Assembly: GCA_009602735.1 (NCBI GenBank)
Contig: WELA01000919.1
Location: 86,330-139,830 of the forward strand
Direction: 5' to 3'
DNA: 53,501 nt
From: Mesotaenium endlicherianum
Taxonomy: Eukaryota
In this document: positions 1-53,501 of the stretch, piece after piece
Layout: every line of letters begins with the position of its first letter
How positions within the stretch are numbered: the first letter of the stretch is position 1
Notes under the pieces: model-generated
The model's input: only the letters and a program-made list of their open reading frames with translations
Database searches by the model: none
Told to the model about the DNA's origin: nothing
Made by a program: the position numbers and the translations under genes

Positions 1-369
1 GCACCCCCACCACCCCACCCCCACAACAACGATGACAGCAGCAGCAGCTCACGTGAGTCCTGTGTCCCCCACTTCCCCCTCCACCTCCTAGCATTCATAA
101 GAGCTGCGGTTTCCTTCTACAGCCGGCGCCCAGGCCCTCTCTTCTTTCTCTCTTTCTCCCTCCCTGTGTCTCTCCCTCTGTCTCTCCCTGTCTCTCAATA
201 TTTGTCTCTCTCCTCTCGCTCATTTCTCACCCAGCCTGTGGCTTCTGCCATGCGTCCAGGCGGGGTGGTCAGCATTGCACCCTTTGCTCTGCTCCTGTGC
301 ACACGGTCACAGCCTCACCCTCTCGCATCAAGCTTATGTCCTCACACTCGTGAGTGCGTGCATGCGCGG

Positions 370-393
370 ACACACACACGCGCGCACACGCAC

Positions 394-425
<32 letters not shown>

Positions 426-454
426 GCACGCACACACACAGAGAGAGAGACAGA
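370..454. repeat. (CA)n followed by (GA)n microsatellite
   Basis: Directly visible acacac.../gagaga runs. Confidence 0.9.
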
Positions 455-513
455 GGTGATCGGCATGGGAAGGAGGGGGCAGCATAAAGCGTATTGCTAG
501 GCAGCTTGTGCAG

Positions 514-583
514 TGGAGGAGGAGGTGGCGGAGGTGGCGGAGGTAGCGGGGGCGGAGGAGGAGGAGGAGGGGGAGGAGGGGGA
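514..583. repeat. (GGA/GGC)n trinucleotide tract; poly-Pro on the - strand
   Basis: ggaggaggaggtggcggaggtggcgg... The - strand reads [23 protein letters not shown]. Coding status is uncertain. Confidence 0.8.
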
Positions 584-1020
584 TGCATCATCGGCGGTGC
601 TTCTTCCTCCGGTGCCCGAGGCGGCGGAACTCTAAAGGGACATTCTCGTTGCTTCTGCGGCGCGCTCGATTGGGCTCGTCCCACTCTGTCAAACGCGCAA
701 GGTGTGTAAAAGAGGCCCCAGGAGGAGGCAAGAGCAGAGCTCTTCTCTCCCCGTGACACATGGCATCCTCGCTTGGCCGGGGGGCATGCGCCGCGCGGGC
801 GCGCTTGCTTGCGTCCGTGCACCCGTGCAAGCGCGCGTGCGTAAGCGCGTGCGCACGCGCGCGCGGCTCGGCTGCCCTTCCAGCAGACCCCTAGGAGGAA
901 ATAGAGCCCCTGAGATGCCTCTCTCTCTTTAGCGGCGCCTCACTCACATAGTCCAACCTGCGGAGGAGTGTACACTCGCAGAGAGGCTAAAGGTTTGCCA
1001 GCAGTATTGCAGTCGAGTCC

Positions 1021-1080
1021 GAGTGGGACACCCTGAGTGGGACACCCTGAGTGGGACGCCCTGAGTGGGACGCCCTGGGT
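1021..1080. repeat. 14-bp tandem repeat (gagtgggac[a/g]ccct) x~4
   Basis: gagtgggacaccct gagtgggacaccct gagtgggacgccct gagtgggacgccct is visible. Confidence 0.9.
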
Positions 1081-1260
1081 GGGGCCAGAGGAGCTCGGGC
1101 TTGGGCTAGGTCAGGGCAAGGGCTGGAACAGGCAGGGGAGGGGGAGAGAGTGCACGCTGGGGGGGGGAGGCTGGGAACGGATTTCTAGGGGGCAGCAGCA
1201 GCACTCTAGAGGGAGAGAGGGAGAGAGGGAGAGAGGGAGAGAGGGAAAGAGAGCACCCAC

Positions 1261-2768
1261 CTGTAGAGGCGGGAGATGTGGCCGCAGCGTTTGACGTAGT
1301 TGTGGAGGAAAGTCTGCAGCTGCTGGTTGGAGTAGTAGTACCACTCGGACGAGTCGCTGGCAGCTCGCCCGGTCAAGGGCCAAATTGGCTGGCACGACTT
1401 ATTACGCCAAAAAGTTATTGCCTCTCCCTTCCCTCCCTCCCCTTCCACCGCCATTTCCCACCCACCCTCGCCCACCTCTCCCTCTCCCCTTCCCTCACCC
1501 CGCACCGACGCACACGCACACGCAAACGCCACACACACGCAGGCGCAGGCACAGCACGCGCACACCATCTGACTGCTGGAAACGTGAAGGACAGGAGTCC
1601 CATGCCGGGGGAGTTTAGACTCATGTGGCTTACTACGTGCCCCGTAGAATCGTGTGTCAGGAGGGAGAGAGGGCTACAGGAAAAGCACGAGGGGGGNNNN
1701 NNNNNNNNNNNNNNNNNNNNNGGGGGGTGTGTTTGGGGGGCGTGGGAAGCGTGCACATAGATGCCTCAGGTGCAAATGGGCTCCCACGCTGACAGCTGTG
1801 ACGCCTAACCCAGGCAGACATGGTGGAGTCTCCGGCAGACTGTGTGCTTGCCCTGACTTCAACAAGGAAGAAAGGGCCACAAGGACACAGGGACACAGGA
1901 CAGGCGGACTGTATCCGAGGGCACTTGCTTGTGGGGCCCACTGAAGAGAACCAGCACAGCAGTTCAACGCAGCACTGAAGAAGACAGCTCTCGATTGGAG
2001 AGGGAGCAGCTCTTGCTCAAACTCATCCCAACCCTTGATGGAGCAGCTCCCAACAATGGAACCAGGCCCAGCCCTTCAACGGACGTTAAAGATTAAAGAG
2101 CCAAACATCAAACAGATTTCGATGGCTTTTCAAGGCAGCTTTGTAACTGCCTACCACATTAGCCTGGGCTCCAGCTCAGAGTGATAGCAGTAAAACGGGC
2201 GACGGCAGAAGCGGAATGCCAGGGAGTGGCGGGTTTCTTTTTGGATACGTCTGGCGCCATTGCAGGCCACCTTTTGCCAGCAGCAGGCTTCGCTCCCCAG
2301 CTGCCACATCCGCGTTTCCAAACATATCATCATGCAAGGTAATCAACTGGGCCAACTGGGCAAAAGAAATTTGCTACAGACGAACCCGGCACAAAAGATG
2401 ATGTTCGCGAAATTTTCGTCTTTGCACCTCAAATCCCAAGGGAGGGACATGACAACTTCGAAACTGCCATGAAAGTGAATAATGTGGAGGCTGACATCCT
2501 ATACCAAAGAGGAGCACGCCCTCATGTTCCACGGGACGTATACACGAAACGAGGGAGTCATGATAGCCAGGTGCACCAGTTTTTTCAAAGGCCCAATGCG
2601 AGAAACGTACACAAGCTCACCTGATTGCACTCTCCCAGGATCTTTTATTATGGGATAATCATCTCCTTCCCACGTCCCGCGAGACAATGAGGATGCTTCA
2701 GCAGGTTTGTGAAACCAAAAAATGCAGGCTACCAAGATAGCAGTCAAGTAGAGGGACTTCTTCATCAT
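1261..2768 (-). CDS. 5' exons of a putative secreted protein resembling the N-terminus of M14 zinc carboxypeptidases (CPD / plant SOL1 type); continues toward or beyond the left edge
   Basis: Exon 2768-2621 encodes a signal-peptide-like MMKKSLYLTAILVACIFWFHKPAEA and ends at CAG|GTGAGC. Exon ~1357-1261 encodes YYYSNQQLQTFLHNYVKRCGHISRLY and ends at AG|GTGGGT, resembling the M14 N-terminal Y-x-x-x-x-L...C-x-x-I-S-R-L-Y-S-I-G motif. Intervening exons were not resolved and no catalytic HxxE motif was seen. Confidence 0.4.
1697..1721. other. Assembly gap (N run)
   Basis: Ns flanked by G runs. Confidence 1.
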
Positions 2769-5700
2769 TCTCCCCTCAGCAACTTCATGACATTAGAGAC
2801 ATGTGATTAGCATATATGCACACCCATGGAAACCTACTTCAGGAAACACGACTGTTCTTACAACCGAAAGGGAGCGACTAAGTGCAACTGCCCCCACCTG
2901 GATTCTGGTTCCATCAATGCATACGTTGAAGCTTTCCCAGATGAGCCCACTCTATGTATGGCTTCTGTGGAGACCGAGAAAGAAGATGTCTCTCTTAAAT
3001 TTCACATTCTTGAATATGTACCTTTCGGGCGTCGATCTTCCCCTATTGTGGAACAACCAGAAAGATCATATTCTTGGTCGTAGGTGCGCGTCGATTTACG
3101 CAGTGTGCACGGTTGGACATCATTGTGAATGTACCGGATGGCATAGGATGTGGCGTTGTCTGCCATGGTGTTTTTGCATACTATCATGTAGTACAATATT
3201 CAATGTTAAAATATAGCTTGAATCCAAACGATGCTCGCCAATCCCAGCCGCTCTGTCACAGGACTGCTCGCACTCAGTAATGATTTGTCGGCAAGATAGA
3301 CAGGGCTCCCTGCAAGCATGGAGCACCAGCGACAACCATTGGATGCTCAATTTTACGCTGCATAACAGCCAGCCTCTAGGTTGTGAAGCCGGGCAAACAA
3401 GGACAAGGTGGGTATGACCGGGTATGACATTCTAGTTGCAGTTGGTTACACTATATAGAGCTTCTTTCTTTCTACTCGTTGCTCTTTCTAGATTATTACT
3501 TGTATGTATGTTTTTCACCATAGTTACTAATAATTTATATTGAGAATATTGTTCCATGACTTCTCGAGACCCCTCGATTCGACCCCACTCAAAACAAAAG
3601 GATGTCGCATAAAATCCTGATAATCATGAGAAATATTCTATTCTTTATATCCTATGTGAGACTGACTGTGGGGTGTTATTTGTTAGTATAACTATGCATT
3701 AAAAGTTTGTCGGATTTTGTTGTGTGTTGTTTAAAGTCCTGACCGTGAGGCAAAGGATGTTCTGAAAACTGAAGATTTAATTGAATTGAGAAAACTAAGC
3801 TCACTCCACATGTATGAAGCTGCGTAGGGCCGGCCCCTTACAGCCAGCTTCAAGAGGGCCAGGTGGACTTGACATATACTGCCAGTTGGAAAATGACGCT
3901 TTACATTACTCCACCACACTCCACCACTGCTTCACAGCCAAACGACTCCCCACCATTTCACACCAGACGATGGGGTGGAAACTGGCCCTAATTTTCCGAG
4001 ATTTTGAATTCGGAGCCTTTAAATTTTTTTCTTGTCACAAAGTTTAGTTTGGTTTCAGGGCGCTAATAATACATATTTTTTTGATTAAAGGTCGCTACTT
4101 CACTGTACTTATTTTGACATTTTGATTTCAGGGCGCTAATTTAACCTTGAATTTTGGGCGCTATTTCACCCGGATTCTCGAAGGGAGTTTCCCCCCCATG
4201 CACCAGACAGACACCACTTTCTGCCACTTCCACTGCTTTGCCACGTACATGTGATTCTCAAGTGCACAGCCATATAGCATAAATAGCACCTAAGGATCAA
4301 GGGTGTTGGCATTCTTGCCAAGTTAGAGAAGGTGTCGAAAGCCGGAGTCAGCGGCCGCTTTGACTCGCTTTGGCTGAAGTGATTATCAATCAAATTGCGA
4401 CGTCTTTTGAGGGTCCCTTAATTGAACTATGACTGGCCCATAAATGCACGCCTCATGGCTGCCTAAGAGTAGGGCTTTTGACGGTTAATGTCGTCTCGAG
4501 CAGGGAAGGGCGAGTTTCGAGCAGCACAACCCACGGATGGAGGACAACCACCACCTTTGAAACCCCGGGGTTGCCAATAAAAACCTCAACTTACTCTGTC
4601 TGTAAGTGCAACAATCCGAAATCCTGGCAACCAATATGCGGCGGGATGCTGTGTAATATTTACCATGCTGACTGTTTTTTCAGAATAACATGAGCGTGTG
4701 ACGTCTTTTTCCTTCACTTCTTCCGCTCCTTGCGCTTTTCCTGGCCTGCTATGTCTTTGACGGATTTTGCAATCAGCTTAATAAATGAAAAGGCGTAGCG
4801 CTCTCTTGTTCGTGTTGGGGGATATGCGATCCAGGCTGTTGGTTGGAACAACTCATATGCTGCCACTTATTTTAACCTGAAGAAGATATTATATATCAGT
4901 GCAAACAAATACATGCCCAAACATGGAGCTTGCCTCTTGAAGTAGTGCAAAGGAGCTGCCAAACCAGTGAAATGCCTTTGCAACCTCGGTGGCTGCCATA
5001 CTCCTAACTGGAGTTCCAAGTTCACGTATGCATAACGTGCCAATGTCCCTATGCTTGCACACATGTAGCTGAGGGAGTAGCGAGGGGGTGACTAAGTTTG
5101 CATTTACAAAACACCCACACACACACACACACACACACACGTATGTACATAAAATATTTTCTTTTTTATTTGTATAAGCTACTCACACGTGTTTGCAAGC
5201 ACCTCTTTGATTTTGATGTATTAATATATACTGGACAAGAAACCAAGGGATTAGACTCTGGAGACCTGGGGACCTGCACCCTTAAGGTGCACAACTATAG
5301 AAGTAAGCGCGGCTTGTAAGACATCTGCATGAGCATGAGCGCGAGCATGAGCTGCCACTTACATCTCATTCTACTCCCCATTTCTTCCCGCTTGCCGAGC
5401 AGAAGGCGAGGGCTTTGCGAGCAAAGGCACGGGGCTTCAGCTTGCGCCGATACTGCGCCACCTCGCTCCTTCCACGCTCCGGAGTCTTCCAGAAAAGACT
5501 TGGCCAAGTGGCGAAGCCGTGTGCAAGCTAGGAGTTCTGCGCACAGAGATTGCATGCTCGCATGCACGCACACACGCGCGCACGCGCGCACGCGGTGCAA
5601 TTGCGACGACGCACGCGCACAGCCCCACCCGGCATGGCGTCAGGCTCTGGGCTTTAGCGCACTAGGGCTGTAGGAATCTTCAGCCTAAAACCCGAACCCT

Positions 5701-5854
5701 GCCGACCCTGACTAGGCCTGAAACCCTAATTTCAACCTGGCCTTATACCCTCTCCTAGGCCTTGCTACGTACACCTGTAGGCCTTAGCAGACCTCGCACG
5801 AGCAAGCTGGCAGCTGGAAGGGGGCTACTCCGGGGGGGATGAAGGGGTAGATAG

Positions 5855-8800
5855 ATGGTCTATAGTGACATGGCAGGCAGCTTCATAGAATGCTTCTTCA
5901 GTGTGCATTCGGTGCCCGCCACCTGGCGCCCTGCCAGCGACTGTGCACTTGCAGCAGAAGGCGACAGGTGTCAGGTCCACGATGACCGGCAAGGACAGGG
6001 GCAGAATGCCGCGCGCCCGGACACTGACGCGTGCGGACGGCAGGACGACACCAGGCAGCCTGACGCAGGCCCGCAGAGTCAGCAGGCGTGGGCGAGGCAC
6101 CCGGCCGAAGCAAAGGGCGGGGGGTGGAGAAAGGTGGTCACTAACGCGTTCCTTCCCGTCGCAGGAGGGAGGGAGTGTGACGCGGAACCGAAGGACGGGG
6201 AAATAGAGAGCATGCCGGGAAGGGGAGGGGAGAGGCAAGACAGGAGAGGCAAAGAGCAGGGGGGGGCACAGCAGCAGCAGCAGCAGCAAATTTGTGCAGG
6301 TCCTCTCACGCGGAGCACAGCAGGGGAGGGCCGCGGCCCGCCTGGGCGCGCCAGCTGTCCACACCCAGCGGGCGCGGGGGAGGTGCAGTGCAAACGCGGC
6401 CTAGGGGGCGGCTGCTGCTGCTCTGCCAGCTGTGCAGGCAAAGGGGCTGGGACGGCAGGAGTGCAGAGGGAGTGGAGGGAAGCCGTGTGGCTGCGCTCCT
6501 TCAAGGGCGCAGAGGAGTTCTGCATCCCGTCGGGGGCGACAGGTGGCGCCGCGTCCATGCAGCAGGAGGATGAGGAGCGGGAAGAGGAGGAGGATGGGAT
6601 GGGGGGGGGGGTTGAGGGGCCATCAGCAGGCCAGGTAAGTTCTGCATCTAACCCCACCATCACCATCCCCTTCACCTCTTACCCCTCTCCCTCCTCTCCC
6701 CTTCATTGATCGTCCATCTGCTGGCCTCCTGCCCTCCACTCCCTGATTTTCAGAGAGGCATCGCAGGACTGCACGCCCTTATGAGAAACTGGCTGATGGC
6801 GAAGCTGCCGGCAGCTGCTGACTGTAGCAGGCAAAGCGTCGTCCGACAGACAGACAGACGGGCAGACGGACTGGCAGGTAGACGGGCTGATGGACAGGAG
6901 CAGATAGACAGATAGGCAAACACTTCTGCTTCTACATATGCGCGTGGCGGTCAAGTGTGGCGCGCGAGTCGCCAAGCGAGAGCATCGGCCAGGTGGAGGG
7001 GACGAGCTGTGCTTGGCTCTTGAGCAAGCACGAGCACGGGGCCGGCAAATGCGAGGGCAGGGGCGAGGGCGGGGGGGGACGGGGCAGGGGCGGAGCGGCG
7101 ATGCTTAGCAACTCGTTAGACTATTGCACGCGAGCCAGGCTGTTCCTCACTTACACCTGCTCCCGCTGGTGTCGGTGCTTTCTGGCTCCTTCCCTCCCTC
7201 CCTCGCTCCCCGCCATTGCTCGGAGGCTCCCCTCCCCCCTTGCTTTGTGTCATGCGTATCCTCCCCACCTCTGGCTTCTCTTCAGTGACCCTCTCTGGCG
7301 GGGGCTCGCAGGCAATCGCAGGGGCGGCGGCGGCGGCGACGATGGGGAAGGACCAGCACATGTTTGTGCTGACAGCGAGCGACGGCTCTCGTCGCTACGG
7401 CTTCTGCAAGCGGCTGCGTCTGCACCAGCAGCAGCAGCAGGGGCAGCAGCAGCCACCGCAGCAGGAGCATCAGTCGCAGGTGGCCCCGCCACCGAGGGGA
7501 GGGCAGGCGGCTGACAAGCGGGAGAATGGTAGGCAGGGCAAGGGAGCCCGCTTGATGCCACTTGGAAGTGGCAGGGGGGCCCGCATCATGCCAGCTGACA
7601 GCGAGGTAGCCCGCGTCGCGCCACCACCTGGCGGCGGCATACAGCACGCCACCGTGTGCGTGTGCCTAGTCAGCAGGCACTGCTGGCCGTCGGTGTTCCT
7701 GCCCCTCCTGGATTATATTGAGTGCCTGCTCTCCCTCACACCAGGCCAGCTGGCGTCCCCAGCTGGCACCGAGAGGAAGAGCTCAGGAGCTGCAGCACAC
7801 GCCAGCGCCAGGGGAGCCCCCGTAACGTGGCTCCCCCTGGGCACGCCAGCTGGCACATTCCTGGTGGCTCTGGGCTCCGCCTTGCTGCCCAAGCCGGGCT
7901 TGCCGTGCCCCGTGCGCGCCATTTGGCACAGGGGTTCAGGGGGACAGGTGGCTGCTCGCTCTCGCATTGAGGCTGCACGCCATCAGGAGGATCTGGTCCC
8001 AGAGGAGCGTCCTGGCGACGACGATGCCACCTGTCCTCACCGGGCCAATACAATCAGGGGGCCTGTAGCAGGACCGCGTCAGGTGGCGGCGGCAGAGCCC
8101 CCGCTGCCGCGAGAAGGGCGGACTGATTCTCCCCCTCCTCCTCCTCCTCCTCCTCCAGGCGGCCTTGTGACGGGCAGAGCAATGATTGGAGCGGCCCCTG
8201 TGCTGACATCAGTAGCAGTGCCGAGCGACGGACAATCCGACGCCCGAGAGGGAGGAGGCGAGGGAGGGGGAGTGGGACGGGGAGGAGGAGTGCAAGGAGG
8301 AGGGGCAGGGGGAGGGGGGAGGGGAGGGGCGTGGTGGGAGGGGCAAGTGCAGACAATGCCCACGTCTGGCTGCAGAAGCAGTAGCTGCCGCGGCAGCTGT
8401 TGCAGTTGCGGCGAGGGCAGGGAGCACTCCAAGTGGCATTCCCCCTTAGCTCAGCAGCCCAGTCAGAGTCAGCACTCCACTCTGCGGGCGCCAGCGCAGC
8501 AGTCCAGTCAGCAGTCCAGTCAGCAGGCACCGGGGCGGCCCTCAGGCGGTGGGAGGACATGGACAGGGAGTGCGGAATCCGGGGCAGATTTGGCCGCTGT
8601 TGATTTGCCACGTGTCACTTCCAGAACAGCTGGTGGCAAAGAATTTCCTGATCTGGAGAATGGCGGCACTGCAGGGCAAAAGGGAGGGGGTGCCGCCACC
8701 TGGCACGCCTTCAGTCATCCTCGAGAGGAGGAGCGGAAGGAGGACGAGGAGGAGGTGAGGGAGAGGGCACACCACAAGGGGAAGGAGGGGAAGGACGAAG

Positions 8801-11800
8801 AGAGGGGGGAGGAGGAGCAACAGGAGGAGGAAGAAGAGGAGACGGCCGAGGGGGCAATCGAGCAGCAGGGTGCACGCAGCCGGAGAAGGCGCCAGGTGGA
8901 AGCGAGCGCTGTGGGCCTGGAGCTTGTCTTCTGCGCCGTGCGGCCACCTGGCAGCGGGGGCTGCGCGCTCGGGGACGTGCCCCTGCTGCCTCTGCTCTCG
9001 CGCCTCCCGCACCGCCGAGTGAGTGAGCGAGCATTAGAGAGGGGAAGGGAGAGCGTATGAGCGAGAGACAGAAAGAGAAACAGGGCGTGGGGCAGTGGGG
9101 CGAGGGGGGGAGGGGGAGGGGAGGTTGCCCTCGCGTCGACATGTGTGAGCATGCACTGCTTGCTCCTCTCACATGTGGTGGCTTGGCTTGCTGACTGCAC
9201 CACTTAACAGACCTGCCGCGCATCAAACCATCTCAGAAGCTTTGTGAGTACTGAGCGTACTTCTGGAGCACTGCGAGTCGTGGTTTTATTTCAACTGTCT
9301 CTGCAGATACCTGCCGCTGCTCTCATGAATAACCCTAAACCCGAAACTCAAACCCGAAACTCTAAATACGTACCTTGATATGGGGGCTGTCACTGCTGCA
9401 CTCTCCAAACATCAACTGCCATAACCAACGCAGTGAATCTGCCGTACCTGTTCACCATGCCTGTTCGCCAGACCCCATTCCGCCGGACCTCTCTTTCTCC
9501 CCGGAGCTCTTACCGTGCCTGTCACCAATCAGTGCGATACTGTCACGCCTGCTGCCAATCCGAGCTCTTCCTTCGGCTTGGCAAGCCAATATGTGCCGTA
9601 TAGGTGTGCCGTGCCTTTTGGGCGGGCGGCAAAAAATTGTGAGCATCATGCCATGCGTGCCAGGCTTTGGCCGGGCGGCAACATTGCATGCAAGTGTGCC
9701 ACGTCACGGGCGGCACCTCACGGGGGGCGGCACCATCCTGAGCATGTGTGCCTTGCTGCGGGCGGGCGGGCGGGCGGGCGGGCGGCAGGTGCTGGTGGAG
9801 CTGCTGGCCGCGCTGCTGATGGAGAGGCGCGTGGTGGTGCTGGGTGACAGCTGGTGCGCCGTAAGCGGCGCTGTGCTGGCGGCGGCCGCCCTTCTGCACC
9901 CCTTCTCGTGGCAGCACCCCTTCCTGCCTGTGCGTGTGCTCTTCCTCTCTTTCCCCCTCTGCCTCACTCTGGAAGCTCAAGCCCTAAACCCCTGCACCCT
10001 GGGAGCCTTGAACCCTTGCAGCCGTAAACCCGAAATCGTCTCCACCCGTCTCCTGCCTCCCCCCCACTCTCCTCCTCCGCTCATTTGTCCTCCTTACCCC
10101 CTCCCTCTCTTGTTCTCTCCCTCTCTCCCTCTCTCTCCTCTCTCCCATTCTCTCTCTCCTCTCTCCCCTTCTCGCTTCAGTTGCCTGTCTCTTGTTCTGT
10201 CATTCTCTTGCTTGCTTCCCACCCTCTCTGCCTCCAGCTGCTCCTCCTCCTCCTCCTCCCCCAGTCCTTCAAGCCTGCCGGTGCGACCCCTTCTGTGAAG
10301 ACCATCTTGTTAGCAGCGCGTCTTGTCGTGCTCTGGCTGAGCCAAGGCCGCACTCGGCCCTGTTGGGGTCCATCTCACCACGCATCGGCAGTAGCCGGCA
10401 GTAGCGCCACCTGTCAGCGCACGAAGTAGAGCATGCCCAGCCCCGGGCCCCCCCGCCTCCGGATGCCCTCTGCCGCCCGAACAAGCCTTTTTCGGGTCTT
10501 CGGCACTGCGGGGTTCACGGCTGAGTCTCAGAAGGGCGGAGTTAGCGCAGGGTCACGATTCAATATTAGGTCTACTACAGGTTAGGTGGAGGATTTAGGG
10601 CAGGCGGCTGCGGGCTTAGGGCGCCTTCTGCCGTTAATGCCATCGGGGCTGGAGGGCTGATATTTTTGTGCACACATGCAACGTGGAGATAGTGTGTTGG
10701 TGACCGGTGGTGATAGGGCACCCCCTGCTGCGCGTTCACAGGGCTTTATTGGGTCAACAGTCTGATGGAAAGGTTGAGGGCAAGCTGCGCGAGAGCAAGC
10801 ATGCGGATCGTGTGTATGGCGCTTCGAAGTGCATTGGAAGCTATCGGACAGGACGGTGTGCTTTTGCTTGCTGCTGCTGGTGGTGGCTCTCTGGAGGGCC
10901 CCGAGCTCCATAGGCTGTGAGAGAGGAAGGGCGTGAGCAAGAGCCCCACTCCCCCGTGTCCAGCTCCCCCCTCTTCTTGTTCCCTCCTTCGCTCTGGCCC
11001 CTTCCTGCTCCCCCTCTGGCCCCGTTTTCTTCCACTCCTCTCACTCATGATATTGTGAGATGAGGTGACGCTGGTAGGCCTCCTCCTCCCAAGCCTCGTC
11101 CTGCAGCAGCAGACCCGCGTGTGTGTGGTTTAGCCCCCTGCTCCCAACTGCACTGGCATCGGACTCTGACACCTGTCGGCTTGCCACCTGTCAACCTGCC
11201 AACTTCACGCCTGGGTCGACCGTCATCGGCTCCCCCGCCTCCCCTCCGGAGGAGAGTTTGCAGAAGTGCGTGTTTGCAGATCTTTTTCTTCGCTAGCACT
11301 GGGACTTGCACGCCACCTGGCCCTCCCTGAGGGCAGCGGCAACTCATCTTGCGCCTCGCCCGCTCGCAGCCCCTGCCTGCTTCTGCCTGCCTGGCTGTGG
11401 TGGGAGCAAGCGGCCCCTGACCGCCACCCAATCTGCGTGTGCGCGCACGCGCTGGCGCCCATGCGTTTGCTTGCCCCGCCGTGGTGAGCAGGTGCTGCCC
11501 GACTGCCACCTGGAGTATGCGGGGGCGCCCATGCCCGTGCTCATCGGCCTGCGGCGCTCGCAGCTGCCCACGCTACAGGTGGCCCCCCCATTCTCTGTTG
11601 CGTGCTCCACAATGCCCTTTACTAGGAATGTTGACGTTTAGGGTTAGGGTCAGGGTGTAAGGTTAGGGTTGGGGTTGGGATTGGGGTGCAAGGTTGAAGG
11701 CCTGGCTGGGCCCAGCACTGTCAGACAGGTGGCTTCCAGCTACTGCCTGCCTGATGATGGGCTGGGGGCGAGTACCCTTCTCTCGCGCCTCTCTCTTACA

Positions 11801-13184
11801 GCTGCATCTTCGTGGGTTTCTTAACTGCTTTAGTATTGGTCCTGTTTGTAACTTTGTGTGCAATCGGTTTCAGAATTCATGTCTGGCTTTATTCAAGGGC
11901 CCCTTTCTTGACCCCACCGAGGAATCCGTTTTTTCTCGGAACGAGTCCTTTGGGTCGGCACCTTGATGCCGTTCATCCCGCTCTTCCGCGCGCACGCACG
12001 CACCCCCTCACGCGCGCAAGCTCGCTTAAATACAGCCAATGAGCGCTTATGCGCGCACACAGACGCACATGGGGGTGCTCTTGTGCGCACCCGCTGGTGT
12101 AGCCTCTCCCCGCCTTTGAGCTTCAGATTCACAAGTGCGGCGGTGCCCCGCGGCAGCTGGGGCCTCACACAAAGGCGGGTGCTTGGTTGGCAAGCGCGTG
12201 GAGCGTGCATGCTCCTACTGCTGCTGCTGCTCCTACTGCTGCTGCTGCTACTGCTGCTGCTGCCGAGGCGGCTGCTTTGCTGCTGCTGCTTGCCGCTGCC
12301 TCTGCTGGTGCTGCTGCCACTGCTGCTCCTCCTGCTGCTGATGGTTCTGGTGCTGCTCCTGCTCACACCACTCTCGCTGCCGCCACCTGCAGGCGCTGGG
12401 GGTGGACCTCGGAGACGCAGTGGTCCTGGACGTGACAAGTGGCGCGCTGTGGAGCTCCCACAGAGACGCTGCCCGCCTGCCGAAAGCGGAGAGGAAGGAG
12501 CTGCTCTCCCGTCTCAGGGGAGCGGTGCCAGCCATGGATGCCGGGCAGAGCTCCCTGGCAGCCAGCGCCGTCCTCGACTTCTTCTTCTCCATCTTCGGGT
12601 ACGTGGAAAAGGAGACTCGAGATAGGCGGGGGGAGGGCAGGGAGGGAGAGAGGAAGAAAGGAAGGGGGGGAGGGAGGGGTTGGGGGAGGGGGTTTTGTGG
12701 ACGGAGCTGTGATTGGGTGGATGGATGGCTGAGGCTGGATGAGGAACCATGCAAGCTGCGCGGGGACTTGTGAATTTTGACATAGAGTGCTGGCGGCGCT
12801 GGTACCTTTGCGAGAGCGACAAGTGGCGTGTAGCCAGGGCCCGTCATCACCACGTGTGTGCATCTGCCACCAAGCGCATGCCTATGCCAGATGCCCTCCA
12901 GGCAGGCAGGCAGGCTGGCAGGCTGGCAGGCAGGGCAGGGATTTGAACCCGGAGTAGTGTATCCCATTCCTCGAACTGTTGAAACCTGCAGCCTTTCTCT
13001 GCCCAGGCGGACACAAGAAGAAGAGCCCCTCTGCCCTGCTCTGCCCTGCTCTGCTCTGCTCTGCCCTGCCCTGCTCTGCTCTGCCCTGCTCTGCTCTGCT
13101 CTTCTCTGCCCTTCTCTGCTCTGCTCTGCTGTGCCGGAGGTCCTGGTAGAAGGAGGGGGGGCCGCTATACACATAGCTCCTTCT

Positions 13185-13222
<38 letters not shown>

Positions 13223-15270
13223 TGTTGCTTGAAGAGCGGGCCTCTCTGTCTGGCGTCTCCCTTTGCTTTCGGCTGCGGAGTCTCTTGTTTGAGGGCGACA
13301 GCGTTCGGCTCAGAGACAGTGGGATTAAGGTTCTGGGGGGTCTCGAGTTTCAGGGTGAGGTGTTTGAACGGGTCCTGAAGTCTGTGGCACCAGGGGCACC
13401 TGAAAGTTACAATGGACAAGCGCTCTCTGGGGTGATGGGAGGTCAGGGATGGGAGTATGAGGGCTAGAGGTTGGGAGAGTCAAGAGTCAGGGCGTGGGGG
13501 CTCCTTGTGGCGGGGAAGGCCTGGAGGGGTTTTGGGTTTGGGCACTTCTTTTCGCAGATGCTGGACGTTCGGAAGGGGTCAGCCTGCTCCTTGAGGCCTG
13601 AAGCGCCTCATGTACCTCTCACAACTAGCCATGACGCCAGCCATGCACACGAGCATGTGGGGGTGTGAGCCTGCCTGCGCGTCTGCTTGCATGTGCGTGC
13701 GTGTGCTCGCGCGCGCGCGCGTGTGTGTGTGTGCGTGTGTGTGTGTGTGTCATGTGCGTTGGAGCGGCAGGGGAGGGGGNNNNNNNNNNNNNNNNNNNNN
13801 NNNNNNNNNNNNNNNNNNNNNNNNNNNNNNNNNNNNNNNNNNNNNNNNNNNNNNNNNNNNNNNNNNNNNNNNNNNNNNNNNNNNNNNNNNNNNNNNNNNN
13901 NNNNNNNNNNNNNNNNNNNNNNNNNNNNNNNNNNNNNNNNNNNNNNNNNNNNNNNNNNNNNNNNNNNNNNNNNNNNNNNNNNNNNNNNNNNNNNNNNNNN
14001 NNNNNNNNNNNNNNNNNNNNNNNNNNNNNNNNNNNNNNNNNNNNNNNNNNNNNNNNNNNNNNNNNNNNNNNNNNNNNNNNNNNNNNNNNNNNNNNNNNNN
14101 NNNNNNNNNNNNNNNNNNNNNNNNNNNNNNNNNNNNNNNNNNNNNNNNNNNNNNNNNNNNNNNNNNNNNNNNNNNNNNNNNNNNNNNNNNNNNNNNNNNN
14201 NNNNNNNNNNNNNGGGGGGGGCGTGCGGGGGAATGGGTGTACCTCAGTTAGCGCTTGATGCGTGCGTTTGAGCTCTTTACCAATCCTATGGCTTGCTTGT
14301 GCTGCTGCAGGCAATACCGGAAGTTTGTGCGGATGCCGCCCTCCGCCCCCGGCTCGGGCGGCGCCTCTTTCACGACGCCGCCCTCCCCTCCTGCTGCTGC
14401 CACCACCCCCGCTACTGCTGCTGGTGGCGCCCCTGCTCCTGCTCCTGCTCCTGCTTCTCCTGCGCCCGAGCTGGGCGCCGCATCAGCCAGGGGGACACCT
14501 GGCGGGCTCTGGTTTGATCACGGCACGTTCGCGCGATGCGCGCCCTCGCGCCAACTCAGGAGCTTCGTGGCAGGCCAGGTGGCGTGCTCCCAGATGTACG
14601 AGGCCTTCACGCAGCGCTGCCTGGCCATCACCGCCCGCGACATGGGCGGCGGCAGCACCCCCCTCGTGGAACACGACGACCCCTTTGAGGACAAGGCAGG
14701 TCACTCGAGGCCCGCCCCGTAAGGGTGTCCAAAGAGCGCTCTTTGCGAGCAAGCATTTGCTGTATTCCTAAGCCCTGGGGATGTTCTACCCCTACTAAGC
14801 TGGGATTGGCGCACCCCAATTCATTATTCCACCCCCCTAGATTGAGCTGCTGAGGCTCAAACCCTAGTCGCTGGGCCCAAATTCCGCCTTTCACCCGGAA
14901 TCTCAAGGAGGTTTTTCTGCTAAAAGCCCCCCTGCCTGCCCCCCCTCCTTTGCGGGTGAAATCATCTGAAAAAATTAGGGTTTGGATGGTGACTCCTGCA
15001 AGCCTGCACGTACTTACCTGTTCAATGTGGGCGAGGGGAGGGGGCAGCGCATGCGCTGTCATCCATTGTCCGTTATCCAAAGCTATTACCAGATGATCCA
15101 AACACCAACCAAATCATGACACATGTCGTGCCTTGCTTTGCAAGCTCGGTGCGCAGGTCGCCGCCATGTGTGCCCGGGAGACGGAGCGCGCAACGCGGCG
15201 GGATAACCAGAAAGGTCCCAAGGCTCAAGCCCGCGTTGGGACTGCGCCGGCGCGGCCAGTGAGCGGCTGA
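5855..15270 (+). CDS. DENN-domain protein (putative Rab GEF). Exons ~5855-6634, 7312-9018, 9789-9929, 11492-11578, 12393-12598, 14311-14695, 15157-15270
   Basis: uDENN motifs [32 protein letters not shown]. cDENN motifs [51 protein letters not shown]. dDENN motifs FFFSIFG|QYRKF, FDHGTF, SQMYEAF. Junctions are phase-consistent GT-AG; the last junction is less certain. Long low-complexity insertions are present. Confidence 0.85.
12212..12363. repeat. Imperfect (CTG)n intronic microsatellite
   Basis: ctgctgctg runs just upstream of the 12393 acceptor. Confidence 0.85.
13030..13130. repeat. (CTCTG/CCCTG)n pentanucleotide repeat
   Basis: ctgccctgctctgccctgctctgctctg... is visible. Confidence 0.9.
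13780..14213. other. Assembly gap (N run) within a DENN intron
   Basis: Ns flanked by G runs. Confidence 1.
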
Positions 15271-16619
15271 GGACCTAGCAGCTTGCGACGCCTTGCGTCC
15301 CGCACACGACTAAGCCTTCGGGTCCAACGCTTAGATCCTGGGAACCTTGGAAGCCCAGAGTATCACATCCATCCAAGCTTTGCACTTTGAAGTTTATGGT
15401 TTTCGGGCTTAGAATTTAGAGTCCCGTGTGGGCTTGAGGTTTCGACCCCTTGGGTCAATCTTGCTGCCAAGCCTCAGGTCTCACCCTGACGCTTAAACGT
15501 CGATGGAATGCAGCAGCAGTGCATGCAGGAGCCCAGCGTGGAACATTCCATGCAGACTTGCATGAGATGAGGGGGGTCAGGAACGGAGGCTCGACTGTCG
15601 CTGTCCACGTCCAGGCTTGGGCTCTGGGGCTTATGCTTCAAAGTTTATTTTAGGGTTTAGGGCCTCGAATCAAGCACATACAGCCATATGCTCATTAGAC
15701 TGGCAGTAGACGGCTTGAGCATGTTGAACAGCAAGCTCTAAGAATGACGTGTCTGCTAGATCGTGCGCCAAAGAATGTGAGCGACAAGCCGGCATGATAC
15801 GTAGAGTGATGTACGATGGCGCTGCTTTTGGGGAGGAAGTATGCTGAGTTGTCATGCACCTCGTGTGAGGGGAGTGTGAGGTACACGCAAGCTGAAATTC
15901 CCATAGCCCACGGGGATGCTCTGTGAGGTCATGTGCAATATGCATCGGCCATTGGCCTTCCATGGTGGGATGAGCATCATCATCTGAACCTCTTGAACCA
16001 TGCAGATTGCTTGCAATTTCTGCCGCTGCGATAGATCTGCTATCGGGCAAGCAAACCGGCAAGTTACGACTCGACGCTCGCAATACTCCACCTGTGCTGC
16101 GAGCCTTTGACCACGTCTATGTTCGTTCAATATGCACTCGTATACATTCACATACACTAGCACTGTTGTACATGCGACAGCTACGGCGGAGTGCTGCCTT
16201 CTGGAATGTTGAATGCTCGTTCAAACAACGTATGGCAAAAAGCTCCACCAATGGGTAAATATTGAGAGATTAATATTTACATGACTCATAAACATATAGG
16301 AGCTGCGAGAACGATGAGCACTGCAGCAGCTACAAGCACATGGCTAATGTGTGGAGCAGAATTGGGGGCTCTCAGCTAGGCGATTGAATGCTTCATTGAT
16401 CCTGATGATCTGATCTACATTCATATTAGAATGAATGGCCTGCCTCCTCTTATTTGCATCCTCTGCGTTCCTTCAGGCTTCCTGCCCCTCGCGTGTGAAT
16501 ATCTTCTCAGATTGCATATATGGGTGCAAGGCTCAGCATCTCTCCTCACTACATGTATTAAAACGCCATATTTCTCCATTTGGAGGAACCGTAGTTTCCA
16601 AAAGTCAGCCAACGTTGTC

Positions 16620-19600
16620 TTATGCAGGCCATGCAGGAGCAGCAATGTCATCAATGGTTGATTGCCGATTCCCAGAGAGGAGGTTGTAGTTCTGGCCACC
16701 CACAGCAGCCCCGCAGTCAGGGCAACGTGAGGCTTGCCTGGCTAACCCGCAGTTGCCAATGGTGTAAATGTGGCCATTGGGGCACTCGTACCAGTGCCCC
16801 CGTCCGCCCACTAGTCTCACCATTGCCTGCACAACCTGCGCCCGCTCCCCGTGCTCCGCTCGAGTTTTAATCTCCTGCGCCTGGAAGTTGTCCGGCCTAA
16901 CGCGCAGGACCGCGTCGCAGATTTTGACAACGTCAGTGAATCTTTGCTCCCCGAGACGCGGAATCGACTCCGCCATGAGAAGCAGCGCCTCGATCGCCAG
17001 GGCTGCGTCGGCGGGCCCAGAGACGGGGAACACACCAGCTGGCGTCGCGCCCGGGCTGCCGTCCCCCCTCACGAGGGCCTCCAGGCCCGCGGGGATGATA
17101 TCTCTGAGGGGGCTGTTGCGCGCAACGGCGTAGAAATGCCTGAGCCCATCCTGGAAGTGCTCCCGGCCAATGAGAGCACGCCCCAGGCCTTGGTGGGCGG
17201 CCGCGAGGCGGGGGTTGCATTCCAGCGCCTGCCGGAAGCTCCGCTCCGCCAGGCTGGGGTTGCCCTCTGCCAGGAGCTCGTTGCCCCGGTTGACAACAGC
17301 AAAGCCGTTGACGTGGGCCTTCACGGTCTCCAGCCTCCTGATGCACTCCTTGACGACGTTGGAGTAGCGCCCCGTTCTCCTGATGGCTGTCCGGCATGCG
17401 GGGCTGCTCAAGTAAGCGGAGAGGGCACGTGTGACGTTGCACACACAAGGAGTCAGTGGAGGAAGCAGTGAGCTTTCTCTCTCCGCACTACCACGGAGTG
17501 GCACACATGGAGCTGGGGGCATATACACCTTGCATGCTGTAAGTGGAGTGTTGTACAGTCTAGGCTGCCGCTGGCACATGCAAATGTCCTCGCTGAAGAG
17601 TGCTGCTCGGAAAGTGACACATGTCAGGAGAGTATGTTTGACATTGTATGCTTTCATTTTCCATAAGCGGGGCAGCTAGTGCACATACCAATCCTTGAGC
17701 TTGACGGCGATTTTGGCTGCACCGCTGTCCGCTGCAGCATCCGAGGTGCCAGCTGTCTCTGGCATGTCCATCCACTGGTCGAGGCCAGAGACCTCAAACA
17801 AGCCGCAGTCCTCCAGCTGAACAAACCAGTCATCCTCCTCCGCCTCGCCAAGTGTCAGCAGCGAGATGGTGTCGGTTACGTCCGGGTGGCATGTGCGGCA
17901 CTTGGTGGGGCACATTTCCCCACACAGCCCGATGCAAGGGTGGCCGCAGCGCAGGCGCCGCGTGCATGGCGCGTCGCAGCGAGGCCGCGTGCAGGCCTCG
18001 TGGCACAGGCGCTCACATGCAAAGTGTGCGCACCGCCACGCGCACGGCTCTCTGCAGGGCAGGCACGGCTCGTTGCACTTGCGCCGGCACCTGGCATGTG
18101 GGCAGCGGCTTTGGCACTTGCGCCGGCAGGGCGGGCAGAAGCTTGCACACTTCTCCGTGCACTCATGGCCGCAGGGAAGGATGCTCTGGCAGGCCTGCTG
18201 GCACGGCACGTGCTGAGTGCCCTGCTTGCACGCGCCGCACGTGCCCACGCACTCGTGCCCGCAGTCCGCCAACTTCTCCCTGCACAGCACCTGGCAGAGG
18301 AAATCCTCCGGCGCATGAGAGCAGGGCATGAGCGCGCGGTGGCCACACGGCATGGCCTTGTCCACCAGCACGGGGCAGCGCTCTGTGCACGGCTGGAAAC
18401 ACTGCCGGTCGCAGGCGTGACCGCAGGCAAGGACCTTGGCACACTTGGCGGCGCATCGGTGGTCCTCCGGCATAGCCGAGCACGCCATGGTCTGCACGTG
18501 GCCGCACTCGGGCACCGTCTTCTGCACGCGGCGAGCGCACGGCGGGCAGCCCTCCTCCAGCCCGTGGCAGCGCGCGTTGCACAGGTGCTGGCATGCGGGC
18601 AGCTCGCGCTTGCACTCCTTGAAGCAGGCGACGTCATTGTGGCCCCCCGGGTGGCACCGCCTGGGGCACGCGTGGCCGCAGTCCAGCTGGAACTCGCAGG
18701 GCTTGCTGCACCCGCCGTCCTCCACCACCTTGAAGTGGGCGGGTTCCGACACCTCGGTGAGCGTGTCCTTGTGGTTCTGGCAGTGCAGCGTGATGGAGGG
18801 CGCCACGCAGCCCTGCTCCCGCAGCTCCCGCAGGACGCGGCCCCACAGCTGCGGGCTCTTGGCGGCCAGCAGCTGCGCGTTGCCGAGCATGAAGAGCCCC
18901 TTGCGCGCGCGCGAGAGCGCCACGCACACGCGGTTGGCCACACCCAGGAACCCGATCTTGCCGGGACCGTCGTGACTTTCCAGGTTGTTGCTCCTCACCA
19001 GCGACAGGATGATGATGTCGCACTCCTCCCCCTGGTAGTTGTCCACGCTGCTCACGCGCGGCAGCCTCTGCTGCTGCTGCTGCTGCTTATGGAACGTCTC
19101 CTGTCCCCCCGGCTCGTCGCGCGCAAACTTGGCACGGAGGAGGCGCTTTATCTCCAGGAGTTGCCCGGTGTACATGGTGAGGATCACCATTTGGCTGTTC
19201 TCATAGCCCTGCTTGAGGAAGTAGGTGCACAGCTCCACGCAGAGGCGCGCCTCGTGGGCGTTGACCTTGCTGCCCAGCTCGCCGTCGTGGTTCTCCGGCA
19301 CCCTGTGGTCCAGGAAGCACAGGCTGCGCGCGACCCCTCTGACCTCCGGATACGCGCGCACGTCCGCGTGGTTCTGGAGGTGCGGGTAGATGATGGGCGC
19401 CACCAGGCGCGCGATGGCCGGGCGCATGCGGTGCTGCACGCTCAGCGTGGTGCCTTCCACGCCGTTGGCCATCAGGCGCTCGAACATGGACACGTCCAGG
19501 CCGTGCTTCTTGGCGAGCGCGTACACGGCCACCGAGGGGCGCAGCTGCTGGTGGTCGCCGATGAGGATGAGGTGCTGCGTGGCGGGCGTGAGGCACGCCA

Positions 19601-22600
19601 GGATGTGTGACTCCAGCACCTCCGCCGCCTCCTCCACCACGATGATCTCTGGCTGCCGCCTCTCAGAGAGCACGACGCAGGGGGAGGGAGGCCCCCAACG
19701 AGAAGACAGGAGGAATGTTATGTCACATGTGATGCAACGGATAGAGTGAATGATGCACGGAGTTCCTATACAAATTCACAGGCACACAGGCACACTTACA
19801 GGCAGGCGATCACGTGTAAAGTACTCCGTGCTACACATGCAGGACACAAGGGGGCGTGGGCCACGCTCCTCTTACTCTCACACTATGACTTTGTACCTAG
19901 GCATCCAGTTCTGACCCATACCGCCTTTGCTTTGTCTTCATAGAAAAGAGTTTTTCCAATCAAGTGAGGGAATGACCAGGGAGACTGGGAGATGAATGGG
20001 AGGAATATAAACCACTGCAAGACCATCAACATGAATTTAGCAGCTGAGTAGTACCCTGAGTCCGATGAGCAGGTCGTGGTAGCGGGCGGCAGCCGTGGTG
20101 GTCATGCCGACCACGCGGCTCTCCCGCAGGAGGCTCAGTTGGATCTCGTTCTCCACCTCCGCCAACTGGCGCCGCGCTTCGCTATACTCCTTGTCGATGG
20201 CCTTGAGCCGGCCGCTCGCCGTCAAGCGGATCTCCGTGAGCCAGTAGCGGTGCAGCACGGCGCGCGCGCGCTCCGGCAGCGCCCACACGTTGGGCTGGCC
20301 CACCACGTCCTCCAGCTGCACCTCCTCCTGCTCTTGCTCCTCCTCTTCGTTGTCCTCAAACTCTGGCTCCCTGTCCACCACTGGCGCCGCCACCTGTCGC
20401 TTCTGCCGCCCTCGCCGCCGGTTATTCCGAACCTCCTGAAAGCCAGCATTGTCTCCCTCTTCTTCCTCCCGGCCCCCACCTTGTCTTCTCAGAACAGCCT
20501 GGTTCTGCCCCTGTCGCTGCTGCTCCGGGGCACCTTCTTGCGGGGCATCAGCTGTGGCTGGAGCTGGGGCCTGGGGGGCTGGCCAAGGAGGAGGAGGTGG
20601 CGCCAGGAGGGCGTCGTTGAGAGGCCTCTGCAGCAGATGCATCTCCGCTTCAGGCCGCCTGCCCTCTGCCGCTGCCACCTGGCCCTCCTCCCTGTCGGCT
20701 TCCAGATCCCTCACTTCGTCCGCATCTCCCACAGAGCCTTCCACGCCATTGTCGTTATCGTCGCCGTCGTTGTCAGCCACCTCCCTTTCAACCCCCCCCC
20801 GCGCCCCCGCCCCCGCGTGGGCTCCGTTGCCCGCCCGATTGTTCAATGCTTCAAACAAGTTTGCGCGATTGCCCCGCGGCGCGTTGGGCCCCTGCCAGGC
20901 AGGTGCAGCCCGAGCCTTCCCCTGCGCTGCCACCTGGTGCAGGTGGCGATGCGTGTTCAGCCAGGTGTTGACGTACTGCGCCGCGCGTGCCCTGTACGCA
21001 GCAGGTGGGCCGTTGAACGCGTCACCGCAAAAGAGGCTGTCTATCTGGTCCTCTGTTGCGACCCCCTCGAGGGACTCCGGCGTGACGGTCTCCTGGCTCA
21101 GCCGGTCGATGTACCGGACGATCTTGGCCTCGAGCTCCTGCTCCTGGCCTCCCACGCGGCTCTCTGGTGCGCGCGCTCGTTCTCCCTGGCCTCGCGCTGC
21201 TGGAAGAGGAGCTCCTGCAGGTTGTGGCGCTTGAGCGCCTCGCTCTTGCAGCTCCCCCCAATGCGCACGATGCTCTTCTCGTACTCCAGGATGCCCTCCA
21301 GGAACTGGTCCAGCGCGTGGTTGGTGTAGCACACCACCAGGATGGGGCCGGTAGCCGCCCCGCCCCCTGTGCTTCCTCCTCCGCCTCCCACCTCCTCGGC
21401 GTCCAAGTAGTCATCCCCGTGTTGCGCAGCCAGCAGCCCCCGCAGCCGCGTGCCCGAGGCCCTGCTGACGTTGGCGAGGAGCAGCCTCATGGCCAGCAGG
21501 CCCACGAACGTCTTGCCGGTGCCAGGCGGACCCTGAATCAGCGCCAGCTCTTTGGTCAGCACGCGCTTCAGCGCCTCCTTCTGGCTGCGGTCCAGAGTCG
21601 ACGTCCACTCCGGCCACTCCTGCAAGATGCGGACTCTCGACGTGCCCAGGTCCTTGCGTATGTCGGGAAAGACGCACAAGAAGTCGTACTCATTGTGCCC
21701 CACCCTCCTCCTGAGGTAGCAGGGGGGCGCCACCTGGGCTTCCAGGTGGATGAGCTGCTGCTGAAATGGAACCTGCTCCATGTCGGGCCGCTGCAGGCTG
21801 CGGAGCACGTGAGAGTACGCCTCAAAGTAGGAGGCTGTTGACTCCGCCATCACGTACCCCTGATCTGCCCGCAGCCACTTCTTCTTGCCCGCGCCCGCGC
21901 CCGCGCCCACTTCCTCTATCATGCGCACGTCGATGAAGCCCCGGGAGAGGTCCTCGACAGTCCGCTTCGCAACCACGGCAAACTGCACCGACTCAAAGTT
22001 GTCGGGAGAGATGCACAGCAGCGCGCCCAGCATGAGCCGCTTGCTGACCTCCCAGTTGACCCGTTGACCGGAGTCAACGCGGAAGCCCAGGCGGTACTCG
22101 ATGCCGACGCGGCCGCAACGCAGGCCGGCAATGACGACATCCTTATAGACGCGCACGTCCTGGGACCTCTTCTTGCCGCCGCCGCCAAAGGTGTCGCTGC
22201 GGTACTGGCGGATACCCACCTTGAGGGGCTGCATGCAGTCCTCGCGCAGCAGCTGAAAGTGCGTCTCCAGGTACTGCAGCACGCCCTCGTAGGGCACCGC
22301 CGTGTGGTTGTGGGGCAGGTCGCGCGCCTCCACCTGGTGCATCTCGTCCACGGTGGGCACAATGGATTGCACGCGAAATGCTTCGCCCTGTGCCAGCCGA
22401 TGTGGGGGGAGTGCACATGTCAAATACAAGTAGGTTCCCAAACACACTTAGTTGTAGGGGTGCAATGAAAGCCCAACCAGGGCTGGACAGGAAGGTTTGA
22501 GGTACCTCTAATACAAAGCTGTACTCTTTCCACCTTATGACCAGCCAAACAGAATAAGAATGGTTCTGCAATATCAATGCCAGATATGCAGTTATGATGC

Positions 22601-24019
22601 CAAAGGAAGTGACGCCAGAATATGGTGCCAAAATATTAAGACCGATGATGCCAGATGCCAATAAAGGACCAAACAATTTGCAAGCACGCGATTAAAATAT
22701 CTTTCTTGTGCAGCTTTTTTGGAGAAGCGCTCATTACAAAGTAGCAATAAATATTTTTTGTGAACAGAACAGCAGGCAGCAGCAATAGCACAGGCAGCAG
22801 CAGCGACAGCAAGAAGCATGAAGCAGCAGAGTTTAGCGCTGAAGTCAACGGTCAAGCTTTGCAAGGGCATGCAGATGAGTGAGCCAGAGTGAAGAAACGG
22901 CAAGCTCACCACCAGTCCCGGCTGAGGGGGCCCGCGCACTGCGGAGGTGACCCTGAGGCGCGCGCGCTGGTCCATCAGCCGCCGGGTGTCGGCCAGCAGG
23001 GACTGCTTGGGCGCACACTCGTCTGGCAGCTCCTCCACGCGCCCCTTGAGCGCGTCCAGTGGCACCTCCCGCCAGCCGTCGGTGGAGCGCGACTGTATCT
23101 CCTCACACAGCTTGACATACGGCAGCAGCGCGCTGTCGGGCTGCCCCGCGCTGAGGCGGAGACCCTGCACGTGGGCATGTAGGCGCGCCAGGAAGGGCGA
23201 GCCCAGCAGCAGGCCGTACACGCGGTTGGTGCTCTCGCGCAGCATGCTGCTGCGCATCTCGTTGCGCGCCAGCACGCGCACCAGCAGGTCCGCCTGCGGC
23301 TGCGACAGCGCGGGGCGGGAGATGATGTCGCCCAGGAGGGCCAGGCCTCTCGCGTCGCTCAGGGTGGGGATGAGGTCCGCCGCGGAGCTCTCCATTTGCT
23401 TCTGCAGCCAGCTCTCCAAGTTGCGCTCGCTCGTGAAGCCAGGTGGCCTCTCGGGCTGGACAAACGATCGAGAGAGGCCGCCTCGGCCTCCCCCGCCAGG
23501 TGGCATGGTGTGCGAGAGCTTGCATCTGCTTCCAGACCTGCAGCCGTCTCCTCGAAGGAAGAAGCGGCAGACAGGCGTCGCGACTGACGCTGGAGACGGC
23601 TCTCCTGCCGAAGCATCTGCTCCCTGTGGCCCAGTAGCGCCCCCAGTGCTCCCTGCGCCGGCCTTACTTCCTCTGCTTCTCCCAGCGGCAGCATGGCCAA
23701 CTGCCGCTCCTTCTCCTGCTGCGGCTGCTGCGGCTGACAGCTCCACGGTCAGCTTGACCACGTTGCCGGGCGCGCAGGAAGAGAAGGCTAGTTGGAGGGA
23801 GTCATTGGAGTCAATTGTTATCTCGTCATCCGCGTCAGAGTACTTGATGCTCAAGTCAGAGGAGCCTCTGCCGGCAAGCCTGGGGTGGACCCGGGATGCC
23901 ACCTGGCACACCTCGTCGAAGGTGAGCGGCTGGCTCACCGTCGCCATCTTGGTGCTCTCGCCAAAGTGCAGCTTCACGCGCATCAGCTTCTCAGCTGGCG
24001 GGCCTGCCTGAGCCTTCAT
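16620..24019 (-). CDS. ZNFX1: ZNFX1-like protein, copy A: PB1 - CCCH ZnF - helical region - UPF1-like SF1 helicase - NF-X1-type ZnF array - RING-like - TPR - RZ finger. Exons 24019(or 24013)-22910, 22387-20055 (frameshift ~21134), 19652-17689, 17403-16620. Possibly a pseudogene.
   Basis: Helicase motifs LIQGPPGTGKT, VVCYTNHALDQFLE, VVGMTTT, IIVVEEAAEVLE (EEAA as in ZNFX1), LIGDHQQLRP, QHRMRP, VDNYQGEECDIIILSLVRSN, RVCVALSRAR. ZNFX1-type YLETHFQLLREDC and WEVSKRLMLGALLC. CGHxC repeats. FVQLEDCG...LDQWM...KLKDC|PAC. C-terminal GHWYECPNGHIYTIGNCG..CPDCGAAVGG. All introns are GT-AG and phase-consistent. Confidence 0.9.
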
Positions 24020-24021
24020 AT

Positions 24022-24119
24022 CAACGAGCAACACGCAACGAGCAACACGCAACGAGCAGCACGCAACGCGCAGCACGCAACGAGCAACACGCAACGAGCA
24101 ACACGCAACGAGCAACACG
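24022..24119. repeat. 14-bp tandem repeat (caacgagcaacacg) x7
   Basis: Seven near-identical units immediately 5' (on -) of the copy A PB1 exon. Confidence 0.9.
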
Positions 24120-24481
24120 AAGGATAGGATCAGACGGTGGTCAACAATCTTCTGCACGCAGTCTGTATTTGGCCTTGACAAATTTATCGAACTTGCACTT
24201 CCATGGTGGACAGCTCGATCTCGATCTCGACATGGCACGTAGCTACAGCTGACTGGACATCAGAAACATGACATTCAGAAGTCAATGCGGCCTGCAACGG
24301 CAGCCTGTCACTGTCAACTCTTCATTTCACAGAGAAATTGTATCATGCCGGCGGGACCAGCCATCAGGCCTGCAAGAGTCACTCGATTCTGGTGAATGTG
24401 ATCAAATGCCAGCTAGACTAGTACTAGCTTGAAAGAGCGCGACCTGGTCTGACTGATCAAATGCGAAACAAGCAATGTTGA

Positions 24482-25285
24482 CTAGCGGCAGGATGCTGGT
24501 GGGCTGGAGGCCACGTTGCTCACCATGTTTGAGATCTCTGCTCGGTCTCTGTCGCCAAATGAAAGCATATGGGAAGCCATCAGAGGAGGCATGGGACCCG
24601 GCATTGGACCCCTCTTCACATCTTCTCGAGGCAAGAGGCCTGGCGCACTTGGACCAACACCCTCACCTCTTCCAAAAGGAGGATGCCAGCGAGCCTGTTT
24701 GCCATCTTTGGCCCCCTTGCCATTCTTGGCCCCCTGGAAACCCATAGCCCCCTTGCCATTCTTGGCCCATTTGCCATCATTAGCCCCCTTGCCATCCTGA
24801 TGGTGGCCGTTGAACCTTTCAGGCGGCCGCGCTCCTGGGCCCGCAGGAGCTCTTGTGGTCGCATCACATTTCTCGCTATTCTTCCAGATTCGAACTCTGA
24901 TCGCCTCTCCCTCTTCACTGTCCACAAAGGCTGTGCGCTTGCAGTCCAAGAAAAGGTTCGACGGCGCTCCCAATCTCTTCAGCATCTCCACCCGCTTGCC
25001 AACAGGGTGCATGTTACAGCAGTGCACCTTCTCTTTCACTGCCTTCTTTGCTGCCAAGCTGCACTGCCGGCTGGTGGATGCCTGGTCACTTGCGCCTGAC
25101 GAGCTGACAGCCGTCAGCTTTACAATCGGCAGCACGCTGAGGCCAAAGCATTGCACTGCCCTGGTATCAAGGCACACATGCCTCGTATTGGTGCCTTCAT
25201 CCACTATGTGAACATGCTCCCTCAAGGCAATGGTTGTTGAACATTGTCCGCATATGAAGCGAGCAGGAGACTCCCCACCACCCAT
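24482..25285 (-). CDS. RIG-I-like receptor C-terminal domain (RLR-CTD)-like zinc-binding protein; probably exon 1 (25285-24524) of ZNFX1-like copy A
   Basis: FICGQC..VHIVDE..HVCL..QCF..KEKVHCCNMHPVG..FVDSEEGEAIRVRIWKN parallels RIG-I CTD LLCRKC..VRVIEE.HYTVL..ECF..RAKIFC....CSHDWG..VVEDIATGVQTLYSKWKD (alignment by eye, from memory). Phase-0 donor ATG|GTGAGC at 24524/24523. Confidence 0.65.
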   Translation of the reverse strand: MGGGESPARFICGQCSTTIALREHVHIVDEGTNTRHVCLDTRAVQCFGLSVLPIVKLTAVSSSGASDQASTSRQCSLAAKKAVKEKVHCCNMHPVGKRVEMLKRLGAPSNLFLDCKRTAFVDSEEGEAIRVRIWKNSEKCDATTRAPAGPGARPPERFNGHHQDGKGANDGKWAKNGKGAMGFQGAKNGKGAKDGKQARWHPPFGRGEGVGPSAPGLLPREDVKRGPMPGPMPPLMASHMLSFGDRDRAEISNMVSNVASSPPASCR

Positions 25286-28200
25286 TTTGCAAGTCTTACT
25301 TCAAGTTGGACTTGCTGCAATAGTTATCTGCACCCCAACACACCGCATTACACCGCATTGCAGAGCGTTAAACGATCAACACACTAAGAAATGCCTCTGT
25401 AAAATGTAGAAGTATAGGGCTCGAGGGCAACGGAGGAACCGGGGCGAGGGACTTCGAGATGTTGCCCTCCTATGCGGAAGTCAGAACGGGGGGGGTCGGG
25501 TCAGGGTAATATGAGGGTCCAATTAGGGTTGATGACCCCCCCTCTAGGGGTTTGAAATAGTGCTCTGGTTGGTTCCGGGGGATTTTTGCCCCTGGTAGGA
25601 GAAATGGCCCGTTTTTTCGTTCGCCCTCGAAATTGAGACTGAGAAATTTCAATGTCTTTCTAACAGATTCTTCAACTTGTTCCTATGCATTGACATAAGC
25701 TTAATAGACATGCGGGCAATGTAAATATTGCCAACATCCCCCACATTATAGTCAATTGTAGTTACTATAGCAAATATATCGGCAACAGTGATGAGACATA
25801 GGTCACCCTTGGGCGATGCATAATCAACCCGTAAGTTTTGAGCACACCCTGTACATTATACCCGGTGGTAACCACTGTGGCAATTATATAGGCTATAGTT
25901 ATGGAAGAGGTAGGGACACCCTCAGGCAATGCATATATGATATGTCATGATGTTGAGATTCTTCTTGAGATGTGATGCTCTTTGTCCTCAAATATATGCT
26001 ATCATAAACTACAAATGTACAACCGCCTATATAGACTTGGAAGGTTACTGGCCAACAAGGTTTCCTGAAGAGCAATAATTAAGAATGAGGAGTCCAACTC
26101 AGTATGTTCCTACTTAAGCAGCATAACTTTGACAATGTGAAGACTCCACAATCACCAGTCTTTCTCGCGTATACTCACTGGGTTGTGAATCTAGTTATGC
26201 ATCAGAAGAAGGCATGTTGGGCCACCTCATGCAATATGCTTGTCCTTCTTAATTTTTCCTTAGAAGTTGTACTGCCTGCAGGTATGAACCTGTCTCCTGT
26301 CAAACAGGACTTGAGAGTTAAGTACTTCACTTGCGGGGGTGAAAGTCAAGCCTGCAGAAAGCTGGCATTGACTGGAAGTAACCATTAAGCGTTAAACAAA
26401 AATACTGAAATCAAGAAGCAGCTTTCTTCCCATTAAGTTAGTGCAAGAAGCAACATATTTCATAAGAAGGTTGGCCCGGCCGACATTGTCCAACAGTAGC
26501 CAAAACTTTTCTTATACCTCACTGAAATGCACCTTCGAAGCAGAGCTTCAGTTCACGAATGCAAGTCGCTTGGACTCGATCGAGTATCCCTAGTCCAACT
26601 GCCAGCTGCTATGCTCCGATGCCTGGTCCCGTCAAGCTGCATTGATCAATCGTGTATTGGGACTCGATTTTGACTTCCTAAAAATCAATGCCGGACCTTA
26701 AGTTCGTTAGAAGATCTCAGGCAGATCCAAATTGAAGTGGATCAAATATATGCCGACGTGGGCCGGAGTCATTGGTTCGCTTGAAGTACCAACTGATTGT
26801 TGTTGACGTGCATTAGGCGTGCCATAGGCGTGAAATAGGCGTAACGCAGGCGTGAAACTTGCGTGAAGGGGGGCATTTGGGGGGATTGACGTGAAATGGC
26901 TTCCGTTTTCTAAGGTCGATGGGACTTGTTTGAGATTGACCCGCTTGAACCGCAGAAACCTGACAGAAACATGAGAACTTGAGCCACTTTTTCGTGTATA
27001 TCATTATACAGTTGACTGGACAATCAACATCGACGATCAATGAACATCAATGATCTTGAAAAGGGACCGCAAGGTTGACCAAGGACCACCACCTGTCGAC
27101 AACCGCCGAGGCTGACCAAGGTGGACCAAGGCAACTACGTTGAAGGCGACCTAAACCTGATCTGGACTGTCAAATTAAATGTACTTCCTGCGATTGGTTG
27201 CTCGTAGTGCGTCTTGTTCGTGCTACATCCGTACGTGTTACAACGACACCACTGGCTTCGAGACTCAGAAGTTGGGTCTATGCATGCCTGCATGCATGTG
27301 CAAGCCAAACTGATGGGACCAGATATGGGACCAATTATTCTGCCTGCACTTGCTCGGTTAAACACGTAAAGAATATCCTTCAGAAGTCTCAGTATGGAAC
27401 GAGGTATTTCTTTGGAAACCGTGTCTTAACGCATCGAATAATGATGGCCTACGCGTGTAGCTACATATCCATGATGCATTGAAGTCTAATGCAGCCATAC
27501 AATGTTGCCAAGCCCGTGGCCCTAATGATGCGATGGTACTCCACGTTCACGTGCCTGAAACAAAGTTAGCTCCTCAAAAATTTGGACTAGGCCATATATC
27601 TATCGTACTGAGATCGTCAAACTACGGTAATTTGAGCAAGATTGCAGGCTTCATTGTCATATCAGAGCTTCGCGAGTTCAACGGGATTTGTGAGCTCATG
27701 TGCACCAGGTATAGAGCTGTGATTGATCAGCTCGATACATGTCCTTTATCACCAAGTTTGAGCTCATCAAAGAAGCCAAAAGCAGCAACTCTCAGACGGC
27801 TGACTTGATGTCGAAGGTGAGCATTTTCCTCTACCCTGTGTTTTCAGATCAGTTTGAAATAGGAGGTGGATGTATCAAAACGGACGGAGTATGTAAAGGG
27901 TAAATATGTACACATTAGTTTATAAACATAAGTAAGCGCTCGAGAAGGCTAACCAAACGCCATATACACTGTCTTGGCTCGCTGGAAAACACATGACATG
28001 TTGTATTAAGGGCCAGGAGCAGTTGACTTCTCTTACGCAGGCGCTCGTGGCAGCCAGGGAGCTCACTCTTCTCTCGTGTAAACAGATACAAGAATTCCAT
28101 TTGAGTTGAAGAACAAATTTTTCAGGCGTCATTGGATTGTAGGCTTTTCAGTATTTTATCCTGTCCTTTGAGCCCCACTAAATCCCCACATGTGGAGATA

Positions 28201-29303
28201 TTATATATCTGTGCACTTCGAGTTGGCAGACAACCATGTTGAAGGGATCAAACAAAAATTGTTGATCCTTGGTCCTGTGCGAGATTAAGCTTGTTGCTTA
28301 TACATCATGCTTATTGAGGACTATAATTAATCTTGTTAACAAAATGCTTCAGAGAGGCACTCTTGGTGAAAAAATCTAATTTTTGACGGTTAACATGCAC
28401 GTGAAGAGCGTGATGACCAATATTTGGGTATTGTGTCGTGTTTGTTCATCCAAGTGAACTGGTAAACACTGCCTGATAAAGCAGCACACTATGACTACCA
28501 GACGTAGAATGACCTTGACTAAGTATTGAGATAACCAGAAACTATATCTGAATCTTCACAGAAAGGTATCTGGGTCAGAATTTGACAACTCTACTAGAAC
28601 TACTGCGGAGTCTGGTGTGCACCAGAAACATCATTTTTTTTCTTTGACCTCATTTTCCAATCAAGTACAAGAAATTACTCAGTAACCCAGTTCCCTGGTT
28701 CAGAGTGAGCTTTGAAGCTCCGGTTGAATGTAAATCGACATACTTCAAATTGTAATGTCGTCTATGGCTGATGTTCATGGCTGATGCAACTATAGCAGTG
28801 GTAAGGTACTGTCGCAGAGGACATGTCTTGGCACATAGTTGTGGGTCAGAAGCTATACGCAAACACTTTTTTAAATTTTCCCTTTTGCTATGGTTGTTAA
28901 TAATTGTCTTTGATTCAGAAACACTTCAATTGAATGTATGTCTTAGACTCAAAAGCACCTTGGGTCGTTAGTGCATAGTAGACAACATTTTCCTTTCTTA
29001 TCGTTGTGCACTGAATCCTCAACTTGAGAACCTCTGGCAATGAGCAATTAATCCATAACCTCTTTGATTGGTTCTTGAGCTTTGCATCAGAGGGCTGAAG
29101 CTGATTTGCATCAGAGAACTGAAGCTGATCCCACTGCCTACTTTATCAATCTTCTAGCTTCATGTCCTCGTCTTCTGACCTAAGTGGTTGTCTTTCTTGG
29201 GGGGCTTCCTACCTCACTTGTTCTCCTTAGTGGGGCCTTCCTTTTGGAGTACACCCGCCAGCAGTGACGAATCCAGAGAGCCATCACAAGTGACGACAAC
29301 AAC

Positions 29304-32300
29304 ATGTCAGCAACTTGCGTTTTTGAAGAGGTGAGTTGCATTTGTTGTGGCACCTCTGCGAATTCAATGCACTTTGTACCACACACTTTCTACACACTTT
29401 GTACCACTTAGTGTGACGTATCAGTTGCATTCAAGAGACCCAGGCTAGCTGACTCTCTTGCAGGGACAAAATAAGCACGACTCCAAAGATGCATGGACCA
29501 ACTGATGCATCAAAATATATATTTTCATCAAGATATGTAAAGTGAGATCCAAAGCCTGACAAGAGATCGTCCTGCTTGTTGGTTAGGGTCTCGCAAGCGC
29601 GCACCTCGGGAAGATGCTGCGCATAAAGATACAGTACATTGACACCACAAAGATGACAACAGTCAGGCAACCTCCAACATTTGAGGAGGTGTGCCATGGG
29701 GCATTGAAGATCCACCCAGAGCTAGCCAGCTGGGGCTCCGTGCAGCTCAGGTTTGAGGCTGCCAGTGCAGACCGCGAGCAGATAGCAGTCAACTCCGACG
29801 ATTCTCTGACTTCTGCAGTCGCTGGCTGCGCACCTGGCCAAGTTCTGAAGCTGAAGGTTGACATGCCGGCTCCTGCTGCTCCTGCTCCTAGTACAAGTAG
29901 CCCAGCAAGTGGCACTACATCTACAACATGTCCTTCAGGTGGTGGCAGGAGAGAGGGAACAAGCAGCAAAAATTTGGAAGGAGGCAAACAGCATATTTCA
30001 AGCACAGGGGCAGCCACCAGCAGGCGAGGTCGGCCTGTCTCTTTTGTTCGGCCAAGCAGCGCCCAGGGCACCTTTGATGAGTGAGCACCACATAAAGAAA
30101 TGGCTGCAGAGCAACCTGGAGCGTCCCACATCAGACCTCATATCAAAACTGAGCAAGGGCGAGGGCGCAGCCACTTTGGGCACCATTGTCTCCCGTCCCG
30201 CGCTGTCGCAGCCGCAGGTGGATGTGCTGGTGCGCGTGCTGGCGCGCGACGAGATGCGCAGCAGCATGCTGCGCGAGAGCACCAACTGCGTGTACGGCCT
30301 GCTGCTGGGCTCGCCCTTCCTGGCGCGCCTGCACGCCCACGTGCAAGGCCTCCGCCTCAGCGCGGCCCAGCCCGACTGCACGCTGCTGCCGTACGTCAAG
30401 CTGTGCGAGGAGATCCAGTCGCGCTCCGCTGACGGCTGGCGGGAGGTGCCCCTGGACGCGCTCAAGGGGCGTGTGGAGGAGCTGCCAGATGAGTGTGCTC
30501 CCAAGCAGTCCCTGCTGGCAGACATTGGGCGGCTGGTGGACCAGCGCGCGCGCCTCAGGGTCACCTCTGCTGTGCGTGGGCCCCCTCAGCCGGGACTGGT
30601 GGTGAGCACTCTTGAAGAAGCTGACTCGTATGCATGCTTGCTGCTTCAGTTACGAAGCTGGTCTTGTTGGGAATGTGGTTGCTGCTGCTGTTGCCTGCTT
30701 GCTTACAGGGTGCATGAGCTTCAACAGTGCATGAATGGTTGTAAAAATAAATATGAATACTCTAACAACCCTTTTTTTTACAGCAAAGTTTATTTCTTTC
30801 TTTTTTACGTATAATTTGCTGATCGCAGTTCTACAATGAAAATACAAGTGTGGAGGAAGCAACCAAATTTTTTCTCTATCACCGGCTTCTCTGCTTTCAC
30901 CTCCTCCTACGGATGTGACCACAACAAGGTCTCTACTACTCACACATTAGTTTCACACTGGACACCATCAAGGTAGCTGAGGGAATGATATCTGATGTCA
31001 GGTGACTTGGCACATCTTCTGGGAAATAAGAATATGATCCCCTCTGCTCCTCTCATTGTTGTGCAGGGTGAGGCGTTCCGCACGCAGCCCATAGTCCCAT
31101 CAGTGAAGGAGATGCGTCACGTGGCGGCGGCTGCTGATCTCCCTGTGAACCACACGGCGGTGCCCTACGAGACCATGCTGCAGTACCTGGAGACGCACTT
31201 CCAGCTGCTGCGCGAGGACTGCATGCAGCCCCTCAGGGTGGGCATCCGCCAGTACCGCTGCGATACTGCCAGTAGTGGCTGCAGGAAGAGGTCCCAGGAC
31301 GTGCGGATCTACACGCACATCCGCATGGTCGGCATCCGCTGCGGCAGGGTTGGCCTCGAGTATCTCTTGAAATTCAAGATTGACTCGGGGAGGAAGGTTG
31401 ACTGGGGCGCCAGCAAGCGGCTCATGTCGGGCGCGCTGCTGTGCATCTCTGCCGACAACTTCGAGACAGTGCAGTTTGCCGTGGTTGCCAAGAGGACGGA
31501 CGAGGACCTTGGAAAGGGCCTAGTTGACGTGCGCATGGTTGAGGAGGATGAGGACGAGAGGAAGGGGCTGCACAACGACAAGGTTTACGTGATGGCGGAG
31601 TCGACGGCCGCCTACTTCGAGGCATACTCGCACGTGCTCCGCAGCCTGCAGCGGCCCGACATGGAGCAGATTCCTTTTCAGCAGCAGCTCATCCACCTGC
31701 ACGCCCAGGTGGCGCCCCCCAGCTACCTCAAGAACAGGGGGATACGCGGCGAGTATGACTTCCTGAGCGTCTTCCCAGAAATCCATAAGGACCTGGGGAC
31801 ATCCAGAGTGCACATTTTGGAAGAGGCCTGGCCGGAGTGGACATCCACCCTTGACCCGAGCCAGAAGGCGGCACTCAAGCGCGCGCTGACCAAGGAGCTG
31901 GCGCTCATTCAGGGGCCGCCTGGCACCGGCAAGACGTTTGTGGGCCTGCTGGCAATGAAGCTGCTCCTTGCCAACGTCAGCAGAGCCTCGGGGAGTAAGC
32001 TGCAGGGGCTCCTGGCCAAGACCGCCGGCGAGAAGCGCCCGGACCTGGCCACTGTCGGCTCTGCTGATGTGCTTGCGGAGCACGGCAGGGCGACTACGGG
32101 CCCCATCCTGGTGGTGTGCTACACCAACCACGCGCTGGACCAATTCCTGGAGGGCATTCTGGCGTACGAGAAGAGCGTCGTGCGCATCGGGGGGCGGTGC
32201 AAGAGTGAAGTGCTCAAGAGCCACAACCTCCAGGAGCTCCTCTTCAAGCAGAGGGACAATCGGAGCAGGGAGAGAGCGCACCACTACGCTCTTAGGGAAG

Positions 32301-35300
32301 CGAGGGCAAGGAGCCGGGGGTCGGAGGAGGACGTGATGAAGAACATCCAACGGCTGCGCCATCCAGCCGTCACGCCTGAGACTCTGCAGGGGGTGGCCAC
32401 CGAGGAGCAGATCAGCAGCCTCTTCTACGGAGACGAGGATGTGCTGGAGGGCTCCCCTCTGATAACAAGGGGACATGCGGCCAAGTGTGTGGAGTTCTGG
32501 TTGATTGAGCATCGCTACTTCCGCCACATGGCGGAAGGGAATTCTCGGAGCCTACCTATTCCTCTCGTTCTCCAGCCAGATGCCGGTTGGGGCAATCAGG
32601 ATAGCCGCTTTAATGCTTTGGTAAGGCCACAAGAAGGCTCAGGCAATGGTGGCAGAGCGCGCGCGCGTGTTGAGCGGGACCTTGGTGACAACGACGACGA
32701 CGACGAAGCAGAGTCGCTCGGAGACGAAGAGGAACTGAGGGAGCTCGAGGGAGACAGGCAGGAGGAGGACTTTGCACTCGGCGGCAGAAGGCAGGCTCAG
32801 GCTCGTATGTATCTTCTGCAGGATCCGAAGGTCGACGACGACGTCGAGGAGAACCTTGATCCCCCTCATCCAGCTTGGCAGGCCATGCAACAGGCAGGTC
32901 AGCAGCACCAGCAGTGGCAGCAGGGTCAACACCACCACCAGCAGCAGCAGCAGCATCAGGCTGCTATGAGAAGGCAAGGGGGTGGAGAGGGGTACAACGA
33001 CGGCTTCCAGGTGGTGCAACACGGCAGAGGAAGGGGGCGGCAGCAACAGGTAGCGGTGCCTGGAGCAGACGGCCCTGGCAATCTGGCTATGGGCTTCGAG
33101 GAGGAGGAGGAGGTGGACAAGGAGAGGGAGGAGGGGGAGGTGGCACTGGGGAAAGTGGTCGACCAGCCTAACGTGTGGGATCTGTCGGAGCATGAGCGCG
33201 TCACGCTGCACAACTACTGGCTGGGGGAGATCCGCGCAGCTGCGGGCAACAAGCTCCCCGAGATTGCCAAGGACTACTGCAAGGCCCAGCGCCAGGTGGC
33301 AGCCGTCGACAACAAGATCCAGCTGAGCCTCCTGCGGGAGAGCCGCGTTGTCGGCATGACCACCACGGCCGCCGCCCGCCACCACGACCTGCTCACCGCC
33401 CTCAAGGTGCTCTTGCATTCTCTCGCCTTTGGGCACTTGCATGCTTCTCGTACCTTCCCAATTTTCCAAAGATTGCGTGAAAGTACCTCCCCAACTCTCC
33501 AGTGATTCTTGCTTGAATGAGAGTTTGATTGTAGTCAACTTTCACTTTTGTATGTCTTGGGCCTAATCCTCCGTGACCCCCCTCACCACGACGGTGTATT
33601 GCATGTCCAAAAGATTCTGATGGCAGGAGTAATTTCCCATGTGTCCAACCAGCACTTGTACGTGCATGGAGTCAAATGCTTGTGGAGCATGGCAGCACAT
33701 AGATTACTCTGCATCTTTTTGTATGGCTCCTCTTTCATGCTTGAACCACATCATCTGCAGTCTGCTTATAATATTCTCTCCATACACAAATTCTATTGCA
33801 AAGCTTCTTCAATATTTGTCAGCCAAAACACATTATGTTGGCATTGGATGCTTCCACAAAGTCATTCCCTGCATGTGGTGTATGAGAAATTTTACGTGCG
33901 AGTGTGTATGTCTGCATGAATGTAATCTACATGTGAGAATCTGTTCCTACATAGATTAGTAGGTCTCTTTGTGCTTCTTTGCATCATATGACAGTTGGCC
34001 TGTCCTCCCATTGGGGCCTCCCTCCCCCTGCGCCGTGCTCTCTGAGAGGGGGCAGCCAGAGATCATAGTGGTGGAGGAGGCTGCGGAGGTGCTGGAGTCG
34101 CACATCCTGGCGTGCCTCACGCCCGCCGCGCAGCACCTCATCCTCATCGGCGACCACCAGCAGCTGCGCCCCTCGGTGGCCGTGTACGCGCTCGCCAAGA
34201 AGCACGGCCTGGACGTGTCCATGTTTGAGCGCCTGATGGCCAATGGCGTGGAGGGCACCACGCTAAGCGTGCAGCACCGCATGCGCCCGGCCATCGCGCG
34301 CCTGGTGGCGCCCATCATCTACCCACACCTCCAGAACCACACGGACGTGCGCGCGTATCCGGAGGTCAGAGGGGTCGCGCGCAGCCTGTGCTTCCTGGAC
34401 CACAGGGTGCCGGAGAACCACGACGGCGAGCTGGGCAGCAAGGTCAACGGCCACGAGGCACGCCTCTGCGTGGAGCTGTGCGCCTACTTCCTCAAGCAGG
34501 GCTACAGGCATGACCAGGTGGTCATCCTCACCATGTACACCGGTCAGCTCCTGGAGATTAAGCGCCTCCTGCGCACCAGGCTCACGATGCCTTATCTGCC
34601 ACATGTCAGCAGCGTGGACAACTACCAGGGAGAGGAGTGCGACATCGTCATCCTGTCGCTCGTCAGAAGCAATCACCTGGAAAGTCACAACGGGCCCGGG
34701 AAGATCGGATTCCTGGCGGTGGCCAACCGCGTGTGCGTGGCGCTCTCGCGCGCGCGCATGGGGCTCTTCATGCTCGGCAACGCGCAGCTGCTGGCCGCCA
34801 AGAGCCCGCAGCTGTGGGGCCGCGTCCTCCGGGAGCTGCGGGAGCAGGGCTGCGTGGCGCCCTCCATCACGCTGCGCTGCCAGAACCACGAGGACGCACT
34901 CACCGAGGTGTCGGAGCCCGCACACTTCCATGCGGTCAAGGAGGGTGGATGTGGCAAGCCGTGTGACTGCCAGCTGAACTGCGGACACCTGTGCCCCAGG
35001 AGATGCCACCTGGGGGGCCACGATGACGTGACCTGCCCAAGAGACTGCAAACGCGAGCTTCCCGGATGTGAGCATCAGTGCAGCTCACGCTGCCACGGGC
35101 TGGAAGAGGCCTGCCCGCCGTGCGCGCGCCGTGTGCAGAAGATGGTTCCCTCCTGCGGCCACGCTCAGACCATGGCGTGCTCGGCAAGGCCGGAGATCCA
35201 CCTGTGCCTTGGCAGTTGCGCCAAGGTGCTCGCCTGCGGGCACGCCTGCGACAAGATGTGCTACCAGCCGTGCAGTGAGCGGTGCATTGTGCTTGTTGAC

Positions 35301-37608
35301 AAGGTGATGCCATGTGGCCACGACACGCGCGTGCGTTGCTTCCAGAAGCAGGAGGAGCTCAAATGCAACGTCCAGGTTGAGAAGACGTTGTCGTGTGGCC
35401 ACAGCACGCGCGTGCGCTGCTCACAGAAGTTGGAGGCGGTTGAATGCCATGTCCAGGTTGAGAAGAAGCTGCCATGTGGCCATGAAGCAGGCATGCCCTG
35501 CCCACAGAAGCTGGAGGATTACGTGTGCCAGGTGGCGGTGGACATACCGATGCCATGCGGCCACACTGAAGAAGTGCCTTGCTTCCGCAGAGAGGAGGCG
35601 CTTTCGTGCCGTGCCCTTGTGGACAGGGTCGCGCCATGTGGCCACGGTGCCACCATGCCCTGCTCTGAGAAGCTGGAGGACTTTGTATGCCGCGCTCCCG
35701 TGGACAAGAAGCTGCCGTGTGGGCCTGGCCATTCTGCGCGCATGCCTTGCTTCCTGAGCGCGTCGGAGTTTGTATGCCGTACTCGAGTGGACAAGGTGCT
35801 GCCTTGCGGCCACTGTGCCCGCGTGCGTTGCTTCCAGACATTGGAGGGTTTTGAATGCCACATGAAAATCGACAAGGAGATGCCATGCGGCCACCACGCG
35901 CGCATGCCCTGCAACCAAGAGCCGGAGGAGGTTGAGTGCCAGGTGCCGTGCAGGGAGAGGCTGACGCAGTGCGGGCACGAGTGCGTTGGCACGTGCAGCG
36001 CTTGCAAGCGGGGGACTCAGCACGTGTCGTGTCAGCGGGCCTGCCGGAGCATCCTGCCCTGCGGCGACGCATGCGTGGAAAAGTGTGCCAGCTTCTGCCC
36101 GCCCTGCTGGCGCAGGTGCCAGAGCCGCTGCCGGCATGCCAGGTGCCGGCGCAAGTGCGGCGAGCCGTGCCTGCCCTGCAGGGAGCCGTGTGCGTGGCGC
36201 TGCGTTCACTTCTCGTGCGAGCACCTCTGCCACGAGGTCTGCACGCGGCCGCGCTGCAACGCACCGTGCACGCAACGCCTGCGCTGCGGCCACCCCTGCA
36301 TCGGGCTGTGCGGGGAGGCGTGTCCTACCAAGTGCCACACGTGCAACCCGCATCTCTCAGCTGCAAAAGGCGACACAAAGGTGGCTATTGGGGCGGACCG
36401 CGAGATGCGTTGCATACAGCTGGAGGATTGCGGCCACTTGTTTGAAGTGGCAACTTTGGACCGCTGGATGGACGCACAGAATACCTGCAGCCCTTTGGAT
36501 GTTGCCTCAGACGCGGAGCATGATGCCACCACCAGAGGCGGTCTGAGGCCGCCAGCTGTTCCAGTCAAGCTCAAGGAGTGGTATGTACGCACTCGTTAGC
36601 ACCTGGCCCACTGGCTGATTCTCGGAGCACTCCTAGTTGCAGTAAGGCTAGCCTTAGGGCTAGGGCATCTTACTCACCGCATGACATTGGAGCACGCATA
36701 CTGACGGTCCAGATTGTTGGCTGCGTGTCTACCACCACGCTGGCATGCACCAAACTTCACTCTAGATGTAGTTAGGTGGTCAGTGCCCACGCCAGGTATG
36801 CATCCAGATCTGCACGGTCCGTTCAGCACCTGGTGTTTGAGATTACCCACCACAGGCCCCCAGCCCTGCTCTGACATGTGGCTTCTTTCTGGCTGCCACA
36901 CTTACCTGCGCAGTGCGCGTTGCGCGACCCCTCTCTCGCTTTGTTGTCTTTGCTGTGCATGACGTGCGCAGCCCCGAGTGCGGGACTCCCATCAGGAGGA
37001 CCACTGGGCGCTACTCCAACATAGTGAAAGAGCGCCTCGGGAGGCTCGAGGCCGTGAAGCGTCAGATCGTTGGATACGATGCCGTCAATAAAGGGAATCT
37101 GCTGCTGACCGGCAGTCACCCCAAGTTTGCCGAGCAGAAGTTCCGGCAGGCCCTCCACTGCAACCCCCGCCTGCCCGGCGCCCACCACGGCCTGGGGTTG
37201 GCTCTGCTCGCGCAGCAGTATTGCCAGAGTGCGCTGAAGCATTTCTACGCTGTTGCGCGCAGCAGCCCTCTCAGAGACGTCATCCCTGGGGGCCTCGAGG
37301 CCATTGTGAGGGGGGATGGCCGCGCTGGCTTGTTGCCAGCTGGCAATCTCCCCGTCTCGGGGCCTGCCGACTCGGCCTTGCAAATTGAAGCGCTGCTTCT
37401 CATGGCCGAGACGATTCCGCGCGTCAGAGCCCAAGCTTATCTTGATGTCATTCAGATCTGTGACACCGTTCTGAGTATTGAGCCCGAAAACGCCGCGGCC
37501 AAGGAGATGAAGAAGCAGGCACAAATTCACTTTTTCCCACTTTCTGCGAGCCATCGAGCACAAGTGGTGAACAGGACAATGAGAGAAGTGGGCAAAAAGG
37601 GCCAGTGA
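29304..37608 (+). CDS. ZNFX1: ZNFX1-like protein, copy B: PB1 - helical region - SF1 helicase - expanded NF-X1-type ZnF array - RING-like - TPR, truncated before the RZ finger. Exons 29304-29330 (tentative), 29587-30601 (frame disruption ~30050-30080), 31067-33406, 34056-36580, 36972-37608
   Basis: Same helicase motifs and same intron positions as copy A (GLV|GEAF, LK|PEII, KEC|PEC). CIQLEDCGHLFEVATLDRWM. TPR-like VNKGNLLL..AEQKFRQALHCNPRLPGAHHGLG. Stop TGA at 37606-37608. Confidence 0.88.
35283..35936 (+). repeat. Eight tandem ~81-bp coding repeats (27-aa C-x3-V-D/E-K-x-x-P-C-G-H-x5-C zinc-finger unit)
   Basis: CIVLVDKVMPCGHDTRVRC, CNVQVEKTLSCGHSTRVRC, CHVQVEKKLPCGHEAGMPC ... CHMKIDKEMPCGHHARMPC in the 33969..36599 ORF. 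Confidence 0.9.
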
Positions 37609-37701
37609 TATGAGTGCCTCCAAGGCCATGTGTTTGCTGCTGGAGAGGGTGGCGGGGCCCTGGATGTTTTAAAATGCCCCAATTGTACAGCTGAAAGCTG
37701 A
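37609..37701 (+). pseudogene. Degenerate RZ-finger remnant downstream of the copy B stop
   Basis: In frame after TGA: YECLQGHVFAAGEGGGALDVLKCPNCTAES*, aligning with copy A YECPNGHIYTIGNCGLARQASRCPDCGAAV. Confidence 0.85.
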
Positions 37702-38153
37702 AGCGGGTGTGATCGAGAGTATTATGACAATTGAAGATCATTCGCTAATGACTGTACCATTGCTAGTATATACATCGACTGTAAGTATGCTGAGAGCTTG
37801 CAAGGAAAAAAACCAGCTATAGACCAGTGACATACACGCACTTAAATGTACAGTCGAATGAGGAGCAAGGTTTGAACAGCACATTGTTGGTCCCATCCAG
37901 TCTACCTATATAGTGATACATCAATGGTTTTTTCATGTGTCACATCAATCATTGCACAAGAAAATGGTTCCACGACAATCCCAATGTCCCACAGTGCTGG
38001 TTTCTCCTTAACAATCAGCCTTCCATGGCAACATGTTCAATGACTCATAATTCATCGCATCCAAAAGGGCCTCCTGCTACTTCTATGGAGTTTATTTCCT
38101 GAAATGACTGTCTAGTAGCAAGTAGCGTTATTCTTTCAACCAGCGCAGCGTCA

Positions 38154-41065
38154 TTAACTCCTCTCCTGCCCCTCTGACCCAGTGCTCTCATTGTGCGAAG
38201 TCGCAAGCAAAGTCGTTGCCGGCAACTCCGACGTCACTTCGGGGATGCTTTCCCGACCTCTAGATTCCTCCCCCTCCAGGTTACTTTGGGAGGCGCTCCC
38301 ATCTTGCCGAAGGCTCCCCAAGCTGCCACCATCCACCTGATGGCCTGAAACACTGCCTGCTTCTCCCTCACCACTCACAGGGGGGCTATCAGCCTGCTGA
38401 CTACCACTACCAATGCCGTCACTTGCCCCTGCACTCGCATCTGCACTCGTCCCTGCACTCGTCTCGGCGCTAGCGTCAGCAGTCTCTGACTCTTCCTCTG
38501 CCTCCGCCATGCCCTTCTCGGCCTCGAGCACTGGGCCGTAGTACTCAGGGTTGGCCTTCATGCACACTGACAGCTCGTGGGTCATGGCCACACATCGCGA
38601 CACGATGCTGTCACTATCCTTCTCCGCCGCATCGACGCAATCCTCCCACTCCGTGAACTGCTTCCCGCAGGGCCCTGCCTTCATGAAAGCACAGAAGGGG
38701 CACTCTGCCTCCTCCTCCTCCACCTCTGCTGCAGGAGTCGTCGCGCCTGCTGCCGCCGCGGCCGTTTCCCCTGCAACCTCTACGTGGGCCGCCTCTTCCC
38801 CCTCGCCCCCCTCGCCTCCCCCCTCCCCATGCTCCTGCGCGTCTTGTGTTGCTTCGCCGCGAGCTCCAGCTTCAACGCCTTCTTGTCGATCCGCCTCCGC
38901 GCCGAGAACCCTTGCCAGCCCTGCAGACTTTCCGCCGTCGCCCCCGTTCCCACCGTCCCCCTCACTCGGCTGCTGAGTTCCTGTCACGGCGTCTACGGCG
39001 TCTTTGACGATCGCAGCCGCAGTTGCCACCCCATCGGCGATGCTATCCAGCACCACCCACTCGCCACTGCCTGTCTCCGACGTGCCCGTCCCTGCACCCC
39101 CCTCACCTCCGGGCGCAGGCTCCTCCTGCCGTGGGCTATCTTCAGGCTGTGCCTCCTTCCCCCCCCCCTCTCCCCGTCCCCCTCCCTCCTTCTCCGCCTT
39201 GCCCAGAGCTTCCCTTACAAAGTCCTCCACAGCTTCCTCTGCTGCTGCACCCGCCTCCACAAGCTGATGGACTAGCTGCCTCACCCCGCTACCCTGCTGA
39301 GGCGCAGGCTCCTCCAGCTGTGAGCTTTTTTCAGGCTGTGCCTCCTTTCTCCGCCCCTCTCCCTCTCCCCGTCCCCCTCCCTCCTTCCCCACCTTGCCCA
39401 GAGCTTCCCTTACAAAGTCCTCAACAGCTTCCTCTGCTGCTGCACCAGCCTCCACAAGCTGAAGGACGAGCTGCCTTACCTCGCTGCCTACCCCTGCAAG
39501 TGCTCCCTCCTGGTGCCCCTCTCCATGTGCTTCTGCTGCCTCCCCACCGGCACCGAGACTGGAAGGGCGCTCCTCGAGAGGCGTCTCCGCCTCACCCGAG
39601 TCACCCGACTGCCGACTGCTGCCCTCATCCCCCCCTCCTCCTGCTGCAGCCGCCTTGCTCGCGGCAGGATCGTCGGAGCCAGACACAGAGGCGCCAGAGA
39701 AAATGGCAGCACCTGCGTCGCCGTGGGGCACCTCTGCGCCTCCCTGCGGCTGCTCTGCCTGCTCCTCCGGAATGGATACCTCTGCATCTGATAACAGGGA
39801 GCTCACTCTCTCCTCGTCTGTGTCCGGCACTGCGTGTCCTCCCTCCTGCCCTCTCCCCTCTGCCCCCCCTGTTGCCTCTACTCCCTCTGGCTCATGTGCC
39901 AGCGCCTCCAATTGCACGTGGTGGGGCTCGATTGGATGCCCACGGGGATCCTCTGCATGACAGGCGCGTCAAATGTCATCTCCCCACTCCCACTCGTGTG
40001 TAAGTCCTTTCTGGCAGCCTTCAAGCTCAGTCGTGCAGACAGTGGCCAGTTAATTGTTTTTTTTATTTTTTGGGGCAGCATGTCTAGGAATGGAGGAGGT
40101 CAGCAAAGATTCTTCCAAATGAAAAATCCCGATGGAGACATAATAGGGGCAAACACATTTACACTTAACCATGCATTGAGCTTGACAGAAAGAGAGGAGT
40201 GCATGCGAGGAATCCCATATGGTCAGACAACAAGGGTTTATGAGAGCGAGAAATGACTGAGTTGACTCTACGTCAGTGACTCCTAGCCGACACGGAGACG
40301 TATATTGCTTCCACAAACGTATGCATCACATTTTTTGCCACAGATACTTTAACATCATCTCCCCTTTCTCAATGTAAAGATCATTCTTAGCAGCGGTCTC
40401 AAGGAGTTGAAGTGTAGAACCAACAACAGTTGAAGGGCCCATTTTATTCATTTTATTCATTTTAGACAGCTACTAGAATTTGATTCAAAAGGTAGTGCAA
40501 TATAGTCAACCGACACTCCAGGTCTAAATACACTAACGATACTAGTGACCTCATGCGTCACTGGCCCTCAGACAGTCAAAAAGAGTGAACCCAACTGCAA
40601 AACACCTTAACTAAACTACACCTGTTATCTCCAATTTTAGCGATAGCAAATCTGTCAAACACTGATTCACCCCCCCCCTCCTCGGTCCCCCTCTTATAAA
40701 GCAACCCCAAGATGTCTTCCTTGAAATCAACAAGCTCATTCTCCAAGATGTCTTTTTAATCCTGCACAACTGAAGTGGTTGGTGAGGATAAAAAATTAGT
40801 ACGAACCTGTTGTTAAGCGCTCCCCAATAAGGGCAGACCCGGCTAGACCCAGTATCGCTATTGCTGTAAAAAAAGGATCGTTGTCATTGATCCCTTTTGG
40901 AAATCGACCTGAGCTCATTTGAGCATCCTTCACGAAAGCAGTCGCACTCAGTGAGCGAGCTAACCGAGGGCCAGCCTGCTGGGTCCTGTGCTGATACCTA
41001 TGCACGGGAAACAATGACTTTGCTGCGTTACAAAAGCCCCGACTCTTGCATAATCTGGCCAGCAT
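38154..41065 (-). CDS. GCK-domain (Mia40-related twin CX9C) protein with mitochondrial-presequence-like N-terminus and a hydrophobic segment. Exons 41065-40807 and 39952-38154
   Basis: ECPFCAFMKAGPCGKQFTEWEDC..CVAMTHELSVCMKANPEYYGP is a GCK domain. Upstream exon MLARLCKSRGF..RLARSLS..PFFTAIAILGLAGSALIG ends ACAG|GTTCGT (phase 1) and joins catgcag|AG at 39952 in frame. Extra exons cannot be excluded. Confidence 0.75.
39130..39480 (-). repeat. Internal coding duplication (~190 bp x2) in the GCK gene
   Basis: VRQLV[L/H]QLVEAGAAAEEAVEDFVREALGK..KEGGGRGEG..KEAQPE occurs twice. Confidence 0.9.
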
Positions 41066-41932
41066 CTTGTTGAATATCGAGGGTAACGTCAGAGGACTCT
41101 CACGGGTCTAAAGCTGCTAGACCTTGAACTATTAGAGAGCATCACGAGGCCGGGAGCTGATACTTTCCTCCCACAGTAGTCGCTCACTGAACTGCGCGAG
41201 AGGTCAAGCTGCCCTCAGCAAACCTCAGCACAACACTGATCTGCCGCATGAAGTTGCATGAGGCAGCAAGACTTCGACCCACTTCGTACTGCACTTGAAG
41301 CAACTGAAGCCCACTTGAAGCAACTCCAGGCTGCTTTCAGAGCAAAAAGTGGTTTGAAGACGCCACGTTTCAGACTTATACCCTCGTTGTCCCGGATACT
41401 TGGATTCGAGTCAGAATTAGTAACTCAACTTAGTTTTCTCGTACTTGTTCGTACACGTACACAAAGTGGTCCTTGAAGCTGCCTTGAAGTGCCTTGCATG
41501 AGGGCAGTTGATAACGGGCAGACTGGAGCAGTCGAACCAAGTCGAACACACGAAAATTTCCGTTCCCACTTCAAATTGCTCCACTGGCCCCCCACGACGA
41601 GGCGGGAAAGCCGCCATAAAGGGGTTTGTTAAATCCCCGGTTCAGGATCTCTCATGTCTCACAAATCCTCCCCTGCATACATATTCAGTGTCTCCATGGG
41701 TACCATTGACTGCCAGCGCATGCCAAGGACCACCAAGGACCACGGGCCAACCTGGGCAGTCCCAATCGTCCCCATAGCTTCTGCAGAACAAGTGGGGATT
41801 ACCCGTTCAGATGGCATGAGCTATCGGTATGCCTGATATGCCCCCTTAAATGCCACATGATGAAGATTCTCGACCAATGCCGGAAGGGGTTGGAGGTGGT
41901 CCGCCAAAGGGGCATCCGCCAACCCTCACCCG

Positions 41933-41940
41933 TATATATA
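41933..41940 (+). promoter_or_regulatory. Candidate TATA box of the TBP gene
   Basis: TATATATA ~55 bp before a donor (CAGG|GTGAGC, 41997) of a probable 5'-UTR intron ending near 42133, just ahead of the TBP ATG. Confidence 0.45.
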
Positions 41941-42145
41941 GCCACCAGCGACCATAAAGTTGTAGAAGCAACCTTACAGAGAAAGTTTCTCCCAGGGTGA
42001 GCATTTCTGCGGGATCATGGGGCATCATCCCCAAGTTTGACCCAGGCTTGTCATCGACTGATTATATCTCACGCTCTTAACCACGTTTTAATCTACATCT
42101 TGGACTAACTCAGCTTCTCTGGTCATCACCAAGGAGCTCCCCGGG

Positions 42146-45100
42146 ATGGCTGAGCTGGAGGGCAGCCAGCCAGTGGACCTTGCCAAGCATCCCTCTGGAA
42201 TTGTTCCTACGCTGCAGTGAGTATCCAGTGGAAAGTTACCGCATGGTAGAGATGTTCAGATGCTTCTAATAACCAACCTAACAGTCAATAGCAGTCATTC
42301 TGCGAGTTGCTCATTGAAGCGCTGATAACTCACTATACCTGTACGGATATGTCACACGGTCCTCCTGCCTCTGTATGCGGCAGGAATATTGTGTCAACCG
42401 TGAACATGGACTGCAGGCTGGACCTGAAGGAAATTGCGCTTAGAGCCAGAAATGCTGAGTACAATCCGAAGGTAGGCACTATCAGCACCACTTTCACGCT
42501 CATCATGTTGGTGGTGGTGTTGTCTGTGGTACGGAACACAGTCCTCAGAATGTGCTAGTATAATTTGGAAAAATGACACGGGAGAACAATTTTTAATCGA
42601 CTTCATGAATATCAAGTAATGTCACAGGCTTCCCTAAGTGCTGGCTTTTCATGCTGGACGGACCAATTGATTGACGTCGAACTTAACTTGTGAAAATGGA
42701 TACGAAAAGCACTGAACTGCAAGTTTGAAGGAGATTGACACGGTGAACAACTTCCCTCTATTCTGCTGCAGCGTTTTGCTGCCGTGATTATCAGAATACG
42801 AGAGCCCAAGACTACAGCTCTAATATTCGCATCAGGCAAGATGGTGAGTCCACCATGGAGTGCATACCTCCCCTGCTGACATAGCTGCGTAAAGGAAGCT
42901 TCCTGATGGCAGTGAAGTGGTAACCAGGAATTGGCCTACTCCGTATGGCCTCCTGACGACATCATCATAGGCCCTGTTGGTGACATCAGCGCAACTTTAG
43001 GCCTTGTTGGGAGCTTGGGACCTGTACATATTGATGCACGACGAGCCCTGTGTTTCTGAAGCAGAATAACTGTGCTTGAACTCGTCCACTAGTCCCAGCA
43101 TCTCCTGTCCATGTGCGCTGTCTTTCCCCTGCTGTAGTCATCTGTTCCATCTGCAACAGCCGCCGATGTTGAACCACATTCCTTTGGCCTGCCTCTGGCC
43201 CTCCCTGCACAAGCTTCTGAGCAAGCACTCCATGAACGAGATGACATGGCGTGCTGGGTGCTCATCACTCGCATGCCCGACCTTTGCTGCAGGTCTGCAC
43301 TGGCGCCAAGAGCGAAGACCAGTCCAGGCTGGCGGCACGCAAGGTAAATCGCTTGCGCGCCTGAGAAAGCTCTTGCGTAGAAGCACAGTAATTGAGTGGA
43401 ATCCTTCTGAGAAGAAAGTTGTCACACAAGCAGATGATGCCCAAAGCCAGTCTCATGTGCGCTTTTCACCCCCATGTGGCACCGCCAGAAGCCACATGGC
43501 TTGCTGCAGCGTTAGCTTTGGATTTTATTGCTGTGTGCCAGCGTAAGCGCACGAGCCTGAAGAACGTGTTCAGTAGCGTTCCCCCGATCAGAACGTTCCT
43601 GGTGCCTCGTGTGTCTCCCTGCGAGATGCATGCGTGCAGCATGCAGGCAAGCTCAAGGCCCCCCTGTCTCACCTGGTTATGTCTGAACACTCCCTCTGTC
43701 CCCTCCTGCTCGGCTCTTCTCGCAGCTTCCGGCCCCTCTGCGGCCGCTAAATAGCTTGATGGTATTTTTGCTGGAAGGCATAGCTAGGGCACTGATAGCT
43801 CTGGGGAGGGAGGGCTTGTCTCTTGTGTGGCCCGTGCAGTACGCTAGAATCATCCAGAAGCTGGGCAACGACCAAGTGCGCTTCAAGGTACGCCCCCCCT
43901 GGCTGTACACCTCCCCTGGCGCGTACCTCACCTCCTGCATGCTCTCCGTGCGTTTCAACGTCTCGTGCCCACGTCAGCTGCCACGCTTCCCACGCATGCT
44001 CGCATGCTCGCTGGTAGCACGTAGGGGCCTTCTCTCCCCGGCCTTTGGTGTCTCTGTGTCGCGCCTCAGTCGAAGGCCCCTGGCCTGGGCCACATGCGTG
44101 GCAGGGCCAGAGCGAGGCTCCTGGAACTTGTGGCTCTCTTCTCTTGCCTGTATGAAGGCTTGCTTGAGTGGAAGGGAGCACCGCCCCCTAGAATAGAGCC
44201 CCCCCCTTGTGGAGGTGGGCCCCTCAGCCTGGCTGGCAGAGGAGGCAGGGGAGGGAGAGTGGGCCTCTCAGCGTGCGTGGTGGGCTCACCCACCCTTGTC
44301 CTTTGGCTGGCCTCATTGCTGCTCTCCCTGGATGCATGGGATGGGATGGGATAGGTGGGGTGCATGCCTGACTGAGGCTGACTGGGATGGGATGGGATGG
44401 GACGGTGGTGGTGATGTGTTGCCGCTGCAGGACTTCAAGATTCAGAACATCGTGGGGTCGTGCGACGTCAAGTTCCCCATCCGCCTGGAGGGCCTCCAGA
44501 TTGCCCACCAGCACTTTTCCAGCGTGCGTTGCGCGGCCTCCTCCTCCTCCTCCTCCCCCTCCTCCTGCTGCTGCTGCTACTTTCCCTCCCTCCTTCCTCC
44601 CCCCCCTTCGTACTTCATCTCCTGTCACCCAATGGCAGAGTGTGGCTGAGTGGGGATTGTGTGCAGTGTAGCGCTTAGCCTGGCTCTGGTTTCTTTTGCA
44701 ACAGCAGAAGCGCGCCGCCGTTGTTGCAGGCCGTCACTAGACTTGGACGACCAGTCGGTTCTGCATTGTGCAGATGCCCTCACACTCGCGCAGACGAGCA
44801 CATTGCAGCATAGGTGCAGAGCTTCGCGTGCATGTGCGCTCACGTGCGCGCGTGCATGCTTACGTGCTCGCGTCTTTGTGTGTGTGTGCGTGTGTGTGTC
44901 TCTATGTGTGCGCGCTTGCACGCGTGCACACATGCGTGCGTGCCGAGTGTGATTGGTGCCAGCATGGGGGCTTGTGCCTGTGCTCTGGCCGTGCCTCATG
45001 AGATGGCAGCCAGCTTGATGCTGGGGTGGGGCCTGCAGGGGCAGGGCGAGGGGGCCAGGCTGGCAGGCTGCGGTCGCGCAACTGACGCTTGTGTCCTCCT

Positions 45101-45639
45101 GCATGCTGCGCGGTGCTGTGCCTTCGTGCTCGCGTGCAGTATGAGCCGGAGCTGTTCCCGGGCCTCATCTACCGGATGAAGCAGCCCAAGATTGTGCTGC
45201 TCATCTTTGTCTCGGGGAAGATTGTTCTCACCGGCGCCAAGGTAGGCGGGCACGCCAGGGGGCACGCATAAGGCCCGCACTCTTGAATTAACAACTGGCG
45301 GGCTTCATGTTGTGACTTGCGCCTCACTCGCTTGCCCACTCTGCGTGCTTGAAAATGGGATAAGCCTTCTTGCCCTTCAAGCGCTTGCGGCTGCTGCTGC
45401 CACATTCTTGATGTGCTGTCAAAATGCCACCTGCCGTGTTTCATCGCTGATGTGTGGGCCAGCTGGCGGGCAGGCAAAGGGTCTAGGAGCCTCGCATGAA
45501 GTTATGACAGCCAGGGAAGGCTAAGAGTTGTAGGGAGGAGCGTCCGATCAGGAAGCACGATCCCCACACCCTGCAATTGCCACTCACATGCCCCGGGGCC
45601 TTTATGTGCTCTCCCCCTCTCGTTTCCCTCCCCCCCCCC

Positions 45640-45677
<38 letters not shown>

Positions 45678-45790
45678 GTGTGTGTGTGCGTGTGTGTGTG
45701 AGCGCGCGCGTGTGCGTGCAGGTCCGACAGGAGATCTATGACGCCTTTGAGAACATCTACCCTGTGCTGAACCAGTTTCGAAAAGCGTGA
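42146..45790 (+). CDS. TBP: TATA-box binding protein. Exons 42146-42216, 42384-42471, 42772-42843, 43293-43343, 43840-43887, 44431-44523, 45140-45241, 45722-45790
   Basis: Spliced product [72 protein letters not shown].. YARIIQKLG.. [22 protein letters not shown].. [56 protein letters not shown]. All introns GT-AG. Confidence 0.97.
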
Positions 45791-47401
45791 CAGGTGCGCT
45801 ACCATTCACTTCTTCAATCTCAAGGAAGCCATCAAATTACTCAACAGCCGTAGGCACCCGCTTAAGTCTGTCTCCCACGTGTATCTAGCACTTCATGTCC
45901 TGTGGGTCAAAAATCATCAGAGAGTACAGTTGATGGAGGTCCTGTTTGATTGATTTCTTTTGGGTCTTTGGGTTTACGTTCCCCCTTCATCATCCTCAAT
46001 CAAATTATATGCTAAAATTAACTTACATGCAGTGACAAAGGCTTCACGACCTTTCCTGGAGAGGTTTCCCTTTGTCGTTTTAGTGTGCACACCTTGGTGC
46101 TACGCTGCCACCTGAAGAGCGTGTCAACATCTTCGTCTCTGCTGCAGGACGGGCAGCCCAGCCCCCATAGCTAACGCCTGTTGGTTTGTCTGCCGCCCGC
46201 ATACTTGCAGGTGTGCAGAGGCCGCCTCGTGGCTGTCAGCCACCTTTCTAAGTGCGGAGTTGGTGTCTATGAGCCCAAATACGCTATATGAGACAGAAGC
46301 TCAGTTCGTCACCACCTCCTCCTGCTGCATTCTCTGCTGAATGCAGGCATCTCCTTCCGTATCTTCTCATGTGATCCGCTTCCACGACAGTTGAGCTCGT
46401 CCTCTCGTGGAGCCACTGTTTTCCCCTTTTAAGTTACATTCTGATTGGGACAATTCGTTGATTAACAACATGAGAGGAGGCACTCTTAGCATGACACCTC
46501 CTCATTTTGTGTACACGCAAAAAAAATTTGCAGGCAGCCAATTCAGTGAGAGCTGCTGCTGAGCTGTGGCTCCAAGTCTTTCTCCTAGAGAGGCTGAACA
46601 GGACACAGACGAGCTGGACTGTATGACCCTGAAGTGGCTCAGTTGCAAGTGGCCATCAGTACGTTGATGTGAATTATATCGCTTTGTTCCGATAAGCTAG
46701 ATGCAATGTATTCATTGATGTATTTGGTACAAACAATTAAGTTGTATCCCTCACAAAAGGGAACCAGTTGACAAAGCAGCGATCAGAATTGTCTGCTGCC
46801 CGCTGTACTATTTGAAATAAAAAGTCCAAATCTTAACCATTCTGGTTCTGAGTTGCCAGCTAGATTGTTTGCATCTGAGGTAATCAAGTTGCTCACATGC
46901 ACTCTTGCTTCCACAGTACAGCACGGTGTCGACCAGTATGCAGTAGGTTCAAATTTTGAGAAGACGATCTGGTGGGGATCAATGGGTGTGACGAAAGGCA
47001 CATATACCAACTACACTCTTACAATGCGCATACTAATTTCACACGGGGCTCTGGTTGAGCCATATAACATACCACTGTCTGGGCCTTGGGCCAGCTGAAT
47101 GACCCTAATATTGAGACGATGGACGACAGTGCGAGGCACAGCATCGACCTACCCTGCAGATTTGCATGTAGTCTATGCAATATTCTACAAATTAAGAGCC
47201 TGGTCCTTCTATGCTACTTCTGCCGCTCGCGCTTAGCACGCGTGCCCATCTCAAATGAGGAACCAACAGGCAACCCTTATGATCAACAGAAGTTCTCAAA
47301 CATCATAATTGACACCAACCTCCAAAACCTGATTGAAAGAATGAACCAATCCAGCTTTACAGCTGTACATGCCGGCAATCGTCCCCCCCAAAGCGCAACA
47401 G

Positions 47402-48259
47402 TCAGTCCCACTGCAAAAGGTCGGGCAGGGGATGCTGCACCACGACAGCAGGAGGCGGCGAGGGCACGGGCGCAGGCACTGGCGGGGGGGCACCACCTGG
47501 CTCCCCATATCTTGTCGGCAAGCTCACTGCGTGGATTGGGGGTGACAGCGAGCCGTGCCTGGGCACAGCTGGCGCAAGGCCGGGGGAGCGGGGGAGGCGA
47601 GCTGGCGACAGAGGGTGCCTTGGGGGGGGTGAGAGAGACCTGGTGGAGTGGAGAGGCGGGCTCGAGAAGCGATCTGCATCATGAGGAGCATGAAATTTAC
47701 GGTGAGGGGGGCTTTCGCTCTGCTGGAGGGGGGGGGCGGCTGTCGATGCCTCGTAAGGGTACTGGGCGCCAGAGGCAGCAGAGGTGGCGGCTGAGGAAGC
47801 GACCACGCCCGCACCGGCACCAGCGCCAGCAGCAGCGGGGTTCCCAGCAGGATTGCTTCTGGCAGGCACTGCTTTGCGGGGGGAGCTGCCAGGTGTGTGC
47901 AGGGGGCTCCTGCGTTCCCGCGTGGCGTGGATGCCACCTGTCCGCAACGGAGAGGCCCCTTGCTCTCGGTGCGCGCTTTGAGATTCCGCCGCTGTCAGTC
48001 GGGCCACAGAGTGGCCGTGGCAGACGCAGATGCGATGCTGCGACGACTCCGAGGAGAAGGGGCCGCAGACGTCAATCACGAGCGCGGCCGCCTTGTCCCG
48101 CCGCTCCACGCTTTGCCAGCTGTCGCGCCCCTGGTGATCAAAGGCTGTGTTGGCAAAGCAGAGCTCGAACGCGCCGCTTTGGTCGGGCGGCACGATGCCG
48201 GCGGCCGGCGTGACCTGCGGGCGGAACGGAAGGACATGGCGTCAGGTTGACGTGTAGCA

Positions 48260-48347
<88 letters not shown>

Positions 48348-51300
48348 NGAGAGAGAGAGAGAGAGAGAGAGAAGCACACAGAAAGCTGAGCCCTGATCCA
48401 GCGCAAATGTTTCAAGCGCCAAGAGGCCACCTCCACAAGCCAGGCGGTGGTGGAATAAGAGGAACCAGAGAGGGCAAGCAGCACGACAAGCAGCACGGCA
48501 AGCAAGCAGCACGGCTCAGAAACAGCAGGAGGGGGTGGCGAGGGTGACCAAGGAGCAGAAGGATAGTCATCAACAGCACCCTCAACAGTCGCGAGAAACG
48601 CAAGCAGAAAGCTCGGGTTTGGTAGAGAGCCAGGTGGCACCGCCGCGGCTCACCTGCAGCCACAGCGGAAGTCCGCTGGTCCACCTGGCAGGCACGGCAG
48701 GGTCCACGCGCACGTCCCCGTGGTCCCCGCTGCCGCACGCGCAGCCCTCGCTGGGCTCCCCCTCCCAGCGGACGCGGAAGAGCGCCGGCTCCTTGCTGCT
48801 GCGGTTGGACAGCCGCACCATGGCCGGGCTGCGGCCCTCCAGGAGCACGCGGGCGGCACTCACCGACGTGGGCGGCGCGCGGCGGGGGCGCGTCGCCTCC
48901 TTCTGGGCGGCAGCAGCCTCCTCGCCATCGGCAGCATCGGCGTCCTCGATGGATTGGGCGGGGGCGGGGGCGGGGGCGGCGCGGAGGAGGGGCAGCAGCT
49001 GCTGGCCGTAGAGGCGGCGGCGGGCGGCCTCGTTGGCGGTGGCGAGGTCGACGCGCAGCAGGCAGCGCACGGGCTTGTGGTCGCTGTCCAGCGCCTCCAT
49101 GCACGCGTCGTACCTGCGCAGCGTTGCGGGCGGCGGCGGCGGCGCATGTCAGGCGCAGTCGGGTGCGCGGTTGGGTGCTCACCTAAACCTCCCTGTCCGA
49201 GATCCTCTCACTCACACGCCCTCACGCGCCGTCACATGCCCTCACACGAGGGCAACACACGCACTGCAGCAACGCAGCACTGCAGTGGGCAGCTGGCGGA
49301 ACGAGGCAGCGGGAGGACGGCTCTCGAGTGGCAGCAGAAACGGCAGCAAGCAAGCAAGCAGCAGCCAGCCAGGCGCTGGAAGGAGAGCGCCTTGGAAGGA
49401 AGAAGCCGTGCCCGACAACGACACGGTCGACGCTCAGGTCAAGCGTACACTCGAGCGCATTCCCCAGGAGAAGAGCACTGCCACCAGCTGCAGAGCCAAA
49501 CTGCGGGCCCCAGGGGCCCGGGGGCAGCATAAAAGAGCGGAGACGCGGCGGGAGGGGGGGNNNNNNNNNNNNNNNNNNNNNNNNNNNNNNNNNNNNNNNN
49601 NNNNNNNNNNNNNNNNNGTAAGGGGGGGGGGGCACGGGGGGGGAGGATGGACAGATGTTGCTCACAGGAGGACGGTGGCCTTGACGGGCTGTGCGAGCGA
49701 GCAGGCAACCGCGTGCTCCTCGTCCGCGAAGCTGTCGCGGAACAGCACGCGGTCGGTGTAGGCCGGCACCCGCCGCTTCTCGCTCGAGTCGTACGCTGCG
49801 CCCCTCCCCCCCTCCCCCCCCCGCGCCCAGCCCCACCCTCACCGCCACCCCACGTGCAATCGTCAACGCCTGCAGTCCCTGCCAGCTGCTGGTCGTACGG
49901 ATGGGGGGGGGAGGGGGGAGGGGAAAGGGGGGAAGGGCACCGGGCGCAGAGGGGAGGAGGTCTGGTCTCGAGACGCCGGGAGAAGGGTGTGGGAAGGTCA
50001 CGCGTTGGAGGGTCCCGCAGGTAACTAGAGGGGGGACAGAATATGGGAGAGGGACCAGAAGACAGCAAGGAAGCAGAGGCCACGAGCTGGCTTGACGTGA
50101 AGAGGCTGAGGCTGTGGCAGCGGCAGAAAGTGTGCCAGCCAACATGCAGGTCGCCACACGCTAGGGGCACAAGCACAACTACAAGCACGAGCACGAGAAC
50201 CAGCAGTCGCGGCAGCGGCAGCGGCGGCGGCGGCGGCGACGGCGACGGCAGCAAGCAGCGGCAGAGAGCAGCAGCAGGGACAGAGGTAGGAGGCCGCAGC
50301 CAGCAGCTGGCCTTAAGCAGCAGCTGAGGCACCGAATGACAATGGAGGGCTTAGACCACAGGGAGAGCAAGAGGGAGACTCAAAAAGGGCGAGGGGTCCT
50401 GGCTGGCTGGCTAGCTGGCTGGCTGGCTGGCTGGCTGGCCGGCCAGCCGGCAGCCGGCAGGCTCACTCACCCAAGGGGTCGGGCGCGCCCTTGTCAAACT
50501 TGTAGGTGGGGGGGAAGGCGATGGGACCCTCGCGCATGCCCACCAGCGTGCGCCCCTCCGCGCGCTCGCGCAGCAGCTGGTCGTGCGCCGCCAGCACATG
50601 CCAGCGGCGGCGCGCTGCGGCGTCGCGCACGTCGTCGTACGACATGCCGTCAATGCGGTAATTGAGGTCGCCGCACCATATGAGGAGCTCCGCGTCCGCT
50701 AGATCCGGGCGATCGCGGCCCTCCGCGCTCGCCGATGCGGCGGCGGCGTCGGCGTCCTGCGCGGGCGGCGGCGGCGCGACAGGGGCAAGAATATAATGTC
50801 AGCGTGGCGTCGTGATGATGTTGGCACGACGACAGGATGACACCAGCATGCCGGCAAGGGGCAGTCGGTACGACAGCGGCGTGGTGTTGGTGTGACATCA
50901 TCGCGATCTCAGCATCGCGGCAGCGTGATGTCACAGTGGCATCGACGCGACATGGGCACGATGATGTCAGCAAGCAGGCCCGCCCGCACCTGCCTTGCCA
51001 CTCTCCTTCGTGTGCCTGTTATACCAAAGCCACGTGCTTGCTTCTTGTCTGGGGTCTGCGATCACTTGTCAAGCAGTGGGCGGCAGAAATAAAAGCATAC
51101 ACTGCCCTCCCTCCCCCCCAGCAACTGCGAGAATCTGCCACCGCTGCTCTCCCAGGAGAGGAAGCAGCCACATGCCACTCGACCAATCCCTCTCCTCTCG
51201 CGTTGTCCGCTCATTCTGCCGTCATACACCGGCACCATTTGAGGGCATCCGCAAAAGCGGAGCGGAGAGAGCACTTTGGTCTCTCTTTGTATAAGGGCAA

Positions 51301-53278
51301 AGACATGCACCGTAACAGACCAGAGAGAAACTAAGGGTGCTTGTTTTGGGGTTGGGGTTGGGAGGGGGGAAAGGCGGAGAAAGGAAGGGGTACGCCGGGG
51401 GGGGGAGTGGGCATGAGCGGGATTGAGTTTAGCACTACGCCACATACGTCAGCAGCGGAGAGCGCGCCGGGGTCCTCGTACTCCTCCACTGCCTCGATGG
51501 GCTGCAGGGGCTGGTGGCCGGAGCCTCCCCCCCTGCTGCCGCTGCGCGCGCCGGCCTGCGCCACCTTCATGATGCCGTTGACTGCCTGCGCGAACCCACC
51601 TGCGACCGCCACACAGAGGAACGTAGAGCGCCGATCAGATATCGGCGCCTCTGGAGGCGGCGGCGATGAAGGGGGACCGTGCAGAGCATCGTTCTTCAGT
51701 AACGCAGCGAATGACGAGAGGAGGAGCTGCCAGCTGCCATTGGGGCAGTCGGGCAGTCAGCCAGCAGCATCAAGAGCAGCACTAGCAGCAGGCGGCTCAG
51801 CTCAGCTCGCAGAAAAGTCGTCCTCAGCCTCTGGGGGACGCGATGGGAGCAAGCCCTCTCGCAGCTTCCTCTCTGGAGCACGAGAGGGAGAGCCGCGCAT
51901 GAAAGAGGAAGGAGAGGTGAAAAGTAGCAGTTGGCTGCAGGCCAGATGACAGGCTCGCTCTTCCTCACGCCCCCCCCCCCCTCCTCCAGGCTGCTGCAAG
52001 GCCGGCAATCCAGCATGCCCCCTCCTTCCCACACAGGGCTTGCCTCCCCCCGCACTCGCACTCTCCACCTCTGGGAAGGCCAGAGCCGGGGCCGGAGGAG
52101 GAGGAGGAGGAGGAGGAGGAGGAGGAGGAGGAGGAAGAGGAGCTCGTTACCGCCGGCGGCGCGGGCGACGTTGGAGGCGGCGTTGCTGACGACGGTGCCG
52201 AGCGAGCGGCCGAAGGCCATGCGGTGGTACACGTGCTTCCAGTCCTGGTTGCGCTTGAGCGCCGCGTCCTGGTGCGCCGCAAAGTGGCTGGTGAGCACGC
52301 ACACCGTGCGCCGGAACACGCGCATGCGCACGCCCACGCCCCCCTGCGAGCCCCACCACCCCCGCACCCTCACACGCACCCGCACCCGCACAGCACCCAA
52401 ACCCGCACCATAAGAGGCACCCGGACTTGCGTCAGCACCGCACACGCACCCGCGCCATAACCGGCCCACGTGTCCGCGCCCGCACCGGCACCAGCACCAG
52501 CACATGAGTCAGCATCCGCACCATCGTCGGCACCCGGACCCGCATCCGCACCCTCACCCTTACCGCCGCCGGCACCCGCACCCCACCGCAGCGCGACAGA
52601 TGGCCCCGCGTGCCGGCGGGCGTGCACGCGGCGCCATGCAGGCAGCGAATGCTCTCTCAGAACTGCAGCGGAGCCGTGGGCAACAATCGGGCAACCCAGC
52701 GATCAGCGCAGGGAAGCAGGCCAAGGCCAACACGCACGAGGCCATTGTTTTCTCCAAGTGCTTGTATGGCTTTGCAGGTAGCAGCAGGCACACTTGTGCT
52801 GCCCTTTGCTTCTGCTGATGCACAGAAGGAGCCTTTCCAGCAGCCTGCCTCACATTGAAGGCTATCAGTCGGTCGGCCCCAAACTGAAGATCAAGTGGTA
52901 CGACCGGAGAGGGGGACGTGCCTGCCGTTGAAAGATAGGCCAAAAAAGAAACAGAAGTAGAATGGGAGACACGGCATTGCCGTGGAGGAGGGAGAGCTGC
53001 AGCCGGGTGGTGAAAAAGAGCGGGAGGGGGAGTGGGAGAGAGAATTCGCGGGTAGAGACCAGGGAGAAGGAGAGGGGGGGTGGAAAGACAGAGGGTGGCA
53101 AGGAGGGGGTGAGGGAGGGATGGAGGGAGAATCAACGTCGAGGGAGGAGAGGCAGGGTGCAAGGGGCAAGAAGAGAGGGAGAGGGAGACAAACCTTATTC
53201 CCAAGGGCGCGTCCGAAGCCGCAGGCAATGGCGCCAACCTCCACGTCACTGATGTGGCGCACCAGGTTGCTCCTGGCC
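47402..53278 (-). CDS. Inositol polyphosphate 5-phosphatase (plant 5PTase12/13/FRA3-like), 3' portion. Exons 53278-53194, 52343-52151, 51599-51448, 50756-50471, 49795-49666, 49113-48654, 48214-47402; gene continues beyond the right edge
   Basis: VGAIACGFGRALGNK|GGVGVRMRV..SHFAAHQ..KRNQD, IWCGDLNYRI, DQL, FPPTYKF, YDSSEKRRVPAYTDRVLF, SDHKPV, WLQ|VTPAAGIV. Junctions are phase-consistent. Confidence 0.92.
48265..48372. repeat. (GA)n microsatellite, intronic
   Basis: Uninterrupted GA run apart from one N. Confidence 0.95.
49561..49617. other. Assembly gap (N run)
   Basis: Ns flanked by G runs. Confidence 1.
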
Positions 53279-53501
53279 CTGCACGCCCCCCCACGCTCAC
53301 CCGGCACGCAGAGAGTAGTCAGCCCCGACGGGCGCCCTCCGCTGCCATCTAGCATGCACCCGACCTTACACACATTGAAAAGTTTCGCATTCCGGGTTTT
53401 CTGGCTGCCCCGATGTCTACGGCTGCCTGCAGCTGGTCCTCCTTCTCCTTTCACCGACAGAAAATTATTAGGGGGTGGGAGGGGGGCCGAGGAGGGGGGG
53501 A

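Follow-up and report, generated by a model that had tools for sequence, protein, structure and literature searches.

Two divergent ZNFX1 paralogues and their domains

The window, a stretch of 53,501 nucleotides from Mesotaenium endlicherianum, contains two divergent ZNFX1 paralogues, A on the minus strand and B on the plus strand. Inverted paralogy extends across every coding exon with a nucleotide identity of 68-85%, and the three introns common to both genes lie in the same alignment columns with phases 0, 0, and 2. The original prediction of divergent paralogues with identical intron positions some 4-5 kb apart was thus borne out, the spacing being 4.3 kb from ATG 25285 to ATG 29614. The profile search suggested with it found Pfam matches to ZNFX1, AAA_11, AAA_12, and PB1 in both genes, to CCCH in A alone, and to RZ in A, with an RZ fragment downstream of a stop in B. 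In 24000-29700, we found neither a long inverted repeat nor a transposon end accounting for the inversion. Splice joints were taken from X5, a set of RNA-derived contigs from a separate study that show presence only, and from X24, a raw RNA run of which 13% was read; X1 is a DNA run, the kind of X9 (DNA or RNA) is not on record, and X21, with 13 reads of which 12 were partial, is uninformative. The features are as follows.

26179..26232, minus strand: 5′ untranslated exon of A; joint 25327/26179, GT-AG, in X5, with 54 letters on the short side; the exon is at least 54 nt long
24524..25327, minus strand: A exon 0, coding from ATG 25285, 254 aa, phase 0 onward; X5 contig 24523-25327 and joints
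24860..25264, minus strand: extra N-terminal domain of A, a possible beta-tent zinc fold (At4g08330/Yippee-Mis18/RIG-I CTD clan), as a lead only
22910..24013, minus strand: A exon 1, with PB1 at ~23732-23983 (Pfam 1.7e-9) and a CCCH finger at 23510-23575 (zf-CCCH_4 3.9e-5); joints in X5 and X24
20055..22387, minus strand: A exon 2, with the 1B/ZNFX1 domain (Pfam ZNFX1 2.9e-26), Walker A (AAA_11), and the 1C insertion; harbors the frameshift; joints
21098..21134, minus strand: lesion of A, with 7 nt deleted at 21133/21134 by comparison with paralogue C and a premature stop at 21100-21098 (codon 1052)
17689..19652, minus strand: A exon 3, with Walker B (EEAA), RecA2, a 300-aa zinc-finger stalk, and most of Miz (AAA_12 1.2e-39); out of frame in the mRNA
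19446..19700, minus strand, in A, and ~34010-34262 in B: likely gene-conversion tract, including an intron 3′ end
16620..17403, minus strand: A exon 4, with the TPR region and the RZ finger (Pfam RZ 3.1e-23, TPR); out of frame; joint 17403/17689 in X5 and X24
29587..30601, plus strand: B exon 1, with PB1 from ATG 29614 (Pfam 1.9e-6), an eroded acidic motif, and the helical domain; acceptor placed by homology
31067..33406, plus strand: B exon 2, with the 1B/ZNFX1 domain (Pfam ZNFX1 1.5e-28), Walker A, and the 1C insertion; open frame; P0002 match
34056..36580, plus strand: B exon 3, with Walker B, RecA2, the expanded stalk, and Miz with an altered E2-binding loop
36972..37701, plus strand: B exon 4, with Gly at the Miz linchpin position, the TPR region, and a damaged RZ, from alignments

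The two genes are asymmetric, as had been proposed, in their CCCH finger, their stalks, and their differing RZ and Miz lesions. Gene A has the expected CCCH finger and PB1; compared with a third paralogue, C, its OPCA motif lacks one residue. The PB1 of B has an eroded OPCA and is followed by no CCCH match in Pfam, both in agreement with the original prediction. The helical domain in A exon 1 may correspond to the ZNFX1 armadillo domain, at whose position a conserved 160-aa region lies; Pfam gave no ARM match there, and the human-chain alignment shown starts behind it. The 1C insertion and an acidic stretch are present, with a gappy plug-helix alignment. The Cys-rich NFX1-type stalk has 55 Cys in 300 aa in both A and C, with one unit of the 27-29 aa type read from the sequence of A. 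In B, the predicted expansion is evident as eight such units (35283-35936) in a 492-aa segment containing 79 Cys. The array of A, on the other hand, is not short as claimed, since 299-301 aa was the length in all four land-plant relatives measured. Its PB1, CCCH finger, and stalk length are ancestral, being shared by liverwort and fern relatives.

The product of A exon 0 consists of a Cys/His-bearing domain and a low-complexity linker, and is joined in frame to the PB1 exon (joint 24012/24523, GT-AG, X5; phase 0). The exon had been described as RLR-CTD-like; it is real and spliced in frame, but the RLR identity is only a lead. PF11648 (RIG-I-like CTD) did not match the domain at E values up to 0.1 or up to 10, and searches of the Pfam beta-tent clan, PDB sequences, and metagenome and viral contigs gave no match. 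It matched none of the 262 proteins retrieved. A tblastn search with exon 0 found no second copy within the window and none near B, and 1.84 billion representatives yielded a single match, an unrelated-looking tandem repeat protein. A single-sequence AlphaFold model was unusable (pLDDT 32). The Atlas leads all belonged to the beta-tent clan but were weakly recognized, the top match being an At4g08330-type cluster (0.92; 198/256 features shared; recognition 2190, under the 2300 mark) and the RIG-I_C-RD cluster scoring 0.83. The papers listed by a literature search included nothing on the function of At4g08330. We regard A as carrying a spliced-in extra N-terminal domain, for which the beta-tent identity is a lead only.

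Lesions in A and B and the intact paralogue C

The frame disruptions, a caveat of the original prediction, are real in both copies, as they recur in contigs of the sequencing runs. Because the frameshift of A precedes Walker B, which is present in the DNA but out of frame, the A mRNA loses Walker B, RecA2, the stalk, and both E3 modules. Each of these modules lacks one conserved His even at the DNA level: the codon for the Miz zinc His is absent at 17801/17802, and the RZ finger, which has its four zinc ligands and the predicted catalytic Cys, carries Tyr at the catalytic His position. The frameshift in the mRNA and the two missing His residues do not support A as the active partner.

In B, a frameshift near 30070 leads to a stop at 30082-30084, with an ATG in the next frame at 30077, and the same sequence was found in an X1 contig (25570-30253) and an X9 piece (29604-30278) with 0 differences. 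Its RZ finger is dead, as had been proposed: TGA (37606-37608) replaces the RZ Trp, the catalytic Cys is Gly, and a second stop (37699-37701) truncates the frame ahead of the catalytic His position, all within an X1 contig (36281-37749) with 0 differences. From these changes, B is predicted to be ligase-dead, with its PB1 detached by the frameshift. The helicase and stalk frame is open with intact helicase motifs, and the gene model, P0002, has 1,948 codons. That it stayed open while the RZ finger gathered several lesions fits poorly with decay of the cluster, and suggests that B long served some use in the absence of RZ.

We considered whether the lesions might be assembly errors in two intact genes. 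A near-identical paralogue makes misassembly plausible in principle, and the assembly of the window may itself derive from the best DNA run. However, an RNA-derived X5 contig from a separate study (20813-21170) bridges the A deletion without a gap, and the B frameshift recurs in X1 and X9 and the B stop in X1 with 0 differences, making this explanation extremely improbable.

The third paralogue, C (P0001), was missing from the original account. It is intact, is known here as a protein, and by its source name lies on the same scaffold as A and B. It matches A at 94% in exon 3, 53/76 in RZ, and 59/83 in PB1. The indels at 17801, 21133, and 21369 all (3/3) match differences between P0001 and A at about half the X1 depth. 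At the A deletion, the 7-nt-longer form has a depth of 70.1 of 121.9 in X1, and at 17801 the 3-nt-longer form reaches 43.7 of 112.8 in X1 and 22.2 of 35.3 in X9 and is absent from X5. Since the longer forms have about half the X1 depth, both versions are present in one DNA run. The possibility that P0001 is merely a gene model of A was rejected on this ground and on the differences found throughout. A search with the N-terminal region of P0001 returned just P0001 and P0002 despite existing plant PB1/CCCH relatives, and was thus insensitive.

The SF1 helicase with a 1B domain, Walker A, and an EEAA Walker B is present in B and C, whereas the Walker B of A is out of frame. Only C has a complete Miz domain, with its zinc His and linchpin position, and a complete RZ finger, with the catalytic Cys/His and all four zinc ligands; neither A nor B retains this set. 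The Miz His is missing from A, and in B, Gly occupies the linchpin position and the E2-binding loop is altered. The best solved-structure match of C was human ZNFX1 (9q9z_A, E 1e-185), ahead of Upf1/NAM7 (2e-28). Compared with the core, the RZ finger of A has diverged much more strongly from that of C, but all its zinc ligands are kept; this resembles diversification more than plain decay.

Selection, transcription, and the fate of the cluster

A tree from a quick search (25 rows) gave the topology (B,(A,C)) with SH-aLRT values of 100 and 99, as sister to 11 land-plant rows. Cryptomeria has its own local ZNFX1 duplicates, which arose independently of those of the alga in this tree. The dN/dS between A and B was 0.38 overall and 0.17-0.64 by domain, with ~0.2-0.4 for the helicase and stalk of B, and the repeat units of B showed pN 0.32 below pS 0.54. 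B is thus supported as an old, ligase-dead, long-stalk variant with a core held under purifying selection, and the locus is more than a neutral inverted duplicate. The synonymous identity between A and B was patchy (block chi-square p 1.4e-5). In the tract listed above, 31 consecutive four-fold sites are identical (permutation p 0.0022) and ~45 nt of the intron end are near-identical, while the remaining two intron ends differ; A likely shares 19446..19700 with B by gene conversion.

X5 shows splicing of all five introns of A, and X24 of three of them; in X24, exon 3 of A had a depth of ~2-7 against 0-0.9 for exon 3 of B. B was almost absent from the X5 contigs as well. No spliced B joint was found among the splice joints listed, and X9 covers both genes, introns included. 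The RNA check thus confirmed the transcription and splicing of A, but A/B co-occurrence was not seen in X24, the one informative raw RNA run. With transcripts of A and dN/dS below 1, the signs named in the original prediction for a decaying inverted duplication are not all present.

The transcripts also raise the possibility that the truncated A product (1,051 aa: extra domain, PB1, CCCH, helical domain, 1B, and half of RecA1) is maintained as an adaptor or a dominant-negative regulator of C. The splicing in X5 and X24, the open and in-frame extra exon, and the loss of 0/129 conserved columns upstream of the break agree with this. A stop far upstream of a junction is the usual signature of nonsense-mediated decay, and that of A lies ~1 kb ahead of the following junction; past the break the reading frame is still open apart from the shift, which makes the break a recent one. 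Moreover, the contrast with the 8/339 columns lost downstream is not significant (p 0.11), nor is that between the 8 conserved sites lost downstream in A and the 2 in C (p 0.11), so neither comparison gives significant evidence that selection on A relaxed past the frameshift, a result that also counts against the decay of A. We consider a maintained A product very unlikely.

The head-to-head linkage of a paired locus is found here, with 4.3 kb between the start codons, but not two working partners of which one is signaling-competent, as A is truncated at codon 1052 and B is predicted to be ligase-dead with a detached PB1. Since an intact C exists, the A/B locus is not a dedicated two-gene unit, and the proposed two-component RNA-sensing/ubiquitin pair for the most part did not stand. 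A and B are two of three ZNFX1 paralogues, both with real lesions, and rather probably belong to a birth-and-death cluster whose working RNA-activated helicase/ubiquitin ligase would be the intact C. A local inverted duplication may have given B and the A/C ancestor. In B, the CCCH finger and the two E3 activities would then have disappeared and the stalk grown longer, with selection still acting on the core; the other copy, A/C, would have duplicated again, gene conversion would have homogenized patches, and A would have broken recently. By homology to human ZNFX1, C would bind RNA in its SF1 groove, hydrolyze ATP, oligomerize, and ubiquitylate via Miz and RZ, with PB1 possibly adding polymerization and CCCH RNA binding.

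Alternatively, B may be a functional ligase-dead partner, started at ATG 30077 or restored in frame by a small intron, that co-polymerizes as a sensor, spacer, or brake with a ligase-active copy, today C and formerly perhaps A, the layout being a relic pair. Its intact helicase motifs and stalk (dN/dS 0.17-0.32), the repeat units with pN 0.32 below pS 0.54, and the specific alteration of both E3 modules are in line with this. A model of one Cryptomeria duplicate also stops before RZ, but this may be a gene-model error. The predicted PB1(A)-PB1(B) complex scored 0.36, graded as weak support, against 0.02 for the best control, where the score mark was reached by 51/78 solved and 2/108 mismatched pairs and scores of ≤0.60 are more often wrong than right; three runs agreed in 100% of contacts, and the partner pLDDT was at least 74. 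PB1-PB1 complexes are textbook knowledge, and the prediction may stem from likeness. Furthermore, the frameshift in the DNA cuts off the PB1 of B, the 35 GT-AG pairs that could restore the frame are an unspecific option, no spliced B joint is among those listed, and B is essentially absent from X24. As precedents, a preprint describes trans-ubiquitylation of inactive copies by human ZNFX1 and a C. elegans ZNFX1 without RZ (10.1101/2025.10.14.682297). On balance, such a partner role for B is unlikely.

Land-plant relatives and known systems

The sister clade to A, B, and C includes ZNFX1-like proteins of Riccia (P0122), Calypogeia (P0008), Selaginella (P0009), Adiantum (P0011), Ceratopteris (P0014), Ginkgo (P0012), and Cryptomeria (P0016/P0017). 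The TPR region, RZ, and a 300-aa stalk are general among these relatives. PB1 and CCCH occur together, as in A, in Adiantum, P0233, and Riccia (the Riccia PB1 being under the Pfam cutoff), and CCCH occurs in Calypogeia, whereas the gymnosperm models checked showed no PB1 or CCCH match. The branch with the PB1, CCCH, and TPR additions spans a zygnematophyte-type alga, liverworts, a lycophyte, ferns, and gymnosperms. No flowering plant or moss was named among the matches listed, at most 120 per list, a weak result, as one search missed the known members P0014 and P0015. Among the papers listed, title and abstract searches showed none on plant or algal ZNFX1, though the original ZNFX-1 and RZ-finger papers and supplements may hold plant trees, and a PB1/CCCH/TPR-bearing streptophyte subfamily, not found in print, is a candidate. 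If real, this branch would provide a candidate for an RNA-sensing or small-RNA pathway of early-diverging plants that can be put to the test. In a broader reading, nonflowering streptophyte ZNFX1 with PB1, CCCH, and TPR would be an RNA-sensing ubiquitin ligase that split in the alga into two forms, one ligase-active and able to bear a fused RIG-I-CTD-like RNA-sensing domain, the other ligase-dead with a long stalk, which co-polymerize as a two-component RNA sensor, with RZ-less duplicates recurring independently in a conifer; we regard this as quite doubtful.

The human genome has a single ZNFX1 gene, against three in the alga, two of them with lesions. Human ZNFX1 (9q9z_A) and the algal genes share the order of 1B, Walker A, a deviant EEAA Walker B, a long 1C, the stalk, Miz, and RZ, and the RZ zinc ligands and catalytic Cys/His of C map one-to-one onto those of the human protein. 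Unlike the latter, the plant branch begins with PB1 and CCCH and has a TPR region ahead of RZ, and A adds a further N-terminal domain. In animals, ZNFX1 has lately been shown to link RNA binding with sequestration driven by ubiquitin. Of two preprints on human ZNFX1 (10.1101/2025.10.14.682297, 10.1101/2025.09.05.674436), the former describes dimerization via the armadillo domain, polymerization, and ubiquitylation of inactive copies in trans. The RZ-less C. elegans ZNFX1 described there would be a precedent for a copy such as B; it is, however, thought to retain its Miz activity, and B carries Gly in place of the linchpin. The small-RNA amplification factors C. elegans ZNFX-1 and S. pombe Hrr1 belong to the same family as the algal genes, Hrr1 acting together with an RdRP (PMC9276528). 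An immune role of algal ZNFX1 is a candidate, and a role in RNAi would be equally open.

The A-B pair itself matters less than this branch; in its sequenced state it is a damaged cluster, of value chiefly as a natural record of the modules (CCCH, RZ, Miz, and stalk length) that can be shed or expanded. The paired plant NLRs RRS1/RPS4 and RGA4/RGA5 are head-to-head and asymmetric, with an extra fused domain on one copy. A and B differ from them in their scaffold, in that neither neighbor is a complete enzyme, in the presence of a third copy, in that co-expression was not seen, and in that the extra domain belongs to the gene whose RZ still has the catalytic Cys; what they have in common with the NLR pairs is the head-to-head layout, the asymmetry, and the extra domain fused to one copy.

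The inverted ZNFX1 pair and its third paralogue

The two long genes of the locus, A on the minus strand and B on the plus strand, are inverted paralogues whose coding exons all align at 68 to 85% identity in a blastn comparison within the window. Their three introns occupy identical alignment columns and phases, and their start codons are 4.3 kb apart, consistent with the divergent layout, at about 4-5 kb, of the original prediction. Pfam searches found the ZNFX1 domain, AAA_11, AAA_12, and PB1 in both genes, CCCH in A only, and the RZ finger in A, with just an RZ fragment, downstream of a stop, in B, again as had been described. Given the paralogy, domains, common introns, and start-codon spacing, the anatomy first read from the DNA was largely right. 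Pfam also identified the following flanking genes, of which the DENN-domain, TATA-binding, and inositol polyphosphate 5-phosphatase-like ones look like housekeeping or signalling types:

about 5855-14900, plus strand, DENN-domain protein
38154-39968, minus strand, GCK-domain (twin CX9C-like) protein whose N-terminal part is long and acidic
about 42100-45200, plus strand, TATA-binding protein
about 48500-52500, minus strand, inositol polyphosphate 5-phosphatase-like protein

The acidic part of the GCK-domain gene contains a 188-nt direct duplication (39112-39293 / 39301-39488, 88%).

Using exon 3 of A as a homologue query, we retrieved two protein models, with the source names jgi/Mesen1 ME000680S09085 and ME000680S09086, Mesen1 denoting the zygnematophyte alga Mesotaenium endlicherianum. 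Model P0002 corresponds to B, with 100% identity over exons 1 and 4 and 99.9% over exon 3; part of exon 2 is missing from the model. Model P0001 is not A, since it agrees with A at 94% in exon 3, 59/83 in PB1, and 53/76 in RZ. The DNA run X1 shows indels at 17801, 21133, and 21369, each at about half of the summed depth and each coinciding with a difference between P0001 and A. The genome thus carries a third paralogue, C, which by its name lies on one scaffold with A/B. A tree from a quick search, whose 25 rows comprise the three paralogues, 11 land-plant sequences, and 11 hand-picked animal ones, recovered their order of splitting as (B,(A,C)), with supports of 100 and 99, and placed A/B/C as sister to the land plants. 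Runs X13-X16 contain roughly one fifth of the words of A, as would be expected if just the 94%-alike C were present.

Transcription and lesions of the two copies

Gene A is transcribed. Run X5 (kind not on record) has five GT-AG joints in A, three of them crossed by reads of the raw RNA run X24, and X5-X8 contain 0.79-0.81 of the query words, matching the query's exon fraction of 0.796. The junction from exon 0, A's extra 5' coding exon, to the PB1 exon is in frame, and the spliced frame ends at codon 1052, cut short by the deletion of 7 nt that are present in C. Both forms of this site occur in X1 (the longer being 70.1 of 121.9 depth), and an X5 contig spans it in the deleted form. The truncated product would, judging from the sequence, retain Walker A and be without Walker B, RecA2, the stalk (the zinc-finger array), and both E3 modules. 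Residues named in 10.1101/2025.10.14.682297 were mapped via a mammalian orthologue whose C-terminus follows the human numbering; A is missing the Miz zinc His, and its RZ finger retains the catalytic Cys, as predicted, whereas the general-base His is replaced by Tyr. Conserved sites were lost at 0/129 positions before the break versus 8/339 behind it (p 0.11, not significant). This non-significant loss, together with an RZ that has diverged from C yet kept its zinc ligands, speaks against simple decay. The likeliest reading of A is a copy that broke recently.

In B, a frameshift near 30070 detaches PB1 from the remainder, and RZ is destroyed by a TGA at 37606-37608, a Cys-to-Gly change, and a second stop. 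Both sites are spanned by X1 contigs with no differences, and X9 spans the first; with an X5 contig also bridging the lesion in A, the frame disruptions noted earlier as a caveat are real in both copies. The Miz linchpin position is Gly in B versus Arg in A, C, Adiantum, and Ginkgo, and B's E2-binding loop is also altered. The frame is open from the ATG at 30077, a candidate start, through 37605, and a putative 121-nt intron (29939-30059), 1 of 35 such GT-AG options, could mend the frame. The A-B dN/dS, averaged over both branches and conversion tracts, is 0.38 for the genes as a whole and falls to 0.17-0.32 within the helicase core and the stalk, which, as judged from these ratios, shows long constraint on B's core.

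Over the 13% of X24 that was read, the depth on exon 3 was 0-0.9 in B versus about 2-7 in A. In X5, three exon-3 bins of B had a depth of 0-0.94, and the fourth bin, onto which contigs of a paralogue can fall, had 5.6. X9 has depth on B plus introns, with none over 26421-28421, and no spliced B joint is among the joints listed, with 28 further ones outside that listing. One X9 contig matched 29604-30278, with 515 more letters elsewhere, and X9 depth was also present in 28422-29755; the signal upstream of 29604 to about 28400 may come from a further 5' exon of B or from spliced antisense RNA. Another X9 contig (1602 nt, at a depth of about 498) lies over 37164-37749, overlapping the last exon of B, and extends past the compared stretch. 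The GCK-domain gene next door, on the minus strand, may end here and overlap B in antisense; similar depth at 37164-37749 was not seen in X5 or X24.

B is predicted to be an old ligase-dead variant. It is unlikely to be still a partner of C, and otherwise it would be decaying as well. A predicted complex between the PB1 domains of A and B scored 0.36 versus 0.02 for the best control, with runs agreeing in 100% of contacts and a partner pLDDT of at least 74, at a mark that 51/78 solved and 2/108 mismatched pairs reach and where predictions are wrong more often than right; it lends weak support and may stem from likeness to solved PB1 complexes.

Ancestral and derived features

PB1 and CCCH occur together in Adiantum P0011, in P0233, and in Riccia P0122 (its PB1 under the cut-off), CCCH occurs in Calypogeia, TPR and RZ are general among plant rows, and stalk length is 299-301 aa for A, for C, and for 4/4 land-plant proteins measured. 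Since these features are common to plant relatives, A has the ancestral arrangement with one exon added. The derived form is B, with CCCH gone, the acidic PB1 motif eroded, and the stalk grown to 492 aa by 27-aa units. The expanded array ascribed to B therefore stands, whereas the "short" one of A is of ancestral length.

The 145-aa exon-0 domain has no relative among 262 fetched proteins nor, bar one repeat-protein match, among 1.84 billion representatives. Its original reading as putatively RLR-CTD-like is a lead at most: Pfam did not match the RIG-I CTD, and the Atlas favours streptophyte At4g08330-type beta-tent clusters, which rank top (0.92 and 0.89). Another streptophyte cluster, with the automatic name 'C-terminal domain of RIG-I', scores 0.89, and a RIG-I_C-RD cluster scores 0.83; the recognition scores lie under the reliable mark. 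A zinc domain of the beta-tent type is a reasonable candidate, and RIG-I-type RNA sensing would be hypothetical.

Gene conversion between A and B is likely. Their four-fold-site identity is patchy (p 1.4e-5, ten blocks), and around Walker B 31 such sites in a row are identical (permutation p 0.0022). One intron end is common to A and B; the other two are not. Seven 14-nt tandem units lie at 24022-24119, just 5' of the acceptor site for the PB1 exon of A, and the first intron of A contains a short high-copy element at 25470-25620, where the X1 depth is about 225 versus about 60 around.

Several plant proteins are already named 'NFX1-type zinc finger-containing protein 1' in databases. No plant or algal ZNFX1 paper was among the matches listed in literature searches that covered mostly non-subscription papers, in their main text; the word 'plant' had 0 occurrences in the accessible parts of ZNFX1 papers including PMC11959080, and those of 10.1101/2022.12.12.520048 and PMC10298304 mention ZNFX1 once each. 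Angiosperm or moss names were absent from the best 120 of 334 and the best 120 of 4213 matches, many of them nameless, and the 334-match search overlooked known family members. Cryptomeria japonica has two nearby ZNFX1 copies, SUGI_0306400 and SUGI_0306460 (P0016/P0249 and P0017), six locus tags apart on one chromosome-size contig, the second model stopping before RZ. This independent parallel could be genuine or due to a faulty gene model. A further pair of paralogues consists of P0015 and P0082.

Proposed function of the paralogues

The locus is a real, asymmetric, head-to-head ZNFX1 duplication and, as sequenced, no working two-gene sensor-executor unit; the two-component system originally proposed is not supported, with A cut at codon 1052 and B having a detached PB1 and a destroyed RZ. 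C would be the complete enzyme of the three, and among solved structures human ZNFX1 is its best match (E 1e-185). According to 10.1101/2025.09.05.674436, the human protein, which binds RNA via its helicase and relies on Cys1860 of the RZ finger, traps RNA in oligomers linked by ubiquitin; by analogy, C would do this in the same way. A small-RNA role, such as that described for Hrr1 and ZNFX-1 in PMC9276528, would be just as possible for C.

Follow-up and report, generated by a model that had tools for sequence, protein, structure and literature searches.

A spliced first exon encoding a likely beta-tent zinc domain at the front of a ZNFX1-like gene in Mesotaenium endlicherianum

Gene Organization at the Locus

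The window analyzed here is a 53,501-nucleotide stretch from Mesotaenium endlicherianum, a zygnematophycean alga. Its minus strand carries copy A (25285–16620) and its plus strand copy B (approximately 29587–37608), two ZNFX1-like genes in head-to-head orientation. Copy A encodes, in order, an exon 1 domain, a linker, PB1, a CCCH zinc finger, ARM, and the ZNFX1 helicase. Its family membership is supported by Pfam profile matches (PF25396, E 2.9e-26; AAA_12, E 1.2e-39; RZ, E 3.1e-23), and eight helicase motifs were identified.

Residues 1–140 of exon 1 (24866–25285, minus strand) form a likely beta-tent zinc domain, as judged from the sequence and ESM Atlas, and have an RNA depth of 3–6 in run X13; the key residues are C12, C15, C89, and C90, together with E30, H36, K86, G96, D122, G126, W134, and K135. 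The sequence of residues 141–254 (24524–24865) is a Gly/Pro/Ala-rich low-complexity linker containing an 18-nt tandem repeat at 24699–24798. Intron 1 (24014–24523; 510 nt, GT..AG, phase 0), defined by junction reads and loose read ends, carries a 14-nt repeat in seven copies (24022–24119) immediately before its acceptor. Exon 2 (22910–24013), placed by Pfam, blastp, and intron reads, encodes PB1, the CCCH zinc finger, and a putative ARM, labeled from its position and its similarity to plant homologs. Exon 3 (20055–22387, 2333 nt) encodes the ZNFX1 domain, helicase motifs I and Ia, and a long insertion, and is frameshifted at 21098–21150, where it is 7 nt shorter than a third copy, paralog C. 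Exon 4 (17689–19652) encodes helicase motifs II–VI, NF-X1-type fingers, and a Z-RING-like region, and exon 5 (16620–17403) encodes TPR and the RZ finger, in which the Cys is kept (16751) and the His is replaced by Tyr (16688). Three further introns of copy A (22909–22388, 20054–19653, and 17688–17404) are supported by reads.

Copy B is a nearly silent paralog with PB1, in which the RZ finger is cut by a TGA codon at 37606–37608; over long segments it is 99.9–100% identical to the stored model ME000680S09085. No homolog of exon 1 was found for copy B within the window. At 35500–35870, copy B has an expanded array with extra Cys-rich finger repeats relative to copy A and paralog C. The neighboring genes in the window, a DENN-domain gene (7120–10298) and a GCK-domain gene (38154–39968), showed no sign of a link to the fusion.

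Splicing and Expression of Exon 1

Exon 1 is spliced in frame onto exon 2 of ZNFX1 copy A. The open reading frame runs from 25285 to 24482 on the minus strand (267 aa), and an in-frame stop five codons ahead of its ATG identifies 25285 as the start. The first-pass annotation of this DNA had located a GTGAGC donor at 24524, behind codon 254, and an acceptor at 24014/24013, both in phase 0; these sites are in the DNA and are used exactly by RNA reads, and the junction reads that it had proposed as a check were found. In the stranded run X13, nine reads with eight different starts, with first mates on the plus strand, join 24524 to 24013 and skip 510 nt, and in run X15 three reads with short overhangs carry nine loose letters that equal the end of exon 1. 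The joint was thus seen in two of six RNA runs, both from one study; none was listed in runs X7, X10, X11, and X14, where the depth over exon 1 is little or none.

RNA depth was zero in three bins spanning 24115–24477 in three runs, and the depth in the two edge bins of intron 1 (about 11 and 12) is accounted for by exon letters alone. Owing to this empty intron, neither a transcript ending at 24482 nor an independent start of copy A at the ATG at 24019, the outcome that had been named as speaking against the fusion, is supported. Overall, exon 1 is an expressed, 762-nt open exon with a clean phase-0 splice. The matching tag|GGT acceptor that had been noted in copy B is likewise present in the DNA, but no read supports its use, copy B being nearly silent.

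Upstream of copy A, a repeated element lies at 25446–25595, where RNA reads and contigs from another locus show approximately seven common differences and a common loose end. Minus-strand RNA at 25960–26623 (depth 2.7 in X15) could come from an independent transcript or from an untranslated exon with which copy A begins further upstream, and the contig depth of run X1 is low over 25960–27951. No Rfam match was found at 24000–29600 of the window.

Homology and Fold of the Exon 1 Domain

Pfam searches with the whole open reading frame, the domain, and its halves (E up to 1 or 10) returned no PF11648, PF24046, or PF03226 row, under search filters that drop most matches with E above 0.1; the sole match of the domain was a weak Nudix zinc ribbon on the first CxxC. 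The NCBIfam search gave no true relative, and phmmer against the PDB gave a single chance match (E 0.49), with none to the solved C-terminal domains (CTDs) of RIG-I, MDA5, or LGP2. In protein libraries covering lengths up to 2000 aa—an intact fusion would be about 2317 aa—no homolog of residues 1–145 was found among 21 candidates of 79–254 aa or 402 of 255–2000 aa, nor was one found among 22 candidate stretches from viral contigs and 183 from genome contigs. Two other matches were rejected: the sole phmmer match among 1.84 billion representatives is a repeat protein in which the motifs are not shared, and the one match among 263 metagenome candidates runs antisense to an unrelated bacterial gene, presumably a glycoside hydrolase 57.

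Two single-sequence AlphaFold models of the domain gave pLDDT values of 32.1 and 33.8 and no confident fold; Foldseek with the first, low-confidence model (pLDDT 32) returned no match with E below 0.001, and its list is meaningless. In the ESM Atlas, the top match (0.92, with 198 of 256 features in common) was a streptophyte cluster in which 11% of members carry At4g08330 (PF24046), followed by clusters of At4g08330 (0.89), cullin (0.88), and FAM72A (FAM72A/YPEH2ZP; 0.87). Nine of the ten best named matches fall in one clan, and with three families excluded Yippee-Mis18 came first (0.85), with all ten in one clan. Another Streptophyta cluster (0.89), 13% of whose members are Yippee-Mis18, is automatically named “C-terminal domain of RIG-I,” and no RIG-I_C-RD cluster was shown in either list. 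The Atlas ranking is a feature score, not a structure match, and is weak or at best moderate evidence because its recognition value of 2190 lies below the tool's mark of 2300; in the null comparison, 4–10 per 100 shuffles reach 0.9. Taken together, a beta-tent fold is quite likely. In PMC4287342, Yippee, Mis18, CULT, MsrB, and the RIG-I domain are described as one such fold, in families about equidistant from one another and joined by weak cross-matches.

In a comparison set of prokaryote genomes scanned for RLR CTD or CULT sequences, PF11648 was found in 0 of 401, plus one weak match in a further five, and PF03226 in 22 of 401 and 2 of 5; all 22 extracted loci are MsrB-like, two with internal stops having been left out. 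The MsrB profile scores the exon 1 domain no better than shuffles (1052 of approximately 1936 scored as high; 105 of 150 with hhalign), and MAFFT misaligned the domain with the MsrB-like loci. This comparison is uninformative, because MsrB and RIG-I are themselves without significant similarity according to PMC4287342.

It is possible, if somewhat doubtful, that exon 1 encodes a plant-type beta-tent domain (At4g08330/Yippee/CULT-like) that has proteins or small ligands as its partners and works as the substrate adaptor of the ZNFX1 E3 module, with its resemblance to RIG-I-like receptors (RLRs) reflecting a common fold pattern. The nearest Atlas clusters (At4g08330, Yippee-Mis18, and FAM72A/YPEH2ZP, mostly Streptophyta, at 0.92, 0.89, and 0.85 for At4g08330 and Yippee-Mis18) and the lack of a RIG-I_C-RD cluster argue for it, and its source would lie within the plant genome, making gene transfer unneeded. 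YPEL5 and FAM72A have adaptor roles. The approximate equidistance of the families also fits, as does the description of CULT as a ligase substrate-binding domain in PMC4287342. The clusters comprise short proteins (70–163 aa). On the other hand, the exon 1 domain has no Pfam match to PF24046 or PF03226 either, and one Atlas cluster bears the RIG-I name. The terminal D..G..W-K extension, moreover, is a typical feature of RLR CTDs but is atypical of Yippee. The first-pass annotation had proposed setting RIG-I/MDA5/LGP2 against Yippee/CULT by fold; AlphaFold answered with low confidence, and the Atlas places At4g08330/Yippee first, close to the result named there as counting against an RLR domain.

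Comparison With RLR C-Terminal Domains

All of the motifs earlier named in exon 1 are in the sequence, namely C12xxC15, VHIVDE..H36, QCF, KVHCCNMHPVG, and D122..EG126..W134KN. The claim that they follow the RLR CTD pattern end to end, beyond chance or beyond other beta-tent families, was not confirmed: profile, sequence, and structure tests gave no RLR match. By eye, the domain is like the RLR CTD (RIG-I, MDA5, LGP2; PF11648) in its length of approximately 130 aa, leading CxxC, E..H loop, and terminal basic-Trp motif, but it lies N-terminal to an SF1 helicase, whereas RLRs carry their CTD on the C-terminal side of an SF2 DExD/H helicase, and it has a longer Ser/Ala-rich middle loop. Its second zinc site reads H88-C89-C90-N-M-H93, a C-C pair and not CxxC or CxC. 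K86 sits three residues before C89, and the net charge of the domain is +7.

Residues were mapped onto the RLRs by eye, and residue roles were taken from PMC11346460, bioRxiv 2022.08.02.502180, and PMC4885022. In the last of these, the Glu571/His574 loop and the 644-KKKYKKWS-651 motif are given as RNA-contact features of chicken LGP2. By eye, the E30..H36 spacing exceeds that of chLGP2 Glu571/His574 and that of chMDA5 ENMH by three residues, and AIRVRIWK (128–135) keeps the Trp and two basic positions of 644-KKKYKKWS-651 in a post hoc comparison. In the RIG-I 5′ppp pocket (H847/K858/K861/K888), only K861 seems to be kept (K86), with V83 at the K858 position and D114 at the K888 position in the by-eye alignment. 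Aromatic residues cap blunt ends in RIG-I and LGP2 and are absent from the stem binder MDA5; exon 1 residues 48–85 likewise contain no aromatic residue that could form a capping loop. Residues for binding 5′ppp and blunt ends thus appear to be missing from the domain and, if it binds RNA, backbone binding seems likelier than end sensing.

In line with the first-pass proposal of an RLR CTD, exon 1 could be a true RLR CTD that switches on helicase and ligase upon recognizing dsRNA ends that are blunt or carry 5′ppp. By eye, CxxC, E..H, K-x-x-C, G, and the terminal W-K are ordered and spaced in keeping with RLR CTDs, and fusion to an antiviral helicase family fits such a function. This reading is nevertheless improbable, given the lack of a RIG-I_C-RD or PDB match, the single pocket position that seems kept, the missing aromatic cap, and the absence of RLRs outside animals reported in PMC3879448 and PMC4287342. 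Because the membership tests that could be run gave no RLR match, the domain is not filed as an RLR CTD. What stands of an N-terminal RLR CTD fused to an SF1 ZNFX1 helicase is the fusion by splicing and, moderately, the beta-tent fold; the assignment to RIG-I/MDA5/LGP2 is not supported.

ZNFX1 Family Context

Human ZNFX1 and copy A share the order ZNFX1 domain, AAA_11/AAA_12, finger array, RZ, and mammalian ZNFX1 is about 39% identical to copy A over exon 3. Compared with the human protein—an SF1 helicase with ARM, NF-X1 fingers, and a Z-RING/Miz plus RZ E3—copy A adds the exon 1 domain, PB1, CCCH, and TPR, but it is frameshifted and lacks the base equivalent to H1881. In human ZNFX1, ssRNA binding relieves autoinhibition, ARM binds structured RNA, and RNA activates the E3 (PMC13710534; bioRxiv 2025.09.05.674436, 2025.10.14.682297), whose catalytic RZ residues C1860 and H1881 lie 21 residues apart (bioRxiv 2025.10.14.682297).

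Streptophyte PB1-CCCH-ARM-ZNFX1-TPR-RZ proteins (Selaginella, Adiantum, Riccia, Marchantia, and Calypogeia) are 38–47% identical to copy A over exon 3 and, like it, have PB1 and/or CCCH ahead of the core and TPR and RZ behind it. The land-plant ZNFX1 models with PB1 begin at or near PB1, and a domain like residues 1–145 was found in none of the 120 listed of 2318 homologs (752–2145 aa; best phmmer E 0.51). Since lycophyte, fern, and liverwort proteins have the PB1 layout without exon 1, PB1-ZNFX1 appears to be an old streptophyte layout and the first exon an addition. Exon 1 represents a lineage-specific domain gain in an algal ZNFX1 that is real, expressed, and, it appears, undescribed.

Other ZNFX1 homologs carry N-terminal RNA-binding modules, namely cold-shock domains and an Argonaute. 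In the Funneliformis protein P0030, a full Argonaute lies ahead of the ZNFX1 helicase, an arrangement that may be genuine or may stem from the merging of gene models. Separately, two tandem ZNFX1-like segments (L002 and L003; 47–48% identity) on contig CAXXBX010000025.1, labeled as a Dehalococcoidia MAG, are probably eukaryotic contamination.

Damage in Copy A and the Evidence From Paralog C

Between shared anchors, copy A measures 80 nt and paralog C 87 nt, and alignment to copy B likewise leaves copy A 7 nt short by gap count. The spliced frame of copy A stops at residue 1052 (21100–21098), after motifs I/Ia and before motif II, and no continuous frame through helicase and E3 was found in copy A. 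No indel, inserted letters, or X15 loose end was listed at the break (X15 depth 6; X1 contig depth 26) among the listed rows, although short reads differing by 7 nt may have been excluded by the 96% threshold. The frameshift is probably real. The 7-nt shortfall, at 21098–21150, falls inside a run of short AGGAGC-like repeats and looks like slippage.

The E3 end has also changed. In the Z-RING-like region of copy A, the His of the CxH pair is absent, with no His codon near 17801–17804; this His is kept in copy B, in paralog C, and in six of eight plant homologs, the other two giving no match. In the RZ finger the catalytic Cys is kept and the general-base His is Tyr, paralog C keeping both residues, and five of the six departures of exon 5 from conserved columns lie in RZ. 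With a frameshift before motif II and a degenerate E3 end, copy A cannot make an integrated sensor-helicase-ligase as its sequence reads. Both copies in the window have a damaged RZ (16620–16800 and 37580–37700) and paralog C an intact one, a pattern in which the catalytic end of the E3 was lost repeatedly.

The helicase exons of copy A showed no relaxed selection following the frameshift (10 versus 12 and 12 versus 16; Fisher p 0.37, with the post-break part of exon 3 left out), and this lack of excess change indicates that the frameshift is recent or an artefact. Copy A is well expressed, with X15 depth up to 17. Over 17900–22010, most reads of run X14 have other letters at several places, unlike those of X15 from the same study, and probably come from another paralog expressed in that sample.

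Paralog C (ME000680S09086; P0003) lies outside the window and is 88–94% identical to copy A in the helicase. Its model is continuous across the copy A break and begins with MHPVG, which equals domain residues 92–96, a few residues ahead of the PB1 exon. Among stored proteins, MHPVG occurs in P0001 and at position 1 of P0003 only, with about 1e-4 expected by chance. Judged from these five residues, paralog C probably has a homologous first exon that was truncated by annotation. The shared MHPVG start suggests that the exon was gained before copy A and paralog C split and, because copy A is frameshifted in the assembled DNA, a full-length fusion would likely come from the sister copy. In one contig of run X2, the start of the PB1 exon abuts a different intron, which agrees with a further copy of this kind.

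The damage bears on whether exon 1 is captured sequence in a duplicate gene under decay, giving no protein that folds or is of use, with the Atlas match then due to chance. The frameshift and the lost RZ and Z-RING His residues would accord with this, as would the failure of every search to find a homolog, the low-confidence AlphaFold models, and a weak codon bias (GC3 of 0.63 in exon 1 versus 0.79–0.89 in exons 2–4). Such a capture is unlikely, however, in view of the long, cleanly spliced, and expressed open exon, its paired zinc-ligand layout, the same MHPVG motif at the start of paralog C, and the lack of excess change in the copy A helicase exons.

A broader and doubtful proposal is that the domain is a genuine RLR CTD homolog outside animals, acquired at the N-terminal end of ZNFX1 in the algae that are sister to land plants. 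One protein would then unite dsRNA reading of the RLR type, polymerisation through PB1, an SF1 helicase, and ubiquitin ligation by a two-part module; it would be intact in paralog C, and copy A would act as a truncated reader-PB1-ARM decoy or regulator.

Proposed Role of the Exon 1 Domain

Our main reading, to which we assign a probability of roughly 40%, is that exon 1 encodes a likely beta-tent zinc domain acting as an accessory RNA-binding module of ZNFX1. It draws on the junction reads and empty intron, on the Atlas score of 0.92 with clan-consistent matches that persist when three families are excluded, and on the by-eye likeness to the two RNA-contact features described in PMC4885022. 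The lack of an aromatic in residues 48–85, as described for the stem binder MDA5, the N-terminal RNA-binding modules of other ZNFX1 homologs, and the restriction of MHPVG to P0001 and position 1 of P0003 point the same way. Against it stand the absence of a Pfam, NCBIfam, PDB, or library match, the low confidence of both AlphaFold models, the C-C form of the second zinc pair, and the lack of known RNA binders among the nearest Atlas families.

As such an accessory module, the domain is predicted to grip the backbone of duplex RNA rather than 5′-triphosphate ends. Zinc would be held by C12/C15 and two of H88/C89/C90/H93, and RNA would be bound through a basic surface comprising K86, R130, R132, W134, and K135. 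The bound RNA could then be handed over along the 114-residue linker to ARM and the helicase core; in animals, RNA activates this core, which promotes ubiquitination. PB1 is a polymerisation module and may aid polymerisation here.

Significance

In animals, ZNFX1 is an RNA-activated helicase and ubiquitin ligase (PMC13710534), and no paper on plant-lineage members was found in the open-licence literature. The spliced-in accessory domain suggests how an alga may tune ZNFX1 targets. If the domain is At4g08330/Yippee-like, the fusion would still hint at a function for an uncharacterised plant family. If it is an RLR CTD homolog, it would contradict, at the level of the sensing domain, the published view of RLRs as animal-only, and would make a small RNA sensor from a relative of plants available for testing.
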